A stretch of DNA of 64,000 bases, taken from the IMG/VR virus record IMGVR_UViG_3300030060_004280, positions 40,995 to 104,994 of that record; one strand, written 5' to 3'. Source of the stretch: a virus. The notes beneath the pieces were generated by a model that saw only the letters and a list, made by a program, of their open reading frames with translations, was not told the origin of the DNA and made no database searches. Position numbers and translations under genes: made by a program. Shown one piece after another: positions 1-64,000 of this stretch. How positions within the stretch are numbered: the stretch's first letter is position 1; the number at the start of each line of letters is the position of its first letter.

Positions 1-695
1 GTGTTAATACCCTCCGTTCCTCCATCACTAACCCTGTTGCTCGCCAAAGCACCCAATGATAACGGAGCCATGTATCGAACAGAAGGAGGCAAGAATATGC
101 GCTTATCATTTATCTCTTGAATATCAACAGAATGGTTACCTGTTCCTCCGCCCTTAACTCTTACAATCGCGAGAACTATTGTTTTCATGTTACTTTGAGC
201 AACACCTGTATTGTAATCTGTTAGATACGCCGAAGGTGCAACGGGATAAAAACCGTTAGTGGCATTGACCGGACCGCCACCTTCGTAGTGAACTTTCGCC
301 TCACCACCTGCTGATGCAACATACACTACATAGAGCGCTTCTTCGGATGCTGATGTTAACTGAACGCCACCATTACCGTCTGTTCCATCTCCTAAAACAA
401 GAGTAGCGCTACCGCCCGGACCATTTGCAAACTCATACAATACACCATCAAGAGCGACATAACCTCCTGTTACTGTCAATGTATGTCCGCTTGCTTTCAC
501 CATAGCGCCCGGTTGTGAGTTAGTAGCGTTGCGCGTTGAACCATATGCACCATCTTCTAATCGGAGAATGCCATTACCGTGAAGTCCTTGTAGCGCATTT
601 GTTAAAGTCGCTGTTGATAATGCGTCACCATCTCTTAACCCGTCTGCTCCAAGCGTATTCTGCGCGGCTGTGTGTCCCGATAAACTGTCTGTCAT
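1..695 (-). CDS. Virion tail/baseplate structural protein, truncated by the window edge (not in ORF track)
   Basis: ATG at 695, just after the stop of the upstream gene, opens a frame MTDSLSGHTAAQNTLGADGLRDGDALSTATLTNALQGLHGNGILRLEDG...LTVTGGYVALDGVLY... that runs without a stop to the window start. Gly/Thr-rich beta-type composition; last gene of the tail cluster. Confidence 0.7.
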   Translation of the reverse strand, partial: MTDSLSGHTAAQNTLGADGLRDGDALSTATLTNALQGLHGNGILRLEDGAYGSTRNATNSQPGAMVKASGHTLTVTGGYVALDGVLYEFANGPGGSATLVLGDGTDGNGGVQLTSASEEALYVVYVASAGGEAKVHYEGGGPVNATNGFYPVAPSAYLTDYNTGVAQSNMKTIVLAIVRVKGGGTGNHSVDIQEINDKRIFLPPSVRYMAPLSLGALASNRVSDGGTEGIN

Positions 696-697
696 AA

Positions 698-1045
698 TTA
701 ATCCAACTCCAATATGAATGAGAAACGCACTTCATTCTGTGCGCTCTTATTGAATCCATTTATATCTGCGCGATAAACAGGCACAAACTCACCCGTCGAT
801 GGGTCTTTGTATTGCAAATATATTTCTTTAATAGGTGAAGAATAAACATGCGAAGTGTTGAAACTGCCTTCAACCAATACGCTGTTATCATCAATAATAG
901 TAACGGTAGGTGACACCCGCGCTAAGGTTCGTGCGCCTCCATCATCGGCTGATGCTACCGTTCCATCACTACCTATGTGTAATTCATTCACAAGCCCTGC
1001 AAGAGTTTCAACAAGTCTTCTCTTGATGCTGTTTAGTATCGGCAT
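698..1045 (-). CDS. Small baseplate/tail-associated protein
   Basis: 115 aa, beta-strand pattern (LHIGSDGT...IKEIYL...FNKSAQNEVRFSFILE) like small baseplate or tail-fibre anchoring domains. Start coupled to the upstream stop. Confidence 0.55.
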   Translation of the reverse strand: MPILNSIKRRLVETLAGLVNELHIGSDGTVASADDGGARTLARVSPTVTIIDDNSVLVEGSFNTSHVYSSPIKEIYLQYKDPSTGEFVPVYRADINGFNKSAQNEVRFSFILELD

Positions 1046-1632
1046 TATGCTACCCTCCGCGCTACAAAGTCATCTCCATCATAAATTAATCTATTATCGT
1101 CATAATCAACAGGCACTACATGTTCTAAGTGTTCCGGTAAGATTCTCTTGCGGGATATTTGAGGGCGAGTGTGCCATTTCACCTTATCTCGCCCTTGTGC
1201 AAACTCTTTATCTTCTGTTATTTTACCTGCCGGTCGAGTCTTGATGCCTATTATCGCTTTTCTATCTCTTCTTTCATCATCTGTCACTCCACCCCAAGTG
1301 TCTTTGAACCATTCACCCGCTAAAAGAGGATTACCTTGAGTGGACCATTCGCCATGTTCTTCTGCCAAGTCAGCCCATTGTTTATTCGACAATTTGTTTC
1401 TTCCGAAACTCCATATAGCGGGGTCTGTTGAACCTGTGTATCTATCAAGTATATTTTTATCTTGCAGGGAAGAAGGTGCGCGAGGCTCTATGCCCTCCAT
1501 TAATGTCTGTTGAACTGCACTCATTGGAATTGTTCTGTATGCTTGAAATTGGTTGTCATCTTGACTGAATGGCCTTACCCTCATAGCATCGTCACCCTTG
1601 AGAAATACCCAAGCGATTTCTATTGGTGACAT
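1045..1632 (-). CDS. Putative ADP-ribosyltransferase-fold (Tpt1/KptA-like) protein with N-terminal AWxxLK leader
   Basis: AYRTIPMSAVQQTLMEGIEPR resembles the ART-fold opening pattern (LYHGT...l..Il.eGL.P). RKRILPEHLEHV resembles the closing IPPe.I strand. N-terminus is MSPIEIAWVFLKG. Confidence 0.4.
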   Translation of the reverse strand: MSPIEIAWVFLKGDDAMRVRPFSQDDNQFQAYRTIPMSAVQQTLMEGIEPRAPSSLQDKNILDRYTGSTDPAIWSFGRNKLSNKQWADLAEEHGEWSTQGNPLLAGEWFKDTWGGVTDDERRDRKAIIGIKTRPAGKITEDKEFAQGRDKVKWHTRPQISRKRILPEHLEHVVPVDYDDNRLIYDGDDFVARRVA

Positions 1633-3413
1633 TACAATCTTCTCCTTTGTTTTAACGCTTTGACTGTGCCTATTTCATGACCTCTTGCTCTCAACGATTT
1701 GACTTCAAATGGACCCGAAGGTATAGTTCCGCCACTTGGCGCTACTACACTAATGCCCGTAAAGGTAGTGGGTGTTTTGCCGGTATATACTATGGTAATT
1801 GAATCATTAATGATTAACAATCCCTCCGTTTCATAAAATCCTGTTGTGCCGTTACCGGATATAGTTGTTAATGTATTTGTTCCGCTTGAATACACTCCGG
1901 TTCTTCTTTGCGTATAACCGCTACCGATAGCGCTACGAGTGGTGTTATTCGCATCGGTGTTTCTATGACCGATGATAAACCCTGCGTGGATTTCGCCGCG
2001 CACATTGTTTGGTGTTATACTTTCACCCTCGACTGTAAGTGTTCTATCTTTGAACGATGATACCCTGCGCACTTCGATATACATTTTAGATTTAATTTGA
2101 GCGCGACCAATACCTGTCTTGTTAAGTTGCACGATTTGGCTTGACCTATCCGGCTCTTTTGTTTCAGCACTCATATCTGCATCGTCAGCAAACGCGTTAA
2201 TGACACCTTCAAGTCCACTTTCATAAGAAGCGAATTGAAACTCCGACTCTCCGCTTTGAGTATGTTCGACCTCAATAATAGCCATCTTTTCGTCAACTAC
2301 ACCTACTGCTGATTGCGTGTATGATGCAACTTCTCCCGGCTGTAAATCCCAAGAGCGAGCATGTCTTTTTGATTTAAGCGCACCTTGCGCTTTTCGATTT
2401 AATCTCAACAACTGATTCGCTGAACGCCTTGCTTGTATTTCATCTTTGGCTGTTGGCACTTTAACCTTCATTTGTCGAATACTACCTTCTTTCTTTTGTG
2501 CTTCAACATCATCCACCATCGAGCGTATTGTATCGTTTAGCGCAAATGCCTCACCTTCAACAACTATTCTATTTGCGGCGGCAACAATAGGGTCTGTTGA
2601 AGCGCCTCCTGCGCCTCTTCTTTGTCCTATTTCTCTATCAGTAATTTTGAATAATTTAGGAGAGTAAATGAAATTACCAAACCTGTCATGAAAAATACTG
2701 TAATGGTCGTATCTTGCTATTGCGCGAACTGCACTTGGTATTGGTGTTGAATAGAAATCTTTCGCTACAAATGTGTTACTGTGTCGGTTTCTCATATTGT
2801 CGCCACTAATCGAGTTACTGTTAGTGATAGGCATTCCTACTCCAATACTATTCAAACCGTGTAAAGAGCCTTTGAATAATCTTTGAACAAGGTCTGTTGT
2901 TCTTAACCCAACCGACAAAACCTGTGCCATTCTAACATGAGTTGTGTCACCCATGTCGAAATCTTTGAGTTTTTTACCGCGCATATTTGTAAGGACTACT
3001 TCAACACCATAGGTTGATGAGATGATTCTATCCGCTTTCAATCTAAGATTATCGTCATCTGCGTCTATGAGAAGCGGAGCGAATGATGATGTTGGTGATA
3101 ACAACTGTCCGTTATGGAAAGGTGCAGACTTTCTGTTTGTGTGCGCGACTCTAATACCGGATTCTTGTTCTGCGATAATGTATTTGCGCTGATGAGTTGG
3201 CATAAAATCTGTTTGAGTTGGAGGTTTAATTTTTAATTTATTTAGTTTTACATCCCCAATAGATGATATTTCGTATATGCCATGATGAACTGCGTTATCA
3301 ACAAACTTAGGTTCTTCTATACGCGAGCCAATTTCGTTATGAATAGAGTCGCTTCTGCCGGTAGGTCTTGCAACATATGTCGCGTTAGCAGGAGCAGGTA
3401 TAGTGTAAGTCAT
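1632..3413 (-). CDS. Baseplate hub / tail-tip protein
   Basis: 593 aa. Hub-like segments (NRIVVEG...AQKKEG...ARRSANQLL...WDLQPGEV...IIEVEHT). Located directly downstream of the giant tail protein. Confidence 0.55.
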   Translation of the reverse strand: MTYTIPAPANATYVARPTGRSDSIHNEIGSRIEEPKFVDNAVHHGIYEISSIGDVKLNKLKIKPPTQTDFMPTHQRKYIIAEQESGIRVAHTNRKSAPFHNGQLLSPTSSFAPLLIDADDDNLRLKADRIISSTYGVEVVLTNMRGKKLKDFDMGDTTHVRMAQVLSVGLRTTDLVQRLFKGSLHGLNSIGVGMPITNSNSISGDNMRNRHSNTFVAKDFYSTPIPSAVRAIARYDHYSIFHDRFGNFIYSPKLFKITDREIGQRRGAGGASTDPIVAAANRIVVEGEAFALNDTIRSMVDDVEAQKKEGSIRQMKVKVPTAKDEIQARRSANQLLRLNRKAQGALKSKRHARSWDLQPGEVASYTQSAVGVVDEKMAIIEVEHTQSGESEFQFASYESGLEGVINAFADDADMSAETKEPDRSSQIVQLNKTGIGRAQIKSKMYIEVRRVSSFKDRTLTVEGESITPNNVRGEIHAGFIIGHRNTDANNTTRSAIGSGYTQRRTGVYSSGTNTLTTISGNGTTGFYETEGLLIINDSITIVYTGKTPTTFTGISVVAPSGGTIPSGPFEVKSLRARGHEIGTVKALKQRRRL

Positions 3414-3418
3414 GTCAA

Positions 3419-6400
3419 TCAGTCCAATTCGTTATCGGTTCTATTACTTTCGCTTGTGTGAAGTGCTGTGTTTTGTTTATCACCGGGATAGAGAAGTTGT
3501 GTAAATCGCGGTTGAATTGAATAGTTGTCACTCAAGAATATTTCATCATCTTCTTTGACCGATTGCCTTCTGCTTGCATCTCCACGATAGTGTTGTAGCG
3601 TATTAGAACTTACAGTCATTCTTGCAACAGGTTGCTTGAGTGAAAGCGTAAAAGATGGTGCTTCAAAACCGGGTAACTTCGGACCAAAACTTAGAGGGGT
3701 AGTTTCCGAACCGGCCACATCAAACAAATACACCGGAGGATAAGGAGCATTAGTTGGTGAAGGGTTGGTAGCGCGTAGGAAAGTTGTTTCTGCAAGATTG
3801 GCTTTTGCGTTAGGAGCATCGTAAGTAAAGATACCATATCGCCCTGCGGCTGTTGCGCTTCTAAAGTTGCCTTTATCTGTGCGGAAAATCTCAATGTGCT
3901 TATGGTCGAGAACGCGAACAGGTTTTACCAAGAACTTAATTGATTTATCAATTACATTTGTTTTTGTTGATATAGGGTTATTTGCTGTCGTTTGGTAAGG
4001 ATTGCTACTTCTATTGTTTGCATCTGCACCTGCGCGACCCCATCCTAAATCGCTGATTGGGTCTATGTAAGAAGATACTTCAAGAATGTAAGAGCCGCCA
4101 ATTACAGGAATACCATGCGTTTGTCCGAATCTCATTACTTGTTTATTGGTTGACATATTCATCGCTGTCATATCGTAATCGCTAAGAGTTCGGTCAGTTG
4201 TTTTCACTCCACCTGCTAATATGAAGCGTTGTCCTACCGCGCGGTCGGTATGTAGGCTTACTGCTTCTGTTCCAATGATACCATATTTTTTATCGGTAGT
4301 TCCAATGATAGGCGCATCCAATCCTATTCTCGGTGCAGTTCTTGATATTGGCTCTTGGATAGATTCATTAGCGGGTAAGAATCCTGTTTCTGTTGTTGCT
4401 GTGTTTGAACCCATAGTGGCAGAAGGTTTAATCAATCCATCATCGCTTGATATTTCTAATCTATTACTGATACCGCGAGGCACTTCATAATTTTGTAAAG
4501 TGTCATTTGATGCGCGAATGTAACCGCTTGTGAAAGGTGGTTCGGATGTATGATGAGAGAGAACCAAACCTGTCGGTCGTAACGGGGTGTCGACTGATTG
4601 TAGCAAGTCCTCATTAAATACGGTAGGCCATCGCGCACCTCGTCCATCGCCTCTATCACCGACCCTCTTTGCTGTTGCGGGATTATAGAAATCATTTACT
4701 GCTAACGCCGCACCAATGTTTGACCTTTGCGCTATCATTGCTTCATCACTTACGGTTCTATCAGTTGAATGATATGCGTCTTCCGGGTCCCACGATGGGC
4801 GAATACCAAATCCGCGAACAGGGAAACGACGCACTTCTTCTCCGGTAGTGTTACCCCACCAATCAACCATGTAATGCGCTTGAGCAAGCGCAAGACTGAC
4901 TCTTTGATTGACAACATCTGTGCCTTCAAGACCTGCCGGTGTGTCTGCGTGAAATAATCTAAATCCTGTTGTTGGATTAACAATATTTCGTAAAGCGCAA
5001 CCAAACGATTTTGTCATTCTGCGACCTTGACTGTATCTTACTTGCTGTCCCTTCAAATCGCTACCAATCAGCGCGCTTGCATTAGTGTGACGCTCAAGTA
5101 TGCCTGTGTATGAAGCGGTATATGGTGCTTCACTAACTCCCGACGCGCTATCCGATTCAGTAAATGTGCTACCCGACCCTGTTTCTTGAGATACAAACGG
5201 ACCATCAAGGTTAAAGTGATAAGAAGCGTAAGGGTCACGCAATCCTTGACCTCCTTTGATAGCCCATTTAGGTCGGTTGTAAGGTTGTCTAACTGATACA
5301 CGATAACCTACACCAACACGGCGTTTTGTTTCAACACCGACAATAGAATCAGTAAGTGATGTTGGGTCTGTTTCTGCAATAATGAAACCTTGCTCATTCC
5401 CGCTAATTTGTATTGTTCCATCTTTACCACCCCACCCAATACAAGCAGTTCCGTATAATGTCAAATCGCTCATTTGCGCGCCAAAGCGATGACCTCCCGG
5501 CCAAAATGCACCGTAATGATATTGTCGCGGAGAACTCATTGAATCTGTTCCTGCTTGATGTGGATAGTTAGCCGCGTCAGTCCAAGTGTTAACTAACGCA
5601 TCACCCGGACCATCCCAAGCGCGCATACGGAACTTGAATGGTCCATCACTCATAGCGTATATGAAATCTTGATAGTGAACAGTTTCAAAGTGTTCCGGTA
5701 AATGATTGTATGGGGCATGGTCGTAAGAAGGATTATTTGCGCTTGCCCTGTTACTTGTTGAGTCCGAGAACCATGTCATTGGGCGACCAAGATTGTAATG
5801 CCATAAACAAAGATACGCGTCTGCTGTATGTGCTGAATTAGTATCGCGTGTTCCTGTAAGTAGTTGAGGTAAGTTACGAGTAGCAACACTTCTATCGGAT
5901 TTGCTATACACTTCTCCTTCAAGTATAGTAGCGGATGGTCCGGTAAGACGAACAGTTTGATTTTCTGCAAGTTTGCTCCAAACATAAGGTGTAGCAACTA
6001 CGCCCACGAAAACAGTTGTATTCTCTCCTGCATCGGGGTCACTAATGTAACCACGATTAGTATATGAAATGTGATATACAACACCATCTGTGCCTTCAAT
6101 TGCTAATTTATGGTTCTTGTAATCCGAACCAACAAGCGGGAATAACGCATTGTTGTCGACATACAATTTAGTCCCCGATTGGTCGACTCTCTTGATAACA
6201 CATGTCGGTGTTAATGAGGTAAGATATTCAGTATAAACATCAAGATAATGAGTTGGATAACCTGTCATAGTCAGTTGAGAGCCAACACCGCCGAGAGTTG
6301 CGCGACAAAACAAGTAGTAGTCATCGGGATGGTAATATGAAGTTTGCATCCATTTGTTACCCGAAAACACAGTTGATTGGTCGTAAGCGACAGACCACCA

Positions 6401-9400
6401 CGGAACAGTAATAGTTGGACCCGGAGTTGTTCTTCGGAACATATTTGGGTGATATGGCAAACTACGACGCGTGAATGCCCCCGATGAAGAAGCGTTTATT
6501 CCGAATGGATTTTGCAATCCAAGCAAAGGAACATTAGTGAATTGTTCGCGTGTCGATGGGTCTATGTCAAGCATTAACTCATTCAAATATATTTCACAAC
6601 CGCGCACATCTGCCATTGTTGCTTCGGAAAGAATAAGGTCGTATCGGTGTGAAACTCCGTCCCATTGTAGCGATACAACAGTTGCTATAAGTTGGTCTGT
6701 AAGTAATGGCTTTGTTGTTTGCGCAACGCCCGATGAATCAACAGGTGCATTTGTTGAACCAAATACTGTGTTAGCGCTATTACCCATTACTTGTTGACTG
6801 AATAGATTTGGTTGAATTACAATTTGATATGCTCCAACTTCTAACGGGTCGGGGAAGTTCCATGATGTATTGTAATTTGTTCCTATTTCAAGCGCGATTT
6901 TATGTCCTCCTACCGCATTACATTCTGCGCTATCATCAGCAATACCATAACCATCAAATCGGATTTTAGTTTCTGTCATTAAAGTAAAACCGTCGCCATG
7001 AATATCGCTTGGTGGGTGCGGAGAAGTCACTCCCGAAAACCACACAAGAGTATCAGCATGTTGTTCGACATTCGCATATCCTGCCGCTTCTTCTGCTGAT
7101 ATTGTTGAGCCGTTACACATATTATTGCTTGCTGTTATTTGACGATAAGTTGGATGAGCCAAGTGACCGGGCATGATAGCCATAGTTGGTGTAACATAAT
7201 GGTGTCCCATTCGCGGTAATGGCATTGGTGTAAGTTTGTTAGCCGCCCGAACAGCAGTAGCGGGGCTTGCGCTATTAGCAACACCCGCCCAATCAGTAAG
7301 CGGTTTGTCGGGACTGTTACCACTAACTTCTGCATGGTCGCGCAATCTGCGAGCCGCAAAGTGTCGTGTTGTTCCTGCGGGAATGTAGTAAGATGGTTTG
7401 ATTGTATCTCCTGCAATTGCTGTAAAGTCCGGTGCATAGACCACATTGTTCAAAACAGCAAAATCTCCATCATTGACATAACTTTCAAATGTAGCAATTG
7501 TTCCATTTACAGACAAAAAGTATCGTCCATCGCGAGTAGGGTTTTGCAACCATGCTTGCGGCACAGTAATTTGCTCGTTGCATTTCAAAAAATTGCTACC
7601 TATCGTATGAACGGTCAATGGATTGTGAGTCATTACACCATTTACAATACCAAGTGGTTCGCGTTCGGTGTGTGAATAACCCATCTTTGTGATGTGGAAA
7701 TACAATGCGCGGTCATGAGGTTCATATGCGGTCTTTAACAAGTTATCTTCATCAAGACCAAATTGACTATCGGGGAATGTATTAGGGTTGTTACTGATGC
7801 GCTCATAACCTAATTGCTCCCAATAAGGCGCTGTGGTTGGTGTTTTACCGTCGTTTGTAAATGCATTTAATACTGATGCGCTTGGTTGTGCAGGATGTTG
7901 TAATCCACCATCTCCCATTGTTTCATTTTGATACGCTTGTAATCTATCAAAACCACTACGGACAAGAATGTTTGAAGGTATTTCATCATGGTTTGGTAAT
8001 TGTATTTTCATATTAGGCGCTAAGCCGGAATTAGTAAGCGCAGGTGATAATCCCGAACTTTCTCTATCGCTTACTAATTTGTAATCGCGAATAACAACAC
8101 CAAGCGGAGAACCACCTGCAAGAGTATGAGTTTGTCCTGTATCATCAACAACAACCATCTGTTCAAATTGCAACTCTTCATTTGGTATTGCTAAAGCGTT
8201 TCTTATTTCATACGGATATTGTTGCGCTAATGAAGGGTGTGCTAATTCTTGTGCTTGCACGATAGGGAACATTACATTGTTAGTTGTTTCAAATGAAAAG
8301 CGCGTATTACCGTAAATGGTTTCTCCGAACTTGACATAGTTGCCTCCAACTTTATGCACTTGCCACGGTATAGCGCCAAGACCGCGAGCGTTAGGTGCAG
8401 GTAAAGATAAGTTACCACCACTCATTCTCTTCCATACTACATGTTCGACAAAGAAGTTTCGCGCGGCTGAACGACCTACGGGATAATTCAAAACATCAGC
8501 AAGGTGGTCCCCATATGAAGTGTAACCTGTGTTTTGATTGACAAGTCTTTTATTATCAAATAATACTTCGCCTGTATCGCCAATACTATAATTCTTCAAA
8601 CCGGGATTGTGGTCTGCATCATAAAATAAATCACCTGTTGGGAATAGGCAAGTTTCCATTTGGAATAATGATGCTTGTGTTGATTGACTTGTTTGTGCAA
8701 GAGGCGCACCGTCAGTAGGAATAGTTGATGTTGATTCGTGCAACGCTTCGACATGAGGACCTGCATTTGATTCAGCATTGTATCGGTCATTGTTGAATCT
8801 TTCATTGTGGTATGCAACAACTGTTCCTCCCATATCACTCGACGACCATTTCAAAGACAACATATCGCCACATGTGGATTGACCGTTGCGCGAAGCCTTT
8901 GCAATAATAGGTAAATCCCCTTCATACGATATAGCAATGTAATGTCTTTGATGAACTCTCGATGTAGCAGGATGCGCTGATACTGTTGGAACTATTTGAT
9001 AAAGAGCATTTTCAATTCCTCCGTCAGCAGGAACAATTGTCATTTGAATAGAGTTGACTGTATGACATGATTGAGATGGCCCGTATGGATTAAAGCCCGA
9101 AGCGGGTAACCAAGCGCCTAATCCTGCGGCAACTTTAGGTCCGTTATCTGTAATAGTAAGACTGTTAAGATATGAATAACGCTCACCATGCCAACCAACA
9201 GCACCAACAGCGCGAGTTCTGTCGATTGCATCTGTGACACCGTTGAAGTGAACTTGCGTTGCCGCTAAGTGGTCGAATACACTAAGAGTTCTATTATGCA
9301 CTATATCTGCTTCGGATGATACCGTTGTTGCTGAATCGCTACGGAGATTAACTGCGGCTGTTTGGAATCCGTTATCCCATCTTAAATTGCCGGATTTAGA

Positions 9401-12400
9401 CCACACATATACTTGATAACCTCCAAGCGCGGCAGTATTCATTGCCGCTACAACGCTACTTGCTCCTGTTGCTACTGTTGGGTCTTCAAGTTTGTTTGCA
9501 CCACTTCGGAAATTGTTGCCTAAGATGAATGCACCATCACTTCTATGAGAATAATATCCATAGAATGCATTTGTTCCATTACTAACGCGCACCCACCCGT
9601 TAGCAGGTAATGTCGAAGGCATTGTGTCGAAAGGATTTGTGGTGTTAAGAGTGATTACACCTTCAACATCATCGTATGAAGTTATTTCTTGATGTAGTTG
9701 AACCCAACTATATCGGTCTTGTCTTTGCGCATCTTGGAATGAAGGTAAGAAAGAACCACCTATTGCTTTGAGGTTAGCAGGTCCCGGCCATGTATTGATA
9801 GCGGCGGCAACAATAGCGCCTAACTCTTCGCTGTTTTGACAACGAGTAGCGTCTATTACAAATGTGTCAAGTGGTGGTGTAGTGTCCGCATTAGTATCAT
9901 ACCCTGTTGCTACTGCCGCGCCAACACGGAACATAGTTGCATTGAGTCCTGTTATAATTGGTTGAGAGTTCCATGTAAGTGTTTGCGAACTCGCAACAGT
10001 CGCGCCTGTTGTTGGGTGTGGAGGGTTTTTGCGAATTGTGTTGTCAAACCAAGAGCCACCCGGCGAATATCCTCCGTCAAGATGGAATATTAATCTGTTT
10101 ATTTTATCGGGATTTACGGTGATACCTTTACCGAAGAATCTTGTTAACGCTTGATAATGAGAATATGGATGCGCTGTTGGTGGTGCGGCTGAATCAACAG
10201 AAGAAGGACTACCAAAATGGTTTGATACATTGCGAGAATAATTGAATAATGTTTGATTGTAATTACTATTAGCGAACCCAAGTGGAGTTTCCCAATGTCT
10301 AAACGCTTTACCCGGATATACATTATTTGCACCATAAGCGTCAGTAGGAGGTAATAATTGATTAGCCGCGCTATCAAGAGTTCCGTTATGTAATTCGTTA
10401 GGTAGTAAGTGGCCTGTATCTGTATGAGCCGAGAAAATGAAAGAAGTTGACCCATTTGATACAGCATATGTTTTTGCGGCAACAGTCCATTTACCCGAAG
10501 GTTCAGTTGATGTTTCCATTGATTGACTTTCACCTTTCCAATGCTTAGGTGCGGCTTGCCCCGGACCAAATATAACATACGCTACGCTATTATTGCTATC
10601 TGTATATCGCGCGTATGGATGTGCAAAGCGTAGTATGATTGGAGAAGGTTTGACAACTTTGACATTTGTGTAAGTTGCACCGACACCTGTATGGCTGTTA
10701 GCATTACCATCCATATCAGTAGCAAGAATAGCATCTTGATTAGCAAACGGAGGAACTGTTGAGCCGCGCATTTGGTCGCAAAGCGGAGTTCCGGGGAACA
10801 TAGCAAACATAGCGGCAGAATCAAGAAGGGCAAACGACCCCATTTTTTCTCCGATATTCTGCATACCCGCACATCCCGTTGGTCCGCTTGCGTAAGGATG
10901 TTCATTATGTGTAGTGTAATCAATACGCGCACCATCGTTAATATCCATAGTAGCACCACTAAAACCGCCACCAAAGTAAAGCGGCACACTATGGTCGACA
11001 CTATCATGCGCGCCACGGAAATATGTCAAAGGTTCACCAATAGTGTTACCGGATAACCTCAAACCGCTAAATCGAGCATGGTCGTCTGTTTTGAACTCTT
11101 GACTGTATATTGTCATGTAATTTGATTTAATACCTTTAGGGTATTGTCCTTGTAGCGGTTCAGTCCAATTCTCCGACCCATCTTCTGTCTTCATTAAGAA
11201 GCAATCTTTAACCGGATATACCAAAATTGATTCATCAGCATAATACAATGTTTTAGGCTCAACCCATGATATATCATGAGCGCCACCAAATGTATCTGTT
11301 GCCGCAGTAGTATGAGTGTAGTTGTCACTTGTCACAGCACCATAGCGATGAGTCCATGCGTATTCACGCCCTAATGGACCCGCACGATAAGTTTGGCCGA
11401 CCCATCCATTATTACATCGTATTCTTTGTCGCGGTATTTCTGTTCCATCATCAACAAATACTTTTGCATATCCTGTAATTTCTTGTATAACGACGCGCGC
11501 ATTATTAACTTTTGAAACAAGTAATGATGCGTCATTTCCACCACCCGATACTGCGAGTGTTTCACCATTAAGATAATGATTTGTCCCCCAATCCATAATT
11601 TCAGCAACGCTTGTTATCCCACCATCACCATCGGTGTTAACTTGAATTTGAGCATTTGAACCACTACCGCCTGTTAGTGTGTATGTCACGCTTGAATCAT
11701 ATCCTGTTCCTGTTGCAACTTCGTTAATTTTTACTTTACCATTAGTGCCTCCGCTAATAGTTAAAATCTGTTCTGCGCTATACCCATTACCTGCTGATAC
11801 GGGGGTTTCATCTAATTCTGCGATTACCCCATCTCTAATAATAACGGCTGTTAATTTGAAACCACTACCACTACCGCCTGTGAATGTTATAACATCACCC
11901 GTCGCGTGACCCGAACCTGTGTTTGTAAATAAATAACCATCAACTTGTCCGCCTCCTATTGTGCCTTGAATGAATACTGATGCATCTATACCGCTACCTG
12001 TTGATGATGATTGAGTAACTGTGTCACCCGATGCGTAACCCGTTCCTGCGTTGTTAATTGCGCTTGTTCCTAATGCACCATTTTTGATAGCAGTTATTTT
12101 AACAACAGCACCGTTACCGCTACCTCCTGTTGTAGCATGATTTCCAACTGTGTAACCGTAACCTTGATTCAATGCAAGATAACCAAATGGTTTTGAACTA
12201 ATCAAATTAACTTGGCCGCGAACTATAAGAGAGTAATTGTAAATGTATGCGTTATTTCCTATTGAATATGAATGTCCTATTTTTGTTACTTCACCTACAC
12301 CTCTAAATGGATTACCGTATCTAAATCGGCCTCCTTGTCCTTCTTTATCCATAGTAACTTCTGCACCTACACCGGAACCGCTTATGTTTTCAAGTTTGTA

Positions 12401-15400
12401 TTGAACTTCGGTGATATATCCTGTTCCTGCCGACCACGCCGCGTAAAGAGATGTGTGAACTAATCCACCGGATAAAGGAGGCGCTATACCAAATGGTAAA
12501 TTATCTAATGCAGGTGTAATGTGGTCGCCTTCAAATCTTGTGAACTTTTCACCGCGCAAATGTTTTTTCCATTCCGATGTATCAACAGGATTATTGTTAC
12601 TGTCAATCAAAATAGGTGTAGCAGTATTAGCATTATGTCCGTAATATTTAGTGTTAATCTGTAAGACAGTCTTAGGTAAATATCCTCCATCAAACATCAT
12701 ACCTGCGTTTCTTTCTGTTTGTGTTAGTCCTCCCATATGCGGTTGTGGATTACTACCAATAATACTTGCGCGTGGTGCAGTTTGCGAACTTGACGCTTGT
12801 ATTCCATAATCGTGAAGTAAATCAATATTAAACAAATGATGAAGTGGAGTCACTTCTTTCTTTGAATTAAATGCTTTTATTTTGATAGCGGTTTCTGCAT
12901 TATCGCCAAGCCATTCACTATATTTTCTGCCATCCGGTGCGTATAAATCACTACAATCAAAGTCTTCTCCATCTTCATTATTGGGGTCAATGGTAAATGC
13001 ATGGGCGACAGCCGCCGCCAATAATTCATCAGTAACAATTGTTGTTTGATTAAGATGTGGGCTGATAATAACAGGCGCTTGAGCGTCCGATGAACTCATC
13101 GGACCTTGTTGAGCGACATTGGGGAACATTGCTGATGGTAATGTATTAGCGTCAACTCCTGTTAAACCAAAGAAGCCATGTTCACCATTATACGCGTTAT
13201 GAGTTCTTCCTGTGTAATGAAATACTCGACCTACATGAGCCGCACCACTTGCATAATTTGTTGGTCCATCTGCACATGCAACCCATATCAACCCGCTATC
13301 GGGGAATCCTAACCAACCAAGAACATCTAAATCAGCGCCTTCGGGTAACTCATGCCATATACCCGTATTTTGATTGCCTACCCCTGTTGGGTTACTGTTT
13401 GGTCCACCGTCTTTTGTCAACCATAATGAATTAGGGTATGCGAAACCGGATAAAATACCCAAACTGTCAACTTTAACTTGCGCGTTTGTTCCTTCTAAGC
13501 CAAGAATATCATCTTTAGCGTAACCGCTACCCGCCGATACTATTGCTGATATACCGTTAACTACCCCTCCGCCGCTTACTGTAACAGTTATTGATGCACC
13601 GCTACCTTGATTTGCACCGCTTATGTTGACTAAGTTGTATGTTCCTGCCGCTATTCCCGACCCTGTTACATGTATTGATAATTGAGCAGTATTTGTAATA
13701 CCGCTTGTTCTTTCAAACATTTTACTATCTTTGACGGTAACAGCATAACCTGTGTTATGCGTTCTAATTCCACGCCATGTGTTACCTCTCCACGCTCTCA
13801 CGCTTGATGATGAAACAGAAACTTGATTTTCAACCGGAGTTCCCGACCCTCCAACCCCCCACATTCTATTACCGAGAGTGAATCCACCTTGCGCTACATC
13901 GCGGTCGTCAATGTAAATTACAATCTCTTCATCTATGGTTGGTGGTAATTTAGTATTTTTATGTGTAAATGATTCTCCGCATGTTCTATACACCATACGA
14001 ATGATGTGATTTTTTCCACGATGGTCTGTTATCTTAAACCCATACAAAGGTGCATTACCAATAGCGTCATCAGTAGCGTCTGTGTGAGGAACATAAGAAT
14101 CATAAATAGAATATAATGCATTTCCTGTGCCTACATGACTACCGTATATTTTTTGGAATCTTGAAGTTGAATCACCTTCTGCACCGAAGCCCCATTTACC
14201 TGCGTCCGGCGCAAATCCCGGCACACCGGATGCAACAAGTCCACCAAAGTTAATTCTGCCAACTGCGCGTGTTCCTGTTTGTAATCCTTCACGAACAGTC
14301 ATTTTTGAATTACCATCTTCAAATGACTCCATATTAATAGTGTTAGAGTTTCGACCTGTTGTTGCTTCTGTGTTTGGTGTGCCGCCACCGTTAGGACTTG
14401 ATTCTCCGACGCTATTTGTGTTGTAATTTACATCGTAGCCAAGATTTTGTGAATTGGTTACATCTCCTAATTCTTCATCAAGAGATACATATTCGCGCAA
14501 AGTAGTTATTGGCGCAAACGGTTTTCCATTTTTATCAATAGGCATTGGTGCAGGATGCATATTTTCTCCTGCTATATCGGGCGGAGCGCAGTAATAATTA
14601 CGGAATCGACCACCGTGACCTACTAAGTATTGAGGTCGATATTCCGATTGACCTTTGCTATTATCGAGCCATACGCAGAAATTGCGTCCACTTGCACCCG
14701 GAACTGTGCTATGAATTACGATACTATATCCTTCATTACCGTCAATGTCTTCAACAACTCGACCTATATGTGCGCGTAAATAACCCATATGTGAACCACG
14801 ATTATAAGAGGTAAATGCGCTATCATCCCAAAACGGAGAAGGGTCGTGAGTTCCACCTGTGGTTGCAAAATCAGCGTGATGATGAGCAGAAGTTGGGTCG
14901 CTTGGCTCAAATGTATCATCACCGCTTGCTGATACAGCGCGTCGGTTAATGTCGAACCTTTCTCCTTCTGCGGCATATTGGTCGGATGGTCTTCTTTGAC
15001 TACTTCTGCCGTTGATTGCTCCTGCTTGATTAATCAACCTTACAACTTCTTTAGCGGCGGCTTCTATATCAGTTACACCATCTTTGATACCAACTTCACC
15101 GAAATCAATAGTGAGTCTTCTTGCGAAGTCCATAGCATACCAATGAGGTAAATGTTGTAGCGCGGGTTCATAATGTGAAGCGAGATTTAAGTTACTACCG
15201 CGCTTACCTTTCATGCATAAGAAAGCAGGTATCACTCTTGTCCCATCCGGTGTATCGAAAAATGTTGAATTGAAATTGTAAGCATCTGCCGCATTACTTC
15301 TTATTTTTGCTGATTCTTCCGCTAACATATTTTCAGCATGGCGAATATTCGCCGCGCTAACATCAACTGAACTTGGCTCAACTCGGTCATGTTCTGTTGA

Positions 15401-18400
15401 AGTTATTGCTGATGTTTTGACAATATGTTCTGTTTGGCGAGAAGGTCTTGAATAGTTATTATTAGGTGATGTAGCGTAACCCTCATCCATCAAATACCAT
15501 GAAGCATGCGCGTAAGCGCCTTCTGTATAGACTGACTTTCCTGCTTCGCTATGGAAATGATAATCAACACCACCAACTGCTTGAACAGGAGCCGTAACCG
15601 GGTTTTTTGCTCTATCTTTGTTTTGAGTAGCAAATCCTGCCGCTACATCTAATCCGTTTATTATTGGAGTTTTTGCGCTTGTTTGAACTTGCATATGTAA
15701 ATCATGAAACGCGATAAACTCACGGTCGTGCGCAACATCATAAAGCAATACTCGCGCATGCTGTTCTGTGCTAAGATACGGGTCGAGATACGCTACAATT
15801 GGTGGATTGTTAGTATGACCGAGTTCAGTCCAATTCAACTCAATGGTTTTATTGACATGTTGCACAAAGTTACGAGCAGTTTCAATGCAGGTGTTACCAA
15901 TCAAGAAGTTTTCAAGAGGTAATGTTTCTCGCGCTTCAATACCTAAGTTGCCTTTACCACCATTAAAGCCCGTCCATACTTCATATTCATTTAGAACACC
16001 GCGCGATTTTGCAAACAGCCCTTCGATAGCATGAGGGTTAGTATAATGCATATTCATCCAAACAGTATCACCATATCGTAATCCTCCCGGCGCGTATGGA
16101 TGATTCCATGTTTTGTTAACTGTGCCATCGGATATTTTGTAAATATTGTTGCTAATTGAAGTAATAGTAAAAACATCGCCCGCAGATACAGCACCGCCTC
16201 CTGTTAGAATACTACATACATTAACCTCCATCGTGGCTGTATCGTAAGTAACATCGACTTGTTCACCTGTCAATTCATTTACTGCTTTGTAAAAATAACT
16301 TGCGGGTAATTCACCTTTAGGTAAATCACCTTTGAAAGTTGTAATAAATGGACCTGCACCACTTACTGATAAAGCAGTAATTTTAGCACATCCCGATTCA
16401 ATACGCGCAAGATGAGGGTTAGCAAGTGGCCCTGCTTTGAACTCAACAGCGCTAACATATTGACGCAACCCATAGTCAATGTTGCCTCCTTGAGTTTGCA
16501 CATTTGCGCGGTCATAATAAAACGGACGACGATATTCTTGAGCAGAAGTTAGGGTGTTATGTGTGGTATCAGTATCGAGAGGTTTGAAAATCTTGTATGG
16601 TTGTTGACCGATTGTTAATATTGAGCCTTTTCTAATAGATGAAAAGAAATCAACACTATGATTACCCGGAGTTGTTAACAGTCTAATTCGCTTATTGATT
16701 CTGTCTTGATTAGAAGGGTCGTTTAACATAGCATAATAACACCATTCTCCATTATCAAGAATTACTTTTCTCACCCAATTTTCATAATTACTACCGGCAT
16801 TGCGAACATTTCCTCCCGCGCTTGGGTCGCTACTTGGTATTCTTTCTATTCCTTCTGCAATGTTAAGAATGACAGCATACCTGTTTCCAATGACACCGCC
16901 CATCGACCCTGCAATAGCGCGAGTAGGCTCATTATTATACCATCTTTCATAATAAGAGCCGAATACTGTTTTGTCAACAGCAGGTAATCCTCTTGACCTT
17001 CGACCGACAGGACTTGGACTCCATGTATGTGCGGTCATAGTAGCGTCAAGATGTATCTTCATGCTGTTATCGGGACCCGGAAATATATTCTGTTCCCTAT
17101 TTTCAAAAAATTGATTTGGGAATAACGGTATTTCTGTAAGAGCGCGCGTCGAAGCGTATTGAGAACCAAGTTGATAATCATGAGATATTGTGCCTAATGA
17201 TTGAAACAATCTATCATTGACTGTTGTTCCATCTTCACATATACTTTGAGTATCGAAAAGAGGGTCAAGAACTAATTGGCTACCTATTTTTAATGCGTTA
17301 GCACTCACAAAATCGTTAAATGAATCATGCTCATTACCGCTTGAAGCGATAAAACTACCCGATGATGTTAAACCCGTAGCAGTATCAAATGTGAATGTTG
17401 TTCCTGTTCTTGATTTGTATTCAGCATTAGCGCCGTTTAGTAAATGTATTCTGCCTGTTGGGGGAAAACAATATGTTCCCCAAGATGCAAGATTTGCTGA
17501 TTTATTATTCAAAGGTTGAACTGTTATTGTTCCTGCGGCTGTGTCTATACCTGTCACTTCAACTGCGCAATTTCTGCGAGTGTTCCAACCTACGCGCGAT
17601 AAAGGCGACGGGTCCCATGAAGGTTTTGTGTTGATAGCGCCTTGACCTGCACCACCAAGAGTTACTGATACAACAGGTGCGCCCGGTTGTATTTCTTTTA
17701 CGATGTGGGAATCCGGTGAACCGTCACCTGTGTATGTTACTGATTGGTCGGAAACATCGTCCATCAATCCACGCGCTCTCATGACTAATTCTCTTGAACC
17801 CTTATTGTCTGCTACTTGAAACGAGTTAATTCTGCCTTGACCTTGTATGTATTCAATGGTAGCGTAAGTGTGGTCTGCTGAATTATCTTTAGAGCCTACA
17901 ACCCTTGATAGTTGCATAGTTCTGTTTTTGCGCGAAGGGTGAACTATTACATGATGAAAACTGCCTTCAATATAATTATCAATAATGTCAAACACTTCAA
18001 ATGCCGCGCCTTGTTGAGATGCGGTCTGTTCTGCCACTTGATGAGAAATAGTTGTTCCTCCCGATGGTGGGCTGTTTTCGGGTTTTTCAATAGGTTTTAG
18101 AATTAATTTGTTATAGACAGAAGGGTGTTTTACTTCTTCGTTTGCTCCATCAATAGCAAGAGGAATAGTGTTTGGTAAATCAGTTGCAAGAGCCGGAGTG
18201 TAATTGGCAGGTATTCTTGATTCGTTTAAGTTGTATTCCTTATCCGAACCGCCTGTATTATCTCCAACCAATCTATGCGCAATCATTACAGTTGATGATT
18301 CACCAATCACATCGGATGAAAATGTAACAATACCTCCCGGCGCGTGTATGATAGCGTTAGAGGTATTAGCGATATGATGAGCAACGGTGTTACCATCAAG

Positions 18401-20305
18401 GCGCGTGTTAGCGCTTGGAATTGTTTTTTCGATTAACAAACAAGGATTACTCACACCCATTTTATTACCAACTAAATCTATTGCCTTGTAATGTATCTCA
18501 ACATACGGACAAGATGTAATTGTTGACACCTCCATAATAGCAACGCGCGAAGTGTCTTCGGGTATCATATGAAGAGTATGAGCAGGGTCGCCGGATTGAA
18601 CATCATTAAACCCATGACCCTTTAGCAAAAATGGTTTAATGTTATCAACACCGATAGCAATAACTCCATCTTGATTTGTAGCACCTATTGCCGACATTCC
18701 ATTGCGAACTACATCGGTAACAGTAGCGCTTGTTGTTACTGAATGTATTGCTCCATAAAGAGCCATTTGTGTTAATGATATTTTTGAATTAATAGGGAGT
18801 TGGTCTTTAATACCTAAATTAGCCGCAGGGAAATGAACTCTCATGTTGTCTGCAAGACCATCAATAGTGCGCGTAATAACATGTTCTGTTGACGGCGGTA
18901 GCATTCTTAGGAAATGATGCCCTTCGCCATAATTGTAAAAGTGACGACCGCTATGACCTCTTTTGAACTCATCATTGATAATCCAATTACCCGAAGAAAC
19001 CGTAAATGGATTTCCGCTTTCATTCACAGAACATTGTCGAGAATAGATGAAACCATGAAAGTCATTTCCACTTTCATCAATAACCATCGCGCCTGTTCTA
19101 TCAATTGCTTGACTTGCCATACCCGCCATTTGATGTGGTTTTCCGGTTTGACTGTCAATTAGCAAGTCCGAGCGAATAAGAACTATTGTGCTGTCAAGCG
19201 CTAATTGGTCTGTTGTATCATATGCGCTTCTTGCATGTAATACACCTCTCGCGCCATATGTGTCATCTGCATTGAAATCAAGATGAACGCTGTTAACAGT
19301 AATAGTTCCTGTATCACTAAGGCTAACCAAACGCACTCTTTCCGGTGGTTTGTTGTTTGGTAAGCGAGTCATAACATCTGTGCCTGTTGGATTAATCAAA
19401 AGATTCCAAGAACGATGAGGAATGCTAACTACCTGCTTACCATTTGGATGACCTGTATTCATAGCGCGATAATTACCAAGAGATTCGGGTGTGTATGTTC
19501 CTGTAAATGAATCACTCTTACCGCTAATTATGCGATACAAAGTTTGAACTTGTGTGGTATCAAGAGTAATTGTTGTTGAACCCGCGCTAAGCGCGCTTTT
19601 AATGTGAAAGATTTCCGAATCGACTTCAATAGGTTCTTCAAATCTCCATAGACCTATTGTTCCCGCTTCTTTTGTCAAAGGTAATGCTCGCAAGTCTGTC
19701 GTTGGAACTCCCTTTTTCCAATGAATACTCTCGATATATCCTCTATATTCCCCACCTTTACCACCAATGTAAAAGTCTTGAGTATTGATAGAAATAGAAT
19801 ATTTTTTGTTTAATTTTTCGTAAGCGATAAGTTCACCGTTAATATACAATCTCAATTGATTTTCGCTAAACGCGCCGATAATATGATACAATTCACGCTG
19901 TTCTGTATTCAACCCAACATTGTTTGAAATAAAAGACCCTGCATTTGTTGGATAGTTATTCGCGCTTTGAACTGAAAATGACACTCCTTCTTGAGTATGA
20001 ATTGTGAATATAGCGGGAGCAGGTGCGCCAACGCTACCCATTCTTAATTCAAACACTCCGTCTTTACTTGCAATGATACCGCCGCAATCGGGAGAAACCC
20101 ATGCCTCTAAGGAAAACTTACCAAGTGATTGCATTGAAGTTTTCATTTGTCTATGATTATCGCCGTCTTGAAGGACATGAGATGAAGTGCGCGCACCATC
20201 TGCTAATTGATGCCCTGTGTGGATAAATCCACCTTGAGGGCAAATGACGCTATCATTAACACCGTTGAAAAATAAAGCATTGCTTGATGCGCCGAATACT
20301 GCCAT
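3419..20305 (-). CDS. Giant tail-tip/fibre adhesin with N-terminal LamG (concanavalin A-like) domain, ~5,630 aa
   Basis: Uninterrupted 16.9-kb ORF; likely start MAVFGASS at 20305. N-terminus ALFFNG..D.V...FSLEAWV...LRLYINGEL...IGG...YRGYIESI...GLWRFEE is LamG-like. Contains Gly/Thr-rich repeats and lies downstream of the tape measure and distal tail genes. Confidence 0.75.
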   Translation of the reverse strand: MAVFGASSNALFFNGVNDSVICPQGGFIHTGHQLADGARTSSHVLQDGDNHRQMKTSMQSLGKFSLEAWVSPDCGGIIASKDGVFELRMGSVGAPAPAIFTIHTQEGVSFSVQSANNYPTNAGSFISNNVGLNTEQRELYHIIGAFSENQLRLYINGELIAYEKLNKKYSISINTQDFYIGGKGGEYRGYIESIHWKKGVPTTDLRALPLTKEAGTIGLWRFEEPIEVDSEIFHIKSALSAGSTTITLDTTQVQTLYRIISGKSDSFTGTYTPESLGNYRAMNTGHPNGKQVVSIPHRSWNLLINPTGTDVMTRLPNNKPPERVRLVSLSDTGTITVNSVHLDFNADDTYGARGVLHARSAYDTTDQLALDSTIVLIRSDLLIDSQTGKPHQMAGMASQAIDRTGAMVIDESGNDFHGFIYSRQCSVNESGNPFTVSSGNWIINDEFKRGHSGRHFYNYGEGHHFLRMLPPSTEHVITRTIDGLADNMRVHFPAANLGIKDQLPINSKISLTQMALYGAIHSVTTSATVTDVVRNGMSAIGATNQDGVIAIGVDNIKPFLLKGHGFNDVQSGDPAHTLHMIPEDTSRVAIMEVSTITSCPYVEIHYKAIDLVGNKMGVSNPCLLIEKTIPSANTRLDGNTVAHHIANTSNAIIHAPGGIVTFSSDVIGESSTVMIAHRLVGDNTGGSDKEYNLNESRIPANYTPALATDLPNTIPLAIDGANEEVKHPSVYNKLILKPIEKPENSPPSGGTTISHQVAEQTASQQGAAFEVFDIIDNYIEGSFHHVIVHPSRKNRTMQLSRVVGSKDNSADHTYATIEYIQGQGRINSFQVADNKGSRELVMRARGLMDDVSDQSVTYTGDGSPDSHIVKEIQPGAPVVSVTLGGAGQGAINTKPSWDPSPLSRVGWNTRRNCAVEVTGIDTAAGTITVQPLNNKSANLASWGTYCFPPTGRIHLLNGANAEYKSRTGTTFTFDTATGLTSSGSFIASSGNEHDSFNDFVSANALKIGSQLVLDPLFDTQSICEDGTTVNDRLFQSLGTISHDYQLGSQYASTRALTEIPLFPNQFFENREQNIFPGPDNSMKIHLDATMTAHTWSPSPVGRRSRGLPAVDKTVFGSYYERWYNNEPTRAIAGSMGGVIGNRYAVILNIAEGIERIPSSDPSAGGNVRNAGSNYENWVRKVILDNGEWCYYAMLNDPSNQDRINKRIRLLTTPGNHSVDFFSSIRKGSILTIGQQPYKIFKPLDTDTTHNTLTSAQEYRRPFYYDRANVQTQGGNIDYGLRQYVSAVEFKAGPLANPHLARIESGCAKITALSVSGAGPFITTFKGDLPKGELPASYFYKAVNELTGEQVDVTYDTATMEVNVCSILTGGGAVSAGDVFTITSISNNIYKISDGTVNKTWNHPYAPGGLRYGDTVWMNMHYTNPHAIEGLFAKSRGVLNEYEVWTGFNGGKGNLGIEARETLPLENFLIGNTCIETARNFVQHVNKTIELNWTELGHTNNPPIVAYLDPYLSTEQHARVLLYDVAHDREFIAFHDLHMQVQTSAKTPIINGLDVAAGFATQNKDRAKNPVTAPVQAVGGVDYHFHSEAGKSVYTEGAYAHASWYLMDEGYATSPNNNYSRPSRQTEHIVKTSAITSTEHDRVEPSSVDVSAANIRHAENMLAEESAKIRSNAADAYNFNSTFFDTPDGTRVIPAFLCMKGKRGSNLNLASHYEPALQHLPHWYAMDFARRLTIDFGEVGIKDGVTDIEAAAKEVVRLINQAGAINGRSSQRRPSDQYAAEGERFDINRRAVSASGDDTFEPSDPTSAHHHADFATTGGTHDPSPFWDDSAFTSYNRGSHMGYLRAHIGRVVEDIDGNEGYSIVIHSTVPGASGRNFCVWLDNSKGQSEYRPQYLVGHGGRFRNYYCAPPDIAGENMHPAPMPIDKNGKPFAPITTLREYVSLDEELGDVTNSQNLGYDVNYNTNSVGESSPNGGGTPNTEATTGRNSNTINMESFEDGNSKMTVREGLQTGTRAVGRINFGGLVASGVPGFAPDAGKWGFGAEGDSTSRFQKIYGSHVGTGNALYSIYDSYVPHTDATDDAIGNAPLYGFKITDHRGKNHIIRMVYRTCGESFTHKNTKLPPTIDEEIVIYIDDRDVAQGGFTLGNRMWGVGGSGTPVENQVSVSSSSVRAWRGNTWRGIRTHNTGYAVTVKDSKMFERTSGITNTAQLSIHVTGSGIAAGTYNLVNISGANQGSGASITVTVSGGGVVNGISAIVSAGSGYAKDDILGLEGTNAQVKVDSLGILSGFAYPNSLWLTKDGGPNSNPTGVGNQNTGIWHELPEGADLDVLGWLGFPDSGLIWVACADGPTNYASGAAHVGRVFHYTGRTHNAYNGEHGFFGLTGVDANTLPSAMFPNVAQQGPMSSSDAQAPVIISPHLNQTTIVTDELLAAAVAHAFTIDPNNEDGEDFDCSDLYAPDGRKYSEWLGDNAETAIKIKAFNSKKEVTPLHHLFNIDLLHDYGIQASSSQTAPRASIIGSNPQPHMGGLTQTERNAGMMFDGGYLPKTVLQINTKYYGHNANTATPILIDSNNNPVDTSEWKKHLRGEKFTRFEGDHITPALDNLPFGIAPPLSGGLVHTSLYAAWSAGTGYITEVQYKLENISGSGVGAEVTMDKEGQGGRFRYGNPFRGVGEVTKIGHSYSIGNNAYIYNYSLIVRGQVNLISSKPFGYLALNQGYGYTVGNHATTGGSGNGAVVKITAIKNGALGTSAINNAGTGYASGDTVTQSSSTGSGIDASVFIQGTIGGGQVDGYLFTNTGSGHATGDVITFTGGSGSGFKLTAVIIRDGVIAELDETPVSAGNGYSAEQILTISGGTNGKVKINEVATGTGYDSSVTYTLTGGSGSNAQIQVNTDGDGGITSVAEIMDWGTNHYLNGETLAVSGGGNDASLLVSKVNNARVVIQEITGYAKVFVDDGTEIPRQRIRCNNGWVGQTYRAGPLGREYAWTHRYGAVTSDNYTHTTAATDTFGGAHDISWVEPKTLYYADESILVYPVKDCFLMKTEDGSENWTEPLQGQYPKGIKSNYMTIYSQEFKTDDHARFSGLRLSGNTIGEPLTYFRGAHDSVDHSVPLYFGGGFSGATMDINDGARIDYTTHNEHPYASGPTGCAGMQNIGEKMGSFALLDSAAMFAMFPGTPLCDQMRGSTVPPFANQDAILATDMDGNANSHTGVGATYTNVKVVKPSPIILRFAHPYARYTDSNNSVAYVIFGPGQAAPKHWKGESQSMETSTEPSGKWTVAAKTYAVSNGSTSFIFSAHTDTGHLLPNELHNGTLDSAANQLLPPTDAYGANNVYPGKAFRHWETPLGFANSNYNQTLFNYSRNVSNHFGSPSSVDSAAPPTAHPYSHYQALTRFFGKGITVNPDKINRLIFHLDGGYSPGGSWFDNTIRKNPPHPTTGATVASSQTLTWNSQPIITGLNATMFRVGAAVATGYDTNADTTPPLDTFVIDATRCQNSEELGAIVAAAINTWPGPANLKAIGGSFLPSFQDAQRQDRYSWVQLHQEITSYDDVEGVITLNTTNPFDTMPSTLPANGWVRVSNGTNAFYGYYSHRSDGAFILGNNFRSGANKLEDPTVATGASSVVAAMNTAALGGYQVYVWSKSGNLRWDNGFQTAAVNLRSDSATTVSSEADIVHNRTLSVFDHLAATQVHFNGVTDAIDRTRAVGAVGWHGERYSYLNSLTITDNGPKVAAGLGAWLPASGFNPYGPSQSCHTVNSIQMTIVPADGGIENALYQIVPTVSAHPATSRVHQRHYIAISYEGDLPIIAKASRNGQSTCGDMLSLKWSSSDMGGTVVAYHNERFNNDRYNAESNAGPHVEALHESTSTIPTDGAPLAQTSQSTQASLFQMETCLFPTGDLFYDADHNPGLKNYSIGDTGEVLFDNKRLVNQNTGYTSYGDHLADVLNYPVGRSAARNFFVEHVVWKRMSGGNLSLPAPNARGLGAIPWQVHKVGGNYVKFGETIYGNTRFSFETTNNVMFPIVQAQELAHPSLAQQYPYEIRNALAIPNEELQFEQMVVVDDTGQTHTLAGGSPLGVVIRDYKLVSDRESSGLSPALTNSGLAPNMKIQLPNHDEIPSNILVRSGFDRLQAYQNETMGDGGLQHPAQPSASVLNAFTNDGKTPTTAPYWEQLGYERISNNPNTFPDSQFGLDEDNLLKTAYEPHDRALYFHITKMGYSHTEREPLGIVNGVMTHNPLTVHTIGSNFLKCNEQITVPQAWLQNPTRDGRYFLSVNGTIATFESYVNDGDFAVLNNVVYAPDFTAIAGDTIKPSYYIPAGTTRHFAARRLRDHAEVSGNSPDKPLTDWAGVANSASPATAVRAANKLTPMPLPRMGHHYVTPTMAIMPGHLAHPTYRQITASNNMCNGSTISAEEAAGYANVEQHADTLVWFSGVTSPHPPSDIHGDGFTLMTETKIRFDGYGIADDSAECNAVGGHKIALEIGTNYNTSWNFPDPLEVGAYQIVIQPNLFSQQVMGNSANTVFGSTNAPVDSSGVAQTTKPLLTDQLIATVVSLQWDGVSHRYDLILSEATMADVRGCEIYLNELMLDIDPSTREQFTNVPLLGLQNPFGINASSSGAFTRRSLPYHPNMFRRTTPGPTITVPWWSVAYDQSTVFSGNKWMQTSYYHPDDYYLFCRATLGGVGSQLTMTGYPTHYLDVYTEYLTSLTPTCVIKRVDQSGTKLYVDNNALFPLVGSDYKNHKLAIEGTDGVVYHISYTNRGYISDPDAGENTTVFVGVVATPYVWSKLAENQTVRLTGPSATILEGEVYSKSDRSVATRNLPQLLTGTRDTNSAHTADAYLCLWHYNLGRPMTWFSDSTSNRASANNPSYDHAPYNHLPEHFETVHYQDFIYAMSDGPFKFRMRAWDGPGDALVNTWTDAANYPHQAGTDSMSSPRQYHYGAFWPGGHRFGAQMSDLTLYGTACIGWGGKDGTIQISGNEQGFIIAETDPTSLTDSIVGVETKRRVGVGYRVSVRQPYNRPKWAIKGGQGLRDPYASYHFNLDGPFVSQETGSGSTFTESDSASGVSEAPYTASYTGILERHTNASALIGSDLKGQQVRYSQGRRMTKSFGCALRNIVNPTTGFRLFHADTPAGLEGTDVVNQRVSLALAQAHYMVDWWGNTTGEEVRRFPVRGFGIRPSWDPEDAYHSTDRTVSDEAMIAQRSNIGAALAVNDFYNPATAKRVGDRGDGRGARWPTVFNEDLLQSVDTPLRPTGLVLSHHTSEPPFTSGYIRASNDTLQNYEVPRGISNRLEISSDDGLIKPSATMGSNTATTETGFLPANESIQEPISRTAPRIGLDAPIIGTTDKKYGIIGTEAVSLHTDRAVGQRFILAGGVKTTDRTLSDYDMTAMNMSTNKQVMRFGQTHGIPVIGGSYILEVSSYIDPISDLGWGRAGADANNRSSNPYQTTANNPISTKTNVIDKSIKFLVKPVRVLDHKHIEIFRTDKGNFRSATAAGRYGIFTYDAPNAKANLAETTFLRATNPSPTNAPYPPVYLFDVAGSETTPLSFGPKLPGFEAPSFTLSLKQPVARMTVSSNTLQHYRGDASRRQSVKEDDEIFLSDNYSIQPRFTQLLYPGDKQNTALHTSESNRTDNELD

Positions 20306-20306
20306 A

Positions 20307-21506
20307 TCAAAGCCCCACAATCATATCAATTGGTTGGAATGTGACGCTACCCTCATAGATGTTATTTCCTGCGTCATATCCAAAGTTCATTCCTACAACA
20401 GTTCCGCGAATACCTGTGAACTTGTCAGTAACATTGAAATCTGTTCCGAACTCATTGTAATTTCCAATACTGCTTTGCTCTTCGATAGAGCGCGCACCGG
20501 ACACGATTAATAAGTTGCGTGTGACATATCCATCATTTGAAGTAACATTGTTTGTTTTTTGGACGAGAGAATTGTAAGGGATTTGAATACCGACAATGTA
20601 ATCACCGGAACGGTCAGCAATAGAAAATGATGTATCAAGGCCATGTTCATCACTTTCGTTATCCAACCCAACATCAATAAGCGCGCCCGACACACCGGCA
20701 AGATTCGCATTACCTATCGCCGCGATAAGGTCTTGAAGTTTATCACCCGCGCTTTTACAATTATGCAATGTTCCACCACCAAACAATTCAAACTTGGGTT
20801 TAGCGAGAGTGCCACCATCACTCCAAAAATTAGGAGTAGCGTTGTTTCCATCCGGCCCTAATTCGACTGATGTTATTGTAAGTTTTGAACTGCCCGTCGA
20901 TGCGATAGAACCTACACCTACTGATATTGATAGCGCGTTTAGTATTGTATCACTTGTTGAACCTGTGCTTGTTAACTGAACATTGAATGATTGATTTTGA
21001 TTAAAAGCGGCAACTACTCTTGCCGCAAGTTGCGCGCCCGTTGTTACAGATTGAATACCGACTGTCAATATGGGTGACCCTGTGGCATATGTATGACTTG
21101 TTGTATCTTTATCAAACTTAATTGTAATAGGAGCGCGAACTCGACTTTTGTTTGTGTATGCTGTTGCAAGTTCAAATGTTTTATTGTCTAAATTAGCAAC
21201 GGTTATAGCGCCACCGTCACCGTCCATAAAGAAGTCATTACCTCCACCCGATGCATCAGCGCTTAGGCCAAAATCAATAGTGCAGAAAGCCGCATCTTGT
21301 TGAAATGATGTTGCCGAGCAATCATCATCTCTCAATATACAGTCGATTTGAATATCACATTGAACCGTATTTATGTCAATGGCTAACCTTTCTGCAAGAA
21401 TAGGAATAGGTATTACCGGAACTGAACGAGATACGCTTAGCGTGTATGATGTAGCGTCAAGTTCAATCACTTGGTCGTCTTGTCTAATGAGTCTAATTCT
21501 TGACAT
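20307..21506 (-). CDS. Putative distal tail protein with inserted domain
   Basis: Immediately follows the tape measure gene. N- and C-terminal beta segments (IELDATSYTLSV...; GIRGTVVGMNFGYDAGNNIYEGSVTF) flank a Thr/Gly-rich insertion. Confidence 0.5.
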   Translation of the reverse strand: MSRIRLIRQDDQVIELDATSYTLSVSRSVPVIPIPILAERLAIDINTVQCDIQIDCILRDDDCSATSFQQDAAFCTIDFGLSADASGGGNDFFMDGDGGAITVANLDNKTFELATAYTNKSRVRAPITIKFDKDTTSHTYATGSPILTVGIQSVTTGAQLAARVVAAFNQNQSFNVQLTSTGSTSDTILNALSISVGVGSIASTGSSKLTITSVELGPDGNNATPNFWSDGGTLAKPKFELFGGGTLHNCKSAGDKLQDLIAAIGNANLAGVSGALIDVGLDNESDEHGLDTSFSIADRSGDYIVGIQIPYNSLVQKTNNVTSNDGYVTRNLLIVSGARSIEEQSSIGNYNEFGTDFNVTDKFTGIRGTVVGMNFGYDAGNNIYEGSVTFQPIDMIVGL

Positions 21507-23269
21507 TACAACGCACCTCTCCTGTTACCATATCCTCTTCCGCTACGATTCATTTCTTCACGGATGGCTTCACCGATTTCGCGAGCAAGAGCGCGTTTAT
21601 CGGTTCTGTCTGTAACGCCACCAACATTAACATTTATTGTTATTGGTCCTCCGCCCAATCCTAAACCTATACCCTGCGGATTGTTTTTCTTAGTTAGCGG
21701 TATAACAGCCTCCGGCCCATCCTCACCGATTAGCGCGTTCGTGGGTTTGTCAACTATACCACCTTTCGCTAATTTCACTTTAGGTATTTTTGGTAGTCCA
21801 AACTTCTTACCACCAATCTTCGGAACCCACTTAGGAATCTTGATTTTCATTTTCTTAGCGAGCCAATTATAACCTTTTATGAATACATTGACTACACCTT
21901 CGGCAGACTTCTTGGCTACCCTAATTATACGACTCGGCACACCAACAAGCCATGCTAATATTCCTTTCCAACCACCACTTAATGCGACTGTAAAAGAAAT
22001 GTATAAGTCCATGAGAACATCATAAACAACTTTGAAAGGGGTTATGAGTATAATTGCTATTGTTGCTACAATACCGTATATTACTGCAATAACTACTGAA
22101 ATTGCTCCTAAGATTACTGCAACAATACCTGCTAAAATAGCAACAAACCACTCACCAATAAAGACTAATCCCGCCCATATTGCTTCTCCTATGGCTATAC
22201 CTATCGCTTTTACTTCGTCCCAATATTTGATAACAAGAGCAACTATAAAAATTACAAGCGCGGTTATTGCAACTGCGGGCCATGCTATAACACCAAGAAT
22301 TGCTAAACCAACTGCAATTGCCGCCGCACTTATTGCACCAACAAGCCATCCTAACCATCCGTCAATCTTACCTGTAATAAAAGCCCAAAGACCAACAATA
22401 CCACCGATAACAAGACCAATACCAAGTAAAAATGTTCCAATTAGGAAAGTCCAACTGTTCGCCATCGCCGCCGCCGTCACACCACCTGCGGCAATTACCG
22501 CTTTCAATGTCAAAAATAAACCGATAAGAACTGCCGCCGTAGCCGCCGCCGCCGCAAATGCGGCAGTTGTGCTACCTGTTTCTTTCTTAACAAGTTGAAA
22601 TGCTCCCGCTACAAGAATTAAACTTCCCGAAATTAAAGCGGCTTTAGCGCCAAACAAAAACCAAATAGGTAATGCTACTATTAGCGCGGCTGTAACAATG
22701 TTCAACGCACCATAGAAACCGCCTTCGCCTTCACCCGTCATTGCTAAGATTAACCCCTGCAACGCTTGGTCTGCCCCCCACACTCCATCTGTGTATGAAA
22801 GTAAAGGACTTTCAGCACCACTAAACGCAATTGATACTGCGGCAATAGCAAATGCAACAAGTAAGAATATCGAAAGAATACCGAATACACTCATAGTTAA
22901 TCTTCGCCATAGTGATACTCCGTTCTTTACCATCTTGTTTTGCATTTTACCATAAGCGGTAGCGGTCACCATTGTCGCCATTAATTTAGTTAATCCTGTT
23001 GCGTTTTTCTCATATTCTGCTCTTTGCTCATCTGTTAAGTTTGTCGCTTGTGTCTGCAATACATGGAATGTTTTGAGTTGTTTTCCAACACCCAAAATTG
23101 ATTTTCCAAATTGAACTATTGGATTCTTTTTGAAAGCCGCTTGTAACTTACTTTGTTGCTTTTCTAAAATACCTGCGGTTTTACCATACGCGTTTCCGAT
23201 GACACCCAACTCTTGTAGCGATGTTTTCAAATCAGCAAAGTCTTTTGCGAGTGCTTGAACATCGGACAT
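21506..23269 (-). CDS. Tape measure protein
   Basis: 587 aa: helical N-terminus, long Ala/Gly/Ile hydrophobic stretch, and the typical TMP C-terminal motif LAKGGIV...ALIGEDGPEAVIPL. Follows the chaperone pair. Confidence 0.85.
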   Translation of the reverse strand: MSDVQALAKDFADLKTSLQELGVIGNAYGKTAGILEKQQSKLQAAFKKNPIVQFGKSILGVGKQLKTFHVLQTQATNLTDEQRAEYEKNATGLTKLMATMVTATAYGKMQNKMVKNGVSLWRRLTMSVFGILSIFLLVAFAIAAVSIAFSGAESPLLSYTDGVWGADQALQGLILAMTGEGEGGFYGALNIVTAALIVALPIWFLFGAKAALISGSLILVAGAFQLVKKETGSTTAAFAAAAATAAVLIGLFLTLKAVIAAGGVTAAAMANSWTFLIGTFLLGIGLVIGGIVGLWAFITGKIDGWLGWLVGAISAAAIAVGLAILGVIAWPAVAITALVIFIVALVIKYWDEVKAIGIAIGEAIWAGLVFIGEWFVAILAGIVAVILGAISVVIAVIYGIVATIAIILITPFKVVYDVLMDLYISFTVALSGGWKGILAWLVGVPSRIIRVAKKSAEGVVNVFIKGYNWLAKKMKIKIPKWVPKIGGKKFGLPKIPKVKLAKGGIVDKPTNALIGEDGPEAVIPLTKKNNPQGIGLGLGGGPITINVNVGGVTDRTDKRALAREIGEAIREEMNRSGRGYGNRRGAL

Positions 23270-23281
23270 TTATCTCTCTCC

Positions 23282-23545
23282 TTAATCGCTGAACGGCATA
23301 GGTGTTCCCGCGTCTGTTCCTGCTACGCTCATTTTACCCTTAGAGTCATTGGTCGCTTTTTCAATTTCTTCTGCCTCTATCTTCTTTGCCGCAGACGCAA
23401 ATGCAAAAGATTCTTCAAACTCATATAGCGACATATCCCATACATCGCCTAAGCGTATTCCGTAATGTTTCGCTACAAAATACGCAGAAGAGTTCATGTA
23501 AATCTCAATATCCAAATCTTCGGGTTTCTGTGCGGGGGATTTCAT
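23282..23545 (-). CDS. Tail assembly chaperone C-terminal extension (gpT-like), probably made via -1 frameshift
   Basis: Lies in the -1 frame relative to 23563..23952 and is open from the slippery heptamer at 23584-23590. VAKHYGIRLGDVWDMSLYEF resembles gpT-like segments. Confidence 0.75.
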   Translation of the reverse strand: MKSPAQKPEDLDIEIYMNSSAYFVAKHYGIRLGDVWDMSLYEFEESFAFASAAKKIEAEEIEKATNDSKGKMSVAGTDAGTPMPFSD

Positions 23546-23590
23546 AAACGCATAGACTTCTTCTATGCGTCTTCCCCATCGCTCAAAGGG
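23535..23590 (-). promoter_or_regulatory. -1 programmed ribosomal frameshift signal (C CCU UUG plus downstream hairpin)
   Basis: Minus strand reads AAC CCT TTG, a 6-nt spacer, then GGGGA-AG-ACGCATAGA-AGAAG-TCTATGCGT-TTATGAAA-TCCCC: a perfect 9-bp stem plus an outer GGGGA/TCCCC pair. Confidence 0.8.
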
Positions 23591-23952
23591 TTACTAATCA
23601 AATCCTGCGGTTGCGGCAATAGCGCGGTAATCTGTTGAGCAACATAAGGTTGCAATTGCATCATTTGAGTTGGTGTAATACGAGGCTCGGTCTTTTCAAT
23701 GCACTCCGCGAACATATGTTTCCAATAAGCGGCAAGGTCAATGTCAACATTACCTGTTGCGGTGATGTTCAAAAAGGTCTTGATGGCGTTCTGCATTTGT
23801 ATAAATGATAAGTCGCGAACCCACACTTTCAATCCTATATCGGGATTGTCGGGGTCTGCACTTATCATATGTTCTTTTGCTGATGTATTCACCAATAGGC
23901 TTACTGCGCTGTCAACCAACTGCGTCGGTTGTTTCTGTTTCGTCGGATTCAT
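23563..23952 (-). CDS. Tail assembly chaperone (gpG-like)
   Basis: 129 aa between tail tube and tape measure genes. KVWVRDLSFIQM is a typical TAC strand-helix. Slippery site near the 3' end. Confidence 0.75.
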   Translation of the reverse strand: MNPTKQKQPTQLVDSAVSLLVNTSAKEHMISADPDNPDIGLKVWVRDLSFIQMQNAIKTFLNITATGNVDIDLAAYWKHMFAECIEKTEPRITPTQMMQLQPYVAQQITALLPQPQDLISNPLSDGEDA

Positions 23953-24367
23953 TACTTACACTTCCTGTTTCGTCGCTTGATACTGCCTCTTGCGAGGGGG
24001 TATCTTCGGCCACTTCAACAGCCTCTTGCGAGGGGGCATCCGCGTCCAATAGACGGGCAACTAATTCCGCCTTTTTTCCTCCAACTGCCAAACCTTGCGC
24101 ACGACATAACGCGCGTAGTTCTTCGACAGTCATGGAATTGTAATCAAGTATATCTTCTAATACTTCTTCAACTGTTTCTTCAACCACTTCTTCTTCGATA
24201 GGTGGTTCTTCGGGGAATGGATTGCCGTCAGTTTTGGCGGCTTCGGGATGGAAGATTTCTTCTTCAACTACTTCTTCTTCGATGGGTGGTTCTGCGATAT
24301 ACGCTTTTTTCTCAACAGCAATCCATCTTCGGGTGCGCGTTCCGCCTAAGTGCATACTCTCCTTCAT
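23912..24367 (-). CDS. Acidic protein with SAP domain
   Basis: YNSMTVEELRALCRAQGLAVGGKKAELVARLL matches the SAP consensus. Flanked by duplicated PPIEEEVVEE and PSQEAV segments. Confidence 0.8.
   Translation of the reverse strand: MKESMHLGGTRTRRWIAVEKKAYIAEPPIEEEVVEEEIFHPEAAKTDGNPFPEEPPIEEEVVEETVEEVLEDILDYNSMTVEELRALCRAQGLAVGGKKAELVARLLDADAPSQEAVEVAEDTPSQEAVSSDETGSVSNESDETETTDAVG
23985..24036. repeat. 16-bp direct repeat in SAP gene (gcctcttgcgaggggg x2)
   Basis: Copies at 23985-24000 and 24021-24036. A second imperfect ~33-bp duplication lies at ~24176-24209 and ~24260-24293. Confidence 0.85.
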
Positions 24368-24371
24368 ATTA

Positions 24372-24725
24372 TCACTCCTGTTCTTGCAACTCTTTCAACT
24401 TATCTATACTCAAACCGAGAGGATTTGGGTCAGTCTGCGGAACAGGAGGTGCGCTACCATCAACAAACTTTGTGTTTGGGTTAAGTTCTTGTATGCGCTC
24501 TTTTGAATCAAATATGTTCGCTATCTCCGGTTTTTGCATTTTATCGCGCGCATGGTTGTTTTTTGCTTCTGTAATGAATTTGATTGCATCTTCACTACTC
24601 ATTTCGGGGAATGATTCTTTCATTGACGCTAACGCTTCTTGCATATTCTTTGACTCTCTCGCTATCAAATCTATGGTGCTAAATCCACCTTTGATAACAG
24701 ACCAAGAAGCGTTAAGAGGGGACAT
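24372..24725 (-). CDS. Hypothetical protein with SPLNASWSVIK leader
   Basis: Probable start MSPLNASWSVIKGG at 24725, just after the upstream stop. Helical and charged. Confidence 0.65.
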   Translation of the reverse strand: MSPLNASWSVIKGGFSTIDLIARESKNMQEALASMKESFPEMSSEDAIKFITEAKNNHARDKMQKPEIANIFDSKERIQELNPNTKFVDGSAPPVPQTDPNPLGLSIDKLKELQEQE

Positions 24726-24727
24726 AC

Positions 24728-25297
24728 TCAACATCCCATCTTTTCACATGTTGAACCATGAGGCTCGCACTTAGGGCAACACTTTGCTTTTTCCTTAATG
24801 ATAGACCACGCGGCGTTAGTTGCCATAGGGTAACCTGTTGCGACAGGAACAGGTTGCTGTTGTTGCGGTTTCTTCTTCTGTTGCATTTGTTGAGATGCCG
24901 CTTGAGTTGGGTGTAATGCTTCGGGGTTTTGCCCTTGATGAACAAATGATGGAGTGTCGAAAACAGACTCTCCTGTTCCGTGTGTGCCGAATGACTGTTC
25001 TTGACCGACACCTTGCATTTGCTGTCCTTCGACACCATGACCGCCGCTTTGACCGCCGTAGGTAATATTACCGCTTCTCATAGCGCCCGGTTGCATTCTT
25101 TCACCTCGTCGGTCCAATCTTTGTCCCATAGTCATTTTGTTTCGGTTATACAAGTTCTCATCACCCATCTCGGCATGCGCTAACGGTTCATACCCGCCTT
25201 GATGATGGACAGCGCTACCTTCACCCGAACCCTGTAAGTTTGGTTTTACATATTCTTTCTTCAATTTATTCCATGCTATGTTTATTATATTATTCAT
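24728..25297 (-). CDS. Low-complexity Gly/Gln-rich protein with two AWxxhK motifs and a C-terminal Cys cluster
   Basis: N-terminal IINIAWNKLKK, internal MATNAAWSIIKE, ends CCPKCEPHGSTCEKMGC. Confidence 0.65.
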   Translation of the reverse strand: MNNIINIAWNKLKKEYVKPNLQGSGEGSAVHHQGGYEPLAHAEMGDENLYNRNKMTMGQRLDRRGERMQPGAMRSGNITYGGQSGGHGVEGQQMQGVGQEQSFGTHGTGESVFDTPSFVHQGQNPEALHPTQAASQQMQQKKKPQQQQPVPVATGYPMATNAAWSIIKEKAKCCPKCEPHGSTCEKMGC

Positions 25298-25301
25298 TTT
25301 A

Positions 25302-27776
25302 TCACAATCCTAAAAATGCATCATGTGAAATAACACGGACATGCTTTGGCATAATTGTCATTTCGCTCTTGATGACACCCTTATCTTCGGGGATTGGTAG
25401 CGGTGCTTCGCTGATGATATAATCATCAACTACGATGATTACTTCTTCTCGATTGCTACCTGCTCCTGCTTTGGTAAGGGTGAGTGTAATTGGTTCTGTG
25501 TGTCCGTGACTACGGTTGGTTCTGTATTCATGCCATAGTAGCGGGTCGGAAACAATGATTGTCATTTTCATTTCATACTCAACTTGCTTTTCAATTGTCA
25601 AGTTAGGATTGCGCGAACCGCCAAATGGAACTTGCTCAAGCGATTGTCCGAGAGAGTTTCTTGATTCCTTAAACGCGGAGCCACGAACTGTTAGAATATT
25701 CTCTATGTTGTTGTTTCCTGTAAGTGAGAAGTTTGTGATTTGCGCGAGGTTAATACCAAAAGCGTTAATCTGTCCGTTGTAAAAGAAGTATGGCTTTTCT
25801 GTGTTTGGCGCTATACCCGCTTTCTTTCTTTCCGCTTTACCGTTAGCGATGTTCTCAAACATTCGGTGAGTGCTGTATCTGTCACCCTTGTTTTCGGGTG
25901 TGTCATCTTCAAGACGGCCTGTATCTGTGTAACAATATAGCGCATCAAAGTTGACGGTCAACTTAACTTCTGCATCTGCATCTGCGGCGATTGCAAAGTC
26001 CTTCACTTTGCACCCTCTCCAAATACGAGTTAGTTGTTTGTTATCGGATGCTGAACCCGGTGGCGCTTCGCTACCTGTCGAACTTGCATTGTAAGAGCCG
26101 GTGTTGCGCGTTCGCATACTTGTTTCAAGAGTAAAGGATGGAACGGTAGCGCCTTGAAAAATCAAGCGCGACATTCGATTTTGTATTTCCCCATAACTAC
26201 CCGTAGCGGAGTTAAAGTGTGGAGAACCATTCGCGTTATCATCTGCAAAAGGTATGACCTTTAGAGTAAAGTTACCAAGTGCATGGTCGAAGGTGAACGG
26301 CTCTTCAACATAGATTCGCTTACCAACTGCATCATGCAAAATAACACGGCGTATTTCATTACGCTCGGCATTTTCCATATCAACACCAAGACCATCATTA
26401 CCCCACTTCTTACCACTTGCGGCTACTGCTCGGTCTGTTGGAAACTCAACTGCTGTTCCATCAACGACGAGTAAGTATTCTCCTGCAAATGGCGCATTTG
26501 ACATAGTTCCTGTATATTCATAATAACTGTCACCTGCGGCTATATCTTTGTTAGTGTTACCTGTTGGCGCGATTCTAAAGTGAGTTCCTGCGCTTGCTCC
26601 TACATCGTCAACGACCTGCGCGCCAAGAGAGTAGTATAACCAACGGGCGCTGTTCATCATCATTTCAATAGAGCCGCCTTCATTCTTCATGCTTTGAGGC
26701 TCTTGAATAACTACATCACGACCAAGACCGATAACATGGCTTCGGCGGATTTCGACTTTGGTTTCCGGTAGCGCTACCGTAGCGGCAAGTCCAACAAATT
26801 GGTCTGTGAGAACGGACTCATCGGATAGTTTAGCACTTGCGTTGTAAGTCATTCCTGTGTCCATAGTTGGTGTTCCAATTGTATCAATGAGTATTTCATC
26901 GTTAGCACTTGACGCACCATTCTCTTTCATCTTTGGAGTGACTGTGATAACATTAGCGCTATTGGCTACAATAGTGTATGTATTACCTGTTGTAGCGTAA
27001 TCGTCAGCGTCATAATTTGCGCTTGAACCTCTAACGCGAAGTGTTGAACCAACAAGCATTCCCGCAGGGTATTTGAGATTACCACTTGCGTCGAACATTC
27101 CGCTTGTTGCTTGTGTAAATGTAATATCTGTGCAATCGGCGTTTGAAGCGTTGGTTGTTTTAGTAAATAGTAATCCACCTGCTGTAAGAGATGTTACGGC
27201 AACTGTTCCTCCTGTTCCTGTTCCAAGAGTTAACACATCGCCTACATTATATCCTGTTCCTGCTACGGATGGACTTGCAGTAATTGTTGCAATTACACCA
27301 TTAGCAATTGCTGTTACTACAACTTTGAATGTGCCACCACCGCTACCACCTGTGTCTAAAGTGATAACATCATCGACAGCATGCCCTGTTCCGCTATTTG
27401 TGACAGTATATGTTAAAACACCACCTGTGCCTGTTACTGTGTCTATTGTGATTGCTAAACCTACTCCTGCTCCTGTTGAAGCGCTCGCGCCGGATTGTGA
27501 AACATTTTCTGCCGCAACATAACTTGCACCTGCGTCGTCAACAGCAGAAGTGGTAATCACACCATTATCAACTGATGCTATTGCAATTGTTGCACCTGTT
27601 CCGCTACCGCCGGTTGTAGCAACCGTAGCGACAGAATATCCCGAACCTCCGGTAGCCGGAGCAGTATTTACAGCCGCTATCGCACCTGCTCCAAATGCTC
27701 CATTCTTTAGCGCTACTCCGCATTCATGCCCGAATGTTACTTCTGCTAAGTCACCCTTATACACCGTCGATACCAT
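25302..27776 (-). CDS. Major tail (tube) protein with inserted surface domains
   Basis: N-terminus YKGDLAEVTFGHE; core PSFTLETSMR...RIWRGCKVKDFAIAADADAEVKLTVNF...ITNFSLTGNNN typical of siphoviral tubes. Upstream of TAC and TMP. No sheath gene seen. Confidence 0.75.
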   Translation of the reverse strand: MVSTVYKGDLAEVTFGHECGVALKNGAFGAGAIAAVNTAPATGGSGYSVATVATTGGSGTGATIAIASVDNGVITTSAVDDAGASYVAAENVSQSGASASTGAGVGLAITIDTVTGTGGVLTYTVTNSGTGHAVDDVITLDTGGSGGGTFKVVVTAIANGVIATITASPSVAGTGYNVGDVLTLGTGTGGTVAVTSLTAGGLLFTKTTNASNADCTDITFTQATSGMFDASGNLKYPAGMLVGSTLRVRGSSANYDADDYATTGNTYTIVANSANVITVTPKMKENGASSANDEILIDTIGTPTMDTGMTYNASAKLSDESVLTDQFVGLAATVALPETKVEIRRSHVIGLGRDVVIQEPQSMKNEGGSIEMMMNSARWLYYSLGAQVVDDVGASAGTHFRIAPTGNTNKDIAAGDSYYEYTGTMSNAPFAGEYLLVVDGTAVEFPTDRAVAASGKKWGNDGLGVDMENAERNEIRRVILHDAVGKRIYVEEPFTFDHALGNFTLKVIPFADDNANGSPHFNSATGSYGEIQNRMSRLIFQGATVPSFTLETSMRTRNTGSYNASSTGSEAPPGSASDNKQLTRIWRGCKVKDFAIAADADAEVKLTVNFDALYCYTDTGRLEDDTPENKGDRYSTHRMFENIANGKAERKKAGIAPNTEKPYFFYNGQINAFGINLAQITNFSLTGNNNIENILTVRGSAFKESRNSLGQSLEQVPFGGSRNPNLTIEKQVEYEMKMTIIVSDPLLWHEYRTNRSHGHTEPITLTLTKAGAGSNREEVIIVVDDYIISEAPLPIPEDKGVIKSEMTIMPKHVRVISHDAFLGL

Positions 27777-27793
27777 TTCTATTCCTCTTTTTA

Positions 27794-28231
27794 TTATGCT
27801 ATTAATTCGCTGAAAATTACTATCTCAACTTGGAAGGTCATGCGGTGTAACCGCTTCGTTCTGTCCGAAAGGTCAGTTCTTGTTTTATAGAGTAATCGGT
27901 CAAAATTAGCCCCATCTCCCTTTCTGTTAGCGTGAACTATACGCCTTATTTCATCCTCCATCTTTGACAGTTGTGCGCGCCCCTCCATAGTCCGAGCATC
28001 GACTGTCACATTTATACGCGTATGCACAAAATCATAAAAGATTTCGGGTTGTTCTTCGTTATGTGCTGTTTCATACAAGACAACTGCATCGGAGCGCGCT
28101 AAGTCAAGACGCTTACCTCCCGGCTCAACAGTAGTAATGTCTTGTATGACAGGTTTTCTTTGAGAAGTGTTACCGCGATTCCAACCATCATTAAACAATT
28201 TTTTGATAAGTTCGATAGACTCAAGCCCCAT
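27794..28231 (-). CDS. Putative tail terminator/completion protein
   Basis: 145 aa directly before the tail tube gene. INVTVDARTM...MEDEIRRIV...RMTFQVEI fits the tail-completion fold pattern. Confidence 0.55.
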   Translation of the reverse strand: MGLESIELIKKLFNDGWNRGNTSQRKPVIQDITTVEPGGKRLDLARSDAVVLYETAHNEEQPEIFYDFVHTRINVTVDARTMEGRAQLSKMEDEIRRIVHANRKGDGANFDRLLYKTRTDLSDRTKRLHRMTFQVEIVIFSELIA

Positions 28232-28497
28232 TAGAAATCCCTCCCGATAGGACTTTCGTTAGCCGCTTGTTTCATAGCGCTCTCTATAATAGTGTTGTAA
28301 TCGGGATGTTTCGATTCCATTTTAGAACCATTTTTATCTAATATGAAACCATTTCTATCAACATCATACCCCATAGCGTCAGCCGCCGCTATAAGGAATA
28401 TGCGACCTTCTTTACCGTATATTGACAGTTTCCTTACTTCTCGTAGCGGAACTGCCAACTCCTTGAGTATAGCGTCTTTATCCCACAACTCACTCAA
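28231..28497 (-). CDS. Hypothetical neck-region protein
   Basis: 88 aa, overlapping/coupled with both neighbours; GGTGA site upstream. Confidence 0.55.
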   Translation of the reverse strand: MSELWDKDAILKELAVPLREVRKLSIYGKEGRIFLIAAADAMGYDVDRNGFILDKNGSKMESKHPDYNTIIESAMKQAANESPIGRDF

Positions 28498-30079
28498 GCG
28501 TCATCACCTCCACATAGCGCGGTAAGGTTTCCGCTACTTGAGCCTTTAGGAGTTGGTATTTTGAACCCAAATCAACATTCTGTGTTCCTTCGGGTAATAA
28601 CACGCTTCGGTCATCGGATAGAATCAAATCCATCGCTACAAGTTTAGTGCATATATCTTCGATTGCTTTTTCCACATAGCGCTCACCATAAACATACGAT
28701 ACCTTAACAGCATTCCATGAGAAATACGGGTATGTGTTATTGAAATAAATGATACCTAAGTCGTAGTCAGCCCACCAATCGCGCAATCGCGCTTCGTCAC
28801 CCGATGTCGAACTTACATAATCAATCTTGAATCGGTTTTGATGCACGATAGCGTCAGTTGTAGCCGCCGCACTTATGTCACCTGTAAGGTCGGCAACACC
28901 TGTCAGTTGGTTACCTGTTTTACCTGTGTAGTAACCAACTGCTGAACCTATCTTGATAAGACCATATTCAGCAAAAGGTGATGCATCAACTAAAGTTATT
29001 TCAGTCGCGGTTGAACTTGCTACTTTACCTTGAAAAGAATTACAACCTGTAATGTCGATACCCTCTTCGTTTGTTATAGCAATTGTAGCGGTTTCTCCTG
29101 CATCGCCTCGACGCATGGATGTTATCTTGATTTGACCGCCACCGTAGTCATTGTTAGCAGAAGACATAAACTCATGATGAACATTTGCTACAACTGAACC
29201 ATCATCTGCTTGCGCATCTTCAAGACTAAACGATGGAGAAAATGTAATTGCTTCTTTACCACGCCTCAAATCCTTATTGATAAGGTCGGATAATTGTTGC
29301 GCGGTTGTAACATTATCAAATTGAGCATTAAACTTTGATTTGTTAGTTCCTGCTGTGAGAGTGGCGACACCGCCACCACCCGGACAAAGATACACCGCGT
29401 CTGTATCTGCTGTCAATTTAGTAAAATCAAGAACTTTCAAACGCACTTCTGCGGTAGCAATCTCTCTATATTCATGTCCTTGCCATACTTCAAGTCGAAG
29501 TATTTGTTGAACATTACGGAAATATAGCGGAACTGAACCAACATAATCTGTATAGTATCTTCTTCTGTATGGCTTGTATGTATCGAAGTTGACATATTCT
29601 GCCGTCTGTAACATAGGTCGCCATGAGTTGTTAGTAAGATTGTCAATTTTATCTTGAGTGCGCAGAATAAGAGTTTCAACTTGTTTCTTTGTAACACCTT
29701 TGCGCTTACCGTTTGTGAATGATTGTAGCGGTTGAACATATGCGTTATCGGCAGTATCGTAATCTCCTGTAAGGCCACCAACCCATGTTAGTATAACATT
29801 GCTACCATCGCGCGAAACATTAGTTAGTGTTACTTCTTCACCCATTTCAACATCGCTTGCAATCTCAATCTTATCACCGATTTCAAATCCGGTATGTCTG
29901 TAATCACTTGCTGAAATTGTAGCGGTAGTAGCGCTTGTGTTAGAGTCACTTACAAGATAAACAGGGTCGGGTAGCGGTATCTGTAATATGTCCGCTACTT
30001 TTTGCGCAGTAGTGTAGTATAAGCGCGTAGGGTCAAGTGGTCTTGGCGCTCTTTCTCCTGTTTGGAAAACTGTCGGCAT
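28490..30079 (-). CDS. Head-tail adaptor (gp6/gp15-like) with inserted domains
   Basis: YYTTAQKVADIL...LILRTQDKIDNLTNNSW...VKVSYVYG...AIEDICTKLVAMDL are adaptor hallmarks. Expanded to 529 aa. Confidence 0.65.
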   Translation of the reverse strand: MPTVFQTGERAPRPLDPTRLYYTTAQKVADILQIPLPDPVYLVSDSNTSATTATISASDYRHTGFEIGDKIEIASDVEMGEEVTLTNVSRDGSNVILTWVGGLTGDYDTADNAYVQPLQSFTNGKRKGVTKKQVETLILRTQDKIDNLTNNSWRPMLQTAEYVNFDTYKPYRRRYYTDYVGSVPLYFRNVQQILRLEVWQGHEYREIATAEVRLKVLDFTKLTADTDAVYLCPGGGGVATLTAGTNKSKFNAQFDNVTTAQQLSDLINKDLRRGKEAITFSPSFSLEDAQADDGSVVANVHHEFMSSANNDYGGGQIKITSMRRGDAGETATIAITNEEGIDITGCNSFQGKVASSTATEITLVDASPFAEYGLIKIGSAVGYYTGKTGNQLTGVADLTGDISAAATTDAIVHQNRFKIDYVSSTSGDEARLRDWWADYDLGIIYFNNTYPYFSWNAVKVSYVYGERYVEKAIEDICTKLVAMDLILSDDRSVLLPEGTQNVDLGSKYQLLKAQVAETLPRYVEVMTLE

Positions 30080-30306
30080 TAGACTTCACTCCTTCTTGCT
30101 TGCTCTTCTCGCAGTTGCGCTTCTAATTTATCCGCTTCTGCTCTCTTCTCTTCTATGAGTCTTCTTAACTCATCAAAATGAGGCGCGTATTCTTGCGCTC
30201 CCTGTTCGATTTGTTGTCGTTGCTGTTCTCGCTTCGCTTGCTCTTCTGCGAGCATTCTGCCAATTTCAGCAGGGTCATTTTTGAGAAGAAGAATCCATTT
30301 CATCAT
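30079..30306 (-). CDS. Small coiled-coil protein
   Basis: 75 aa, Glu/Gln/Arg-rich helix; starts MMKWILLLKND; ATGA overlap with the upstream gene. Confidence 0.6.
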   Translation of the reverse strand: MMKWILLLKNDPAEIGRMLAEEQAKREQQRQQIEQGAQEYAPHFDELRRLIEEKRAEADKLEAQLREEQARRSEV

Positions 30307-30575
30307 ATCACCTTCTCGACCTTACCGAGATTGTATTCCATTGGTTTGCCGCAAGAACCACAGCGCTCAAGATAGCAGAAGTGAAGCATGCCGCAATGAC
30401 GACAACGCGTTCCGCTACCGATATTGAGAACATCGCGAATGTTGCGCGAACGGATGTTTTGTTGTTTGACAACGCCTTCTAATTTGTCGCGTTTGTTTGA
30501 ATCAACGCGGTCGCCTTCGTCTTGAACCCAACCTTGCTTAGCCATTCTGTGAATGTCTTGCGGTGTTAGTCCCAT
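30303..30575 (-). CDS. Zinc-ribbon protein
   Basis: CRHCG...CGSCG. Probable start MGLTPQD at 30575, preceded by GGTGA. Confidence 0.7.
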   Translation of the reverse strand: MGLTPQDIHRMAKQGWVQDEGDRVDSNKRDKLEGVVKQQNIRSRNIRDVLNIGSGTRCRHCGMLHFCYLERCGSCGKPMEYNLGKVEKVI

Positions 30576-30586
30576 GTCGCTCACCT

Positions 30587-30760
30587 TCAAGCGGTGACAA
30601 CAACAACATAGAGATTACCTTGCATCGTGTAAGATGTTATACTCTCAACGGTCTTAGCGTTGGTATAATCATCAAGCACCTTTTGGACTCCACCTTCAAC
30701 CAACGCGCCTGTTTCACAAGCCTCGTTAGGTGTGAACTCAAACACTTTAGTATCGGACAA
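30587..30760 (-). CDS. Small 57-aa protein (not in ORF track)
   Basis: TTG start after AAGGTGA. Reads MSDTKVFEFTPNEACETGALVEGGVQKVLDDYTNAKTVESITSYTMQGNLYVVVVTA* and fills the gap between its neighbours. Confidence 0.7.
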   Translation of the reverse strand: MSDTKVFEFTPNEACETGALVEGGVQKVLDDYTNAKTVESITSYTMQGNLYVVVVTA

Positions 30761-30771
30761 GGTGAATCACC

Positions 30772-31023
30772 TTATCTCTTGCCAAGTGCGAATAGTCGTC
30801 CACCGGACGCATGAGAAATGTCCGAGAAAGAAACAGTTGTTCCCGCTACTTTCGCTACACTTGCAGTTCCCGACGCGTGTGAAGGTTGAACCTGTGCCAT
30901 GAGTATTTCTGTCATGAAAGCACTAAGGTCAACGCTTGTGTCGCCGTTCGCTACTGTTCCGGTAATTGCTATCAAATCGCCTAATACATGTGGTCTGTTA
31001 TCGCTTGTAAATGCCATATTCAT
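30772..31023 (-). CDS. Small virion structural protein
   Basis: 83 aa, beta-rich (RPHVLGDLIAITGTV...FALGKR), downstream of the MCP. Confidence 0.6.
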   Translation of the reverse strand: MNMAFTSDNRPHVLGDLIAITGTVANGDTSVDLSAFMTEILMAQVQPSHASGTASVAKVAGTTVSFSDISHASGGRLFALGKR

Positions 31024-31403
31024 TCATCTCCTGTTGTGTTATCCATATCGCCTTCGCTCATAGAGTCTTCGGTAACTTTGGGCGGGTTAAGGTGTGCATC
31101 GACTTTAGCAAGTAATTTTGCTTTGGTTGATAGCGCGCTATATTCAACGCTATTATCATCCATCCATGTCATAATGTCACCTTTAGTCCACTTCATATCG
31201 GGTATGCCGTCATTGCCTTCATCTTCTTTAGCGGCAGGTAGCGCGAAAGGCACACCGTCCACTAAGAACTCTCCAACAAGAGCATGCGCATAATGGTCGA
31301 CCCATTCTTGCGTTTTGCTTTCTGCTTTACCCCAAGTCCAAAATCCTAAGCGACCCATATTACAGCCCGCCTTATGGCGACCTTTGTAAGTTACAGTCGG
31401 CAT
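31020..31403 (-). CDS. Protein with C-terminal HeH/LEM-like domain
   Basis: Probable start MPTVTYKG at 31403. PDMKWTKGDIMTWMDDNSVEYSALSTKAKLLAKV fits the helix-extension-helix pattern often found after phage MCP genes. Confidence 0.6.
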   Translation of the reverse strand: MPTVTYKGRHKAGCNMGRLGFWTWGKAESKTQEWVDHYAHALVGEFLVDGVPFALPAAKEDEGNDGIPDMKWTKGDIMTWMDDNSVEYSALSTKAKLLAKVDAHLNPPKVTEDSMSEGDMDNTTGDE

Positions 31404-31414
31404 TGGAATCAGCC

Positions 31415-31831
31415 TCAAGCAACAATCATCCATGCTGTAACATTAGCACCCGGCGCACCAACTACTGTGAATTGAGCAACACCGTTAGTAATGTTCTTTA
31501 GTTCAACACCTGCGTTTGCGACGCTTGTAGCACCAACAAGAACTGCAATAATTTTATTTGCACCACCGGACAATGTGAGGGTTTCATCATCAGCAAGAAC
31601 GGTTGTGAACTTTCCACAAACCAATTTCAATCCTGCCGTTGTTGTTCCGTCAGTCTGTCGAGCCTCAAATTGCCCTAATGTCCCCGGATAATAAACACCT
31701 GCTTTTGAAGCGGCGGTTGCGCCACCTGCAAGCCATTCACCATCAGTAGTCGGACTACCTGCGTATAGGTCTAAACTAAAACTTTCAGTAAATACTGCGC
31801 TTCCATCTGTTGTATATGTTATATCTGCCAT
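31415..31831 (-). CDS. Putative capsid decoration protein
   Basis: 138 aa, Ala/Gly/Thr-rich beta protein immediately after the MCP. Confidence 0.5.
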   Translation of the reverse strand: MADITYTTDGSAVFTESFSLDLYAGSPTTDGEWLAGGATAASKAGVYYPGTLGQFEARQTDGTTTAGLKLVCGKFTTVLADDETLTLSGGANKIIAVLVGATSVANAGVELKNITNGVAQFTVVGAPGANVTAWMIVA

Positions 31832-31846
31832 TCTTCATCATCTCCT

Positions 31847-32998
31847 TCATTGTAGGTCGCGAATTGAACCGCTTGCACCAAAGAAACTACCCCATAGTTC
31901 ACCCATAGTTCGGTAAAGTCCTTCCTGTCCGAGCCTGTTAATCGCGAATGGGTCACCTGTTTCAATACCACTTTCAAAGTATTGTGTTGGAATTGCGGTT
32001 TGGAACCACAAGTAGTCAGTATCAAGATAATAGATACGGGATAGAGAACTTGCACCTTCGTCCGGCATATCCTTTGTTGGGATAATTGGAACTCCGTTGT
32101 AAGTTGCTACAATAAATCCTGCTTCGATACCCGGAACACCCTTCACACCGGAATAGGTAGGGGTGATTCTCTTAGAATCCATGAATCTTTGTTGAGATTG
32201 CAACAGTTGTTGAGCGCGCATAAGCGTATCATATCCTGTTAGCATAACCTTTGGATTACCACCGCGAGTCCAAATCTGTTGGAATAGACCATCAAGTTGG
32301 TTTAGCGATAGGTTTCTCTTATTGTTTGCATCTGTTGATACATCAACTTCTGCGCTATGGAAATCTTTTGTTCCGTCGCGAGTAATAGAATACATATCGT
32401 GCTTAGTTAGCGAAGTAGTAATGTGGTTTGTTCCTGTTGTCATCTTGTCCGGGTCGGATGTGAGTCTGTCAAGTGACTCAAAGTTGTTACCGGCAGTTGT
32501 GTCAACATCAACAAGAAGCATCTTGTTAATCATTTCAGCGTGATGCTTACCCATTTCTTCTTTTAGAACCTGTCTAACATCGCCAAGTCCATCATCCTTA
32601 TCGGATAGGAACATGCTTACTTCGGATAGGTCGAAGGTGTGCGCGATAGTCTTAGGCTTAGCCGCTACATGCAGGAACTCCGGTCTTTTGGTTTCCGGTA
32701 GTGTTCCATTTTCTGCGATACCACCGCTAACGCCGGATTCAGCGCGCTCGGTGAGGATTCTCCATCCACTTCGCTCCCACGGTTTCTTAGGAAGAATTGA
32801 AAACGCGTTAAACTCTTGGTTTAACTGCGACCATACTTTACGGCCATAAACCGCTTGATATGTTCCTGCGGTTGTTGACATAAGTGGGCTGTCTGCCTTC
32901 AAAATGTCGCCGCTTGAGTAGGTGTAGCCTGTTTGAGCCGCACCACCGTAGTAGTATCTTTCCATGTCTTGAACTGTTCTTACATAATTTCGTGCCAT
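31847..32998 (-). CDS. Major capsid protein (HK97 fold)
   Basis: Probable start MARNYVRTV at 32998, after GGGAGAGTGA. Follows the protease. HK97-type pattern (KPKTIAHTFDLS...EMGKHHAEMINKMLL...ATYNGVPIIPT...IYYLDTDYL...GSIRDL). Confidence 0.9.
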   Translation of the reverse strand: MARNYVRTVQDMERYYYGGAAQTGYTYSSGDILKADSPLMSTTAGTYQAVYGRKVWSQLNQEFNAFSILPKKPWERSGWRILTERAESGVSGGIAENGTLPETKRPEFLHVAAKPKTIAHTFDLSEVSMFLSDKDDGLGDVRQVLKEEMGKHHAEMINKMLLVDVDTTAGNNFESLDRLTSDPDKMTTGTNHITTSLTKHDMYSITRDGTKDFHSAEVDVSTDANNKRNLSLNQLDGLFQQIWTRGGNPKVMLTGYDTLMRAQQLLQSQQRFMDSKRITPTYSGVKGVPGIEAGFIVATYNGVPIIPTKDMPDEGASSLSRIYYLDTDYLWFQTAIPTQYFESGIETGDPFAINRLGQEGLYRTMGELWGSFFGASGSIRDLQ

Positions 32999-33003
32999 AT
33001 TAT

Positions 33004-34416
33004 TCACTCTCCCCTCAATGCTTTGTCGGCCATGCGGTGAACTTCGTCCCACGACATGTTTGCCATTTCCGTAGTATCGGGAATTGTAATTGATGTGGTT
33101 GAAGCACTCTTAGTAAGAGTTTCTCCACCACCGGATGAAACGCGACTGATTCTTTCATCAAGCGCTACAACTGCTTTTTGCAATTCAAGAAGAGGTTTGC
33201 GGGAGTCAAAGTTTGCTCGCGCTTTCTCATTCTTTGCGATTCGCTGTTCTTTAGAAAGTCTGTCAGCGAAGTAGTCACCGAGAGAACCTTTGAATTGTTG
33301 CTCAACGGATGCCGCCTTATAGACTTCGTAAGCCGCTTCAATGTCACTTTGAGAAACATTTTCGGGCATAATAAAATCGCTCTTAATTACATTCTTGTTA
33401 CCGGATGGTGCGCTACCAAAGTTTTGCTTTGGTCGCTTGCCGGAATCATCTTCGCCCGCACCTTCAAGAGAACCTTGTCCTCTATGGTCGTAGCCGGATT
33501 GTCCCGGTCCATATCCTTTATTCACGCTGTCGAAGTGTGCGCGAGCATCAGCAATGTCGTGTCCTTGACTCTTTGCTGTTTGCTCAAGCCAATTCAAATA
33601 GTCCATTGTTATCATATCATCTGCTTTTGCTGTCATGTCATCACCATACATCATATCGTCGTCCTCATCATCCTCTTCATCCTCTTCTTCATCGTCAAGG
33701 TCAAGTTTAGGTTTGGACTCTTTCTTTTTGTCACCGAATGGGCCGGGGTCGCCGTCACCATCCGGGTCAAGTTGTGGAGGCATGCCTTTGTCAGCATCCT
33801 CGTCTTTCTTTTTCTTATCATCTTCTTCATCATCGAGTTTTTTCGATAGTCGTTCTAATACATTCTGTAATTCTGTCATAGGGTCGCTCATGGTATCACC
33901 TGTGTCCTCCTTGAGAATCCTAAATTGTGCTTCGGGGTTGATACCCTTCTCGCAAATAGTTACCTCATGGAGTTCCATACGACGGATTTCACGGTAATCA
34001 CCGCGAGTAGCGTCGCTCTTGTTAACACGCTCAAAGGCTTGACCGCCTATTGAGAATGACCGAAGGTTGCCCTTGCGGATTTCGGATGCAACTTCGCGGG
34101 CTTTTTCAATATCGCCGCGTAGTTTAATCACAACAAACATGCCGGTATCATCCACTTCGGATTTCCATACACGGCCATTGCTATCTGTGTAAGAAGGTAT
34201 TACCGTTCCTACTTGAATATTGGAGTGCGCAAGTTGAACATTGCGGAATCCATCTGCTTTCATAAATCCACTAAACGCATCTTTCAAAGCGCTACGGGTA
34301 ATTAGGTCGCCTTGCTTGTCGACCATTTCAACCGATGCATAACCTGCAACTACCAAATCGTCACCGAACCCCTTGAGAACAAGAGGGTTAGATTGAGAAG
34401 GTGCAAGAATTGCCAT
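33004..34416 (-). CDS. Prohead protease (HK97/U35-like) fused to acidic scaffolding domain
   Basis: VAGYASVEMVDKQGDLI...LAH...LRSFSIGG...LHEVTICEKGINPEA, followed by an Asp/Glu-rich region and coiled coils. Confidence 0.9.
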   Translation of the reverse strand: MAILAPSQSNPLVLKGFGDDLVVAGYASVEMVDKQGDLITRSALKDAFSGFMKADGFRNVQLAHSNIQVGTVIPSYTDSNGRVWKSEVDDTGMFVVIKLRGDIEKAREVASEIRKGNLRSFSIGGQAFERVNKSDATRGDYREIRRMELHEVTICEKGINPEAQFRILKEDTGDTMSDPMTELQNVLERLSKKLDDEEDDKKKKDEDADKGMPPQLDPDGDGDPGPFGDKKKESKPKLDLDDEEEDEEDDEDDDMMYGDDMTAKADDMITMDYLNWLEQTAKSQGHDIADARAHFDSVNKGYGPGQSGYDHRGQGSLEGAGEDDSGKRPKQNFGSAPSGNKNVIKSDFIMPENVSQSDIEAAYEVYKAASVEQQFKGSLGDYFADRLSKEQRIAKNEKARANFDSRKPLLELQKAVVALDERISRVSSGGGETLTKSASTTSITIPDTTEMANMSWDEVHRMADKALRGE

Positions 34417-34443
34417 TGTCCCGCTTCATGCGCTACAACTATA

Positions 34444-37400
34444 TCAAACGCGCGGTTGTGTTATTGTGACATTTCCTTTGTAGTCTGTAACGCCTTCTTC
34501 ACCCGCAGTAGTGCGAATAACCTTTGGTTTTTTATCGGTTGTAGCGCGCTTTTCTTTGTATTCTCTCGATGAAGGGTCAAAGTCCGGTAGCGTATCATCA
34601 TTCATGTTGGTTGTTGGACCTCGCGGGGACTCAACATCAGCGCCCGCATAATCTATACCAAGACCTTCAACCCCTGTATGAGTAATTTTTTCTTTTGATA
34701 CGCGCTCTAACATCAATTCAGCCATTTCAAGACCGCGTTTGATAACTTCTTCTTCTTTCGGTAACACTTTTTTGCGCTCTTTAGTGTGACCTGCCGGTGC
34801 TTCGGGGTCAACTTCTTTACTCTTGTAGCGCTTTGGAGTGTTGAAAGCCTTTTCCTTATCTTTTTTGAGAAGAATAGTTGCTATTGGAGTCCAATGAGGT
34901 CGCAAATCTTCGGACAATTTAATGAAATATTCTTCTCCGTGACCCCATAGAGTGTTTTGAGGTTCAAGCATCCACCCACCTTCTTCTTCATTCACTTTGT
35001 AAATCACTTCATCATCAAGTGATGGGAATAAAATATGAATAGCGCCTTTATTCAGTCTAACTTTATGAGGTATTTTTGAATCGCTACACATCATGCTTAG
35101 CGATTCAACACTATCTGCGGCTTGAGGGTGTGCATCTCGGTCAACTCTTGCCGAGCGTATAGTATATGTTGGGTTTTCATCACCTTTGGATGTTACACCT
35201 GTGCAAAATACAGTAATGTATTCGCCTTTATCATACCCTCTTGGACCCTTAGCAGTTCCAACATCCATGTAGTGTTCTCCGTTCAACTCCACCGAGCGCG
35301 CACCGTAGTGTTCGGGATGCATAATTGGACCAATACCAATTCTGTAATTCATACCTTTACGGTCAAGAATAATCACATCAATTTTCTTTTCTTTACTCAA
35401 AAGAATCCACTTGGGGTGTCGTATCTCTCCCCTCATGTATGTAGCGGAGGCATCTCGTAGTAGTATATCGCATGGTGATTCTTCGCGCAATAAATGAACT
35501 GCTTCTTCTAACCCTTCATCATCTGTGCGCTTTGTGTTATATGGTTCGGGCATTTTGATAGTTTCTGTTGATTCAAAATGAGCGCGTAAATGTCTAACTC
35601 GGTCTTTAGCGGGCATATTGTGTGTCTTTTCATCTGCCGCTTCAAGAAGGTCGATGAAATACAATTTATCTCCATCCACGATAGCGTGAACTACAAAGTC
35701 TTTATCATTCACTTTACCCATGTCCTCTTCACAACAATCTGCTAATTCGACCAATTTCATGTCTGCGTTGTATGCTTTTACGCGCTTTCCTTTCTTTTGT
35801 AATATGACAGGTTCACCTTTTGGTATGTGTGACGCTATCCAATCACCACTAAAACCACGAAGATGTTTCAAATCGCTAAGGTCAAAGATTCTATGCATTG
35901 ATTTCATTGGAACAGGGCGACCGTCTTCTTTGAAAATTAGTGTATCGTCTGTAAGAGAGTCAAGCATTTCGCTATCCGAGAGTAGCAACTGTTGACCCGA
36001 CCCCATACCCGAAAACACCGGAAGGTTGCTATTAACACTTTGGCCGGGTATGCCGGATGGTTGCATAGCGACAGGAGGAAATTGTGTGCCTTTATCTGCT
36101 GATACATCATATGGCGGTAGCGCGGAATCAAAATCTCTAAGCCTGTAAGGGTCTAAAGACGCTCTCATTAACAAATCACCTTGATGAAAGTCGCCTTTGT
36201 CGTCATGAATTATGAGTGCATTACTTCTTAGCGCGTGTGTTGCTATTCTATGTGATGGGCGAATAACATGGCCTAATTTTTTATTAGCGGCTGAACATGT
36301 ATGAACTGCGGGTAATTGCAACTCATTAACTCCCATACCTCCTGTTCCAACATGTCGCGAATTGGTGTTTATTTTTCCAATTTCATTATTGACACCTTTT
36401 ACATCACCTTTCAAACGCTGAATGAAAGTTTCCATTCTGTTAGTCAAATCATTAAATCCTTCATCACCTTTGGTTTTTGGTAAAGGTGCTGTCTTGCGAG
36501 CAACTGTATCAATACCATTAGCGCTACCTTTAGAGTGTTTTACTAACGCATGATAGACAGCGTTTAGCGCTTTAATTTCAGCATGCATTTTGTAAGGTTT
36601 TCCCATTTTATTAGTTATTGCATCTCCACCACTCATTAACGGATTATCTTCATCAATTTCTGCATTATGATGGTGACCTCCGGTGACGCTTTTGTAACCA
36701 TACACCCTGCCAACAAAATCACCATCGTCGGTGCTTCTCCCGCTACCTTGACCGAAACCAACTAAAGATTGCGGAGTCATTATCCTCATAAGGTTTTGAC
36801 CTCCTGTTTCATTCTCTTCACCTTCTTCATTTTCTATCATTTGTTTAGCGCTATGCGGAATATACCGAGCATGTAGCACATCTGCAAAATCTTGGGATGT
36901 AGCGTCTTTAGGCAAGACGCGTCTTACTTCATCAAATATCTTCTTAACTAACTCGTTATTGTTCACTTTACCGGCTAACTCTAAAGGATAATGTGCTGAA
37001 TCTAATTCACCATTGACATACTTTTGCATCAAACCCATAACTGAATTATCTTCACCCATATCGACATTACGCTTTATGTCCCCCGCTTGGAAAAATTGCC
37101 TCATCATTGGGGCTGTGGTGTCTTTGATTAAACCATCAATCTGCTGTTCAATAGCGCTGTCACTCATTCCCTTATCCTTAAAATGCTCCTGTAATATCTC
37201 CATCACAGGTTTTCCTGTTTCGCGCGAACAGTTAACTTTGGCATTCTTAATCCAATTTTTTCTCTCTTTAGGGCTAAGTGTTCTCATCCATGTTTCACAT
37301 AAATGTGCGAGCATTTTGGTATCAGCCCATGCTTGATTAGCATGTTTAGGAGTATGAGTTTGAAACAAATCGGGATTGGCCCACTTCAATAAAGGTTTCA

Positions 37401-40400
37401 TGATTTGACTTGCCGCTACTGCTTGCTCATGCATTGTTTGCGCATCTTCAAAATACAATTTGCGCATTTCATGTTCTGTTATAGGAGGCAACTCGCCTAT
37501 GTTATCAACAATATATTTTCCTTGCTCGGTTGCTAATTTTTCAAAGTTGGTAGCGCTGACTGTTGAACCATCTCTATGCGCTTGTCGCGCCGAGTCGCGG
37601 TATTTTTCTAAAGCCTCTTGATAGTGTGATAATGGATTGAGAGCAACAATGTATTGTTTTCCATCCCCATAATAACCTGTAAAATCGCTATCTTGTTTGA
37701 TAGAGCGCTTCAATCTATTTCTCGATGCCGGTCCTAATTCGCTAAACATCGCGCCATTAGATTCTTGATGAAAACTATTCCCTTTATCGTCCGGCGCTGT
37801 TAACTCCTGCACTAATTCTGTGCGGTCGGTTATGTTATCTCTTAGTGGTGTTGGTAGTCGTAGTATCTTACCTTCGTCTTCATAGCGCTTCATAGCGCTC
37901 TCGTATTCATCTTTGTCATAAATAGCAATCTTCGCATCAAAATCGCCACCAAGTAATTCGTTTTGATACAAACCTCCTGCATTATCACCCCTACCTAATG
38001 GGTCACGATGCTTACTTGTATAGGTCGCTCCGGGTTTAAGTTGCTTTGTGTTATGCGTTTTATGGTCTTCTTCGCTGTAATTATCAATTCCATGATGTGC
38101 TTGAAATAGTAAAGTGTGTAACATCAACATACGATTATATGCTTCATCTGCGCTTATCTCACTTGAGTGCAAATCCATTTTCTTTTTTCCAATTCTGCCT
38201 TTTTTTGGTGAATGGTCTTCAAGACCTCTCACATCTCGACCAAAAGTGGAGTCACCTACTCGCCTCAAAGTATTACCTTCTGTGTCTTTTTTAGCGCGAC
38301 TTCTTGACACTCCACCTATGTTATCCGATACAAGTCGCGCATGCCTCATTGCCATTATTGAATCCATAGGCGTGTTATGATTTTCTATACCGCGTAACCA
38401 ATGATGTTTGAAATCAGCCGAAAAGTGATTTGGATTCCTTTCTGTTTCAAGAGCATTTGTATGACTTAAAAGTGGCGCTATAAAAGCGGAGTGACCTGCT
38501 GTTACAGGGGCGGATGCAGGAGTATATTCTAAATACTTATCAAGACCCATTTCCGGTATTTTATCGAGCATGTATTCCTCTTCACTAACCTCTTCTGCTT
38601 GACGCGCACTTACATTCCTTGAGTAACCTTCACGGTCTGCTTGAAATCCTTGCGGGAACTCGACTTCAACACCATTTCCTTCATTAAATCGCTCAAGCAT
38701 TTTATCTTGCGCATCATCACTCATTCCTGCGTTATTCATAGCGCGTTCTAAATCCAACTTAATTCTTGCATGTGCAGGGTCGTCGGGGTCTGCTTGAAAT
38801 CTTTCATTATACTTCTTTTCGGATAATTTTTTACCCTTTGCTGATTGATATGTGTTCTTGACTGATGGTAATGTTGGCTCTCTTTCTTCTTCATCATCGA
38901 CAAGTGGTTGTTCTCGATGAACAAATACAGACGGGAATGCACCATACACTAAATCATCCCAATGCGAAAACGCTTCACCCATAGCACCTTCAAAACCACC
39001 GATAGCGCGTTGCATATAGTATTGCGGAGTCCTTTCTAACTCCGGCTCTCCGTCTAACGGATTGAAAAAGAAGTTTTGATTCTTCAATTTGAAAAGATGC
39101 TTAACATTTCGTAAAAAATCCATGTTGTCTGCGGTTGAACTGCTATCACCATGCATTTTAGCCAACTCGCTCATTACATCTTTTAGTTCATCTTCGGACA
39201 GTATAGCGTGATAGTTGGGCGTGTCTTCACCATCTCCAACTTTTTCTAACAAACCTTGACGGTTAAGAACTTCATTTTGCTCTTCGCGTGTGATACCCAA
39301 CTCGTCGATGTATCGAATAACCTTCTCCGGTGTCATGTCGGAATTGGCTTTTCCTTGCATCAAAAGTTTCTTCTTTACATCTTTATTTTGCATCATTTCT
39401 ATTTGACCGCGCGTTCGACCTTTTTCACCCATAGGTAAAGAGTTGTGACCCGATGTTCCAATGTTACCCGAATAAGTAGCGTGAAGAGCATGAGCAAAGT
39501 TAGAGCAATGTCTTGATAGAAAACCTCTCGCATTATGACCTAATATTTGATTAATTGCCTTATCATCAAAGCGCGGATTGCTTCTGTTATAGTCTTCACC
39601 GTCAACATGCCCTGCACCGTCTAAGAACCATTCTGCAAACTTTATTTTATCTTCATAATCTATGAGGGGTATTCCAAAATAAAGAGGAAAGAAACCATCG
39701 CGCAACTTAGAAGAATCTCTCGATTCGCTTTTGGCTTTGAGTTTCTTGGTAGCGCTTTCGGATATGAAACCAATATCATCATACAAGTTTTCCCATATGT
39801 AATCATTAGGAACACCGCGTATTTCCCATATTTTATGATTAAGGAAATGGTGTTTTAGTGCAGTATTTTCTAAGATAAGGCGAGCGCGCTCTTCTGTCAT
39901 ATCTTTATCGTCAGCATACTCTTGTATTTTTTTGGGCGGTATGGGTAGCGATGTATATATTTCTTTGAATTTATCGCGATACTTTTTGAAAGAATCAACA
40001 AATTGCTTATCGTAAGACGCTTCATTATCCGAATTGCTCCACTTACCCATGTTTTGAGTTTGCGCTAATCTGTGATTAACTCCCATATCTGTCATCGCTT
40101 TATCCATGAGTTTGCGCGTAGGAACACCACCTTCACTTGTGTTGAATATTGCTTGAATGTATTGGGTTGTTATCGGAGTTGTTGAGTTTGCTGATGGAAA
40201 AGAAGATGATGAGTGAAACCAATTCATGTGTCGAGTTGGATGGTCTTCGGAATCAAACTCGCTATCTTCACCCGGCATTGTTGGTAACTGCCAACTCAAA
40301 AAGCGTTGACATAATTCTCTCCTTCTTTGAGGATTAGGGTTATCACCATTTGGACCGCAATCATACCATTCATCAAAGTTGAACATTGGTATTGGTATTC

Positions 40401-40689
40401 TGTTGTGCGGTTTATCCCTACCTTCGTATTGAGTAGTTCTGTTAGAAATAATGTTGGCTTGCTCTCTCCGTGATAATGTTTTATCCGCGACTGTTGCAAT
40501 TTTAGCCTTCGCTAAATATCTTTCAACATCATGAATAAATGACGGAACGCAATAGTTATGATTTTCTAAATTGTTAGCGCTAAATATTACATCTGCCGCT
40601 TCGTTAAGCGCAGGTAATCCCTCAAAATACGACTTTAGGAAAAGGTCTATTGTGCGCGAATGGTATTGTGTTGGGTTGTCTTTTGACAC
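34444..40689 (-). CDS. 2,081-aa protein with C-terminal degenerate ATP-dependent DNA ligase-like domain
   Basis: At ~35100-35900 the ligase motif order is kept: WIASHIPKGEP (I), FVVHAIV (III), LYFIDLL (IIIa), DILLRD...Y..G (IV), KWILL (V), then an OB-like region. The catalytic KxDGxR is lost. GTG start after GAGGTGGTGA. Confidence 0.65.
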   Translation of the reverse strand: MSKDNPTQYHSRTIDLFLKSYFEGLPALNEAADVIFSANNLENHNYCVPSFIHDVERYLAKAKIATVADKTLSRREQANIISNRTTQYEGRDKPHNRIPIPMFNFDEWYDCGPNGDNPNPQRRRELCQRFLSWQLPTMPGEDSEFDSEDHPTRHMNWFHSSSSFPSANSTTPITTQYIQAIFNTSEGGVPTRKLMDKAMTDMGVNHRLAQTQNMGKWSNSDNEASYDKQFVDSFKKYRDKFKEIYTSLPIPPKKIQEYADDKDMTEERARLILENTALKHHFLNHKIWEIRGVPNDYIWENLYDDIGFISESATKKLKAKSESRDSSKLRDGFFPLYFGIPLIDYEDKIKFAEWFLDGAGHVDGEDYNRSNPRFDDKAINQILGHNARGFLSRHCSNFAHALHATYSGNIGTSGHNSLPMGEKGRTRGQIEMMQNKDVKKKLLMQGKANSDMTPEKVIRYIDELGITREEQNEVLNRQGLLEKVGDGEDTPNYHAILSEDELKDVMSELAKMHGDSSSTADNMDFLRNVKHLFKLKNQNFFFNPLDGEPELERTPQYYMQRAIGGFEGAMGEAFSHWDDLVYGAFPSVFVHREQPLVDDEEEREPTLPSVKNTYQSAKGKKLSEKKYNERFQADPDDPAHARIKLDLERAMNNAGMSDDAQDKMLERFNEGNGVEVEFPQGFQADREGYSRNVSARQAEEVSEEEYMLDKIPEMGLDKYLEYTPASAPVTAGHSAFIAPLLSHTNALETERNPNHFSADFKHHWLRGIENHNTPMDSIMAMRHARLVSDNIGGVSRSRAKKDTEGNTLRRVGDSTFGRDVRGLEDHSPKKGRIGKKKMDLHSSEISADEAYNRMLMLHTLLFQAHHGIDNYSEEDHKTHNTKQLKPGATYTSKHRDPLGRGDNAGGLYQNELLGGDFDAKIAIYDKDEYESAMKRYEDEGKILRLPTPLRDNITDRTELVQELTAPDDKGNSFHQESNGAMFSELGPASRNRLKRSIKQDSDFTGYYGDGKQYIVALNPLSHYQEALEKYRDSARQAHRDGSTVSATNFEKLATEQGKYIVDNIGELPPITEHEMRKLYFEDAQTMHEQAVAASQIMKPLLKWANPDLFQTHTPKHANQAWADTKMLAHLCETWMRTLSPKERKNWIKNAKVNCSRETGKPVMEILQEHFKDKGMSDSAIEQQIDGLIKDTTAPMMRQFFQAGDIKRNVDMGEDNSVMGLMQKYVNGELDSAHYPLELAGKVNNNELVKKIFDEVRRVLPKDATSQDFADVLHARYIPHSAKQMIENEEGEENETGGQNLMRIMTPQSLVGFGQGSGRSTDDGDFVGRVYGYKSVTGGHHHNAEIDEDNPLMSGGDAITNKMGKPYKMHAEIKALNAVYHALVKHSKGSANGIDTVARKTAPLPKTKGDEGFNDLTNRMETFIQRLKGDVKGVNNEIGKINTNSRHVGTGGMGVNELQLPAVHTCSAANKKLGHVIRPSHRIATHALRSNALIIHDDKGDFHQGDLLMRASLDPYRLRDFDSALPPYDVSADKGTQFPPVAMQPSGIPGQSVNSNLPVFSGMGSGQQLLLSDSEMLDSLTDDTLIFKEDGRPVPMKSMHRIFDLSDLKHLRGFSGDWIASHIPKGEPVILQKKGKRVKAYNADMKLVELADCCEEDMGKVNDKDFVVHAIVDGDKLYFIDLLEAADEKTHNMPAKDRVRHLRAHFESTETIKMPEPYNTKRTDDEGLEEAVHLLREESPCDILLRDASATYMRGEIRHPKWILLSKEKKIDVIILDRKGMNYRIGIGPIMHPEHYGARSVELNGEHYMDVGTAKGPRGYDKGEYITVFCTGVTSKGDENPTYTIRSARVDRDAHPQAADSVESLSMMCSDSKIPHKVRLNKGAIHILFPSLDDEVIYKVNEEEGGWMLEPQNTLWGHGEEYFIKLSEDLRPHWTPIATILLKKDKEKAFNTPKRYKSKEVDPEAPAGHTKERKKVLPKEEEVIKRGLEMAELMLERVSKEKITHTGVEGLGIDYAGADVESPRGPTTNMNDDTLPDFDPSSREYKEKRATTDKKPKVIRTTAGEEGVTDYKGNVTITQPRV

Positions 40690-40701
40690 ACAATCACCAC
40701 C

Positions 40702-41043
40702 TCAATAATAGTCTGTTGCGCCTGTAAATGCACTTGGAGGACTCTTATCCGGGTCACCACCCGCTACATTCTCATGTGCTGATAGCGCATCATCGTGAGA
40801 TGAATGTTGCTTTTCGTCTAAATTAACTTCTTCTTTCTTTGGGTCTGTGCGCTTTACATCTTCAACTTCAATAGTTTGATTATTGGTATGATAATATCCC
40901 GGCTTTACTTTCTCGACACCGCGAACACTCTCAAACCCTGTTGCGTTTTTAGACCCAAACTTGCCTTCAACGGCTTTTGCTTCTTTCAATAGCGCTTCTA
41001 AATCCGGTGCGTGTTGCCCTGCTTCGACTTTCATTGGTTTCAT
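40702..41043 (-). CDS. Hypothetical head-module protein
   Basis: 113 aa, hydrophilic, ATGA overlap with the upstream gene, GGAGG RBS. Confidence 0.6.
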   Translation of the reverse strand: MKPMKVEAGQHAPDLEALLKEAKAVEGKFGSKNATGFESVRGVEKVKPGYYHTNNQTIEVEDVKRTDPKKEEVNLDEKQHSSHDDALSAHENVAGGDPDKSPPSAFTGATDYY

Positions 41044-41387
41044 GAGTCAACCCTCCTGCCTTCTGCTACTGCGGCTACATTAGCCATAGCGTGAATATCC
41101 TCCCATGACATTGCATGCCAATCTTCATTTGAACTTGGCATATCTATACCCATACTTTCACTTATTTCCTTAGATGCTTTTGAAATAACTTCATCGCGCT
41201 CTCCGCGAAGTGGGTCACCCCACACATCTTCACTTGCAGGAGTAACTGCTTTTACAAATCCCGACTTGCGTAACATTGCTTGAGGATTAGATACTTGCTT
41301 TCGCAACATACCTAATTCTGCATCCATCGCCTCCATCTTACCAATTAGCGCTTTCATAAGCACCATAGCGTCGGCTTCTTGGGACAA
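41040..41387 (-). CDS. Small scaffold-like protein
   Basis: N-terminal coiled coil. C-terminal MSWEDIHAMA matches the protease/scaffold C-terminus MSWDEVHRMA. Confidence 0.6.
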   Translation of the reverse strand: MSQEADAMVLMKALIGKMEAMDAELGMLRKQVSNPQAMLRKSGFVKAVTPASEDVWGDPLRGERDEVISKASKEISESMGIDMPSSNEDWHAMSWEDIHAMANVAAVAEGRRVDS

Positions 41388-41390
41388 GTA

Positions 41391-41732
41391 TCACACCTGC
41401 CCTTGCTTCTTGAAAACGCCACCGATTCTATCCGGTCCAATGTAACCCATAGGTCGGTCTTCTCCTTTAGCAATGACATTCTCTATACTGTTGAATTGCA
41501 TTACAGGAACACCGCCCGCGTAGCGGTCGTTAATTCCTTCAATTTTGACTTCGGTTTGAGATTTGTAAATAGCGGTTACATCATCAGCAAGATAATCACT
41601 TGTTGTTTGTATGCTTCTTAGAAATTGTTCTGCTGAAACAAGGTCATTATTTGATAGCGCTATTTTGAACTCGGCCATCGCTGTTTCTAACTTGCGAACC
41701 ATCGGGTCCATCTTATTCAGTAGGTCGCTCAT
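41391..41732 (-). CDS. Hypothetical head-module protein
   Basis: Probable leaderless start MSDLLNKMDP at 41732, with a 24-nt spacer from the TACCTTCAAG motif. The ORF-track extension overlaps the portal gene. Confidence 0.6.
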   Translation of the reverse strand: MSDLLNKMDPMVRKLETAMAEFKIALSNNDLVSAEQFLRSIQTTSDYLADDVTAIYKSQTEVKIEGINDRYAGGVPVMQFNSIENVIAKGEDRPMGYIGPDRIGGVFKKQGQV

Positions 41733-41756
41733 AGGTAAGCCCATATCTGCCCGACT

Positions 41757-41766
41757 CTTGAAGGTA
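41757..41766 (-). promoter_or_regulatory. Putative late promoter TACCTTCAAG-N24-ATG
   Basis: Same 10-mer with the same 24-nt spacing occurs upstream of the ATG at 63570. Confidence 0.55.
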
Positions 41767-41772
41767 TCGGCA

Positions 41773-43626
41773 TTAAAAACCGCTTTCTTGGTTCTTACTT
41801 GTAGGGTCTTTAGCGGCTTCAACAGCGTCAAGAGCCTGTTCAGTTACCGTTTTTTCCGAGCCGCGCTGATTCTTTTTTGAAGTGGGTGCGCCACTCAAGT
41901 GCGTTTCCGAACTAAGAGGCGCGGGTCCATTATCGCGCTGTCCTGTTCCTTCACCAAGTCCCATAGCGCCGCCCTTTTCCATCATCATGATAGCCTGTCC
42001 GCCTCCCGATGCTCCGCCTTGAGGCGGTAGCCCCCCGCCGCCTTGAGGAATCATTGCACCGCCCGGAGGTGTCCCTTGTTGTGGTGGCGGCATAGGCATA
42101 CCGCCGCCGGGAGTTGGAGGTGGCATTCCACCCGGAGGCGGCGCTCCACCCGGAGGCGGCGCTCCACCTGCACCACCGGCAGGAGGTTGTTGAGGTTGAG
42201 GGTCGGGCTTCTTGTAAGTGAATCGTATATCTCGCCCTGCATCTTCGGTTAATTCCGGTTGGAAACCAAGCGCTTGCATACGCTGTGCAATATTGACTTC
42301 TTGCTCATCGCGTCGTAGTCTTGTAACATCATCCTCTTCTTCGTTAGGGTAAAGAGTCAATTCCCATTCGTCGACACCCATTTCTTTCAATAGGCGCGGG
42401 AATAGATTTTTTGCATATATTTTCTGTCCGTATTCAACAGCACGATTAGTGACAAGAATCTGCATACCCTCATTGTTGAGTCCGCCGGACTTACCTGCGT
42501 CCATCATAAAGATACTCGATACACCATAAAATGCCGCTATACGCATTCTTACTTCATCACGAACCTGCGCGTATTGCATTTCATCAAGGCTATCCATGAA
42601 GCGCACAAACTCAACTTTACCTCGACCGGATGCTGATTCTATACCAACTTTCGGAATATAATGAGGGTCGCGTTCCATCTTCTCTTCTGCGCCTTTCCAA
42701 AACGATGCAGTTGATTGAATGTTATCAGTAGTGATTGCGAGAACACCACGCGGTATTCTTCGCTTTTGATATGCAAGGTAAATGTAATTATCCATAGCGG
42801 TAAGAGTTTGGGCTTGCCTCCACATTGTAGCGACAGGACTACGCCCATACAATTTAGAAGGATTAAACTTACTTGTGTGAATAATTTCACCATCAATGTA
42901 ATACTGCGTTTTACCACTACCTGCGGTGTTGATGTAGTGAACATCTTGTAATGGTAGCGAGCAAACTTCACACTTTTTATGGTCGCCATTGTGAGGGTAT
43001 GTTCTGTCACGATGAACAGGGCATATGAGATACCTGCCACCTCTTGCTCCGCGCTTATCAGCAACTATCCTCATGAAAGTTGGGTCACCACGCATAACTT
43101 CTTTAATTCGGAAAAACTCTATACCGCCGCTATCGGGGTCAATGAAATACTCTTTGATAAGAATAAGGAATGCATCATCAACAATGTCTAAATCCCATTC
43201 TATTTCACGCATAACATCCATAAAAGATTGGTCCATGCTGTTGCGTTGGTCTAACAACCAACGAGGATAAAGAACTTGGTCTGCGCTTGGGCTTTTGAAC
43301 TCTTCATTACCGCATATTCGACATTCTGCAACGGTATCATGATTGTATTCTTCGCCACAATTGGTGCATTTTTTGTGAAACTTTTTTTGCCAATAATGGC
43401 CGCGCCTAAATATTTCTTGACATAGTGTGTTAATTGTAGTTCTCAAAACAACTGATTCTTGAACAGTTGCATATAGCGCGGGAATGCTTACACCTTGAAC
43501 AAGAACAGGCTCTTGAATACCACTTTTCCAAAGCGGCATAATTGGTTCGGGTGTAGTTCTGCGACGGAATGGTTTTGACAAAGACGACAAGAATCTGCCG
43601 ACTACACCTTTCTTTTCTTCAACCAT
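41773..43626 (-). CDS. Portal protein with Zn-finger insertions and Pro/Gly-rich tail
   Basis: Portal hallmarks (SFMDVMREIEWDLDIVDDAFL...EIIH...LYGRSPV...EMQYAQVRDEVRMRIAAFYGVS). Cys pairs CTNC/CRIC and CPVH/CEVC. Downstream of TerL. Confidence 0.85.
   Translation of the reverse strand: MVEEKKGVVGRFLSSLSKPFRRRTTPEPIMPLWKSGIQEPVLVQGVSIPALYATVQESVVLRTTINTLCQEIFRRGHYWQKKFHKKCTNCGEEYNHDTVAECRICGNEEFKSPSADQVLYPRWLLDQRNSMDQSFMDVMREIEWDLDIVDDAFLILIKEYFIDPDSGGIEFFRIKEVMRGDPTFMRIVADKRGARGGRYLICPVHRDRTYPHNGDHKKCEVCSLPLQDVHYINTAGSGKTQYYIDGEIIHTSKFNPSKLYGRSPVATMWRQAQTLTAMDNYIYLAYQKRRIPRGVLAITTDNIQSTASFWKGAEEKMERDPHYIPKVGIESASGRGKVEFVRFMDSLDEMQYAQVRDEVRMRIAAFYGVSSIFMMDAGKSGGLNNEGMQILVTNRAVEYGQKIYAKNLFPRLLKEMGVDEWELTLYPNEEEDDVTRLRRDEQEVNIAQRMQALGFQPELTEDAGRDIRFTYKKPDPQPQQPPAGGAGGAPPPGGAPPPGGMPPPTPGGGMPMPPPQQGTPPGGAMIPQGGGGLPPQGGASGGGQAIMMMEKGGAMGLGEGTGQRDNGPAPLSSETHLSGAPTSKKNQRGSEKTVTEQALDAVEAAKDPTSKNQESGF
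42128..42168. repeat. 18-bp tandem repeat encoding GAPPPG in the portal tail
   Basis: ccacccggaggcggcgct x2 plus a partial copy. Confidence 0.8.
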
Positions 43627-45062
43627 TAAATCAGCCTCTCTATGCGGTGAATGTCGTCGACGAGCCGTATAACTTCATTGTCGCGCTGTCCCCATGCAAG
43701 AACTTCTGCCTCATCAACTTTCCACTCTCGGAGCAATTTATCACGCTCTTCGGGAACATCTTTCCAATTTTCCCACTTCACTATACGATATAATTCTTCT
43801 CTTCGTGATTTAACAAGGTTGCTTTTAGACCCTCTTAAATCGAGTAAATGCAATACTGCGTTGGCTTGATTCTTTTTCATTTGTAAATGAGGCGTTATAC
43901 CTTTGAGTAATTTGCGCAAATCATCAGCACCATAAAACTGCAAACGATGTTGTGTGCGCTTACTATTCTTGTGTATTTTCAAATCAGTCTGTAACACTCC
44001 GCATCCAAGCGACTTATGCAATTGCTCACAATGCAACTTGCCCCTACCCCCTGTCGCTACAAACCCTGCTCTTGGTTCTCCGCGTTTTGTGATTGTGATA
44101 TACCCGTCAGCATCGAGAAATCCTGCGGCATAAGCCCATATATCTTTGACAATTACAGTATCGTCTTGTATGATTCCATAGTTAGTGCCTATCTTTTCAA
44201 TATCATATTCGACACCATGCATCTTCAACAAAGATGCCATTTTTCTAATAGTTAGATGTTTAGGTGAACCTATTGAATTGTATATTTCATTTGAAGATAG
44301 TGGACCTCTTTCTATAAGAATGTCTGCTGAACGCGTAAGCCATATTGCTTCTTGTTTCTTTATGTCGTCTATCGGATGCAATGTCTTTCTCCATTGGGAT
44401 TTGGCATCCTTTCTCATTTGTCTTGAATCAAGCCATAATTGCAATTGGTCTTGGTTAAAGTCACCTTCTATTTGAGATAATTTAGTAATTACATCGTTAG
44501 CCTTCTCCCACATAGCGCATGCTCTTCGCAAAGACATTTCCTTTGTCACGCCATGTTTTCTCAAAGCGTGTAAGTTTCTATCGGAAACTCCAAGAGCGCG
44601 TATAGATGATAAGTGCTTATTAGCCCACGGTATAGATTTCAATGTTGATTCAACCTCTTCTTTTTTCGCAATTCGTATAGCGTCTATGGCAAGGTCTATG
44701 TCTTCTCGCATATCTTTTCTATCGCGTCGCGCCATTCGCAACTCCTTCACCATTGATTCTGCATCTTTTCCAAACATTGATTGAAACCAACCATTGTGAG
44801 GCATAGCGCTTTTGAGTTGTTGCGTAGGTTGAACTGATTGTTGTTGCGCTACCACTTCTTGTATTTTCTTTTTCTCTTTATCCTGTTCCATCGCATCGGG
44901 TTGAGATGGGGTTGTTGGTGCGGATAATTCACCTTCTCCTTGTGACTGTGTTTTAGGAGCATCGCCCATATTTGGATTTGCTACTGTTCCTGTTGCTTTA
45001 CGCAGAATGGCATCTATTTCTTCATCCCTAAGAATAGAGCCGGTCCACATTAACAATTCCAC
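43626..45062 (-). CDS. Protein with helical N-terminus, HTH-like segment and C-terminal single LAGLIDADG domain
   Basis: WAYAAGFLDADGYITI...LRKLLKGITPHLQMKKNQANAVLHLL is the classic single-motif LAGLIDADG pattern. LSSNEIYNSI...TIRKMASLLK is HTH-like. Confidence 0.75.
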   Translation of the reverse strand: MELLMWTGSILRDEEIDAILRKATGTVANPNMGDAPKTQSQGEGELSAPTTPSQPDAMEQDKEKKKIQEVVAQQQSVQPTQQLKSAMPHNGWFQSMFGKDAESMVKELRMARRDRKDMREDIDLAIDAIRIAKKEEVESTLKSIPWANKHLSSIRALGVSDRNLHALRKHGVTKEMSLRRACAMWEKANDVITKLSQIEGDFNQDQLQLWLDSRQMRKDAKSQWRKTLHPIDDIKKQEAIWLTRSADILIERGPLSSNEIYNSIGSPKHLTIRKMASLLKMHGVEYDIEKIGTNYGIIQDDTVIVKDIWAYAAGFLDADGYITITKRGEPRAGFVATGGRGKLHCEQLHKSLGCGVLQTDLKIHKNSKRTQHRLQFYGADDLRKLLKGITPHLQMKKNQANAVLHLLDLRGSKSNLVKSRREELYRIVKWENWKDVPEERDKLLREWKVDEAEVLAWGQRDNEVIRLVDDIHRIERLI

Positions 45063-45463
45063 CTTTTCAAAGCCGCGCCTTTCGGAGTCAATTTACCGCC
45101 TTTACTTGTTGGTCCTTTCACTCCACCCATTCTCGCACAAAACGATTTGCGCCTTTTTGCTTTTTTACCACCGGGTTTCAACTTACTCGGTTTAGTTGTA
45201 ACCGGAGGTTTTAGATTCGCGCCGCTTTTTCGCTTTGCGGCGGCTCGACCTTTAGCGTTCAATCCACCTTTACGGCTGTGTTTATTTGGATTGTAACCAT
45301 GAAACGGCTTGCTTTTCTTTTTGGCTTTGAGAACTTCAAGAGCAACTTGAACAGGTGAGCAACAATCACAAAATGTAACCTCTTTTGCTATATCGCTATC
45401 ATTCATCATCGCTAACTCTTCTGCCGTTATTGGCTCATGTTCTATGTATTCGTATTCTGTCAA
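45050..45463 (-). CDS. Basic phage protein (DUF6321-like) with acidic leader
   Basis: GGLNAKGRAAAK...NLKPPV...RRKSFCARMGG...ALKRWNC is a pattern I recognise from marine phages. Preceded by SPVQVALEVLKA. Confidence 0.6.
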   Translation of the reverse strand: MTEYEYIEHEPITAEELAMMNDSDIAKEVTFCDCCSPVQVALEVLKAKKKSKPFHGYNPNKHSRKGGLNAKGRAAAKRKSGANLKPPVTTKPSKLKPGGKKAKRRKSFCARMGGVKGPTSKGGKLTPKGAALKRWNC

Positions 45464-46860
45464 TCAATCAACCCCGCCATCATTTCATCAATGTCGACTA
45501 TTCTTTCACGGAACTCGGTAGTTCCCCAATGCGCTAATGCAAGCGCGATAGCAAAGTCATCATGTCGCCCGATGCTATCTAACTTACCCTTCTTAGACAT
45601 ACCGAACATGAGTAGTTCCCGTTCTAACTCGCTCATAAGGGTTCGGGAGTTTTCATCACCCCACGGTAATCTTAACTGTTCTTTTTCAAAACGCATAACC
45701 AACCCCATCAATAATGATTCTCGGCGTTGACGCGTTGAAATAAATGTCTTAATTGGTAAATCTGTATCTGCGCGTAGTTCAGTTGCAAACACACGCTGAA
45801 AGTTGTTGGCTTCAAGTTCTATAACCATAGGTGCAAACTTGGCATTGATTTTCTGTATCTCCATAATTTGTGTTCGGAAATCCATATTCTTTCTGCGAAC
45901 TACATGCACTAATTCAAGCAGTTCGGGATTGGTTGATGGGCGGCGTAATACCACCATAACAGTATAGTCAGCGCTTCTATCCGATGAAATAGCGGGGTCC
46001 CAACCGACAAAGTATTGGTCGTCGGGGTCGCCTTCTGCTCTATTGATAATTCTTAAATCGCTATCTTTAGCGGCCTGTAATACCAACGATGGGAATAAAC
46101 TGCTCATATCGTCCATCGGTTCACAAAGATATTCTCGCGCAAAAGCAATAGCGGGCATATCGTTACGCCTCGCATCAAGTGAATCTAAATCCCAACGCTC
46201 CGGCCATAGCGCTACACCCTTTGAGTTGATAGCGGGATATGTTTCAACAAGGTAACCCTCACGCTGTTCTAACTCGGTGTAAAGGTCAGTCGGTGTAAAA
46301 GGTGTTCCGACAATCATTAATTTTGAAGTGTGGTGAAGTGTAGGAACAAGAACTTCATAAAACCAACTTGCAACTCTTTGCAATTCTGTATCTGTTGTTC
46401 CCCACAGAATGTCGTCACAAAGAATCAAGTCCGGGTGAATACCACGGATAGCGCCACCAACCGACTTCGCGCTAATGTTAGAACCGTTGCTAAATCCAAA
46501 GAATGTTTTAGACCACGCATCGGCTTTTTTCATTTTTGCTAAAAATGGTATTCCGTCAATCAAATCGTTTAATGTGCGCATATGGTGTATAGACTGATGC
46601 AAACTGTGGCTGATAAGAACCGCTTTACATTTTGGATTGAACGCTACTTTCCAAAGCAAATAGCCGAGAAATAGCGTTGACTTACCGTGGTCCCTTGCCG
46701 CTTTTACACAATAGCGCTTTTGAGTTTCAAGATTATTATACCATTCTTCGTGATGATGTGATAACTGAAAGCCAAGAATATCTTCAAAGAAGAACTTGAA
46801 GTCGCGCTTCGCTACTTCATAATCTATCTCTTCAAGTGTTTCAAGGCTCAAGCCCTGCAT
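45460..46860 (-). CDS. terL: Terminase large subunit
   Basis: Walker A AARDHGKST, IRGIHPDLILCDD (Walker B), IVGTP, LWPERW, FAREYLCEP, nuclease GWDPA and HDDFAIAL. Confidence 0.95.
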   Translation of the reverse strand: MQGLSLETLEEIDYEVAKRDFKFFFEDILGFQLSHHHEEWYNNLETQKRYCVKAARDHGKSTLFLGYLLWKVAFNPKCKAVLISHSLHQSIHHMRTLNDLIDGIPFLAKMKKADAWSKTFFGFSNGSNISAKSVGGAIRGIHPDLILCDDILWGTTDTELQRVASWFYEVLVPTLHHTSKLMIVGTPFTPTDLYTELEQREGYLVETYPAINSKGVALWPERWDLDSLDARRNDMPAIAFAREYLCEPMDDMSSLFPSLVLQAAKDSDLRIINRAEGDPDDQYFVGWDPAISSDRSADYTVMVVLRRPSTNPELLELVHVVRRKNMDFRTQIMEIQKINAKFAPMVIELEANNFQRVFATELRADTDLPIKTFISTRQRRESLLMGLVMRFEKEQLRLPWGDENSRTLMSELERELLMFGMSKKGKLDSIGRHDDFAIALALAHWGTTEFRERIVDIDEMMAGLID

Positions 46861-46864
46861 GCGC

Positions 46865-48541
46865 TCACCTCACATTCAACCTTTTCAGTAGCAAACCATA
46901 TTCCGGTATTTCATCATATGAGGCTAATATACCCGTTCCATCATCATCACCTTCGTCAAACTCCATTGGCTCTTCTTTAGGCTCTTCTTTCTTAGGCTTC
47001 TCTTCTTCATCGAAGTCCATTGGTTCTTCTTTAGGTTCTTCTTTCTTAGGAGTAGCCTTTGCCTTCTTAGGCTTGGCATCTTTCTTAGGAGTAGTCTTCT
47101 TCTTAGGTTTAGCCTCTTTCTTAGGTTTAGCCTCTTTCTTAGGAGTAGCCTTCTTAGCCTTTGGTTTAGCGGGCTTTGCTTCTTCTTTTGCCGGTGGTGC
47201 TTCTTCTCCTGCACCCGCGTCTTCGACAATTTGCTCCGCTACATCGGGGCTTACATTGAAAGAATCCATAATTAGTTTTATTATTCCCTTTTTATCCATG
47301 TCGCTACCGCGAGGACCTTTGAATCCATGAACTGCTTCAACTAATTCTTTCTTAGTAGGATTTCTGCCTTCTGCTTTCGCTTTATCAACAAGAGGTTGGA
47401 TAGCGGCAACCCACTTCTTAGCCGTCTTCTTTGAATAATTATCGTTAATGGCTTGTTGCCAAGAGTTTGCATCACCCTCATCTTTCTGCGGTTTAGCCGA
47501 TATATCAGTTGGCATTTTTTCTTCGGGTCCTTGAACCGGCGTATCAGTCATTGCTTCTTCGGGTATTCCTTCTCCCATTTCTCGTATTTTTTCTTCTAAT
47601 TGTGGGTCGGTATCTTCATCAAATGGTATTTCTCCTTGCTCATGCATCATTGATGGGTCTAATGTTCTGCCTACTGATTCCATCCTTTGCGGATATGGCG
47701 GTTCGGGATTCTTCATTGGGTTGGGGTCTGCTTTCCACTTCGCGTTTGCCCTATCCTTCATTCTCTCTTCGTTAGTTCTGCCTAATCTTCTCGCTTCATC
47801 AGTTGCACCTACTTTATCTTCGGCTTGTGTTAACAACTTAACATTGTGGTCGTAAATCTGTCTTTGGGAGGGCGACATATCATCGGGGTCAATTCCCGCA
47901 AATCTGTTTAGAACATTTTGAGCATCTAACTTTGTTCTATTAGCCTGTCTTTGAGTTGAAGCATCTTTCATACCTTGTAACCCTGTAATCAAACGGGCTT
48001 TTGGATTGAGTCTATCGCGAAGTCGATAGCGTTCTTTCATCTTTCCTGCCGTTCCTGCCGAAGCATCAAGAGCGCCGCCACGCGAATGAGCGCCACCTGT
48101 GAAAAGATTCTTGACTCCCGCTACTAATGCTTGACCGGGTTTTCCTGCTTGCATCAATTCCGCACCTGTTGGTTTTGGATTGTAATTAAGAGGATTCCCT
48201 TGTGAATCTTTTGCGTTTTGTTGCGCTTGCATTCTTTCTTGATATGCCGCAACTTGTTGTGCGTTAATAGCGTCTTTCATATTTCGAGGTTGTGACGCTT
48301 GTGTTTGTTGCGCTACATCCTTCAACAGTATATCGGGGTGTGTGTTTAGCGCGGATGATGCGGCTTTGATAAGAGGCATGGATGTATCATCTTGTATATC
48401 CCAAACGACATAGTTAATATCAGCCCAACTATGCCCTTTTGCTATCATAAACTCGTAAGTTCCGATAACTTTACCGCTTTTTATCATGTATGAGTTCCAT
48501 TCTAATTCTGTTTCAATATTCATGTTAATGCCTCCAAACAC
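46865..48541 (-). CDS. Large low-complexity protein with histone H1-like Lys/Pro/Ala repeats and acidic tail
   Basis: PAKPKAKKATPKKEAKPKKEAKPKKKTTPKKDAKPKKAKATPKK followed by KEEPKEEPM(D/E)FDE x2. Confidence 0.7.
   Translation of the reverse strand: MFGGINMNIETELEWNSYMIKSGKVIGTYEFMIAKGHSWADINYVVWDIQDDTSMPLIKAASSALNTHPDILLKDVAQQTQASQPRNMKDAINAQQVAAYQERMQAQQNAKDSQGNPLNYNPKPTGAELMQAGKPGQALVAGVKNLFTGGAHSRGGALDASAGTAGKMKERYRLRDRLNPKARLITGLQGMKDASTQRQANRTKLDAQNVLNRFAGIDPDDMSPSQRQIYDHNVKLLTQAEDKVGATDEARRLGRTNEERMKDRANAKWKADPNPMKNPEPPYPQRMESVGRTLDPSMMHEQGEIPFDEDTDPQLEEKIREMGEGIPEEAMTDTPVQGPEEKMPTDISAKPQKDEGDANSWQQAINDNYSKKTAKKWVAAIQPLVDKAKAEGRNPTKKELVEAVHGFKGPRGSDMDKKGIIKLIMDSFNVSPDVAEQIVEDAGAGEEAPPAKEEAKPAKPKAKKATPKKEAKPKKEAKPKKKTTPKKDAKPKKAKATPKKEEPKEEPMDFDEEEKPKKEEPKEEPMEFDEGDDDGTGILASYDEIPEYGLLLKRLNVR
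46950..47190. repeat. Degenerate coding tandem repeats (PKK units)
   Basis: Repeated ttcttagg units; cttaggtttagcctcttt x2; duplicated ccattgg(c/t)tcttctttagg(c/t)tcttc. Confidence 0.8.
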
Positions 48542-50328
48542 GACGCTTTGATAATGTCAACCACATCGCGCCCTACTTGAAAATGTTCCGCTACTTTCGA
48601 CCAATCTCCAATACTCATAGCAATAGCGCGAACATCTGTTGATTCAAGGTCAAGTTGTTTCGCTAAAACTATCATATGGTTTCGATTATGAGGATTTAGA
48701 TTAGTATATTGAACGCTTTTCATTATTTGCGCGTTTTCCCATGTGTCGTGCATTTGCACTCTTTCCATAACTGCGGCGATAGCGCCCATCGGGTCGTCAA
48801 AAGAAGTCATAAAATTATCATCTTGTTGATTACGCATTGTTGTCGTCCCTTCGGGCGCAAATGGGTCATTCGCTGATGGACCCGCGCCAAGATTAGGGTC
48901 ATTCAAAGGTGGACCACCACCTACACCTGCGGGTGGTAATTGTTGATTTTCCATCATTGGGTCATAATCTCCTACACTAATATGGTCGGGTAATTGGTCG
49001 TGAAGGTGTCCTAACTCATCTGTTATTCTGCCATGCATTTCATGATGCTCTTGAGCAATACCCATGTTCATCAAATCAACAGGTCTGCCTCCTTGTTGTA
49101 TAGCGAATGATTTCCAACCGCTAATAACTGATGCCGGAGGTTTTGAAATACCAAGCGCGGGTGTAATATCAACCCCTAACTCTTCTGCTGTTTTGAGAGT
49201 AGCCAATATTCTCTTCGCCGCGTCTGTTCTGCCTCTATCAGCACCACCAATTCTCCCGTCAAAGTGACTTCTATGCTTATGATACATGTCCGCTATGGTG
49301 TTATCTTTGTTTTGACCGTCTATACCAATGTATGTCTGTATTCGATTGACGATATTATTGAGTTGAGTGGCTGAACCCTTTTTGCCTCGACCCATAATTA
49401 ACTGTGCGGCGGGTGCGCGAGCCATTGCTTCTGCTCTTCGCGCTGATACACCTTCTCTAACTAACGCATTTATCACTTGTAGCGGTGGCCTACCCTTTGA
49501 AGTAGGAACAAAAAACGCATCCGGTAAAGATGCGATAATATCAGCAGGTCTTATCTGCCCGTATTGGGTTTTTTCATTATATTTTTCCGAGCCATATTCG
49601 GGAAAATGGTGATTATCTTTACTTGTTGGGTCTTTCATGTTACTGCTGTATCTTTCAAGAAGGCTTCTCATTCTGTATGAACCATCAGCCATCTTTTCGG
49701 GTGCGCGAACTATATGTTGAGGCTCAAGAACATTTTGCCTCGCTCCTAAATCGCTTTCAACGCCTAACGCTTGTATAATTTTACGGAACTCTTTTTCAAA
49801 ATGGAACGCTCCCGACTCAAGGAAACGACCGAGAGTGTTATGTCTAACGCTATTATAGTGCAAATTGATGAGTTGACCCTTTGAATCTCGCGTTTTTCTT
49901 GCAGAAGTTGGAACATTTCGTGCTTCGTGTTGCCCGTAATGATTACTTTTGTATTCGGGATGCAAATTACCGTTCTCATCAAAGGGAATTGGCACAGTAT
50001 GAAAGTTATCACCTTCGTTTCTTTTAGTCCTGTTGAAGTCGATAGCGGCTTTATTCATGATTTCTTTAGCCTTTTGTAGCGCTAAATTACCCGGAAACAT
50101 TTGCCTTAACTTTTTATTTTCTGCAAGATACCTTGCCGCCGCCTCCATAGGCCAATGACGCATGTTATCGGGTATCTCTTTGTGCGGTTTCCCTGTTGAA
50201 TGGTCTATATGAAAATGTGACATTTCTTTATGCGGTGAACTCGGATGAGGAAATGACATTGGAATCAATTTACCTCCTGCTCCGCGCTTATACACACCTT
50301 TTCCCTTGATGATATTATCATTCATCAT
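48520..50328 (-). CDS. Hypothetical 602-aa protein, possible C-terminal HTH
   Basis: Long ORF coupled to both neighbours; His-rich; C-terminus DWSKVAEHFQVGRDVVDIIK. Confidence 0.65.
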   Translation of the reverse strand: MMNDNIIKGKGVYKRGAGGKLIPMSFPHPSSPHKEMSHFHIDHSTGKPHKEIPDNMRHWPMEAAARYLAENKKLRQMFPGNLALQKAKEIMNKAAIDFNRTKRNEGDNFHTVPIPFDENGNLHPEYKSNHYGQHEARNVPTSARKTRDSKGQLINLHYNSVRHNTLGRFLESGAFHFEKEFRKIIQALGVESDLGARQNVLEPQHIVRAPEKMADGSYRMRSLLERYSSNMKDPTSKDNHHFPEYGSEKYNEKTQYGQIRPADIIASLPDAFFVPTSKGRPPLQVINALVREGVSARRAEAMARAPAAQLIMGRGKKGSATQLNNIVNRIQTYIGIDGQNKDNTIADMYHKHRSHFDGRIGGADRGRTDAAKRILATLKTAEELGVDITPALGISKPPASVISGWKSFAIQQGGRPVDLMNMGIAQEHHEMHGRITDELGHLHDQLPDHISVGDYDPMMENQQLPPAGVGGGPPLNDPNLGAGPSANDPFAPEGTTTMRNQQDDNFMTSFDDPMGAIAAVMERVQMHDTWENAQIMKSVQYTNLNPHNRNHMIVLAKQLDLESTDVRAIAMSIGDWSKVAEHFQVGRDVVDIIKASCLEALT

Positions 50329-51527
50329 GATATTCCGCCCCTTCTAACATACAACCCATAAGCATGCGCGCCCCACATTGTAGGGTCATCTTCGGGGTCT
50401 GCTTCTGTTGCACCTGTTGGCGCAGAAGTCATGCGGCGATGAGCGTTAGGTGTCGGTCCATCCGGTGCAGGGTCAAGCGATGCATCCGCTTTTCGCGTTA
50501 AACCTCTCAATAACTTCTCAAGTTTTTGAATTAGACGACGATATTCTTGTTTATCTCGCATCGTCATACCTTTAGCAAGTAGCGCGGCGAAAGGTGATGA
50601 ACCACCCATCGCTAAGTCAGTAGCCTTTGAGTGTTCTGCACCCATTGGAGTGTCGGGTTTTCTCGGCGTGTGTGTTTTCTTTGGTCCTTTAGTCGCGTCC
50701 CTGTGTTCAGCCGTTCCTCTTGGTGCATGAGCAATTCGCGATTCGGGCAATTCTGTTGGAATTGAAGGAGTAACAGGTTGAGTTGGCATAGAACCCGATA
50801 TTTCTGCTCTTCTTGCTTCGGATTCGCGAGCGCGGGGTGAACTCATCATAGCGGGAGGACCCGAACGCATAGATGCTGTTGTAAGATAATTGGGAGTGGT
50901 GCGAGTTTGCCTACTGTATTGCATTGAAGGTTGAGTAGCCCTATGTGATGCGATAACTCCGGTATATTTACCCGGATTACGACCTGTATCAACTCTTAGA
51001 GGGTTACCTGCTTTGCGTTTGCGGGTCTTTTTCTTAGAATCTATTGTTTTAGTTTTCTCTTTACGACTCTTACGACCCTTTTCAGCGCGCTGTCTTGCGC
51101 GAACTGTGTCTATTGTAGTAGTTTTCTTAGGCTTTTCCCTGTCGTATTTTGGCGCGTCTTTTTTTTTAATTACATCAAAAGCCAAATCCATAGGTTCGCC
51201 GGTCATAACACCCATACCTAACCCATTACCTTGTGGATTAGCGCCCGGAACAACCTCGCTTTGCCCCACTTGACCCATTTGACCGGCTTCTTCTTGAAGT
51301 CGCTCTTCATCTTCTTTGTTTTGCTGTGGTATTTTGATTTTCAAATGCTGAATACCTTGCAATAATCGAGCGCGTTTCTCTTGCTCATTCTGTTTTTTAG
51401 CGTTATGCTTGGCGCGCTCTTCGGAATCTTCACGCCCTACCGAAGAATCTTCTTCGATTTCTTCTGCGCTTTGGCGTGGATTGAACCGCAAATTACCTGC
51501 GCTACCCGAACCATCTCCCATCGGCAT
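50325..51527 (-). CDS. Disordered basic protein with internal PMDLAFDVIK motif
   Basis: 400 aa; acidic N-terminal part, then a Lys/Arg-rich part that begins right after EPMDLAFDVIKK. Confidence 0.65.
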   Translation of the reverse strand: MPMGDGSGSAGNLRFNPRQSAEEIEEDSSVGREDSEERAKHNAKKQNEQEKRARLLQGIQHLKIKIPQQNKEDEERLQEEAGQMGQVGQSEVVPGANPQGNGLGMGVMTGEPMDLAFDVIKKKDAPKYDREKPKKTTTIDTVRARQRAEKGRKSRKEKTKTIDSKKKTRKRKAGNPLRVDTGRNPGKYTGVIASHRATQPSMQYSRQTRTTPNYLTTASMRSGPPAMMSSPRARESEARRAEISGSMPTQPVTPSIPTELPESRIAHAPRGTAEHRDATKGPKKTHTPRKPDTPMGAEHSKATDLAMGGSSPFAALLAKGMTMRDKQEYRRLIQKLEKLLRGLTRKADASLDPAPDGPTPNAHRRMTSAPTGATEADPEDDPTMWGAHAYGLYVRRGGIS

Positions 51528-51961
51528 TAGTCATCACCATCACACAATGATTCAAAAGTCCTTTGGAGAACACTCGCTATATTGTAATAAAATAAACACA
51601 CTTCTTCATTCTCCTTAAACACACCTGCATATGCGCTAAAAATAGTATGTATCGCTAACATCATATGCGCTAATATGGATTTAGCGTGTATGAACTTCTC
51701 TCCATCATCAACAGTCATAATTTTGAATTGTGTTTCCACATCTCGCACTATACCTCTATGAGTATGATACTCGGCGTATATATGTGGAGCCATGTTACTA
51801 ACTGCATGATGCCAACGGTCTATAACGACATTAATTAATTTGAAAAATCTATCATATTCATCGACTGTCAATGCGCGATTTGCTTGCAACAAGTCGCTAT
51901 CGTCAATATCTTGACATTGGATGAACGGAACAAATACAGTAGCCTCACTCATTACCTTCAC
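51527..51961 (-). CDS. Hypothetical helical protein
   Basis: 144 aa, coupled to neighbours; probable start MSEATV. Confidence 0.6.
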   Translation of the reverse strand: MKVMSEATVFVPFIQCQDIDDSDLLQANRALTVDEYDRFFKLINVVIDRWHHAVSNMAPHIYAEYHTHRGIVRDVETQFKIMTVDDGEKFIHAKSILAHMMLAIHTIFSAYAGVFKENEEVCLFYYNIASVLQRTFESLCDGDD

Positions 51962-52616
51962 CCATCAATTTACCCCTTAATTTTCGCCAAACTTCGGGAG
52001 ATTCTTTGGCTAACTCAACTTTGAGAATGTTGATTGTCTGCGCGTTGATATTTTCTGTCACATTACCTGCGGCTCGGTCTTGTATTTTTATCATCATGTT
52101 GACGGTATCACGAACTTCTTTGTGTAACGATACAATATTACGCACATATTGAGGGTCATTACGGTCTGCATCGTCGAGAAAATGCGCTAACTCACCATTT
52201 AATCGAGCAAGATTACCGCGTATGGAGTTCATTTCATCACCGGCTTCGATAGCGATTATATCAGCCGCGCCTTTTTGCACGATAGGTTTGAGATGATGTT
52301 TCAAATGATGATATGCGCTTGATTCGGGCATTCCTATATCTTGCGCTATTTCTTCTGTCGTCATTGAGCCATTGTAATATGCGTGTTCAAGAGATTCGCG
52401 TTTAACTGATGTGCAAAACTTACATTCGCTGTTAGAACCCATATGATATTCGCCCATATGGTTACGAAAATGGCGGTCTGCTGTGCCTTCTCGCCAACCT
52501 TTGTCTTTATCCAATTGTTTAGCGTCGATGAAACCATCTTTCATCAATTGCTCTAAACTATCTCGTTCTTCATCTTGACAAAACGGACAAGATGCTCGCG
52601 TTACTCTCTCGCCCAC
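51945..52616 (-). CDS. Putative terminase small subunit-like protein (tandem CxxC-HTH-HxxxH repeats plus coiled coil)
   Basis: CPFC...RHFRNH and CKFC...TTEEIAQDIGMPESSAYHHLKHH, then an oligomerisation-type coiled coil. Upstream of TerL. Confidence 0.5.
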   Translation of the reverse strand: MGERVTRASCPFCQDEERDSLEQLMKDGFIDAKQLDKDKGWREGTADRHFRNHMGEYHMGSNSECKFCTSVKRESLEHAYYNGSMTTEEIAQDIGMPESSAYHHLKHHLKPIVQKGAADIIAIEAGDEMNSIRGNLARLNGELAHFLDDADRNDPQYVRNIVSLHKEVRDTVNMMIKIQDRAAGNVTENINAQTINILKVELAKESPEVWRKLRGKLMGEGNE

Positions 52617-52637
52617 ATGGGAATGCAGAACGAAACA

Positions 52638-52647
52638 CTTGAAAATA
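52638..52647 (-). promoter_or_regulatory. Putative divergent promoter (TATTTTCAAG on minus strand)
   Basis: Variant of TACCTTCAAG with a 21-nt spacer to GTG 52616. The same AT tract lies ~20 nt before the plus-strand ATG at 52668. Confidence 0.4.
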
Positions 52648-52667
52648 ATTGCGATGTAGGGTCCGCT

Positions 52668-52970
52668 ATGAGAACTCCTACAAAAACCCCACGAATAGCA
52701 GGAATACCATTGAATAAAAGTTCCGCTATCAGCCTCGGAAAAGGAGTTATGGATTCTTTATTAAATCGCAAAGTCGATACAGCAGAAAGAGATAGAAGAT
52801 TGAAGATATGTCACTCTTGTGAACACTTTAGCGCACCAAGATGCACATTATGTGGCTGTTTTATGAACTTCAAAACAACGCTATCGTCAAGCAATTGCCC
52901 TGTTAACAAATGGTTACCCGTTGGAGAACTTGCGATAGACCAATCCGGTAAAACTGAAAAGAGCGAATAA
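52668..52970 (+). CDS. Cys-rich Zn-binding protein (DUF6171-like); only plus-strand gene
   Basis: RDRRLKICHSCEHF...CTLCGCFMNFKT....SNCPVNKW. Probable start MRTPTK at 52668. Confidence 0.7.
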   Translation: MRTPTKTPRIAGIPLNKSSAISLGKGVMDSLLNRKVDTAERDRRLKICHSCEHFSAPRCTLCGCFMNFKTTLSSSNCPVNKWLPVGELAIDQSGKTEKSE

Positions 52971-53156
52971 CACTACAAGCAAGTAGGATAGGTTAGTTGA
53001 ACTCATACTGTTGCTATTGAAAGCAATAATCATAAAACATCCAAGTGTTAAACTGATTAATTGAACCATAATCATGTCAACAATGACTGATTTGCGCATA
53101 TTGCTAAAATCACTAATAGCGGTGAATAAACCACCCGTCCAATCTCCACCTTGCAT
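52914..53156 (-). CDS. Small two-TM membrane protein
   Basis: VIVDMIMVQLISLTLGCFMIIAF and LSYLLVVLFALFSFTGLVY, followed by basic RK. Confidence 0.7.
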   Translation of the reverse strand: MQGGDWTGGLFTAISDFSNMRKSVIVDMIMVQLISLTLGCFMIIAFNSNSMSSTNLSYLLVVLFALFSFTGLVYRKFSNG

Positions 53157-53157
53157 C

Positions 53158-53739
53158 TTAACGACCTCCTGTTGCTAATCCACGCACTAACGAACCAAGA
53201 CCGCCACCGACGCTTTGCATCATGCCGGGGTCAGCGATAGCCTCATTCAACATATTTTGCATCATACTTTGATTTGCAAGTTGAACCATTTGTTGAAACT
53301 GCATAGTTTTTTGTTGAACATTGTTTGATGACGCGTTAAGGATTTGAGTTTGCGCCATTGTTACGCTATCAGCCGTTGGCATACCTGTAACTGCGCTAAA
53401 ATCAAACTTATACCCATCCCCATCTTCGACTAAGCGCGCATTAGCGAGCATAGTATTGACTGATACCGCTACAAGACTACTTAACAATGAAATAAGCATA
53501 TTCATATTTGCACCATTGTTATCGGATAACCACTTGTCAATCAACGGGTTAGATGTTATCATTGCGGATAGAATCTCCATTTCGGATGGCGGCGCTTGAT
53601 ATTGCAATCCGTATGGCTGTTGTTGCCCCCATTGTTGCTGTCCTTGCGCCGGAACTTGTTGTTGACCCCCTGCTAAGCCGAGATTCAACGCGCCTTGCTG
53701 TTGTTGTTGCTGATTGTTACCATTAAACGGCCATACCAT
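53158..53739 (-). CDS. Gln/Gly-rich protein with a hydrophobic helix
   Basis: Poly-Q N-terminus, MLISLLSSLVAVSV segment, amphipathic C-terminus GLGSLVRGL; GAGGTGG RBS. Confidence 0.7.
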   Translation of the reverse strand: MVWPFNGNNQQQQQQGALNLGLAGGQQQVPAQGQQQWGQQQPYGLQYQAPPSEMEILSAMITSNPLIDKWLSDNNGANMNMLISLLSSLVAVSVNTMLANARLVEDGDGYKFDFSAVTGMPTADSVTMAQTQILNASSNNVQQKTMQFQQMVQLANQSMMQNMLNEAIADPGMMQSVGGGLGSLVRGLATGGR

Positions 53740-53748
53740 GATACCACC

Positions 53749-54642
53749 TCACGCGCTCCCATCATTTGATTCTGTCGGTAAAGGCATTGGTTGTGCTTGA
53801 ACGGCTTGTTGTTGCATTTGGTGCATCGCTAACGCGTCAAACAAAAGGCGAGTGTTGCCATTATTTTGGAATTGACGCATATCGAACATCACAATTACCA
53901 AATCGTTAATCCCCGTAGCGGTATTTGTCATATGCGTAACAGGAATATTGTCTTTTTTAAGCATTTCAAAGAACGGTTGGTATTTAGCGAGTGTTGGAGG
54001 CGTGTTATCCTTCTTTTTGATGGTGCTAATAGGAACAGCCACCACAGAAACCCCCTTCTTGAGTTTGGCTTTGAGTGTTCCACTCTTTGCTTCTTGCTCG
54101 GCTTCTTCTTCTTTTTCCCATTTTGTAAGCATATGATAGAGATGCAAGTGTTCGGGACAATATGTTCCGCGCATCTTGCGCCCACTTGTGACATTTTCAC
54201 GCGCTACAAAGGCTTCGGGTTCTCCGGTTACCGGATTATGGAAATACAACTCCCATAGCGACTTACCTGTTTCCTCATCTAAGATTTGGTCGTAAATATT
54301 ACCCGCTAAACGGATAAGATTCTCAACATCCGCCCCATCAATAACACATCGCATAGTATTGGTGTTGTATCGGTATTTTCCCCCGAAAAACCACCTTCTT
54401 GGCGAAAAAATACTTCTTTTCGTCGGTTTTAACAGTTTATACGCCTGTTTTATGTCTTGACGGCGCGCTTTTGTTGGATTCGGGTGTCTTGAAGGGTAAA
54501 AATTGACTTGAGGCACTTCAATTACACCCGCTTGCTCTTGCATAGCGGCTTGAACCATCGCCTGTTGCTGTATTTGCGCCAATGGCATATTCGTTTGTGC
54601 GGCAAGCCTCAATAAGTCTGTCTGTGATTGTTTTCCAAGCAT
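53749..54642 (-). CDS. Gln-rich-ended protein with possible metal-binding motif
   Basis: Q/A/M-rich ends; RCVID...YCPEHLH; GGTGA RBS. Confidence 0.7.
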   Translation of the reverse strand: MLGKQSQTDLLRLAAQTNMPLAQIQQQAMVQAAMQEQAGVIEVPQVNFYPSRHPNPTKARRQDIKQAYKLLKPTKRSIFSPRRWFFGGKYRYNTNTMRCVIDGADVENLIRLAGNIYDQILDEETGKSLWELYFHNPVTGEPEAFVARENVTSGRKMRGTYCPEHLHLYHMLTKWEKEEEAEQEAKSGTLKAKLKKGVSVVAVPISTIKKKDNTPPTLAKYQPFFEMLKKDNIPVTHMTNTATGINDLVIVMFDMRQFQNNGNTRLLFDALAMHQMQQQAVQAQPMPLPTESNDGSA

Positions 54643-54646
54643 TTTT

Positions 54647-55369
54647 TCACCAACTTAACATTTCCAATAGTGTTTTCTCCACATTCCATCCTATATTTGT
54701 AGCCATCATAGATACGCGGCAAGGAATACCCGCTTTTTGTAATCTGCGCATAGCAGGTCTATGCACATCGAAGACTTTGTGTTCGCGAAGTCGATTAGAT
54801 TGCCAAAGTATGTTTGCATTGTCATCCCACCATTCATCAGCCTTGTTTGCTATAATCCATACTTGTTTGGGGGAGTAGCGCTTACCTTTGAGTCTTGTTT
54901 TCAATCTTCTATATTTCCATCGCTTTTCTATCAATGCATCAACAAGGAACTCTAATCCACCCACCACATCAATGACTTGACTCCCATTACCTTTCAAGGC
55001 GCGTGTGTCAGTCATAAAGACTACTATTTCGACTTGTCTATCCACCATATCATCAATCCATAGGTTCCAAAAGCGCTGTTGGCCTCCAATATCCGCCGAA
55101 TGAACAACTCTTTTCTCCCCTTTCCATCGAATACGCTTTCTTGTGGCGCGCGGAAGCACATGTCCTCCTTTTAGCAATCTTTTCGGATGCATAGTGCGCT
55201 CTTCGATAGCCTCCATCTCTCCGGGTGTTTTCATAAACGCGTCAAGTGTAGTCTTACCGACTAATGTTGGTCCATACACGCCAATTCTGCGCGGTTTGAG
55301 AAAATTATACAATTCGCGACCATAAACGACCGCACCCATAAGTGCGCTACCCGCCATTGTCGCAACCAT
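54647..55369 (-). CDS. Arf-like small GTPase with N-terminal hydrophobic/amphipathic helix
   Basis: G1 GPTLVGKTT, G2 ERT, G3 DIGGQQRFWNLW, IVVFMTD, G4 IANKAD, G5-like MATNIGWNVE. Probable start MVATMAG at 55369. Confidence 0.85.
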   Translation of the reverse strand: MVATMAGSALMGAVVYGRELYNFLKPRRIGVYGPTLVGKTTLDAFMKTPGEMEAIEERTMHPKRLLKGGHVLPRATRKRIRWKGEKRVVHSADIGGQQRFWNLWIDDMVDRQVEIVVFMTDTRALKGNGSQVIDVVGGLEFLVDALIEKRWKYRRLKTRLKGKRYSPKQVWIIANKADEWWDDNANILWQSNRLREHKVFDVHRPAMRRLQKAGIPCRVSMMATNIGWNVEKTLLEMLSW

Positions 55370-55370
55370 T

Positions 55371-55607
55371 TCAAGAAACCCACCCAATGACTTTATTTTT
55401 AGCCCATTCGACAGTATTTTCCCAAACGCTAACATCTGTGCCGTATTCAAACCAAGATACACCTAAACCTGTTCCGATTGCGAGTAAAATAGCAAAGAGC
55501 AAACCTTTTCCGCGCTCATAATAAGTATCGAGAGTATTTTGAGTGTGCAAAGCGCGTAAGGTTGCCTCCGTAGCATCATCGCTTGGGGTTTTGAACAACC
55601 AACCCAT
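55371..55607 (-). CDS. Small single-TM membrane protein
   Basis: Start MGWLFK after GGAGTGA. TM segment GLLFAILLAIGTGLGVSWF. Confidence 0.7.
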   Translation of the reverse strand: MGWLFKTPSDDATEATLRALHTQNTLDTYYERGKGLLFAILLAIGTGLGVSWFEYGTDVSVWENTVEWAKNKVIGWVS

Positions 55608-55612
55608 AACTT

Positions 55613-56149
55613 TCACTCCTTCTTCGACTTTTTGTAAGTGCCATCAGCGTTTCGTGGCTTGTTAGCGCCTAATTTCATTGGCTTTTTGTTATTCGCTTCG
55701 TGATTTGGCGCGTTCATAGCCTCTTCTGCCGCTTCTTGCATTTCCTGTTGTAAAGCCAAGTATTGAACTACTTCGGGGTCCTCTTCAAGTTGTTGTAACT
55801 GATGTGAGAAAAGCATTTCTTGTTTCTTTAGTTCAATTTCCATTTGTTTTTGCGCAAATCCCATCTGTTGCTTTTGCATTTGTCGCGTCATACTCTTCTG
55901 CATGTTAGCGAGGCTTGCTTTTTGGTCCATTGAGTCTTGCGCAAGCATTTTCCAAAGGAAATAACCCATACCTTGTAGCGTGAACGCTCCCATAGTGTAA
56001 GTTAGTCCATTTGTTTGCGTCGAATCGTCTTTTAGCCATAGCCCTGCATCGAAAACTGCGACGGCACATCCTACTAAAACTGACACAAATGATATGAGTC
56101 CGAGTATTCTTAATTCATCCGTATTGCGTGGCGCTTGTGCGGGTTGCAT
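55613..56149 (-). CDS. Two-TM membrane protein with cytoplasmic Gln-rich coiled coil
   Basis: ILGLISFVSVLVGCAVAVF and LTYTMGAFTLQGMGYFLW, then a Q/M/E heptad region and basic tail; GAGGG RBS. Confidence 0.75.
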   Translation of the reverse strand: MQPAQAPRNTDELRILGLISFVSVLVGCAVAVFDAGLWLKDDSTQTNGLTYTMGAFTLQGMGYFLWKMLAQDSMDQKASLANMQKSMTRQMQKQQMGFAQKQMEIELKKQEMLFSHQLQQLEEDPEVVQYLALQQEMQEAAEEAMNAPNHEANNKKPMKLGANKPRNADGTYKKSKKE

Positions 56150-56185
56150 GTATGTTCCCTCTAATGCATGGTGTAGTGTGCATCA

Positions 56186-56195
56186 AATAAAGGTA
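56186..56195 (-). promoter_or_regulatory. Putative promoter TACCTTTATT for the GTPase/membrane operon
   Basis: Variant of the TACCTT motif in the intergenic gap, 36 nt before ATG 56149, leaving room for a short leader with the GAGGG RBS. Confidence 0.45.
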
Positions 56196-56286
56196 ATTGA
56201 TTCACCTTTTTCGGTTTTCCTGTTTCCTGTCGGGAAATGTAATGAAATATATTCCTTTTTCATAAGAGCAACCGGAAAAACCGAAA

Positions 56287-59200
56287 TCACTCGTTTCTTT
56301 GATAGCCGGGTGCGACTTGAACAAACCCTGTCGGTTGTCCTGCTTCATCTGTTGTTGGTTGCGACACTACCGCGACATTTCGTGGATTCAATACCTGTCC
56401 GTATTGGTCTTGTTGAGTTGAGAAATCTTGACCTTCGACATTCAATTCAGTTTGACCCGGCCTTTGAGCCGCTATTTGTTGTTGCTCACGCAATCCAAGA
56501 TGCTGTTCGGTAGCGTCTTCTAACTCTTGTCTAAACTGCGAAGGACCCATATTCATCAAATTAGCAAAACCTTGAGCAGTTGGTAATCTTGTTTGTATTC
56601 CTCTCAACCCGTCTTTTCCGAAGCGCTCCATCGCTTTAATTTTAAGTTGCCTTGCGCGGTCTATTGACTCTTGTAGCCCGACATTCAATGGACTCCAAGT
56701 TGGATGAATGGCTCTTATCATGTTAGTATCTTCTTCAAAATCCCTCATAATTGTCGGGTCTGCCGCTAACAACTCTTTCATGTCTTTCATAGAATCTAAA
56801 CCATAAAGTTCTGCATAATCATGCAATTTATTTTCCAAATACAAATTAGGGAAATGATACATGTCATAGAACTTATTCGCGTTTTCGACAATCTTCATAG
56901 CATCATCATAAGACATATCATGCTTTTCGTTATGCTTGAATGCTCGACCTTCTTGGTTCTTTCTAATAAAGTCGAATACTTTACTTGCAAAGTTTTTTGA
57001 TTCGTGTGGTTGCGCTTTTAAGTCCGCATCATTCATTCTTTCGCTCAAATAATCATCAAAGTTATGTTCTTGCAACATCAAACTTTGATTCATTGCTTCG
57101 GGATGAGGGAATCTGTTAACTATATGATACGATTTCAATTGACCTTTTCCTGTTTTATCTTCAAAGTCTTCAATTGGATTACCGTTTTTGTCAACCACCA
57201 TTGCTTTAATTGCATTATCTAATTGAGATTGTTGCTCGCGAGTTAGATTAGCGTCTTTGTATTCGTCAAGAGTCATAGGGTTACCATCGGCATTTAGTAT
57301 TCTTTCCATTGGTGTTCCATCCGCGCCATCCGGCATATGTTTTACTTCGGGATTCGATTGCAAATTGAAAAATGACATGATAGCGCGCATCTTTGCCATT
57401 TCTCCAAACTCACGCTTGGCTATTTTTGATATTTCATTTGGTATTCTCATATGAAGAGCGTCATGTCTTGGCTTTACCTCCCAATACACTTCACCATCCT
57501 CATTTGTTTTTCTTGCCGCAGGTCTTAACCAATTCTGCGCGTTTTTAGAGTGCTTTTCAAGATTAGGATGTAATACATTACCCTCCGGTAACGCCTTTGT
57601 ATATTCATCATCGGGAACTCCTTGATTCAAACCTTGTTTTAATTCAAGATATTGACTGTTTGGTTTAATAACACCTTTTCTGCTTTGTTGTAGCGGTGAC
57701 TCGCCCGCTTCTAATACACTATCCATATCTTTCAAAAAGTCCATAATTTGTTTATCTTCTTCTTCTTTAATAAAATCCCATTCGTTACCGTTAGCCATTT
57801 CAAATGCGGAGCGAATACGATTAGCGGCTCTTTTATTACCTGCAAAGAAGTCATACACGGCTTGCGGGCTTTTATCATGAACCCACCCTTCATTATTGTC
57901 AAAAGCGCTTCGATGCTTTAATTCCCACGGTGTTACTGTTCTGCCCGCGTGATGCGTCAATAACGGTGTAGTCCAAGTAGGGTTTTTGTAAAGACTTTTC
58001 ATATACTTCTTCATGGCTTTGTCTTTTTCTTCGCCATCCTCCATCGCTTCTATCTTTTTATACATTTCAGTATTACTACCAAGCGCTTGTTTTTGTTTTG
58101 GAGTCATCGCTATATTGTTATGTAACATTTTTTGAAGAGCGTCGAACTTATCATGAACTTCATGCTCTTCGTCTTCAAAGTCTGCATATTTATGTTCAAG
58201 TAGCGCGTTTGCTTTTTGCACCATAGCGTTATAGACGGATTGATTAGTCGGTTTGCCGTTTTCATCCGTCATAAACACATCACCAAGACCGTAATTTTTA
58301 GCAACGCGCATAATGGACTGTAACTGTTTATTTACTGCTTTTTGACCTTCTTTGTGCCAAGCCATCTTCAAAGCAGGACTGTCACCTTGAACTAAAGGTA
58401 ATTTCATTTGACCTGTTGGCTTTTCTTCAAATACATCATCAAAGTCCATCGGCTGTTCTCCACTCTTCAATTCATCAATAATTGAGGCATTGCGTGTAGC
58501 GTCTTTTGCTCTTTTTTTAGCGGCTTCAAGTTCTTCTCGCGTGTGTATATTCGGCAGTTCACCATCATTTATGCGCTCTAACATTAAATCAAGACCCGAC
58601 AAGCCTGTATCACCAAACATTTCATCTATAATATTAGACGACATAGGTGATACACCCTCCAAAGAAGGTTGCGGTTCGGGTGGTGGGAATGTTGCACCCG
58701 CTTCACCCAATAAGCGCGCAGGGTCGGTTATACCAAAGTCGATAGGCTTAGAATGAGCGTCGACTCTTTCTTTATGTAACACCCTGCCGAGTTTTTCCGG
58801 GTCCATAGCAACACCCGCTTTATGAGGATGATGAGAAATCTGTTCAATCAAATGTTCATCATTAGGGTCTAACATACCACGACCTAAACATTGACCGCAA
58901 ACACCATCCGACACATACCCCTTAACTTGACTGTCCCAATGTTGACAATCGGGGCATGCGTATTCTCCATGATTCATCGGTCCAAGTTCGCAAGAGTTTT
59001 TCGCATCATAATCTTCAAACGATTGGTAACCGGCAGGACGCGCGTGTTGACTAATCCATCTTCTCATTGCCTTTGATGATGCGCTATGACCTTGTAATTC
59101 CTCATGATGTGCTTTAGCGTATGAGATTAACTCATCTTGATTGATGTGTGTGTTGCCACCGCAAGTTCCGCATCGCGAAAGTGACCCTGTTGGGTTTGAA

Positions 59201-62200
59201 TAATTTTGTCTGTTAGGATGCGTGTAACTTCTGTTCGCTTTTGCCTTATCAGCCTCACTCATGTGTTCACCCATATGAGCAAACTCATCATCAACCACTT
59301 TCATTTGTTTTCGCATTTCGTCCGCGTTTTTCAAATCATCCAATATTTCTTGTGTTACTGTAACACCTTTGTCTTTTAGCATGGCTAAAGCCGTGTCTAA
59401 ATCATCCGGTATAGGCACATGGTAACCGTTACCCGAATAATTAACTGCTGAACCTAATGTTTCTCCTAACCTACCTCGCAAACCACCTTCGACATCCAAA
59501 GGACTCATTTCTTGTCGTCTTGGAGTTTTGATGCCGCCATCTTGTGCCATTTTGTAACCGTGTCTAAACCTAAGATTTACACCATTATTGTTTTTGTATT
59601 CACTATCGTGTAGCGCGTCAAGCGCTGTTTGCAATTTACCTAATTCGGGTTTATCGCCATGCTCTTTCAACAGCGCAGACATTTGAGGGTAAAGATTTGC
59701 AAGAGTAGCCATATGAGCATTGTTAAGTGAAAACTTAACTGCGGCCTTAGCCTCCGCAAGCGCGTCTTCTAATTTTCCTTTCTCTTCGATTGCTTTATTG
59801 TAGCGTTGTATCTGTGAACTAAATCTTACTATATCGGGATTATTTTTACAATAAATAGTTGCTTTGTCAATTAATTTTTTATTTTCTGCTTTCATTTTAG
59901 CAAGTTCATCCGCTTTCTTTTCATTACCTTCAAGCGCTTCAATTTTCTCTCGGTTCTCTAATATTTTTGGTATATTCAAACGGTTCCATAAAACCATCTT
60001 ATCATTAAAACCGGGTATCTTCTTATCCTCAACGCCATCCCTTCTTTGTATTTTACCTTTCATATAGCGGTCGAGTTTAGACTGTGCCATTCCTTGTTGT
60101 TTATTACCGGATAAGTTGATAATTTCTTTAATCATTTTTCTTTTGGCTTTGCTTGACAATTCACCATCAAACAGTTGCGGAGCAGTTATTTTCTTGCTCG
60201 TCATACTCAACAAGTTAAACGCGCCTATGAGGTCTTTCTTCTGTTCTTTCTCCATATCCTGTAAATCTTGTTGCGCGCTTCGTTTTTCAGCACCGCTAAG
60301 AGAAGGGTAAGCATGTTTCCATACTTCTGCCGCTAATGGGTTTGCTTCAATGTCATGCGCTACACCCTTCGGCATTGCTTGAATCCATCTTGAGCCAACT
60401 CCATACTTTTGTGACAAATCTTCTGTCATACCCGGAGTTCTTTTAGCGGCCATCCTTTCGCATATTTGTTTGATGAACTTTGGGTTACCTATACTTCTTA
60501 ACTCTCCATCGGTCTGCGCCCATTGTTTTTCATCATCACCACGACCTTTCAATTCGTGATAGATGTTAGCAAGGTTGGGTTCCGTTCCACGCCCTATGGG
60601 GTCGGGGTTGTCTTCGGTTGCCAACTCACCTAATTCTAATCCCATCAAATTAGGAACTTTCATCAAGTCATACAAATATGGCGAAGTCATACGACCCTTA
60701 CCGCCTCTATTCTCTCCTACATTACCTGTGCGTTCGGGAGAACCAATACAATTAGCGCACATACATTCTTCTTTTATCTTACCATCTCTAAGTTCCTTGT
60801 GTTGCGTTTTTGCTTTGGTATGATGGTTTATATCTTTCATGTCTTTAGTGTGTCTTTTGTCAAGATAACTATACAACATTCTGTTCAAAGCATCGTTAAA
60901 CTCGCCTTTTCTTTGGTGTTGACCCATCTTATCCATCATTTTTACAACACCCGCGTTTAGATTATCATAATCAAATCCATCACCAAAGACTTCTCCAATT
61001 TGTTCTAAAAACTTCAAAGGTGTAATGCCTAACTCACGGATATTTTCGCGCAACTCATTGTTTTGACTTAGCCTTGTTCTCAACCATTGAGAGTCTAAGT
61101 TAGATGCGCGCATAGCGTCAATCTTTAACTCTTCTTCTGTTGGTTTTGTTCTTGGTCCTATAAGTCCCCTACCGTATCTTTTTGACGGCGGACTTAACAA
61201 CATTAGCAAATCCTTTTCGTTGTGTATTAGCGATGGGTCTTCTCCTTCTTTTTTCATTTTCCTTTTCGCTGATTGAAGAATATGATGAGTGCCAACAACT
61301 GTATTCATGAACTTTTTGAGTTTCTCTTCGCGTTCAAACGATGATAATTCATTTCCGTCTTTGTCAGCGTAAAGGTAGTGTCCTTCGGGAACATCCGGTA
61401 TTGACACTTGCTGTGCTTCTGTCAAATCAATGTCTTCTCGACCAAGACCTTTTTGAGCAATAATGTCACCAACTCTTTTATCATATTCCTCCCTGCTAAT
61501 TCTGTTGTTGTTAAGCATCTGTCTGTAATGCTCAACTTCGTTCATCATTTGTTGATGTTCAAGTTGCGCTAATGCATCTTGGTCTAACCCCTTTCCTGCT
61601 ATCGCGTCATATTTTTTACCTGTGCGTAAAAATCTCTTCATCGCCGCTTTGTTTGCTTTGGTTCTGTCAATAACATATTGCTTTCTCGCCGCCTTACCCA
61701 TACTTGCGAGTTCTTCTTTTGTCTTACCAAATAACAACCCTTCTTTGTTCTTACCGGATAGCGCGTCAAGGTTACCCATAGGAGTTCCTAAAGCACCCGG
61801 CTCGTCAATTCCTCTTGAGCCTACTTGGATTTCTTCATCTTTAAGTTCTCCTTGTCTATCTTTCTCATCGGCGGCAAATCCAAACTCTCTTGCATCATCA
61901 ACAAGACCGTAAGGTATGAGCGCTTCGCTCATTAATCGAGTGTTAGTTTTGATTGCGGGGTGTAAGAACTTCTTGTAATCTTCAACGCCTTTTCGGTCGG
62001 CGTATTCACCAATAGCGGTCGCAATAGTTTCTCTATAATTAGGGTCATATGGGCTTATTGCGTTACCACCAAAGGCTTTCATTCCCGCGAGTGGACCCAT
62101 CAACAAAGCGTCCGGCGCGTTGACTTTGATGGGTGTCGCTATACCTAATGTCTTAGCGACTTTTTTCCATGTAGGAGTCATAATTGGGTCGCTACCGCTT

Positions 62201-63570
62201 TCTTGCGGTCGACCGAACTCTAACTTCTGTCGCGCTCCTATACTTGTAGCATTGAGAGTTTGTTGTGCGTGTTTGTTAATTGAATCTTGGAGTCGCTGAT
62301 ACGCTCTTACAATTTTTTGTTGTTGGTCTTCTTGCCTTTCACCACCAACATCTCTATCTCCCTCCATAGACCTTCTAACGGTGTCTTTGATAACATCAAT
62401 TATGGCATCATGAGTGAAATTATTAGATTTGAAATCCAATTCTTCATCGCCGTCTTGTTGCAGGTTGGCTTCTTCAAAGAATTGTCGGTAAGCGTCGTCA
62501 AGAGCAACCGAATGAGGGCTACCACCGCGCGGTGATTCATCGCGCACATCATACGGCGGAACATCAGTAAATCCTCGCGACGCTCTATTCCTTGCTCTTC
62601 TTGCATCAGCCTCCCGAATAGCGCGATTTTCATTTCTTTCAGCCTGTTGTTCATCAGCCTCTTGTGGACTGAATGCGCCCTTCGCTACTCCCTGTTCGTA
62701 AAGGTCACTCGCGACTTTCAATAGTGGGTGAATATCCTCTTCATCCCCTCTTTGACCGCTATGCCAATCTAAAGCCTCCATTACCTTGTCCGGCCTCAAT
62801 ATCTTGTATGGGTTAAGCAAACCGAGATGGTGTGCAATCTGCTCATCTTTGACGGTTGCATCATAATTTGACGCATCCAAACCATTTTCATTTGCCTTGT
62901 CAATAAGGAAAGCGCTCATGGCCGGAGTAATGATTGGTTCTTTTTGGTGCGCTAACATAAATTCGTATGAGTCGATACCCGGCAAACTTTCAACAAACGC
63001 TTCTCCTAACATTTGGCTTATATCATTAAGAGCCTCTTCGGGTGTAGCGCCAAAAGAGATGTTTTCCTCGTAAGCAGACTTCAATGCATCAAAGACTTCA
63101 TGCATCCTTTGGTTGTCTATTTTTTTATGACGCGGAGTATCGTCCTCTTCTGCCGGTTTTGCCTTTTCATCAACTCTTACCTTTCGCGCTTCTTTTTCCT
63201 CCGCGAATGATGGTTTGCCCTGTTTCTGTCTTGCTTCGTCTAAACGCTTTTTTGAGTCTGCAATGAACTTTGCTTGCGCTTCTTCGTCTAACACTTTAGG
63301 TTTGAGTTCTTCATCTGTTGGTGGCTCGGCAGGTGGTAGCATTCTTTGTGCGCGTCTTTGGGCGCTTTCAAATGCCCTCTCTTTCGCATCTTGCACAGTC
63401 ACAAATGATTTCTGCCGCGCTCTTCGGTATGCTTTCTTTCTCCTTTTGGGGTCTTGCGCCTTACTTTTTTCTCGCTTTGTTCTTTTGCGAGCAATCCTTG
63501 CTTGACGCTTTTCTTCGTCTTTTGCTTTGACAAACACATAGCCTTTGCTGTTGTCGCGCTTGGAGAGCAT
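56287..63570 (-). CDS. ~2,430-aa charged helical protein with DnaJ-like Zn-finger motifs; possible internal virion protein
   Basis: Uninterrupted ORF; probable start MLSKRDN at 63570. Motifs CGTCGG, CPDC, CGQCLGRG and CMCANCIG; very basic N-terminus. Confidence 0.7.
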   Translation of the reverse strand: MLSKRDNSKGYVFVKAKDEEKRQARIARKRTKREKSKAQDPKRRKKAYRRARQKSFVTVQDAKERAFESAQRRAQRMLPPAEPPTDEELKPKVLDEEAQAKFIADSKKRLDEARQKQGKPSFAEEKEARKVRVDEKAKPAEEDDTPRHKKIDNQRMHEVFDALKSAYEENISFGATPEEALNDISQMLGEAFVESLPGIDSYEFMLAHQKEPIITPAMSAFLIDKANENGLDASNYDATVKDEQIAHHLGLLNPYKILRPDKVMEALDWHSGQRGDEEDIHPLLKVASDLYEQGVAKGAFSPQEADEQQAERNENRAIREADARRARNRASRGFTDVPPYDVRDESPRGGSPHSVALDDAYRQFFEEANLQQDGDEELDFKSNNFTHDAIIDVIKDTVRRSMEGDRDVGGERQEDQQQKIVRAYQRLQDSINKHAQQTLNATSIGARQKLEFGRPQESGSDPIMTPTWKKVAKTLGIATPIKVNAPDALLMGPLAGMKAFGGNAISPYDPNYRETIATAIGEYADRKGVEDYKKFLHPAIKTNTRLMSEALIPYGLVDDAREFGFAADEKDRQGELKDEEIQVGSRGIDEPGALGTPMGNLDALSGKNKEGLLFGKTKEELASMGKAARKQYVIDRTKANKAAMKRFLRTGKKYDAIAGKGLDQDALAQLEHQQMMNEVEHYRQMLNNNRISREEYDKRVGDIIAQKGLGREDIDLTEAQQVSIPDVPEGHYLYADKDGNELSSFEREEKLKKFMNTVVGTHHILQSAKRKMKKEGEDPSLIHNEKDLLMLLSPPSKRYGRGLIGPRTKPTEEELKIDAMRASNLDSQWLRTRLSQNNELRENIRELGITPLKFLEQIGEVFGDGFDYDNLNAGVVKMMDKMGQHQRKGEFNDALNRMLYSYLDKRHTKDMKDINHHTKAKTQHKELRDGKIKEECMCANCIGSPERTGNVGENRGGKGRMTSPYLYDLMKVPNLMGLELGELATEDNPDPIGRGTEPNLANIYHELKGRGDDEKQWAQTDGELRSIGNPKFIKQICERMAAKRTPGMTEDLSQKYGVGSRWIQAMPKGVAHDIEANPLAAEVWKHAYPSLSGAEKRSAQQDLQDMEKEQKKDLIGAFNLLSMTSKKITAPQLFDGELSSKAKRKMIKEIINLSGNKQQGMAQSKLDRYMKGKIQRRDGVEDKKIPGFNDKMVLWNRLNIPKILENREKIEALEGNEKKADELAKMKAENKKLIDKATIYCKNNPDIVRFSSQIQRYNKAIEEKGKLEDALAEAKAAVKFSLNNAHMATLANLYPQMSALLKEHGDKPELGKLQTALDALHDSEYKNNNGVNLRFRHGYKMAQDGGIKTPRRQEMSPLDVEGGLRGRLGETLGSAVNYSGNGYHVPIPDDLDTALAMLKDKGVTVTQEILDDLKNADEMRKQMKVVDDEFAHMGEHMSEADKAKANRSYTHPNRQNYSNPTGSLSRCGTCGGNTHINQDELISYAKAHHEELQGHSASSKAMRRWISQHARPAGYQSFEDYDAKNSCELGPMNHGEYACPDCQHWDSQVKGYVSDGVCGQCLGRGMLDPNDEHLIEQISHHPHKAGVAMDPEKLGRVLHKERVDAHSKPIDFGITDPARLLGEAGATFPPPEPQPSLEGVSPMSSNIIDEMFGDTGLSGLDLMLERINDGELPNIHTREELEAAKKRAKDATRNASIIDELKSGEQPMDFDDVFEEKPTGQMKLPLVQGDSPALKMAWHKEGQKAVNKQLQSIMRVAKNYGLGDVFMTDENGKPTNQSVYNAMVQKANALLEHKYADFEDEEHEVHDKFDALQKMLHNNIAMTPKQKQALGSNTEMYKKIEAMEDGEEKDKAMKKYMKSLYKNPTWTTPLLTHHAGRTVTPWELKHRSAFDNNEGWVHDKSPQAVYDFFAGNKRAANRIRSAFEMANGNEWDFIKEEEDKQIMDFLKDMDSVLEAGESPLQQSRKGVIKPNSQYLELKQGLNQGVPDDEYTKALPEGNVLHPNLEKHSKNAQNWLRPAARKTNEDGEVYWEVKPRHDALHMRIPNEISKIAKREFGEMAKMRAIMSFFNLQSNPEVKHMPDGADGTPMERILNADGNPMTLDEYKDANLTREQQSQLDNAIKAMVVDKNGNPIEDFEDKTGKGQLKSYHIVNRFPHPEAMNQSLMLQEHNFDDYLSERMNDADLKAQPHESKNFASKVFDFIRKNQEGRAFKHNEKHDMSYDDAMKIVENANKFYDMYHFPNLYLENKLHDYAELYGLDSMKDMKELLAADPTIMRDFEEDTNMIRAIHPTWSPLNVGLQESIDRARQLKIKAMERFGKDGLRGIQTRLPTAQGFANLMNMGPSQFRQELEDATEQHLGLREQQQIAAQRPGQTELNVEGQDFSTQQDQYGQVLNPRNVAVVSQPTTDEAGQPTGFVQVAPGYQRNE

Positions 63571-63594
63571 TATACGGGCGAGGAAGTGAATGCC

Positions 63595-63604
63595 CTTGAA
63601 GGTA
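63595..63604 (-). promoter_or_regulatory. Putative late promoter TACCTTCAAG-N24-ATG
   Basis: Identical 10-mer and spacing to the site at 41757-41766. Confidence 0.55.
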
Positions 63605-63709
63605 ACGGTCGTGGGGCAAAACGGTGTAGGAGAAGCGCGCCTCAAATATTTTTTATTTGAGATTTTTTTTTCTGTATTTCGCATGGGGTTAAGCAGGGCA
63701 AAAGTGCGC

Positions 63710-63992
63710 TCCGCTATGCGCTACTCCGGCGGCGCTATACGCTATAAGGCAAATGTCGCTATCGCTATCCGCTATGGCGCTATCGCTATCGTGGCGCTAT
63801 CTAAGTTTCATTAGCGCACATAAGGCACTTTCATAAGGCGCTATTAGTAGCGTAGCGTAGCCTTGCAGTATAGCGCTTTTGTGCAATAGCGTAGCGGGGT
63901 CGGCTGTTGTTGGCTCTTCATATCGCCATAGCGTAGCGCCGACCATATGGTTGGTATGCGCTATTTGTTGTCCGTTCTCCGCAAATAGCGCA
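63710..63992. repeat. CGCTA/TAGCG short-repeat cluster in non-coding DNA
   Basis: By hand count, about 12 CGCTA (mostly in the left part) and 9 TAGCG (mostly in the right part) in ~290 bp, next to a T-rich tract at ~63648-63680. Confidence 0.85.
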
Positions 63993-64000
63993 GACGCTCC

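What the first reader, a model, noticed from the sequence alone, without database searches (positions are those of the whole stretch)
1597..51200. Recurrent P-h-x-x-A-W-x-h-h-K leader on unrelated proteins: candidate capsid-targeting/processing signal for a cargo system
Seen: MSPIEIAWVFLK-G (1632), MSPLNASWSVIK-G (24725), IINIAWNKLK-K (25297), MATNAAWSIIK-E (internal, ~24800-24830), MKWILLLK-N (30306), SPVQVALEVLK-A (~45325-45360) and EPMDLAFDVIK-K (~51165-51200). What follows the Lys differs each time: ART-like domain, helical domain, G/Q-rich region, Cys cluster, coiled coil, DUF6321-like domain, basic tail. Several of these genes interrupt the conserved tail gene order like morons. Knowledge: T4 internal proteins use a short N-terminal capsid-targeting sequence removed by the prohead protease, and HK97 protease cuts after Lys. 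Inference: a portable amphipathic tag that loads interchangeable cargo into the prohead and is then clipped, i.e. a modular effector-injection system. I know of no description of it in archaeal viruses.
Basis: partly seen in the sequence, partly recalled or inferred. Interest (0 to 1): 0.8.

Follow-up and report, generated by a model that had tools for sequence, protein, structure and literature searches.

The report
Portable address tag on magrovirus proteins
An abundant ocean virus of archaea (a magrovirus) attaches the same 11-12-residue helical peptide ending in lysine to well over a hundred unrelated, fast-changing accessory proteins encoded among its head and tail genes. The peptide is most likely an address label that loads them into the virus particle, but neither loading nor cutting has been shown.

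Summary
The window holds four strong tags: g41, g33 and two in g32. It also holds three degenerate ones (g14, g10, g27), which orthologues support as members.

Across 2.3 Mb of related IMG/VR contigs I found 323 distinct instances of [M/G]-[N/E]-P-[MLIF]-[DEN]-x-A-W-x-h-L-K.
- They precede at least 125 unrelated cargo families, almost all without a Pfam hit.
- They sit almost only on the late, structural gene strand and in the non-conserved "moron" ORFs.
- Every synonymous codon is used, so selection acts on the protein.
- The strict DNA pattern gave one chance hit in 596 Gb of cellular genomes.

The tag is not only a leader: about 49% are N-terminal, 44% internal and 7% C-terminal. Its conserved ends read as helix caps.

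My best reading is a position-independent docking helix that recruits swappable accessory proteins into the virion, probably the prohead. Some cargos have an ADP-ribosyltransferase (ART) fold, and one is a basic DUF6321 protein. Cleavage after the Lys by the S78 prohead protease is possible but unproven.

The three magrovirus papers I checked do not mention it. This scan had already noted the same tag in another window of this genome and in at least eight other magrovirus genomes.

The parts
1597..1632 (-). Tag of g41 (MSPIEIAWVFLK), at the N-terminus
   Evidence: (matrix score 29.5).
1045..1596 (-). Cargo of g41, 183 aa. An orphan protein, possibly ART-like.
   Evidence: No Pfam or PHROG hit. 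Only one 86%-identical relative among 5.8 billion proteins. The nearest named ESM Atlas clusters are DarT/PARP, Arr-ms and Tox-ART-HYD1 at 0.90-0.91, which is a lead only. hhalign to tagged 'type B' cargos gives 78% probability, partly owing to the tag itself. AF2 failed with pLDDT 33.
24690..24725 (-). Tag of g33 (MSPLNASWSVIK). The true start is probably the Met at 24725.
   Evidence: (score 25.9).
24372..24689 (-). Cargo of g33, a 105-aa helical orphan. It belongs to a 6-member tagged family in relatives.
25259..25297 (-). N-terminal tag of g32 (MNNIINIAWNKLK). It lacks the Pro.
   Evidence: (score 21.7).
24830..25258 (-). First cargo module of g32, rich in Gly and Gln
   Evidence: No Pfam hit.
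24794..24829 (-). Internal tag of g32 (PMATNAAWSIIK)
   Evidence: (score 22.3).
24728..24793 (-). Second cargo module of g32, a 21-aa Cys cluster. In relatives such as G001 the same kind of module is a separate ORF with its own N-terminal tag.
30280..30306 (-). Shortened tag of g27 (MMKWILLLK)
   Evidence: Not significant alone. Orthologues carry the full tag MNPFDIAWSILK before the same NDP.EI..ML cargo. No hidden tag lies upstream. The short form is conserved in L001.
30079..30279 (-). Cargo of g27, a coiled-coil-like protein. Its family was the largest tagged cargo family (16 members) in the first clustering.
45326..45358 (-). Degenerate internal tag of g14 (SPVQVALEVLK; Trp replaced by Leu)
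   Evidence: Validated by the orthologue in G001, which scores 17.2.
45050..45325 (-). Cargo of g14, a very basic DUF6321 domain
   Evidence: Pfam PF19846 at 5.3e-15. Untagged homologues lie between the scaffold and capsid genes of marine podoviruses.
51165..51197 (-). Degenerate internal tag of g10 (EPMDLAFDVIK), between an acidic N-terminal part and a basic C-terminal part
   Evidence: score 10.9; orthologues.
50325..51527 (-). g10, a 400-aa protein conserved in the related genomes compared. It is the only conserved late gene in the window with a tag-like site.
33004..34416 (-). Prohead protease (S78) fused to a scaffold-like C-terminal half. Candidate processing enzyme and candidate receptor.
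   Evidence: PF04586 at 3.2e-9; PHROG head maturation protease at 1.8e-15. Sequence.
31847..32998 (-). Major capsid protein, HK97-like (real start MARNY...). It is 70-93% identical across all tag-bearing relatives and is a candidate receptor.
41773..43626 (-). Portal protein (context). At 77% identity to G002 it is the second most conserved late protein.

Best explanation
The motif is a self-contained, capped amphipathic alpha-helix of about 10 residues. Asn/Glu-Pro-x-Asp forms the N-cap, Met/Ala/Trp/Leu/Leu form the hydrophobic face, and Lys followed by Gly/Ala forms the C-cap.

It serves as a portable docking (address) peptide. It works at the N-terminus, between modules, or at the C-terminus of a protein. 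I infer that it binds one highly conserved viral receptor, most likely the inside of the prohead (HK97-fold capsid protein, protease-scaffold or portal). A fast-changing set of late-expressed accessory proteins would thereby be built into the virion and enter the next host with the DNA. These include ART-fold enzymes, HD and GNAT enzymes, zinc-ribbon mini-proteins and basic DNA-binding-like proteins.

Genes gain the function by acquiring the tag, and neighbouring tagged genes fuse and split at tag boundaries. The S78 prohead protease may cut after the Lys, but the model does not need that.

Shown here: the tag exists, is portable, is selected as protein, and is restricted to late variable genes of this virus group. 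Inferred: the helix structure, docking, the capsid as destination, and delivery.
For: (1) Recurrence far beyond chance.
- In 1.25 Mb there are 139 matrix hits on the gene strand and 1 on the other.
- In 2.3 Mb there are 323 distinct instances.
- In the window there are 4 hits scoring 15 or more, against 0 in shuffles.

(2) Portability.
- 265 cargo modules fall into 125 BLAST clusters, 88 of them singletons.
- Only 6 of 125 representatives have a Pfam hit.
- DUF6321 exists untagged in pelagiphages and cyanophages.

(3) Selection at the protein level.
- There are 312 distinct 33-nt sequences.
- All synonymous codons are used at the conserved Pro, Ala, Leu and Lys.

(4) Sharp borders. Information content is 1.2-4.7 bits from -11 to 0 and at or below 0.9 bits from +1 onward.

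(5) Late, variable genes only, in three near-complete relatives.
- 25 of 173 late-strand ORFs are tagged, against 1 of 136 on the other strand (p = 4e-6).
- 24 of 85 non-conserved late ORFs are tagged, against 1 of 88 conserved ones (p = 9e-8).

(6) Specific to the virus.
- The strict DNA pattern gives 1 internal chance hit in 596 Gb from 185,579 cellular species, against 20 in 0.95 Mb of capsid-anchored loci.
- All 9 long tag-bearing contigs tested carry a capsid protein 70-74% identical to the window's.

(7) Position-independent. There are 158 N-terminal, 142 internal and 22 C-terminal tags, and the C-terminal ones are as canonical as the N-terminal ones (median score 25.6 against 27.5).

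(8) Cargo that fits delivery.
- An AF2 model of a tagged YYHGT family hits only ART-fold chains (KptA/Tpt1, PARPs, PltA).
- T4 packages and injects the ART Alt (own knowledge), and its ~10-residue capsid targeting sequence loads foreign proteins such as GFP into the head core (PMC9958956).
- Untagged DUF6321 homologues lie between the scaffold and capsid genes of podoviruses.

(9) Fusion and fission at tags. The Cys-cluster module is fused in g32 but is a separate tagged ORF in G001 and L126.
Against: - No experiment or structure links the tag to any receptor.
- The capsid as destination rests on gene position, late co-orientation and analogy.
- The tag does not match the shared C-terminal scaffold tail of this genome (MSW[DE][ED][VI]H.MA; matrix score below 2), so it does not obviously use the scaffold's coat-binding mode.
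- Tagged genes are spread over head, tail and fibre regions rather than clustering by the capsid gene.
- Many cargos look disordered or acidic, which is not typical of known internal head proteins.
- The ART-fold match is marginal (best E 9e-4, TM about 0.3, model pLDDT 59).
- HVTV-1, the closest cultured relative by capsid protein among the phage records searched, has no tag in its structural region. A related head can therefore be built without it.
Confidence: 0.5

Rival explanations
1. This is the first reader's version: a T4-style cleavable leader. The tag targets cargo to the scaffold core, and the S78 prohead protease always cuts right after the Lys (P1 = Lys). That would release mature cargo and cut polyproteins into their modules.
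For: - The Lys is almost invariant: 306 of 312 codons are AAA or AAG.
- Conservation stops exactly after it.
- Position +1 is small or polar. Bulky hydrophobics number 13 against 83 expected.
- Pro is nearly excluded at +1 (1 of 321) yet enriched at +2 and +3. In a regex-defined set, which is independent of the +1 column, the figure is 3 of 213.
- An S78 protease is encoded. The HK97 protease cuts after Lys103 (own knowledge).
- The capsid protein has a conserved ..ILK|AD.. junction that aligns with ..MSK|AD.. in HVTV-1.
- Multi-tag ORFs look like polyproteins, with up to 5 tags and a median spacing of 160 aa.
Against: - 22 tags lie 0-8 residues from the stop, are fully canonical, and are conserved across contigs. 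A cut after Lys would achieve nothing there.
- After such a cut, internal tags would stay on the upstream module, so the tag must work uncleaved as well.
- The start and end preferences, including the +1 residue, are equally what helix caps look like.
- The specificity of this protease is unknown.
- The paper with N-terminal sequences of HVTV-1 virion proteins was not available.
Confidence: 0.3
2. The tag is a docking or targeting helix for something other than the capsid interior. Candidates are:
- the host membrane or a virus-made membrane compartment (a membrane-targeting amphipathic helix, perhaps linked to the Arf-like GTPase operon at 52914-56195);
- the tail;
- a host hub such as a chaperone, the proteasome or the replication machinery.
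For: - The peptide is a short amphipathic helix with Trp and Lys and works at either end of a protein. By my own knowledge, membrane-targeting sequences of MinD, FtsA and SepF behave the same way.
- Tagged genes are scattered through the tail and fibre regions as well as the head region.
- The HVTV-1 structural region scanned has no tag.
Against: - Conservation is residue-specific (near-invariant Pro, Ala, Trp, Leu, Lys) rather than merely physico-chemical. That points to one protein receptor rather than lipid.
- The net charge is only about 0 to +1.
- No host proteins carry the strict form of the tag, so no host sorting signal of that form is being copied.
- Proteins that act early on the host but are encoded in late structural operons are most simply explained by packaging.
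Confidence: 0.17
3. There is no targeting function. The peptide would be inherited from one ancestral small gene by duplication and recombination, or would be a nucleic-acid or translation element at gene starts.
For: - Half of the tags are at gene starts.
- Tagged genes cluster and turn over quickly, as in duplicating gene arrays.
Against: - All synonymous codons are used at the conserved residues.
- Internal and C-terminal tags are equally conserved.
- Cargos show no detectable similarity to each other, yet the 11 tag residues stay near-invariant across genomes whose other late proteins are only 35-60% identical.
Confidence: 0.03

Closest known systems
Capsid targeting sequence (CTS) of phage T4 internal proteins IPII/IPIII, and the packaged ART Alt
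   Same: - A peptide of about 10 residues is shared by otherwise unrelated proteins made late.
- It is portable: fused to GFP it loads GFP into the head core (PMC9958956).
- A prohead protease is present.
- An ART is among the cargo.
   Different: - There is no sequence similarity (own knowledge of the T4 CTS; not tested here).
- The T4 CTS is strictly N-terminal and is removed at L/I-x-E. The magrovirus tag is also internal and C-terminal, ends in Lys, and sits on more than 100 families rather than a handful.
- The host is an archaeon, and the protease is of the S78 (HK97) type, not the T4 gp21 type.
Encapsulin targeting peptides (cargo-loading peptides)
   Same: - Short peptides at the C-terminus, sometimes the N-terminus, of diverse cargo.
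- They dock in a pocket on the inside of an HK97-fold shell.
- No cleavage is needed (PMC8346489).
   Different: - The consensus differs: SDGSLGIGSLKRS-like and extended, against the helical P-M-D-x-A-W-x-L-L-K.
- Encapsulins are cellular compartments with one or a few cargos. Here the shell is a DNA-filled virus head with dozens of cargos per genome.
- Binding to the shell is untested here.
Encapsulation peptides of bacterial microcompartments (Pdu, Eut, carboxysome)
   Same: A short amphipathic helix sits at either end of the cargo, is joined by a poorly conserved linker, and is portable (own knowledge).
   Different: - The shell fold is unrelated (BMC-H/T/P).
- Those peptides are conserved only as a hydrophobic pattern, whereas this tag is conserved residue by residue.
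Phage-borne polymorphic effectors: MuF-toxin fusions and the phage P1 Dar anti-restriction proteins
   Same: A conserved trafficking or packaging element is joined to rapidly swapped enzyme domains. These are built into the head and delivered with the DNA (own knowledge; P1 is discussed in PMC9024508, listed).
   Different: - The conserved part there is a whole domain (MuF) or a long N-terminal region, not an 11-residue helix.
- No MuF domain was seen on tagged proteins here.
N-terminal LNLQxFA motif of staphylococcal phage 80alpha capsid and scaffold proteins, cut by the host protease Prp
   Same: A short N-terminal motif is shared by several phage head proteins and is removed during assembly (own knowledge).
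   Different: That motif copies a host signal on ribosomal protein L27. The strict form of the magrovirus tag gave only one chance hit, in a Flavobacteriaceae MAG, across 185,579 cellular genomes.

Membership tests
T4-type capsid targeting sequence / internal proteins | A short peptide shared by otherwise unrelated late proteins | tested here: met
   323 instances on at least 125 unrelated cargo clusters.
T4-type capsid targeting sequence / internal proteins | Strictly N-terminal position | tested here: not met
   158 N-terminal, 142 internal and 22 C-terminal.
T4-type capsid targeting sequence / internal proteins | Removed by the prohead protease at its consensus site | not testable with these tools
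   Only indirect hints are available: an invariant Lys, a small +1 residue and Pro excluded at +1. An S78 protease is present.
T4-type capsid targeting sequence / internal proteins | Tagged proteins are found inside the virion | not testable with these tools
   No cultured magrovirus and no proteome data were available.
T4-type capsid targeting sequence / internal proteins | Sequence homology to the T4 CTS | not tested
   No T4 sequence was fetched. From memory the peptides are unrelated.
Encapsulin targeting peptide system | Shell protein with the HK97 fold | tested here: met
   The capsid protein hits SU10_MCP (3.2e-7), Phage_capsid, and the PHROG major head protein (6.8e-53).
Encapsulin targeting peptide system | Terminal peptide of either polarity on diverse cargo | tested here: met
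   N-terminal and C-terminal tags are equally canonical.
Encapsulin targeting peptide system | GSL-type consensus (SDGSLGIGSLKRS) | tested here: not met
   The consensus here is P-[MLIF]-[DEN]-x-A-W-x-h-L-K, against the published consensus.
Encapsulin targeting peptide system | The peptide binds a pocket on the inner face of the shell | not testable with these tools
Polymorphic toxin/effector cassettes (MuF-type) | Variable C-terminal enzyme or toxin domains behind a constant trafficking part | tested here: met
   Cargos include an ART-fold family, HD_4, GNAT, zinc-binding and DUF6321 domains. 88 of 125 clusters are singletons.
Polymorphic toxin/effector cassettes (MuF-type) | MuF or another known trafficking domain | tested here: not met
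   No such Pfam domain on 125 cargo representatives or 10 large C-terminally tagged proteins.
Any curated protein family covering the tag itself | A Pfam or PHROG model matching the tag region | tested here: not met
   No hit over the tag in g41, g33 or g32.
ADP-ribosyltransferase fold (cargo of g41) | An ART fold or an ART motif triad in g41 | tested here: inconclusive
   - The ESM Atlas nearest named clusters are all ART families, at 0.90-0.91.
- hhalign to tagged 'type B' cargos gives 78% probability.
- The AF2 model is unusable at pLDDT 33.
- There is no Pfam hit.

The most novel reading that the evidence does not exclude
Magrovirus heads may work like loaded encapsulins. A residue-specific, position-independent cargo-loading helix would dock into the HK97-fold shell or its scaffold. 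That would let the virus pack, and inject with its DNA, a freely exchangeable arsenal of dozens of orphan effectors per genome. These could be single genes or tag-punctuated polyproteins, drawn from more than 100 families across the group. It would be an archaeal-virus counterpart of polymorphic effector delivery, and a functional bridge between virus capsids and encapsulin cargo loading.
Probability: 0.35. Interest if true: 0.85.

Novelty: new variant of a known kind. Interest (0 to 1): 0.72.

Why it matters
Magroviruses are among the most abundant archaeal viruses in the surface ocean, but none is cultured and most of their genes are unannotated.

- **A handle on the dark genes.** One sequence rule picks out about 10-15 modules per genome, roughly a quarter of the variable late ORFs, as a single functional class. 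That makes them tractable as a class.
- **If the label is a virion address.** It would define the set of proteins the virus delivers into Poseidoniales cells, among them ART-fold enzymes. It would also be the first cargo-addressing system described for an archaeal virus.
- **A possible tool.** An 11-residue peptide could be used to load foreign proteins into an HK97-type capsid.
- **Testability.** The idea can be checked with a few recombinant proteins or with existing virus-fraction metaproteomes.

Tried and rejected
- **Chance.** Rejected by shuffles, the strand control and the codon analysis.
- **DNA or RNA element.** Rejected because all synonymous codons are used.
- **Copy of a host signal.** No support was found. 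The strict pattern gave one internal chance match, in a Flavobacteriaceae glycosidase-like ORF, in 596 Gb. Only the MNPM..AW..LK form was scanned.
- **Own genome.** None is held for this window.
- **Relatives of g41.** A pattern scan of IMG/VR found none. The protein search found a single 86%-identical relative. The AF2 model was therefore useless (pLDDT 33), and the 'ART-like' label for g41 remains a lead only.
- **Function of cargos by Pfam.** 6 of 125 representatives had a hit. None of 10 large C-terminally tagged proteins did.
- **Resemblance of the tag to the scaffold tail** (a lead from earlier notes). In this genome the shared tail MSW[DE][ED][VI]H.MA of g21 and g18 scores below 2 on the tag matrix and has different hydrophobic spacing, so I did not use it.
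- **The protease N-terminus ..NP[LIV][LIV]LK|G**. It looks tag-like, but it may simply be the first strand of the protease fold. I left it open.
- **Mature N-terminus of the HVTV-1 capsid protein.** This would test cutting after Lys, but the paper (J Virol 2013, PMC3592136) is not held.
- **The tag in HVTV-1.** None was found in the 41-kb structural region.
- **A profile search of protein databases for the bare tag.** Not run. About 32 bits of information cannot reach significance against 1.8 billion proteins.

Full report
**What the window is.**
All long ORFs lie on the minus strand. Pfam and PHROGs identify the following:
- a large terminase (45460-46860);
- a portal (41773-43626);
- an S78 prohead protease fused to a scaffold-like half (33004-34416);
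- an HK97-like major capsid protein (31847-32998);
- a tail tube protein (25302-27776);
- a tape measure (21506-23269).

Among the phage records searched, the best-matching cultured viruses are the haloarchaeal siphoviruses HVTV-1, HCTV-1 and HCTV-5, at 31-33% identity. This matches the published description of magroviruses (PMC5434244). No whole genome is held for the window.

**The observation.**

I built a position matrix from relatives and scanned the window.
- Four sites score 21.7-29.5: the g41 N-terminus, g33, the g32 N-terminus and a g32 internal site.
- Nothing reached 15 in shuffled proteins or on the opposite strand.
- g10 is borderline at 10.9.
- g14 and g27 are not significant alone.

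Orthologues rescue the three weak sites.
- The G001 orthologue of g14 has TPFEISMAILK in front of the same DUF6321 domain.
- g10 orthologues keep an A-F-x-h-[IL]-[KR] version.
- g27 is a shortened member of a family that otherwise begins MNPFDIAWSILK.

**How widespread it is.**
- In 80 loci anchored on the capsid gene, which are therefore unbiased with respect to the motif, a simple regex gave 139 hits on the gene strand and 8 on the other.
- The matrix gave 139 against 1 in 1.25 Mb.
Most hits were genuine tags in contigs that share genes with the window.
- All nine long tag-bearing contigs I tested carry a capsid protein 70-74% identical to the window's.
- Pooling everything gives 323 distinct instances.
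- The consensus is [M or G/S]-[N/E/T]-P-[MLIF]-[DEN]-x-[A/s]-W-x-[LVIF]-L-K. Information content is 1.2-4.7 bits from -11 to 0 and falls to background at +1.

**What kind of signal it is.**
The conserved Pro, Ala, Leu and Lys use every synonymous codon, and 312 of the 323 instances have distinct 33-nt sequences. Selection therefore acts on the peptide, not on DNA or RNA.

By established helix-capping rules, N/E/T/S-P-x-[D/E/N] reads as an N-cap box with Pro at N1. Lys followed by Gly, Ala or Asn reads as a C-cap. In a helix, Met(-8), Ala(-5), Trp(-4) and Leu(-1) line one face, flanked by the residues at -6 and -2. Asp(-7), Arg(-3) and Lys(0) line the other face. AF2 draws the tag as a helix, but at low confidence. 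The helix reading is an inference.

**Where the tags sit.**
I fetched three near-complete relatives whole: G001 (103 kb), G002 (107 kb, with terminal repeats) and G003 (91 kb). At matrix scores of 12 or more they carry 9, 13 and 15 tags.
- All tags but one lie on the late strand. The exception is a plus-strand ORF inside a tagged minus-strand block of G003.
- 25 of 173 late-strand ORFs are tagged, against 1 of 136 on the other strand (p = 4e-6).
- Among late ORFs, 24 of 85 without a window homologue are tagged, against 1 of 88 with one (p = 9e-8).
- 28 of 33 capsid-anchored loci with at least 8 kb downstream of the capsid gene have one or more tags there.

**Specific to the virus.**
- The strict pattern for MNPM..AW..LK occurs once in 596 Gb from 185,579 cellular species. 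That hit lies inside a Flavobacteriaceae ORF, and about two chance hits were expected.
- The same pattern occurs 20 times in 0.95 Mb of capsid-anchored magrovirus DNA. No host signal of this form is being copied.
- HVTV-1 has no tag in its 41-kb structural region.
- Three magrovirus papers do not mention such a motif.

**Cargo.**
- 265 modules of at least 40 aa fall into 125 BLAST clusters, 88 of them singletons.
- Only 6 of 125 representatives have a Pfam hit: DUF6321, Phage_zn_bind_8, HD_4, DUF3293, DUF1192 and a GNAT.
- Ten large C-terminally tagged proteins have none.
- 25 cargos are Cys-rich mini-proteins of 80 aa or fewer.
- One sub-clade has a second conserved 19-residue segment straight after the tag (RQT.LGEFHPD.PS..GPV). 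It is followed by unrelated cargos.
- Among those is a YYHGT...GAFVT...GVRE family. Its AF2 model (pLDDT 59, core 62-85) hits only ART-fold chains: KptA/Tpt1, PARP10/14/15, tankyrases and PltA. The best E-value is 9e-4 and TM is about 0.3.
- For g41 itself the ART idea stays a lead.
- DUF6321, the cargo of g14, occurs untagged as very basic proteins of 79-85 aa. They lie between the scaffold and capsid genes of pelagiphage HTVC131P and Prochlorococcus phage P-SCSP2, among other tiny Lys-rich ORFs. That context suggests a head-associated protein.

**Position and modularity.**
- 158 tags are N-terminal, 142 are internal, and 22 lie within 0-8 residues of the stop. One further tag is both N-terminal and within 8 residues of the stop.
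- C-terminal tags are as canonical as N-terminal ones (median score 25.6 against 27.5). Some are conserved on proteins of about 420 aa in several contigs.
- ORFs carry up to five tags, with a median spacing of 160 residues.
- The Cys-cluster module fused into g32 is a separate tagged ORF in G001 and L126. Genes therefore fuse and split at tag boundaries.

**Cleavage.**
- In favour: the invariant Lys, the sharp drop in conservation after it, and a small +1 residue.
- Also in favour: Pro is almost excluded at +1 (1 of 321, or 3 of 213 in a set defined without the +1 column) but enriched at +2 and +3.
- Also in favour: a conserved ..ILK|AD.. junction in the capsid protein aligns with ..MSK|AD.. 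of HVTV-1.
- Against it as the defining function: C-terminal tags are canonical, internal tags would remain on the upstream module after a cut, and helix capping explains the same preferences.
- I could not obtain the paper reporting N-terminal sequences of HVTV-1 virion proteins.
- I put cleavage after the Lys at about 0.3.

**Conclusion.**
The tag is a genuine, portable, virus-specific peptide selected at the protein level. It marks a class of late accessory modules.

Two reference systems frame the interpretation.
- The T4 capsid targeting sequence is a peptide of about 10 residues that loads even GFP into the head core (PMC9958956).
- Encapsulin targeting peptides are terminal peptides of either polarity that dock inside an HK97-fold shell (PMC8346489).

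The magrovirus tag behaves more like the second in its freedom of position, and more like the first in its context: a DNA virus with a prohead protease and ART cargo. I therefore favour a docking helix that loads accessory proteins into the virion (0.5). A non-capsid destination is the main rival (0.17).

Earlier notes of this scan reached a similar reading, for another window of this genome and for at least eight other magrovirus genomes. I treated them as leads only.

Noticed in passing
window 33004-33060 and 41040-41110 (minus strand; C-termini of g21 and g18): The protease-scaffold fusion and a separate 115-aa protein end with the same helix motif, MSW[DE][ED][VI]H.MA. This is a second shared peptide, probably the coat-binding scaffold tail. 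It does not match the AW..LK tag matrix.
   Followed up: partly
L164:3747-4322:-, L125:8944-9782:+ and other members of alignment A2: In one sub-clade the tag is followed directly by a second conserved 19-residue segment, RQT[TE]LGEFHPD[LF]PS[PS][YH]GPV. After it come at least three unrelated cargo types. Its role (linker, second docking site or processing site) is unknown.
   Followed up: partly
L222:3673-4162 (pelagiphage HTVC131P) and L223:3190-4168 (Prochlorococcus phage P-SCSP2): Arrays of tiny, extremely Lys/Arg-rich ORFs, including DUF6321, lie between the scaffold and capsid genes of marine T7-like phages. They may be DNA-condensing internal head proteins and appear to be unannotated.
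   Followed up: no
window 32890-32998 (capsid protein N-terminus): The first 34 residues of the capsid protein end in ..SGDILK|ADSP.., which is invariant in the 62 distinct sequences recovered from relatives and aligns with ..GGMSK|ADNL.. (K102) of HVTV-1. This is a candidate maturation site.
   Followed up: partly
window 34360-34416 (protease N-terminus): Protease orthologues have a variable segment of about 10 residues followed by a conserved [DNES]-P-[ILV]-[ILV]-L-K-[GS]. It looks like a half-tag but could be the first strand of the S78 fold.
   Followed up: partly
window 3419-20320, 34444-40689 and 56287-63684 (minus strand): There are three giant ORFs of 5633, 2081 and 2465 aa. The 2081-aa ORF sits between the portal region and the protease, where HVTV-1 has a 1313-aa protein annotated 'zeta toxin'. 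None of the three carries a tag.
   Followed up: no
window 23912-24367 (minus strand): A 151-aa acidic protein with a SAP DNA-binding domain (PF02037, 5.8e-14) lies in the tail module, next to the tagged genes g32 and g33.
   Followed up: no
window 43626-45062 (minus strand): A 478-aa protein between the terminase and the portal has an HNH-endonuclease-like segment (PHROG 5046, 1.3e-10). HVTV-1 also has HNH genes flanking its terminase.
   Followed up: no
L087:3826-3993:-, and L121, L141, L145, L153, L167: A widespread tagged mini-protein family reads LK|[AG]K[KE]DAPNYR...CGNCK.W...G.C.WYDF.C....CDAW. Its KDAPxY start resembles the residues right after the g10 tag (KKKDAPKYD).
   Followed up: no

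Follow-up and report, generated by a model that had tools for sequence, protein, structure and literature searches.

A DNA ligase fold predicted to be catalytically dead in the C-terminal part of a giant head-module protein of a magrovirus-type archaeal virus

What role does a DNA ligase fold have beside the portal gene of a virus, and which of its functions outlives catalysis? This question concerns the magroviruses, which are among the most abundant archaeal viruses of the surface ocean. To our knowledge, neither a magrovirus nor a magrovirus host has been cultured, so that magrovirus biology is inferred from gene content alone. An 'ATP-dependent DNA ligase' was listed in the magrovirus structural module by Philosof et al. 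(2017) and flagged there as an oddity without explanation (PMC5434244). Neither an inactivation of this ligase nor a giant fusion is mentioned in the magrovirus literature that was examined.

The DNA analyzed here is a stretch of 64,000 nt (the window), which corresponds to positions 40,995-104,994 of the IMG/VR record IMGVR_UViG_3300030060_004280. A giant ORF was found between a portal gene and a protease gene, as given in the original prediction. The locus comprises the following genes:

41773..43626, minus strand: portal protein, upstream context (phrog_18178, E 3.6e-73; PF04860)
40702..41831, minus strand: three small ORFs (146, 115, and 113 aa) in the interval from the portal gene to the giant gene
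34444..40689, minus strand: giant gene (P0001), 2,081 aa, GTG start
33004..34416, minus strand: prohead serine protease (S78) with a C-terminal extension, immediately downstream (PF04586, E 3e-9; phrog_23555)
31847..33052, minus strand: major capsid protein (MCP), context (phrog_24667, E 7e-53; PF17236)

The gaps on either side of the giant gene are short, with 12 nt to the small ORF upstream of it and 27 nt to the protease gene that follows. Two of the three small ORFs have counterparts in the same slot of sister clades (w146 against L086_112, E 7e-8; w115 against L086_105, E 1e-7, and against L006_75, E 1e-5). The window virus is a marine archaeal virus of the magrovirus type. Its portal protein has its nearest relatives in the portals of Druskaviridae haloviruses (31% identity). 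Thermosome or GroEL chaperonins were found in related near-complete genomes, the thermosome type in two near-complete genomes of the magrovirus lineage of the window protein; chaperonin carriage has been described for magroviruses (PMC5434244).

The giant protein was divided into the following parts:

35965..40689, minus strand: N-terminal ~1,575 aa, mostly alpha-helical and hypervariable (AF2 model and identity bins)
35380..35931, minus strand: ligase-type nucleotidyltransferase (NTase, adenylation) domain without catalytic residues (residues ~1587-1770)
35809..35841, minus strand: remnant of motif I, WIASHIPKGEP (residues 1617-1627)
35050..35379, minus strand: OB-fold domain (residues ~1771-1880; 2cfm alignment and DSSP beta-barrel strand pattern)
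34690..35049, minus strand: small beta domain after the OB fold, followed by two long helices (residues ~1881-2000)
34576..34698, minus strand: conserved C-terminal tail motif KEKIT.TG..GLGIDYA....SPRGPT...D.LPDFD

An AF2 model of residues 1570-2081 reached a pLDDT above 90 across most of the core. Using Foldseek, this model was matched to archaeal and human ATP-dependent DNA ligases (E 1e-13 to 1e-9). The VIA-align comparison with the ligase of P. furiosus (2cfm) gave a Z of 21.1 over 281 aligned residues with an rmsd of 4.0, in which model residues 1-356 lie on chain residues 177-559, covering both the NTase and the OB domain; 3gde was aligned over 263 residues (Z 18.3). The adenylation domain, which includes the conserved lead-in MHRIFD..L..L.GFSGDW, was aligned over 175-192 residues with human LIG1, LIG3, and LIG4 as well as with archaeal ligases (VIA-align Z 17-20, rmsd 2.6-4.1). 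It is followed directly by the OB-fold domain, an order found in ATP-dependent DNA ligases. Thus, structure prediction of the C-terminal ~500 aa bears out the ligase fold that had been read from the sequence, including the persisting OB-like region. The post-OB region was modelled with strands at model positions 307-344 and helices at 351-381 and 409-434, the pLDDT between the helices being below 50. The predicted arrangement of NTase and OB domains is closed and apo-like, with 2cfm and 3gde as best fits, and is uninformative on DNA clamping.

At the sequence level, the window protein has no Pfam match at E ≤ 1 and no NCBIfam match at E ≤ 0.001, a ligase-type N-terminal DNA-binding domain was not detected in it, and the family profile retrieved no PDB ligase at E ≤ 10. 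PF01068 is matched by 9 of 20 family members (best E 1.2e-5), and the snurportin cap-binding domain PF21974 weakly by 3 of 20 (best E 0.002). On the strength of the structural model, the resemblance of the module to DNA ligases is not due to chance. The suspicion that automated annotation could mistake the protein for an active ligase does not hold for the window protein itself, since HMM pipelines would not call it a ligase in the absence of a Pfam or NCBIfam match; it does hold for relatives, some of which have sub-threshold PF01068 matches, and for the literature.

The register of the former active site was provided by a ligase with canonical motifs that occupies the same slot in related viruses (L006:10001-12484). 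It was aligned to the window protein by BLASTP at E 1e-23, ungapped through motif I (..GFSGDYVVQEKYDGMR..), and its EKYDGMR aligns with KYDGAR, which is motif I in the ligase of T. sibiricus (4eq5). In this register, Ile1622 of WIASHIPKGEP takes the position of the adenylated lysine, Lys1624 that of the aspartate and Pro1627 that of the arginine, and only the glycine is kept. In motif III, whose glutamate contacts the ribose in ligases, D-G/A-E is replaced by H1668-A1669-I1670. The EG of motif IV is replaced by C1740-D1741, with R1745 in place of the lysine, and WxKxK of motif V by WILLS (residues 1761-1765). The strings WIASHIPKGEP, HAI, CD, and WILLS had been named in the prediction and were recovered, together with the losses predicted from them. 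The prediction had also named its own possible refutation, namely that the lysine of IPKG is the catalytic one. This residue aligns with the aspartate of KxDG, off the catalytic position, and its column contains K, Q, D, E, S, or H. The module is thus very probably a pseudoligase with a real fold. As all residues of nucleotidyl transfer are lost, it is predicted to be unable to adenylate itself or to seal DNA.

IMG/VR contains at least 600 stretches that match this gene, and full-length giant homologues of 1,800-2,580 aa occur in marine metagenomes. The survey of motif I across homologues, which had been proposed at the outset, showed no lysine at the adenylated position in ~250 giant-clade proteins, nor in any of 79 giant-clade IMG/VR loci. 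In all 79 loci, the motif III glutamate is isoleucine, valine or leucine, the motif IV lysine is arginine and motif V is without lysine. An hmmalign set of 273 sequences, which includes all three forms of the gene described below, has W (117), Y (49), M (32), I (22), and K (12) in the catalytic lysine column, together with 12 H/F and 20 gaps; the 12 lysines all come from two outgroup clades. In this set, the motif III glutamate column holds I/V/M/L/Y/T/F, and arginine makes up 249 of 255 residues in the motif IV lysine column. As judged from these alignments, the catalytic loss is lineage-wide and ancient, and no decay peculiar to the window copy.

Three forms of the protein were found in one syntenic slot, namely a form of ~830 aa in which the five NTase motifs are all present, a form of ~1,150 aa with degenerate motifs and the dead form of 1,800-2,580 aa. 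The gene order TerL, LAGLIDADG/HNH, portal, small ORFs, ligase(-like) gene, protease, and MCP is common to them and agrees in 80 of 80 giant-clade loci and in 49 of 49 outgroup loci (two clades, >15 kb), as far as the contigs reach. Both outgroup clades were recovered by a family profile search (E 1e-30 to 1e-46), and a tblastn search with the same-slot ligase of related magroviruses gave an E of 8e-17 onto window positions 34987-35913.

The ~830-aa ligases (L006:10001-12487, P0271) share with the window protein the portal-protease slot, a homologous NTase and OB core, the lead-in M(H/Y)RIFD..GFSGD and the PKW segment. They retain E-K-x-D-G-x-R, the motif III aspartate, EG..KD and W-K-x-K in 80 of 80 loci, and PF01068 is passed by L006:10001-12484 with 97.6 bits. 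Judging from motifs I-V, these ligases are probably active; a canonical motif VI was not evident in them by eye. In contrast, the window protein lacks motifs I, III, IV, and V as well as any Pfam match, is 2.5 times as long, has an unrelated N-terminus and carries the additional C-terminal PRGPT tail motif. The ~1,150-aa clade (P0268, L086:10001-13456) resembles the window protein in its slot, an N-terminal block, the ligase-like core, the C-terminal PRGPT motif, the arginine in place of the motif IV lysine and the loss of the motif V lysine, and its head proteins are the closest to those of the window (MCP about 60% identity). It differs in having half the length, in keeping the motif I arginine and in a tyrosine at the motif III glutamate; its motif I column contains methionine in 34 of 36 loci and lysine in 2 of 36, and several database members keep this lysine. 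Since a sister lineage keeps an intact-motif ligase in the slot and the module of the window has lost the motifs, the published structural-module ligase would be a pseudoenzyme in the window lineage.

The region in front of the module had been described as ~1,600 aa of unknown nature, and indeed no relative of the N-terminal ~1,575 aa was retrieved from Pfam, PHROG, PDB, or BFVD. Residues 1-1200 were modelled as helical with a mean pLDDT of 72.9. Fold searches with this model, which is multi-domain and hence a weak probe, gave best E values of 0.64 (Foldseek, PDB) and 0.02 (BFVD), and the best Z in a VIA-wide search was 7.6, limited to residues 1-63. The only N-terminal parts conserved across clades are the first ~60 aa, forming a three-helix bundle, and a block at ~300-420, which is also present in the ~1,150-aa clade (E 7e-8). 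When the family is scored in bins of 50 aa, identity with the window protein is 40-60% in the C-terminal module and 10-20% in the N-terminal part. Where portal, protease, and MCP share 90, 96, and 88%, respectively, the module shares 74% and the N-terminus 26%. By these identities, conservation is highest in the dead module, within a protein that evolves fast and as a whole outpaces the head core. The tail motif contains the invariant residues G2006, P2022, G2024, P2025, T2026, and D2036. Its core P(R/S/H/T)GPT is common to the giant and ~1,150-aa clades and missing from the canonical-motif clade, and it might direct docking or cleavage. The role of the invariant LLRD and RHPKW could be to contact a protein partner instead of DNA.

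The best overall explanation, to which we assign a probability of about 0.6, is that of a pseudoligase core in a head-module protein which is loaded near the portal and binds DNA non-catalytically. The gene would be co-expressed with the head genes; its product would enter the procapsid close to the portal and may be trimmed by the prohead protease encoded next to it. The two-domain clamp derived from the ligase may have been kept for non-catalytic binding, most plausibly at a nick or at an end of the genome once it is packaged or ejected, where it could act in genome retention, in end protection or in handing over to a host ligase. To the helical, hypervariable N-terminal region of ~1,575 aa we would assign a lineage-specific function, which may face the host. 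For the protein as such, a packaged DNA-binding role is suggested by gene position and by the corresponding halovirus slot; it is conceivable, with the odds somewhat against it. The pI of the dead module is about 6.5 for the NTase and OB parts alike, i.e., not basic, which does not speak for DNA binding, though it is compatible with it.

An architectural or assembly head protein with no nucleic-acid role, in which the ligase fold is a rigid module touching the portal, the protease-scaffold or the capsid interior and the long helical N-terminus an internal filler or ruler, is unlikely but deserves serious weighing. It would suit the location of the gene, which neighbours the protease-scaffold within the head-assembly block, the near-neutral pI, a nucleotide pocket plugged by hydrophobic residues (W/Y/M/I at the lysine position) and the tail motif of the dead and degenerate clades, which is not found in the canonical-motif clade and resembles a docking element. 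However, such a protein should co-evolve slowly with portal and MCP, and this one diverges several-fold faster, varies from 1,800 to 2,580 aa in length and has a counterpart of ~830 aa in a sister lineage. It is likewise unlikely that the 2,081-aa product is a polyprotein precursor, from which the prohead protease would free a ligase-like module of ~350-400 aa and N-terminal pieces; this is compatible with the preferred reading of a head-module pseudoligase. It is consistent with the giant gene abutting the protease gene, with low-confidence linkers between confident domains in both AF2 models, and with the module occurring as a separate gene product of ~520 aa on some contigs (P0125, P0126, P0178), although these short products could reflect either fragmented gene calls or real splits.

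Two readings place the function outside the virion or return it to chemistry. A non-virion intracellular factor, e.g., a decoy sitting on nicks or titrating out a partner of the host ligase during replication, with a position in the head module that is historical, is improbable. The fast evolution, typical of host-interface proteins, would fit it, as would the two near-complete dead-clade genomes, in which no ligase was detected besides the dead module, so that nick handling must involve host enzymes; against it, every locus examined shows strict synteny and tight spacing within the late head operon. It is very improbable that the module is still an enzyme, using another nucleophile or binding a nucleotide non-covalently, e.g., as a sensor of caps, AMP-DNA, or nucleotides. 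Invariant charged residues do lie near the former active site (R1745, D1746, E1755, R1757, H1758, K1760, D1680, R1697, R1702), the motif IV lysine is arginine in all members, and three relatives weakly resemble the snurportin cap-binding domain. However, the residues contacting ATP or AMP are all gone together (K, D, and R of motif I, E of motif III, K-x-K of motif V), their replacements are hydrophobics that differ between subclades, Lys1624 is unconserved, and the motif I loop has no invariant Ser, Thr, His, or Lys except an S/T two residues before the lysine position.

What is new here is that the structural-module ligase appears to be a pseudoenzyme in one large magrovirus lineage, with a sister lineage in which its motifs are intact, and the dead-clade gene should not be counted in the viral replisome. 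With intact- and degenerate-motif comparators at hand, this is a clean natural example of pseudoenzyme evolution. We further propose, as a tentative and rather doubtful extension, that in the abundant lineage of the window a capsid-delivered ligase system was turned into a non-catalytic nick or end clamp fused to a rapidly diversifying host-facing effector, with no working ligase encoded. If no working ligase is encoded, the published 'near-complete replisome including ligase' needs correcting for these viruses, and if the proposal is true, the three extant forms line up as natural stages by which an enzyme within a virion protein became a pseudoenzyme.

Compared with archaeal and eukaryotic ligases (2cfm, 4eq5, LIG1 1x9n), the module has the adenylation and OB folds in the same order (Z 21.1 to 17.8), but identity is ~13-18%, the catalytic residues are all replaced, and, unlike in cellular ligases, it makes up the C-terminal part of a giant head-module protein. 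That a covalent-NTase fold can come to serve as a non-catalytic binder of nucleic-acid ends has precedent in the m3G-cap-binding domain of snurportin-1 (PF21974), snurportin having the capping-enzyme NTase fold without catalysis. There is no specific kinship with it, as the best structural matches of the window protein are DNA ligases and neither capping enzymes nor snurportin. The slot itself had been suggested to hold MuF-type minor head proteins. No homology was found, with no Pfam or PHROG match to MuF (PF04233), no match of the family HMM to the MuF-like gp112 of a halovirus, and no known internal or ejection protein detected with Pfam, PHROG and the fold searches of residues 1-1200. The positional part of the suggestion stands, as the portal-protease interval of halovirus HCTV-16, which is among the nearest cultured relatives, encodes MuF-like and zeta-toxin proteins besides a hypothetical one. 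Like MuF/SPP1 gp7-type minor head proteins and 'polyvalent' packaged phage proteins, the window protein occupies the post-portal slot and is large, modular and fast-evolving.

The giant ORF of 2,081 codons belongs to a long series of minus-strand genes, as is seen in the late region of tailed viruses. The gap to the preceding gene is 12 nt and that to the protease gene 27 nt, and the altered motif strings on which the original prediction of a catalytically dead DNA ligase was built (WIASHIPKGEP, HAI, CD and WILLS) were found in it where they had been placed. The neighborhood is as follows:

45460-46860, minus strand, large terminase
43626-45062, minus strand, free-standing homing-endonuclease gene (478 aa) with a C-terminal HNH-endonuclease match (phrog_5046, E 1e-10)
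41773-43626, minus strand, portal
between portal and giant ORF, minus strand, three small ORFs
34444-40689, minus strand, giant ORF (2,081 aa)
33004-34416, minus strand, S78 prohead protease with a C-terminal extension
31847-33052, minus strand, major capsid protein (MCP)
within the window, minus strand, tail genes, among them the tube protein

A motif MSW(D/E)(E/D)(V/I)H.MA is common to the C-termini of the protease-scaffold protein (33004-34416, minus strand) and of a 115-aa ORF (41040-41387, minus strand). Its presence at the C-terminus of the giant protein was ruled out, as the motif is absent there.

Three further genes of this region are of unusual size or composition. The tail tube protein (25302-27776, minus strand) has 824 aa, and its match to the Phage_tube_2 profile of 266 positions stretches across residues 341-776, which points to large insertions or additional domains. 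Downstream of the tail-tube region lies a 5,633-aa ORF (3419-20320, minus strand), extraordinarily long for an archaeal virus, which might be a tape measure, a fiber or another giant protein. A third giant gene in the same 64 kb, an ORF of 2,465 aa (56287-63684, minus strand), gave no Pfam match at E ≤ 0.001.

By sequence, the giant protein matched nothing in Pfam (E ≤ 1), PHROGs, NCBIfam or, using phmmer, the PDB; tblastn against 50,697 phage records and a search of the PDB with the family profile were likewise negative. The link to ligases emerged solely via relatives, structure prediction and a sister clade. The C-terminal module (residues 1570-2081) was modeled with AlphaFold2 from a 32-sequence alignment, with a pLDDT of about 85-95 across model residues 20-300. 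In a Foldseek search of the PDB the top matches were all ATP-dependent DNA ligases (T. sibiricus, P. furiosus, human LIG3, LIG1 and LIG4), with E-values between 1e-13 and 1e-9 in alignments of about 350-390 columns. VIA-align superimposed the module on the P. furiosus ligase with a Z-score of 21.1 (281 residues, rmsd 4.0), covering the adenylation and OB domains, and on the adenylation domains of the human ligases with Z-scores of 17-20. Among 20 diverse family members, nine matched the ligase family PF01068 (best E 1.2e-5) and three the snurportin cap-binding domain. Since the structure matches and the distant sequence evidence agree, the predicted ligase fold is considered solid, and the original claim of such a fold is thereby borne out.

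The residue register could be fixed with the help of relatives. When 1.84 billion representatives were searched with a profile, only 234 of them were returned, including two outgroup clades, one of about 1,150 aa (P0268 type) and one of about 830-910 aa (P0271 type). The latter carries the textbook motifs QEKYDGxR, LD(A/G)E, EGVVIKD and NPKWIKWKK. One of its members from IMG/VR (L006:10001-12487) passed PF01068 at 97.6 bits, and its motif I was aligned to KYDGAR in the T. sibiricus ligase, whose structure is known. The same protein matched the window module by BLASTP (E 1e-23) in an alignment that is ungapped from the lead-in M-H/Y-RIFD..GFSGD through motif I. This places Ile1622 at the position of the adenylated lysine, Lys1624 at that of the aspartate and Pro1627 at that of the arginine. 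His-Ala-Ile (1668-1670) occupies the D-G/A-E of motif III, Cys-Asp and Arg1745 are found at the E-G and K of motif IV, and Leu1763 and Ser1765 stand at the two lysine positions of motif V. Lys1624, the lysine of the IPKG stretch, was also considered as a shifted catalytic residue. This was ruled out, as it lies two positions off the register and is not conserved, its column holding K, Q, D, E, S or H among close relatives. The alignment of relatives also includes the module in the variants SLYPQGEH and SLYPHGEH.

The loss extends through the whole giant clade (1,800-2,580 aa), so that the original observation was not only correct but understated. In an hmmalign set of 273 sequences covering all three forms, the column of the catalytic lysine contains W (117), Y (49), M (32), I (22), K (12), H or F (12) and gaps (20), the lysines being confined to the two outgroup clades. 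A further 79 giant-clade loci from IMG/VR have Y, I or W at this position and in no case a lysine; the motif III Glu, the motif IV Lys and the motif V Lys are restored in none of them. The ~830-aa clade kept E-K-x-D-G-x-R, the motif III Asp, EG..KD and W-K-x-K in 80/80 loci. Judged by its motifs, the ~1,150-aa clade is intermediate between the canonical and the dead forms: methionine replaces the catalytic lysine in 34 of 36 loci (Lys in two, and in several database members), the Arg and Gly of motif I are retained, motif III Glu is changed to Tyr, motif IV Lys to Arg, and the lysines of motif V are gone.

The giant protein is conserved very unevenly. Across the family, identity to the window protein in 50-aa bins is 40-60% in the C-terminal module and 10-20% in the N-terminal 1,550 aa, with the first 50 aa (31%) as an exception. 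The related locus L137 shares 90% identity with the window in the portal, 96% in the protease and 88% in the MCP, compared with 74% in the module and 26% in the N-terminal region. The whole giant protein evolves much faster than the head core, and as the dead module is its most constrained part, the module clearly still does something. Its residues R1745, D1746, E1755, R1757, H1758 and K1760 are invariant. For the remotest loci, global pairwise alignment gave N-terminal identities of 0-1%, which were discarded as an aligner artifact.

Residues 1-1200 were predicted by AlphaFold2 to be mostly helical and multi-domain, with a mean pLDDT of 72.9; long segments reach 80-93, and the linkers are of low confidence. 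With this model, a blunt probe at 1,200 residues, Foldseek reached at best E 0.64 in the PDB and E 0.02 (TM about 0.06) in BFVD. Exhaustive VIA-align comparison gave no meaningful relative, its best hit (Z 7.6) covering residues 1-63, a three-helix bundle of generic type, and an ESM Atlas search with residues 1-800 yielded no usable match. Within the searches made with the predicted model of residues 1-1200 no relative was thus found, a result that falls short of 'no known fold'.

All three forms occupy the same slot. Using tblastn with the window head proteins, the order TerL, endonuclease, portal, small ORFs, ligase or ligase-like gene, protease and MCP was recovered in every sufficiently long locus (outgroup 49/49, giant clade 80/80). 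Identity to the window is about 60% (MCP) and 50% (portal) for the ~1,150-aa clade, and about 38% and 46%, respectively, for the ~830-aa clade, so that by its head proteins the ~1,150-aa clade is the nearer of the two. In a portal tree rooted with a halovirus, three well-supported clades were resolved, but the long outgroup branch makes the root unreliable. The direction of change is therefore argued from the logic of the motifs and from derived features that clades share, not from the tree. The ~1,150-aa protein and the giant family have in common an N-terminal block (E 7e-8) and a C-terminal P(R/S/H/T)GPT tail motif, while the ~830-aa protein has nothing but the ligase core in common with the giants. 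In the simplest history, catalysis would have disappeared a single time from a head-module ligase with intact motifs, in the ancestor that the ~1,150-aa and giant clades share; this ancestor would also have gained the tail motif, and the N-terminal region would afterwards have grown to about 1,300-2,000 aa.

On some contigs the ligase-like module appears as a separate product of about 520 aa (P0125, P0126, P0178 and P0196; ~520-545 aa); the genes may be split there, or the products may be fragments left by gene calling. The canonical-motif clade has a 640-aa ORF (L006:7030-8952, plus strand) between its portal and ligase genes; it had no Pfam match and no significant similarity to the N-terminus of the giant (best domain E 0.027).

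Among the 50,697 phage records, portal relatives were found only in archaeal tailed viruses, the closest being the Druskaviridae haloviruses HCTV-5, HVTV-1 and HCTV-1 (~31% identity). Contigs on which the giant protein is encoded measure about 105 kb. Whole genomes behind four loci were inspected: G001 and G002 (L185 and L202; giant clade), G003 (L028; canonical-motif clade) and G004 (L086; ~1,150-aa clade). The near-complete G001 and G002, which carry close homologues, encode a thermosome-like chaperonin, G003 encodes GroEL together with an archaeal-type replicative ligase, and no chaperonin was detected in G004; in the genomes tested, chaperonin type follows the clade split. Magroviruses, which infect Marine Group II (Poseidoniales) archaea, have a homing endonuclease inserted in their structural module (PMC5434244; PMC12999244). 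The endonuclease gene of the window (43626-45062), located between terminase and portal and syntenic in all three clades, is its counterpart. Portal kinship, chaperonins, ligase and endonuclease match the published description of magroviruses. From chaperonin type alone, the clade of the window resembles magrovirus group A (or D), and the canonical-motif clade resembles group B.

Two PF01068 genes are present in G003, a complete genome of the GroEL type: the 506-aa replicative ligase and the 834-aa ligase of the structural module. In G001 (98% complete), G002 (100%) and G004 (88%), searches with PF01068, PF09414, PF01653 and the replicative ligase of G003 behind a loose pre-screen found nothing except a sub-threshold match inside the giant gene of G002, and the 64-kb window holds no second ligase-like gene. 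That the dead clade does without a working ligase is treated as a lead only, owing to the loose pre-screen and to the replicative "thermostable ligase" reported in group A by Philosof et al. (PMC5434244).

Taken from sequence comparison, these data show a predicted ligase-fold pseudoenzyme that is under purifying selection and encoded within the head-assembly block; we put the probability of a pseudoligase at about 0.9. The original interpretation, a ligase exapted as a virion protein that binds DNA ends or nicks, was reasonable: fold and motif register uphold its pseudoenzyme part, and the binding part stays tentative. The giant protein would be produced along with the head proteins and then loaded into the procapsid, as the slot between portal and protease-scaffold encodes packaged minor head or ejected proteins in tailed viruses. 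In true ligases the NTase-OB pair closes around a nick. Here it might be kept as a non-catalytic clamp that holds either a partner protein or the genome, the latter at a nick, an end or a cohesive-end junction, and the hypervariable N-terminus could serve lineage-specific, possibly host-facing functions. A packaged DNA-binding protein of this kind is the favored reading, though somewhat less likely than not. The module has a pI of about 6.5 and is not basic, which speaks against binding to DNA. Its strongest competitor is a part in head architecture or assembly that involves no DNA binding. Cleavage by the neighboring protease would be compatible with the packaged DNA-binding reading as an addition to it.

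In the nearest haloviruses, the same slot holds MuF-like and zeta-toxin proteins; gp111, the MuF-like gp112 and the zeta-toxin gp113 gave nothing below E 0.2 against the family HMM at maximum sensitivity. A full-text search for archaeal viruses whose structural module encodes an inactivated ligase returned nothing relevant, and neither did literature searches for virions containing a ligase fold without activity or for proteomics of halovirus virions that covers the proteins of this slot. Philosof et al. described the ligase of the magrovirus structural module as a distinct ligase family (PMC5434244), and later magrovirus papers counted "DNA ligase" among the replication genes; the magrovirus literature examined states neither its inactivation nor that it forms the C-terminus of a protein of about 2,000 aa. 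The structural-module ligase of magroviruses is thus already known but unexplained, and what is new here is its pseudoenzyme state and its fusion into a giant protein.

Follow-up and report, generated by a model that had tools for sequence, protein, structure and literature searches.

In the surface ocean, few archaeal viruses are as abundant as magroviruses. The route by which archaeal tailed viruses exit S-layer cells is an unsolved question, and their holins remain elusive (PMC10791045). In the window analyzed here, the whole stretch of 64,000 nucleotides from one such virus, a sequence-only reading had singled out six adjoining genes, one encoding a small GTPase and several encoding membrane proteins, as a candidate new system for egress, lysis or membrane remodeling. 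This cassette probably acts on the host membrane, and it perhaps lets the virus out of the host cell.

The window derives from a magrovirus-type archaeal tailed virus (Magrovirales), and the host group is Marine Group II, archaea abundant in the ocean. Its capsid protein matches archaeal tailed viruses only, with HVTV-1 and HCTV-1/5 at 32-33% identity, and both PolB and Cpn60 occur in collinear relatives that are nearly complete at 103 and 118 kb. An HK97-type structural module closest to those of haloarchaeal tailed viruses, a genome of ~100 kb, PolB and a chaperonin together correspond to the published picture of magroviruses (PMC5434244). A bacterial host, prompted by the best cultured TerL matches (Bacteroides phages, 26% identity), was ruled out because of the exclusively archaeal capsid matches and the PolB and chaperonin genes of the relatives.

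The cassette consists of six minus-strand open reading frames, g1 to g6, which occupy 52914-56149 (Table 1) and are all present where the sequence-only reading had placed them. That reading had also taken them for one apparent transcription unit with its own promoter-like motif, and the description as a single unit holds: the intergenic gaps from g1 to g6 are 5, 1, 4, 9 and 1 nt, a TATA-like box is kept upstream, and a convergent gene lies at the 3' end. A GAGG-type ribosome-binding stretch comes after ACCTTTATTTGATG, ahead of g1. In 16/16 divergent loci inspected, a T/A-rich box (CTTTATG, GCTTATG or similar) is found 35-50 nt before the g1 start. The window has just two exact copies of the promoter motif, one ahead of g1 and one ahead of g7; the motif by itself shows no statistical enrichment there, and with mismatches it occurs at chance level. 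A scan for sigma-70 promoters and terminators was uninformative, as expected in an archaeal virus.

Table 1. Coordinates of the cassette genes and of the elements at its two ends
Feature	Coordinates	Strand	Length	Basis or remark
TATA-box-like promoter element ACCTTTATTTGATG	56181..56194	(-)		~40 nt before g1 ATG, inside the 137-nt intergenic gap upstream of g1
g1, membrane protein	55613..56149	(-)	178 aa	ORF, TM prediction, HMM
g2, single-TM protein	55371..55607	(-)	78 aa	conserved start at 55607
g3, Arf-like small GTPase	54647..55369	(-)	240 aa	motifs, profile search against PDB, model
g4, soluble orphan protein	53749..54642	(-)	297 aa	Q-rich at both ends, conserved core
g5, Gln-rich protein	53158..53739	(-)	193 aa	15% Gln, poly-Q N-terminus
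g6, two-TM protein	52914..53156	(-)	80 aa	present in 79/80 loci
DUF6171 Cys-rich gene	52749..52970	(+)		PF19668, E 2e-9, 38 bits versus cut-off 27

Conservation of this gene neighborhood is strict across magroviruses. The cassette is collinear in 80/80 loci anchored on the GTPase gene (g6 in 79), and all six genes were found in 20/20 loci reached independently via the terminase gene. The dN/dS values of 0.03-0.15 across the six genes indicate purifying selection on all of them, and the GTPase is the best conserved, at 56-94% identity. Thus, the six genes are real, well beyond chance. This fixity bears on the idea that the cassette serves superinfection exclusion or host-surface takeover, altering the envelope or its receptors such that later infections are blocked or transport and signaling are reprogrammed. 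Small non-structural viral membrane proteins are typical exclusion factors, and this cassette comes with a promoter of its own and can sit in different genome contexts. Exclusion genes, however, are usually variable accessories, whereas the cassette, with its strongly conserved GTPase, is constant in all genomes sampled from the lineage, and we consider an exclusion role improbable.

The true start of the GTPase gene g3 is the ATG at 55369; a longer GTG open reading frame from 55462 overlaps g2. The protein carries G1 GPTLVGKTT, a G2 candidate R-T-x-H, G3 DIGGQ, G4 NKAD and G5 M-A-T, and among 17 diverse members the motifs GxxxVGKTT, R-T-x-H, D-x-G-G-Q/H, N-K-x-D and S/M-A-T/K are conserved in canonical order, the catalytic G3 position being Gln or His. 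By these motifs, the catalytic apparatus of g3, a very divergent Arf-like GTPase, is predicted to be intact. Its structural model has the small-GTPase alpha/beta fold (pLDDT 85, pTM 0.83) and matches Rab, Ras, Rho and Arf with a Foldseek probability of 1.0, with Arf, Arl, Sar or SR-beta closer in structure than Rab, Ras or Rho. The best match in a profile search of the PDB is the Asgard ArfR (8oun, E 4e-6), followed by Arl8 at about 1e-4. The Arf-like GTPase proposed from the first reading is therefore genuine. It has no match at E<=1 in a Pfam scan. Arf is the most frequent Pfam match among its relatives (8/17), with a best E of 0.005 that does not reach the PF00025 threshold; other weak, sub-threshold matches are to MMR_HSR1, Roc, EF-Tu and RagA.

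Compared with the Arf family (Arl8, Arf1, Arf6, Arl1 and Sar1, ArfR in PDB 8OUN/8OUM/8OUK, and SR-beta), whose members have ~180 residues, the viral GTPase is longer because of three insertions, one of them strongly basic. It also differs from this family in scoring below the PF00025 threshold and in lacking Gly2, the N-myristoylated residue, residue 2 being Val, Ser or Ala, and none of its partners in the cassette looks like any GEF, GAP or coat protein known. In the model, residues 2-24 form a predicted hydrophobic-amphipathic helix whose hydrophobic moment, calculated in silico, is 0.25-0.54 versus 0.27 for residues 2-17 of Arf1. The conservation of this predicted helix argues for membrane binding.

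Relatives of g3 are rare, numbering only 70 among 1.84 billion representatives, all on marine viral-type contigs. No match to g3 was obtained by tblastn in 50,697 phage and archaeal-virus records, and IMG/VR lacked the divergent GTPases P0048, P0007 and P0042. Neither the tblastn search nor a structure search of BFVD thus turned up a small GTPase in another bacterial or archaeal virus. The sole viral structures in BFVD that match the g3 model are the virus-encoded Rab, Ran and Ras proteins of Nucleocytoviricota. Those are close copies of eukaryotic host proteins, whereas g3 is Arf-like, extremely divergent, and encoded in a dedicated operon of a head-tailed archaeal virus.

By sequence comparison, the five non-GTPase proteins match nothing known (Pfam and PHROGs, with structure and profile searches for g4); Pfam and PHROGs gave nothing significant for any of the six. 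The first partner, g1, had been described as a two-TM protein with a coiled coil. Behind its hydrophobic segments, a coiled-coil-like region rich in Q, M, E and K is indeed present, followed by a basic tail with P-x-x-L-G, but there is one strong TM segment, at about 12-40, and the conserved second hydrophobic segment is weaker. An E-L/I-R-x-L-G motif lies at its N-terminus, and its dN/dS is 0.03-0.08. The single TM segment attributed to g2 is confirmed; its N-terminus has the conserved pattern M-G-x-I/L-F-K-x-x-x-D-D-x-x-E, and its dN/dS is 0.035-0.1. The g2 stop codon ends 1 nt before the GTPase start, and g2 always directly precedes the GTPase in both virus clades compared.

The Q-rich ends and C..D/C..H motif noted earlier in g4 are likewise upheld. 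Across both clades, its core has C99 and C162 invariant and D102, H165 and H170 almost invariant, within the motifs C-x-x-D-G and Y-C-P-E/Q-H-x-x-L-Y/F-H; this Cys/His cluster is possibly a zinc site. The g4 family comprises 653 clusters, all marine metagenomic and none named. Its model (pLDDT 60) gave no fold match and its profile nothing in the PDB, and the ESM Atlas held no usable match for g4 or g5. In g5, the conserved N-terminus (M-x-x-F-G ... L-N-L-G) gives way to a helical middle domain, then to a Q/M-rich helix and a G-x-x-G-S-x-x-R tail. Its poly-Q character is as first described, but the hydrophobic helix also ascribed to it is borderline and is not TM-like in clade 2. A role of g4 and g5 as effector or regulator is a guess, because neither has a recognizable fold. 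The last protein, g6, is a small two-TM protein, in agreement with the first description, with a short, basic C-terminus (R-K-F-S-N-G).

A second virus clade, deeply diverged and with a GTPase identity of 39%, also keeps the core g1-g5 as one block with its gene order unchanged. The g1 HMM matches both clades (E about 1e-14 in clade 2), and the clade 2 g5 is a positional counterpart that aligns in a profile-profile comparison with probability 81% and E 1.2e-5 over 107 columns. In contrast, g6 was not found in clade 2 and is specific to clade 1. The clade 2 cassette adjoins chaperonin and nuclease genes, away from head and terminase genes, with many genes for tail-anchored membrane proteins coming after it, and no homologue of any other window protein was detected in its flanks. 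Since g1-g5 recurs in such a different neighborhood, it behaves as a self-contained module. This bears directly on whether the adjacency is merely historical and the GTPase a soluble regulator of translation, chaperonin or replication unrelated to the membrane proteins beside it. The range of its sub-threshold Pfam matches and the lack of known folds in its partners fit such a view. The order of g1-g5 and their overlapping or nearly touching reading frames are nevertheless kept across two clades between whose flanks no other homologues of window proteins were detected, and the conserved hydrophobic N-terminal helix points to the membrane; we judge historical adjacency to be quite unlikely.

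The comparison of clades also weakens the argument from position, because the cassette is near head and terminase genes in the lineage of the window but not in clade 2. The window lineage has it within the long strand of structural genes, with a 2465-aa protein on one side and the terminase region on the other. This location, together with the TM segments that ejection proteins of tailed phages often carry, would suit virion-associated or ejected products, such as a membrane-spanning entry conduit, with the GTPase acting in head or tail assembly or DNA delivery. The capsid-targeting tag seen on neighboring head-cargo proteins such as g9 is, however, on none of the six proteins. The clade 2 cassette lies outside the structural block, and the BFVD and tblastn searches above disclosed no small GTPase in other viruses of bacteria or archaea. 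We therefore regard a virion or ejection role as very improbable. The narrower reading of the cassette as tagged head cargo was ruled out because the tag is absent from all six (0/6).

A parallel is offered by ArvA-ArvB-ArvC (OapABC), a vesicle-forming GTPase operon of Haloferax volcanii and other Euryarchaeota in which ArvA is Arf-like with an N-terminal amphipathic helix and has two small partners, one a Zn-ribbon protein (PMC10927574). By description, the two systems share an archaeal context, an Arf-like GTPase with an amphipathic helix, and small partner genes directly after it, one of them Cys-rich. Weak Pfam matches to Arf and MMR_HSR1 are also common to the viral GTPase and ArvA (PMC10927574), although these are only suggestive of orthology. 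The viral cassette differs in being virus-encoded and in adding two or three integral membrane proteins and Gln-rich proteins. One could suppose that the cassette drives ArvA-like non-lytic vesiculation or internal membrane platforms and that the cell is not opened, the membranes perhaps serving as decoys, for receptor shedding, or as scaffolds for replication or assembly. The Arf-like GTPase with its predicted membrane helix, the extracellular vesicles that ArvA makes with its partners (PMC10927574), the Cys/His cluster of g4, and the chaperonin gene and tail-anchored proteins around the clade 2 cassette all agree with this. On the other side, no match to DUF2073 (ArvB) or the DUF2072 Zn-ribbon (ArvC) was found in g1, g2 or g4-g6 in a Pfam scan at E<=1, and tailed viruses have no known need of membranes in assembly. 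We view non-lytic vesiculation as rather unlikely.

The explanation we consider best, and hold tentatively, is a GTP-switched membrane complex whose favored role is late release of progeny virions. The cassette products would assemble on the cytoplasmic face of the host membrane, g1 and g2 serving as its anchors or receptors. When g3 is in its GTP state, its N-terminal helix would enter the bilayer, as in Arf, Sar1 and archaeal ArvA, and g3 would then recruit or release g4 and g5 as effector, regulator or scaffold. The outcome could be local membrane bending, vesiculation or rupture. In virion release, the GTPase would gate or time the process, and in this lineage g6 would form holin-like pores.

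Several observations favor release. The operon is fixed, the GTPase motifs G1-G5 are intact, the GTPase has its predicted N-terminal helix, and the late half of the genome encodes no small TM proteins other than g1, g2 and g6. Endolysin, holin and spanin families are absent from the cassette by Pfam and PHROG, no wall-degrading enzyme adjoins it, and lysis families were recognized neither among the families listed for the rest of the window nor among those listed for the early half of the near-complete relative G001. The earlier remark that the late region holds no recognizable endolysin or holin is thus sustained, and a conventional cassette is not seen in the relative's early half either. 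In lambdoid phages, the lysis genes lie upstream of the terminase and head genes, and the cluster of small membrane-protein genes in this lineage is similarly placed. The two TMs and short basic C-terminus of g6 recall class II holins, in topology only and without homology. To our knowledge, no lysis cassette described so far includes a GTPase, and this cassette is not described in the searchable literature. The ArvA precedent (PMC10927574) and the elusive holins of archaeal tailed viruses (PMC10791045) may also be read in favor of release.

Against release, g6, the only holin-like piece, is missing in clade 2, where the terminase-adjoining position is not conserved either and the chaperonin/nuclease setting does not suggest a late or lysis position. 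HVTV-1 and its relatives, the haloarchaeal tailed viruses nearest by capsid, lyse their hosts, yet tblastn matched the GTPase to none of the 50,697 phage and archaeal-virus records, and the cassette HMMs found nothing in 30 kb of HVTV-1 around its terminase. A GTPase below the Pfam Arf threshold also speaks against an Arf-based release role. More specifically, and more doubtfully, the cassette might constitute a release system of archaeal head-tailed viruses in which an Arf-like switch, its own membrane receptors and self-associating Gln-rich partners time and bring about rupture or budding of the host membrane. If true, this would be a lysis or egress principle without counterpart in bacteriophages.

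The GTPase belongs to the core genes of the lineage and is accompanied by membrane partners of its own, so that the cassette is a concrete candidate, open to cloning, for a membrane process that a virus drives in Euryarchaeota. The Arf-like GTPases that remodel archaeal membranes, namely Asgard ArfR and ArvA, thereby gain a viral branch. Should egress not be its role, the cassette, with five orphan families tied to a GTPase switch, would still offer a tractable new system.

As to the limits of the unit, the six genes are as the sequence-only reading gave them, but a conserved gene on the opposite strand had been overlooked. This DUF6171 gene is convergent with g6, overlapping its 3' end by 57 nt, and divergent from the next minus-strand gene, g7. 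Its position and strand are unchanged in 77/80 loci, and it marks the 3' boundary of the six-gene unit; its dN/dS is mostly 0.16-0.22, and 0.6 against the most distant locus.

We found that the six genes g1 to g6, which encode membrane proteins (g1, g2 and g6), an Arf-like GTPase (g3), a Cys/His protein (g4) and a Gln-rich protein (g5), form a fixed operon. All six of the minus-strand open reading frames proposed for positions 52914-56195 are present, and they follow one another from g1 to g6 with intergenic gaps of 5, 1, 4, 9 and 1 nt, respectively. The ATG of g3 lies 1 nt past the g2 stop codon, and the same start is used in relatives. The 137-nt gap 5' of g1 holds the sequence ACCTTTATTTGATG approximately 40 nt ahead of the ATG, and a GAGG-type stretch comes after it. 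The motif is not by itself enriched within the window; a comparable T/A-rich box at an equal distance from g1 was observed in 16 divergent loci that we inspected, which supports the proposal of one transcription unit with its own promoter-like motif. The sequence-only reading was right about the presence of the six frames but overlooked a plus-strand gene encoding a Cys-rich protein that matches DUF6171 (PF19668; E 2e-9, exceeding the cut-off). This gene sits between g6 and g7, the next minus-strand gene; it is convergent with g6, with a 57-nt overlap of the 3' ends, and divergent from g7, and g1-g6 therefore constitute a bounded transcription unit. It occupies the identical position and strand in 77 of 80 relatives and is under purifying selection, as judged by dN/dS. 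It is among the very few plus-strand genes of the window.

Coordinates of the cassette, its surroundings and related features (window positions unless a locus of a relative is named)
Feature	Locus	Positions	Strand	Length or remark
g1	window	55613-56149	-	178 aa
g2	window	55371-55607	-	78 aa; conserved start M-G-W-L-F-K at 55607
g3 (GTPase)	window	54647-55369	-	240 aa
g4	window	53749-54642	-	297 aa
g5	window	53158-53739	-	193 aa
g6	window	52914-53156	-	80 aa
ACCTTTATTTGATG box	window	56181-56194		5' of g1
DUF6171 gene	window	52749-52970	+	73 aa
Box 5' of g7	window	52708-52721		resembles g1 promoter box
g7	window	51945-52616	-	223 aa
g9	window	50325-51527	-	400 aa
Protein at tape-measure position	window	21506-23269	-	587 aa
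TAGCG cluster	window	63700-63970		5' of 2465-aa gene
Clade-2 flank feature	L122	3152-4705
Clade-2 flank feature	L117	2820-4478 and flanks
Zinc-ribbon frame	L103	5622-5774
Zinc-ribbon frame	L122	5605-5766

Relatives of g3 in IMG/VR numbered 136, and collinearity was counted on the 80 loci kept. Genes g1-g5 and g7 are collinear in these loci wherever the locus extends to them, g6 was detected in 79 of the 80, and the GTPase is the best-conserved cassette gene (56-94% identity). In an independent sample anchored on the terminase gene (71-97% identity), in which the loci counted extended 9.3 kb or more upstream, all six genes were present in 20/20 loci with order and distance unchanged. The co-occurrence of the genes across magroviruses, on which the idea of a six-gene module depended, is thus borne out in both samples. 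Measured against the nearest relatives, dN/dS is 0.03-0.15 for all six genes. One locus carries g1-g7 on an 8.8-kb contig (NZMJ01000140.1) binned as a 'Maricaulis sp.' bacterial MAG; the likeliest reading is a viral contig that was mis-binned, and we do not count it as evidence for a bacterial host. In the g7 product there are two CxxC pairs together with a helix-turn-helix and a coiled coil, and we regard it as a candidate for the small terminase subunit or for a late regulator; g7 is collinear with the cassette in 80/80 loci but was not found in the second clade described below or in the haloarchaeal virus HVTV-1.

The product of g3 is a genuine Arf-like GTPase, as the sequence-only reading had claimed. 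Motifs G1-G5 are conserved, with Gln as the catalytic residue of G3 (His in the second clade), and the AlphaFold model (pLDDT 85) has a small-GTPase fold. When the family profile was compared with the PDB, Asgard ArfR ranked first (8oun, E 4e-6), followed by Arl8 (~1e-4). Residues 2-24 are predicted to form a helix with many small and hydrophobic residues, whose hydrophobic moment equals or exceeds that of the Arf1 helix, and to judge from these properties the helix probably binds membrane. Under an alternative explanation, the GTPase would have a soluble regulatory role. The Pfam Arf model is the commonest match among family members and always falls below threshold. Given the motifs, PDB ranking, fold and helix on the one hand and the Pfam threshold never being reached on the other, we call g3 a new, very divergent Arf-like family that is not Arf sensu Pfam. 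A phmmer search of 1.84 billion representatives returned only 70 relatives, all inside the g3 family, and a profile search returned 468 clusters, all from marine metagenomes, a few of which JGI had auto-labelled 'GTPase SAR1 family protein'. In BFVD, g3 is resembled only by Rab, Ran and Ras proteins of giant eukaryotic viruses.

Integral membrane proteins and orphan soluble partners adjoin this GTPase. Hydropathy analysis revealed one TM in g2 and two in g6. The description of g1 as a two-TM protein holds for its strong first TM, but the second hydrophobic segment is weaker, though conserved. The g5 protein has a borderline hydrophobic helix that is not TM-like in the second clade. Gln content is 15% in g5, 12% in g1 and 8% in g4. 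None of g1, g2, g4, g5 and g6 has a match in Pfam or PHROGs; a g4 profile compared with the PDB likewise had no match, and g4 and g5 had no usable one in the ESM Atlas. The g4 core is strongly conserved in both clades, with C99 and C162 invariant and D102, H165 and H170 nearly invariant, a residue pattern that may represent a zinc site. The predicted g4 model is weak and no fold was found; the family comprises 653 clusters, exclusively marine metagenomic. A virion or entry role for the cassette is another alternative, and the capsid-targeting peptide of the neighbouring head-cargo proteins is absent from all six cassette proteins. The g9 protein, encoded beyond g7, contains P-M-D-L-A-F-D-V-I-K at residue 112, a peptide missing from the six.

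A deeply diverged second clade (clade 2), found on marine contigs that reach 135 kb in length and with a GTPase only 39% identical, retains the order g1-g2-g3-g4 (HMM E ~1e-14, 1e-6, 1e-60 and 1e-47, respectively). A Gln-rich protein follows g4, and its middle domain matches g5 (profile-profile probability 81%, E 1.2e-5). We did not find g6 in clade 2, nor a homologue of any other window protein in the clade-2 flanks. There the cassette comes after a Cpn60/thermosome gene and is followed by a 665-808-aa protein that is C-terminally anchored in most loci, by several small proteins, some with a hydrophobic tail end, and by a SWIB/MDM2-domain protein. The retention of g1-g5 in a different neighbourhood that lacks g6 indicates that g1-g5 are an old module, portable between genome contexts, to which g6 was added in one lineage. 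In L122, a clade-2 locus, there is a Peptidase_G2 tailspike-chaperone domain on the upstream side. Some clade-2 loci have a 50-53-aa zinc-ribbon frame (CxxC...CxxC) between g1 and g2, which recalls ArvC, the Zn-ribbon partner of the archaeal vesiculation GTPase ArvA, in name only. ArvA-like vesiculation or the formation of membrane platforms is an alternative function for the cassette; in reviews, viral exploitation of host ArvA appears as speculation only (PMC10791045, PMC10927574).

The long open reading frames of the window are all on the minus strand and include terminase, portal, prohead protease, HK97-type capsid and tail tube genes. The capsid protein matches archaeal tailed viruses only, namely Haloarcula HVTV-1 and HCTV-1/5 (32-33% identity) and viruses of methanogen lineages. 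Genes for a B-family polymerase and for a Cpn60/thermosome occur in collinear near-complete relatives (103 and 118 kb), which together with the window virus agree with the published magrovirus pattern (PMC5434244). The best cultured matches of the terminase are Bacteroides phages (26% identity), which we did not take as host evidence.

Like the sequence-only reading, we saw no recognisable endolysin or holin in the late region among the Pfam and PHROG families listed (at most the best 25 per table). The matches listed for the rest of the window and for the early half of a near-complete relative all belong to structural, replication, repair or chaperonin families. In the late genome half the cassette is the sole source of small TM proteins, the other TM-rich protein being that at the tape-measure position. 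According to reviews, the holins that archaeal tailed viruses use have so far escaped detection (PMC10791045, PMC10927574). A 2025 paper puts holins forward for Poseidoniales viruses of a different order only (PMC11706807). None of the magrovirus and archaeal-virus papers that we read connects magroviruses with a GTPase, and full-text searches brought up no paper that does.

The cassette products may assemble on the host membrane under the control of GTP, with membrane remodelling as the output. Insertion of an Arf-type helix can bend and cut membranes. Since this is so, no other release genes are visible and g6 has a holin-like layout, we tentatively favour a role in virion release, at somewhat less than even chances. 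The simple idea of a lysis cassette is disfavoured by the position of the cassette in clade 2, by the lack of g6 there and by the lytic haloarchaeal relatives searched, in which there was no trace of the cassette. Superinfection exclusion is a further alternative to virion release.

Two features lie elsewhere in the window. The protein encoded at the tape-measure position, directly following the tail-chaperone genes, has approximately eight hydrophobic segments; in a batch scan one window protein, not itself singled out, matches a PHROG tape-measure family. TAGCG is over-represented ~2.8-fold on the minus strand overall, and its dense cluster has 11 copies in ~130 nt on that strand. Inverted copies (CGCTA) occur farther upstream, and two GCCTTATG TATA-like boxes lie alongside. 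The arrangement resembles an operator or promoter array close to the end of the genome.

Follow-up and report, generated by a model that had tools for sequence, protein, structure and literature searches.

Does a tailed virus of archaea encode a small GTPase of the Arf type and, if so, what might such a protein do during infection? The question is raised by a minus-strand gene at positions 54647..55369 of the 64,000 nt-long stretch of viral DNA analyzed here (hereafter, the window), which a sequence-only reading had taken for an Arf-like GTPase of an independent viral lineage. Arf-related GTPases were recently reported to be almost exclusive to Asgard archaea, and their distribution bears on the question of eukaryogenesis.

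The GTPase gene, its virus and its motifs

The gene encodes a 240-aa protein with a pI of 10.3, and its assignment draws on the open reading frame, its homologs, an AlphaFold2 model and dN/dS analysis. A 5.8-billion-protein collection contained 363 homologs, nearly all of them 236-241 aa long and beginning at the methionine of the ATG start; a longer frame from a GTG at 55462 was dropped because these lengths contradict it. Pairwise dN/dS against close relatives was 0.035-0.073, with dS near saturation, and we conclude that the frame is a genuine, constrained gene under strong purifying selection. None of the 363 homologs (0/363) carries a Pfam domain. A HMMER search of 1.8 billion representative proteins yielded 86 matches, almost all of them family members or fragments, and none of 50,697 GenBank phage records was matched by the GTPase in a tblastn search. 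By sequence, the viral family is sharply isolated.

The window consists of one long minus-strand gene array that includes a T4-type large terminase (45460-46860) and a portal gene (41773-43626). Among the 50,697 GenBank phage records, those matching the major capsid and portal proteins are confined to haloarchaeal (HVTV-1, HCTV-1/5; 31-33% identity) and methanogen-associated tailed viruses, as has been described for the magroviruses that infect Marine Group II archaea (PMC5434244). A family B DNA polymerase is encoded by the complete relatives of the virus, which measure 103-118 kb. Searches of four complete relatives with the Rad51 and MCM models of Pfam found nothing, and the virus type was therefore judged from major capsid protein, portal and polymerase. 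On these grounds, the virus is a marine, magrovirus-type tailed archaeal virus of roughly 100 kb, with the host assignment to Marine Group II archaea resting on the literature (PMC5434244). That the small GTPase belongs to a head-tailed archaeal virus, as initially proposed, is borne out by the terminase and by the portal and capsid matches to archaeal tailed viruses. In the surface ocean, few archaeal viruses are as abundant as magroviruses.

To describe the protein, we used a conservation alignment of 35 members (57-93% identity) and counted motifs over 120 cluster representatives of the viral family. At its N-terminus (residues 1-25; 55295..55369, minus strand), a Gly/Ala-rich hydrophobic stretch is followed by an aromatic and basic end, ELYNFLKPRR, with residues 6-25 reading AGSALMGAVVYGRELYNFLK. 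The AlphaFold2 model places a helix at residues 2-24, within which G7 and G12 are invariant. Its maximal 19-residue Kyte-Doolittle score is 1.36, relative to a transmembrane threshold of 1.6, and its hydrophobic moment is 0.1-0.38. A classical transmembrane anchor was rejected on account of insufficient length and hydrophobicity. Thus, of the hydrophobic or amphipathic helix initially proposed, a conserved hydrophobic helix before β1 remains, but its low moment leaves it not clearly amphipathic; it looks more like an interfacial anchor than a textbook amphipathic helix. With a segment this short and weakly hydrophobic, and of low moment, membrane binding by it is no more than plausible.

The nucleotide-binding motifs follow. 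The G1 element or P-loop, GVYGPTLVGKTT (residues 30-41; 55247..55282, minus strand), has invariant G30, G33, G38, K39, T40 and T41; its Walker A sequence is GVYGPTLVGKT, and the pattern GxxxxGK[ST] is present in 119 of the 120 representatives. The probable G2 threonine is T59 (55193..55195, minus strand), which is invariant in the 35-member alignment. It comes after a stretch that aligns by HMM to GerdArfR1 up to the LP preceding the switch I threonine of the latter, and is probably the counterpart of that threonine. G3/switch II, DIGGQQRFWNLW (residues 93-104; 55058..55093, minus strand), has invariant D93, G96, F100, W101, L103 and W104. Guanine specificity is indicated by the G4 motif NKAD (residues 175-178; 54836..54847, minus strand), with N175, K176 and D178 invariant, NKxD in 119/120 representatives and the longer ANKAD in 117/120. 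The G5-like motif MMAT (residues 221-224; 54698..54709, minus strand) retains M222 and T224 throughout, and more distant members have a canonical SA[KQRL] at this position. All motif strings quoted in the initial proposal of a full G-box set are present, far beyond chance, and the G1, T59, G3 and G4 residues are invariant among the 35 members. The protein is almost certainly a guanine-nucleotide-binding switch.

The resemblance of G3 to the Arf signature DxGGQxxxRxxW holds in part. The Asp, the two Gly and the Trp at D+11 (117 of 119 representatives) are kept, but the Arg position is W, R or H, and the supposedly catalytic Gln proved lineage-specific: the position after DxGG holds Glu in 52 representatives, Gln in 48 (48/119, ~40%), Asp in 14 and His in 3, and among more distant members it is His, Ala, Phe or Asp. 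Because this equivalent of Ras Gln61 varies (E/Q/D/H), the family may hydrolyze GTP slowly on its own or depend on a partner for a catalytic residue.

Two basic segments, defined from model and alignment, complete the protein. The first (residues 60-83; 55121..55192, minus strand) comprises a basic insertion and strand β2 and includes PRATRKRIRWK (73-83); the model has a low-confidence loop at 60-75 and a strand at 76-82, P73, K78 and R79 are invariant, and Lys and Arg make up 11 of the 28 residues at 60-87. The second, a polybasic insertion between helix α3 and strand β5 (residues 147-167; 54869..54931, minus strand), reads KRWKYRRLKTRLKGKR at residues 149-164, forms an extra helix at 156-164 in the model, holds invariant Y153, R154, G162 and Y165, and consists of Lys and Arg at 10 of 21 positions. 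This α3-β5 segment is a hallmark of the viral family and is seen in distant members, too. Both inserts had been noted before and are real and conserved, but the first is mostly β2 plus an insertion of ~15 residues. In Arf1, the G2 Thr and the G3 Asp are 19 residues apart. The corresponding distance from T59 to D93 is 34 residues, making the viral interswitch about 15 residues longer than that of Arf, whose interswitch hairpin shifts by two residues between the GDP- and GTP-bound forms. An Arf-type interswitch is thus not to be assumed, because of the extra basic segment between T59 and β2; structure prediction of this region, suggested earlier as a check, gave no Arf-length interswitch but the low-confidence loop ahead of the β2 strand.

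Fold and relation to the Arf family

The AlphaFold2 model (pLDDT 77) has a Ras-superfamily fold with the canonical strand and helix order of G domains (a six-stranded sheet and five helices), and a Foldseek search with it matched small GTPases only. At the sequence level, the viral protein matched no Pfam family at E-values up to 10, and the Arf model PF00025 had no match in the genomes of the four complete relatives at the same limit. Single-sequence phmmer against PDB sequences returned nothing, a profile of near relatives nothing significant, and the NCBIfam and PADLOC models nothing useful.

We then widened the profile by distant members from the 1.8-billion-protein search, excluding proteins that pass Pfam Arf. 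Its best PDB match was 8OUN (E 5.4e-8, 36 bits), with a 10-bit lead, followed by Arl8A (25 bits), 8OUM, Rab33B (23.7 bits), and IFT22 and KRas (about 19 bits). 8OUN and 8OUM are GerdArfR1, an Asgard Arf-related (ArfR) GTPase (Vargova et al., bioRxiv 10.1101/2024.02.28.582541). The 8OUN alignment spans the N-terminal helix and G1, and then G3/switch II; an N-terminal amphipathic helix before the G domain is a hallmark of the Arf family (10.1101/2024.02.28.582541).

Structure comparison pointed in the same direction. SR-beta (14.8), an Asgard Rag-like protein (14.7), Sar1 (14.3), G-alpha-s (14.0) and Arl2 (13.9) scored above the first Rab (13.3), and Arf6, SR-beta and Sar1 were within the top five representative structures. 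Upon re-alignment of the best 1000 Foldseek chains, the highest Z-scores belonged to Arl8b (16.2), Arl8 (15.9), Arl1 (15.3), GerdArfR1 (15.0), Arl2 (15.0) and Arf1 (14.9), ahead of Rag/Gtr (14.6-14.2) and of the best Rab (14.1). In these model-based alignments, the lead of the Arf-family chains, at 1-2 Z units, appears modest yet consistent. By profile and fold, the nearest known kin of the viral GTPase are Arf-family proteins (GerdArfR1, Arl8, Arl1, Arl2, Arf1/6, Sar1 and SR-beta).

The viral protein nonetheless differs from each of them. Compared to GerdArfR1, which has about 180-190 aa, the 240-aa viral protein adds a basic insertion of ~15 residues between the G2 Thr and β2 and the polybasic α3-β5 insertion of ~20 residues; its N-terminal helix is hydrophobic and Gly-rich instead of amphipathic, a Gln follows DxGG in ~40% of its family, it falls outside the ArfR clade in trees, and its gene belongs to a virus of archaea other than Asgard. 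Eukaryotic Arl8 (Arl8a/b; PDB 8JC5, 1ZD9, 2H18, 4ILE) is about 15% identical to it and functions in lysosome positioning, whereas the viral protein, encoded in a virus operon, has two basic insertions, a variable residue after the G3 motif and no Pfam Arf score. Sar1 and SR-beta (PDB 1M2O, 2FH5, 1NRJ) share no significant sequence match with it, and no SRX/longin-type or Sec23-type partner was recognizable among the neighbors of the viral gene.

The nearest non-viral relatives came from bacteria and metagenomes. The farthest match of the viral family profile, P0205, passes the Pfam cut-offs for both Arf (36.2 bits) and SRPRB (26 bits) and belongs to a small metagenomic family, one member of which stems from a Bacteroidia metagenome-assembled genome (MAG). 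Comparison of the viral and P0205 families by hhalign gave 98.3% (E 1.2e-14), and in the ESM Atlas the viral clusters are followed by bacterial clusters with Pfam Arf, the nearest named non-viral neighbors. These bacterial or metagenomic proteins (P0205 and the P0239/P0244 group) resemble the viral GTPase in their N-terminal helix, a G domain of ~230 aa and the DxPG/DxGG...RxxW pattern. In contrast to the viral protein, they lack the polybasic α3-β5 insertion, and P0205-type members pass the Pfam Arf cut-off. We did not find them on IMG/VR viral contigs. Because bacterial metagenome proteins pass this cut-off, Arf-type proteins extend beyond eukaryotes and Asgard archaea, contrary to the premise of the initial reading.

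For phylogenetic placement, references comprised ArfR-like genes from Thermoproteota, Bathyarchaeota, Heimdall-, Hod- and Promethearchaeota MAGs, the Ras-like, Arf-Pfam and Rag genes of four Asgard genomes and of one Thermoproteota (Crenarchaeota-labeled) MAG, and one eukaryotic Arfrp1; the trees were thus built without MglA, Rup and most eukaryotic references. In the first tree (87 rows; IQ-TREE, LG+C20 PMSF, quick search), the viral family, its distant members and the Arf-like proteins of bacteria formed one group (SH-aLRT 82), next to separate Arf/ArfR (92), Rag (96) and Ras-like (99) clades; branching at the center was not resolved, and the Arf clade had the shortest stem. A second tree (46 rows; LG+F+G4) likewise split off the viral and bacterial clade (UFBoot 98-99). 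Approximately unbiased (AU) tests on the 46 rows rejected none of the constrained joins of this clade, be it to Arf (p 0.45), Rag (p 0.26) or Ras-like proteins (p 0.49). Viral GTPases and some bacterial Arf-like proteins thus appear to form a clade of their own, outside Arf/ArfR in the free trees. Together with its isolation among the 1.8 billion proteins, this supports a lineage of its own, as proposed, which may or may not bear on the origin of membrane-trafficking GTPases. As to the phylogenetic check suggested for the Arf assignment, the family does not nest within Arf, but neither does it group robustly with the ordinary prokaryotic GTPases included (MglA and Rup being outside this set).

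These trees carry weight for an alternative that comes close to an even chance, namely that the family is an independent, ancient Ras-superfamily branch of viruses and some bacteria, whose Arf likeness reflects ancestral characters or convergence and no specific link to ArfR/Arf. Its own clade on an unresolved backbone in both trees, a Rag or Ras-like join that the AU test rejects no more than an Arf join, and an Arf stem that is merely the shortest in the 87-row tree would all fit such a branch, as would the missing Pfam Arf match, the long interswitch and the variable Gln. Against it, the Arf family ranks first by two independent measures (the PDB profile, with the 10-bit lead of GerdArfR1, and the structure alignment, with the six best chains), and the D+11 Trp and the helix before β1 are common to the viral GTPase and Arf/ArfR. 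We therefore describe the protein as an Arf-like, virus-borne small-GTPase family for which Arf membership is not demonstrated: the original label holds as regards the nearest profile and fold relatives, but not as regards a Pfam Arf score or nesting within Arf/ArfR. If viruses of non-Asgard archaea carry a large Arf-like family that has relatives in bacteria, then either Arf-related GTPases range more widely or Arf-like features arise easily.

The gene cassette around the GTPase

The GTPase gene lies within a tight operon in the order g178, g81, GTPase, g297, g193 and g80, with gaps of 1 and 4 nt on either side of it. The first gene, g178 (55613..56149, minus strand), encodes a 178-aa membrane protein with a transmembrane segment at residues 12-40 (KD 2.67), a helical tail and a basic C-terminal end, and was present in 78 of 80 loci. 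Directly upstream of the GTPase, g81 (55371..55607, minus strand; 79/80 loci) encodes a 78-aa single-pass membrane protein (transmembrane residues 33-54, KD 1.97) whose start, MGWLF, is fixed by homologs and whose stop codon is 1 nt ahead of the GTPase ATG (junction TGAAATG). Downstream, g297 (53749..54642, minus strand) starts 4 nt past the GTPase stop and encodes a basic 297-aa protein (pI 9.3) with a Cys/His pattern in which C99, C162, H165 and H167 are invariant; its predicted structure has a confident core with no fold match. It is followed by g193 (53158..53739, minus strand), encoding a 193-aa Gln-rich acidic protein with a hydrophobic segment at residues 80-100 (KD 1.90; 80/80 loci), and g80 (52914..53156, minus strand), encoding 80 aa with two transmembrane segments (KD 2.31 and 2.12; 76/80 loci). 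Four neighbors of the GTPase (g178, g81, g193 and g80) hence carry one or two transmembrane or hydrophobic segments.

Synteny was assessed in 80 IMG/VR loci out of 292 contigs encoding a GTPase relative. The order g178-g81-GTPase-g297-g193-g80-g223 was maintained in these 80 loci, within which the GTPase was the best-conserved cassette gene (58-94% identity), followed by g297 (53-91%). A second virus lineage, known from 140 contigs whose length reaches about 100 kb, encodes a GTPase that is 33% identical. Here, a membrane protein, a small membrane protein, the GTPase and a g297 homolog (hhalign 93%) directly follow the major capsid gene, and another protein occupies the place of g193 (matched by position). 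The cassette of membrane proteins, GTPase and zinc-type protein is thus kept across at least two deep virus lineages. In the window, it is located just upstream of the packaging and head genes; its position inside the structural module of the second lineage fits assembly as well as exit.

Small proteins with one or two transmembrane segments recall the holin-endolysin lysis cassettes of phages, yet the likeness is one of topology only. Searches of g178, g81, g80, g193 and g297 against Pfam and PHROG at E-values up to 1 found no holin, endolysin or other named family. No lysis system is named for the order Magrovirales in the magrovirus papers PMC5434244 and PMC11706807.

Possible roles of the GTPase

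What, then, might the GTPase do within this cassette? The best explanation, though one that could equally well turn out wrong as right, would be a guanine-specific GTPase of the Ras superfamily that acts as a membrane switch and organizes the cassette late in infection. The inferred chain, from GTP binding and switching through membrane attachment and the clustering of basic residues on one face to a biological role, would be the following. The N-terminal hydrophobic helix and the basic segments (KPRR, the β2-β3 hairpin and the α3-β5 insertion) would keep the protein on the inner side of the host membrane, where it would work as a nucleotide-dependent switch. In G domains, the junction between the N-terminal helix and β1, the β2-β3 hairpin and the α3-β5 loop all lie opposite the nucleotide face. 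Because this known topology places KPRR, β2-β3 and the α3-β5 insertion on the side away from the nucleotide, they may well cluster as a basic, membrane-facing surface. Peripheral attachment to the host membrane via helix and basic face is a prediction that we consider probable. Once attached, the GTPase would control or organize the presumably co-transcribed g178, g81, g193 and g80 proteins and the zinc-type g297 protein late in infection. The process most likely served would be the exit of the virus or a different morphogenetic step at the membrane; that the GTPase times or organizes the membrane proteins of the cassette for such a step is a tentative proposal, about which we are more doubtful than confident.

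The main functional rival places GTPase and g297 in nucleic-acid handling or virion assembly, for instance as a chaperone or checkpoint, with the basic patches binding DNA or RNA. The pI of the GTPase (10.3), its two segments with ~40-50% Lys/Arg and a basic neighbor (g297, pI 9.3) with a conserved Cys/His pattern would suit this role, as would the location of the cassette right behind the major capsid gene of the second lineage and upstream of the packaging and head genes in the window. However, three or four small membrane proteins are conserved alongside the GTPase, the GTPase itself bears a conserved hydrophobic N-terminal helix, and its nearest relatives are membrane-recruited switches, all of which speaks against the nucleic-acid or assembly role, which we consider unlikely.

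A bolder scenario would go beyond the membrane switch: the clade of viral and bacterial N-terminal-helix GTPases would be the sister group or source pool of Arf/ArfR, and the magrovirus cassette a minimal GTPase-driven membrane-remodeling machine for exit. We regard this as quite improbable; if true, the Arf coupling of GTP to membranes would have existed outside Asgard archaea, carried by viruses of other archaea.

Finally, the N-terminal peptide might be a capsid-targeting or cleavage tag (aromatic-x-x-[LI]-K) by which the GTPase is packaged into the head and so carried over to the next host, but although Y-N-F-L-K just ahead of β1 fits [WFY]-x-x-[LI]-K, this match amounts to three residues, the Pro and Ala positions of the tag are absent and the Lys is not conserved (I, V or R in several members, e.g. 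WNYWIPRR and YHYFVPRK), rendering this weak reading highly improbable.

No GTPase is mentioned in PMC5434244 and PMC11706807, a full-text literature search for magrovirus and GTPase returned nothing, and the cassette with its GTPase appears to have no description in the searchable literature. A candidate membrane-directed GTPase within a cassette of membrane proteins would offer a concrete, testable handle on host exit.

Apart from this family, most known viral small GTPases belong to giant viruses that infect eukaryotes. Indeed, the only viral matches to the GTPase in BFVD were giant-virus Rab, Ras and Ran proteins. Such copies were acquired from eukaryotic hosts. While the giant-virus GTPases (mimivirus Rab, PDB 5XC5; Rab, Ras and Ran of Nucleocytoviricota) are recognizable as copies of Rab, Ras or Ran, the GTPase described here belongs to a tailed virus, and a search of 1.8 billion representative proteins revealed no cellular protein close to it.

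Relatives of the viral GTPase and ArfR-type genes outside Asgard archaea

Two metagenome proteins of 237 aa, P0239 and P0244, represent a further family that has the same build as the viral GTPase family, with a hydrophobic N-terminal helix and GARQVGKTTL, DVGGE...W..W and NKSD motifs, and that fell together with it into one tree clade. Their shared build and shared clade suggest a wider and as yet unnamed group of N-terminal-helix Arf-like GTPases of prokaryotic or viral origin.

A search of genome contigs found ArfR-type (Arf-related) genes outside Asgard archaea, with 30-42% identity to one eukaryotic Arfrp1 and the motifs GLDGAGKTT and DxGGQxxxRxxW. The MAGs that carry them are labeled as Thermoproteota, Crenarchaeota, Nitrososphaerota, Bathyarchaeota and, in one instance, a Halieaceae bacterium. 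Some of these genes may correspond to Korarchaeia examples that Vargova et al. (bioRxiv 10.1101/2024.02.28.582541) noted, or else to binning errors.

Genes around the GTPase cassette

Directly downstream of the GTPase cassette and immediately ahead of the head and packaging genes lies g223 (window positions 51945-52616, minus strand), which encodes a 223-aa protein and is present in all 80 related loci. The protein carries two CxxC-like pairs and gave weak helix-turn-helix matches to TrmB, ArsR and IclR (E about 0.003-0.009). This location makes a regulatory or small-terminase-like role possible for g223.

Three giant minus-strand ORFs flank the structural genes: one of 5633 aa (3419-20320), one of 2081 aa (34444-40689) and one of 2465 aa (56287-63684), the last being located immediately upstream of the cassette.

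In a relative with a 108.6-kb genome, the GTPase and g297 genes are spaced by about 600 nt (L057:6712-7316), as compared to <150 nt in other genomes; an additional gene may be inserted between them.
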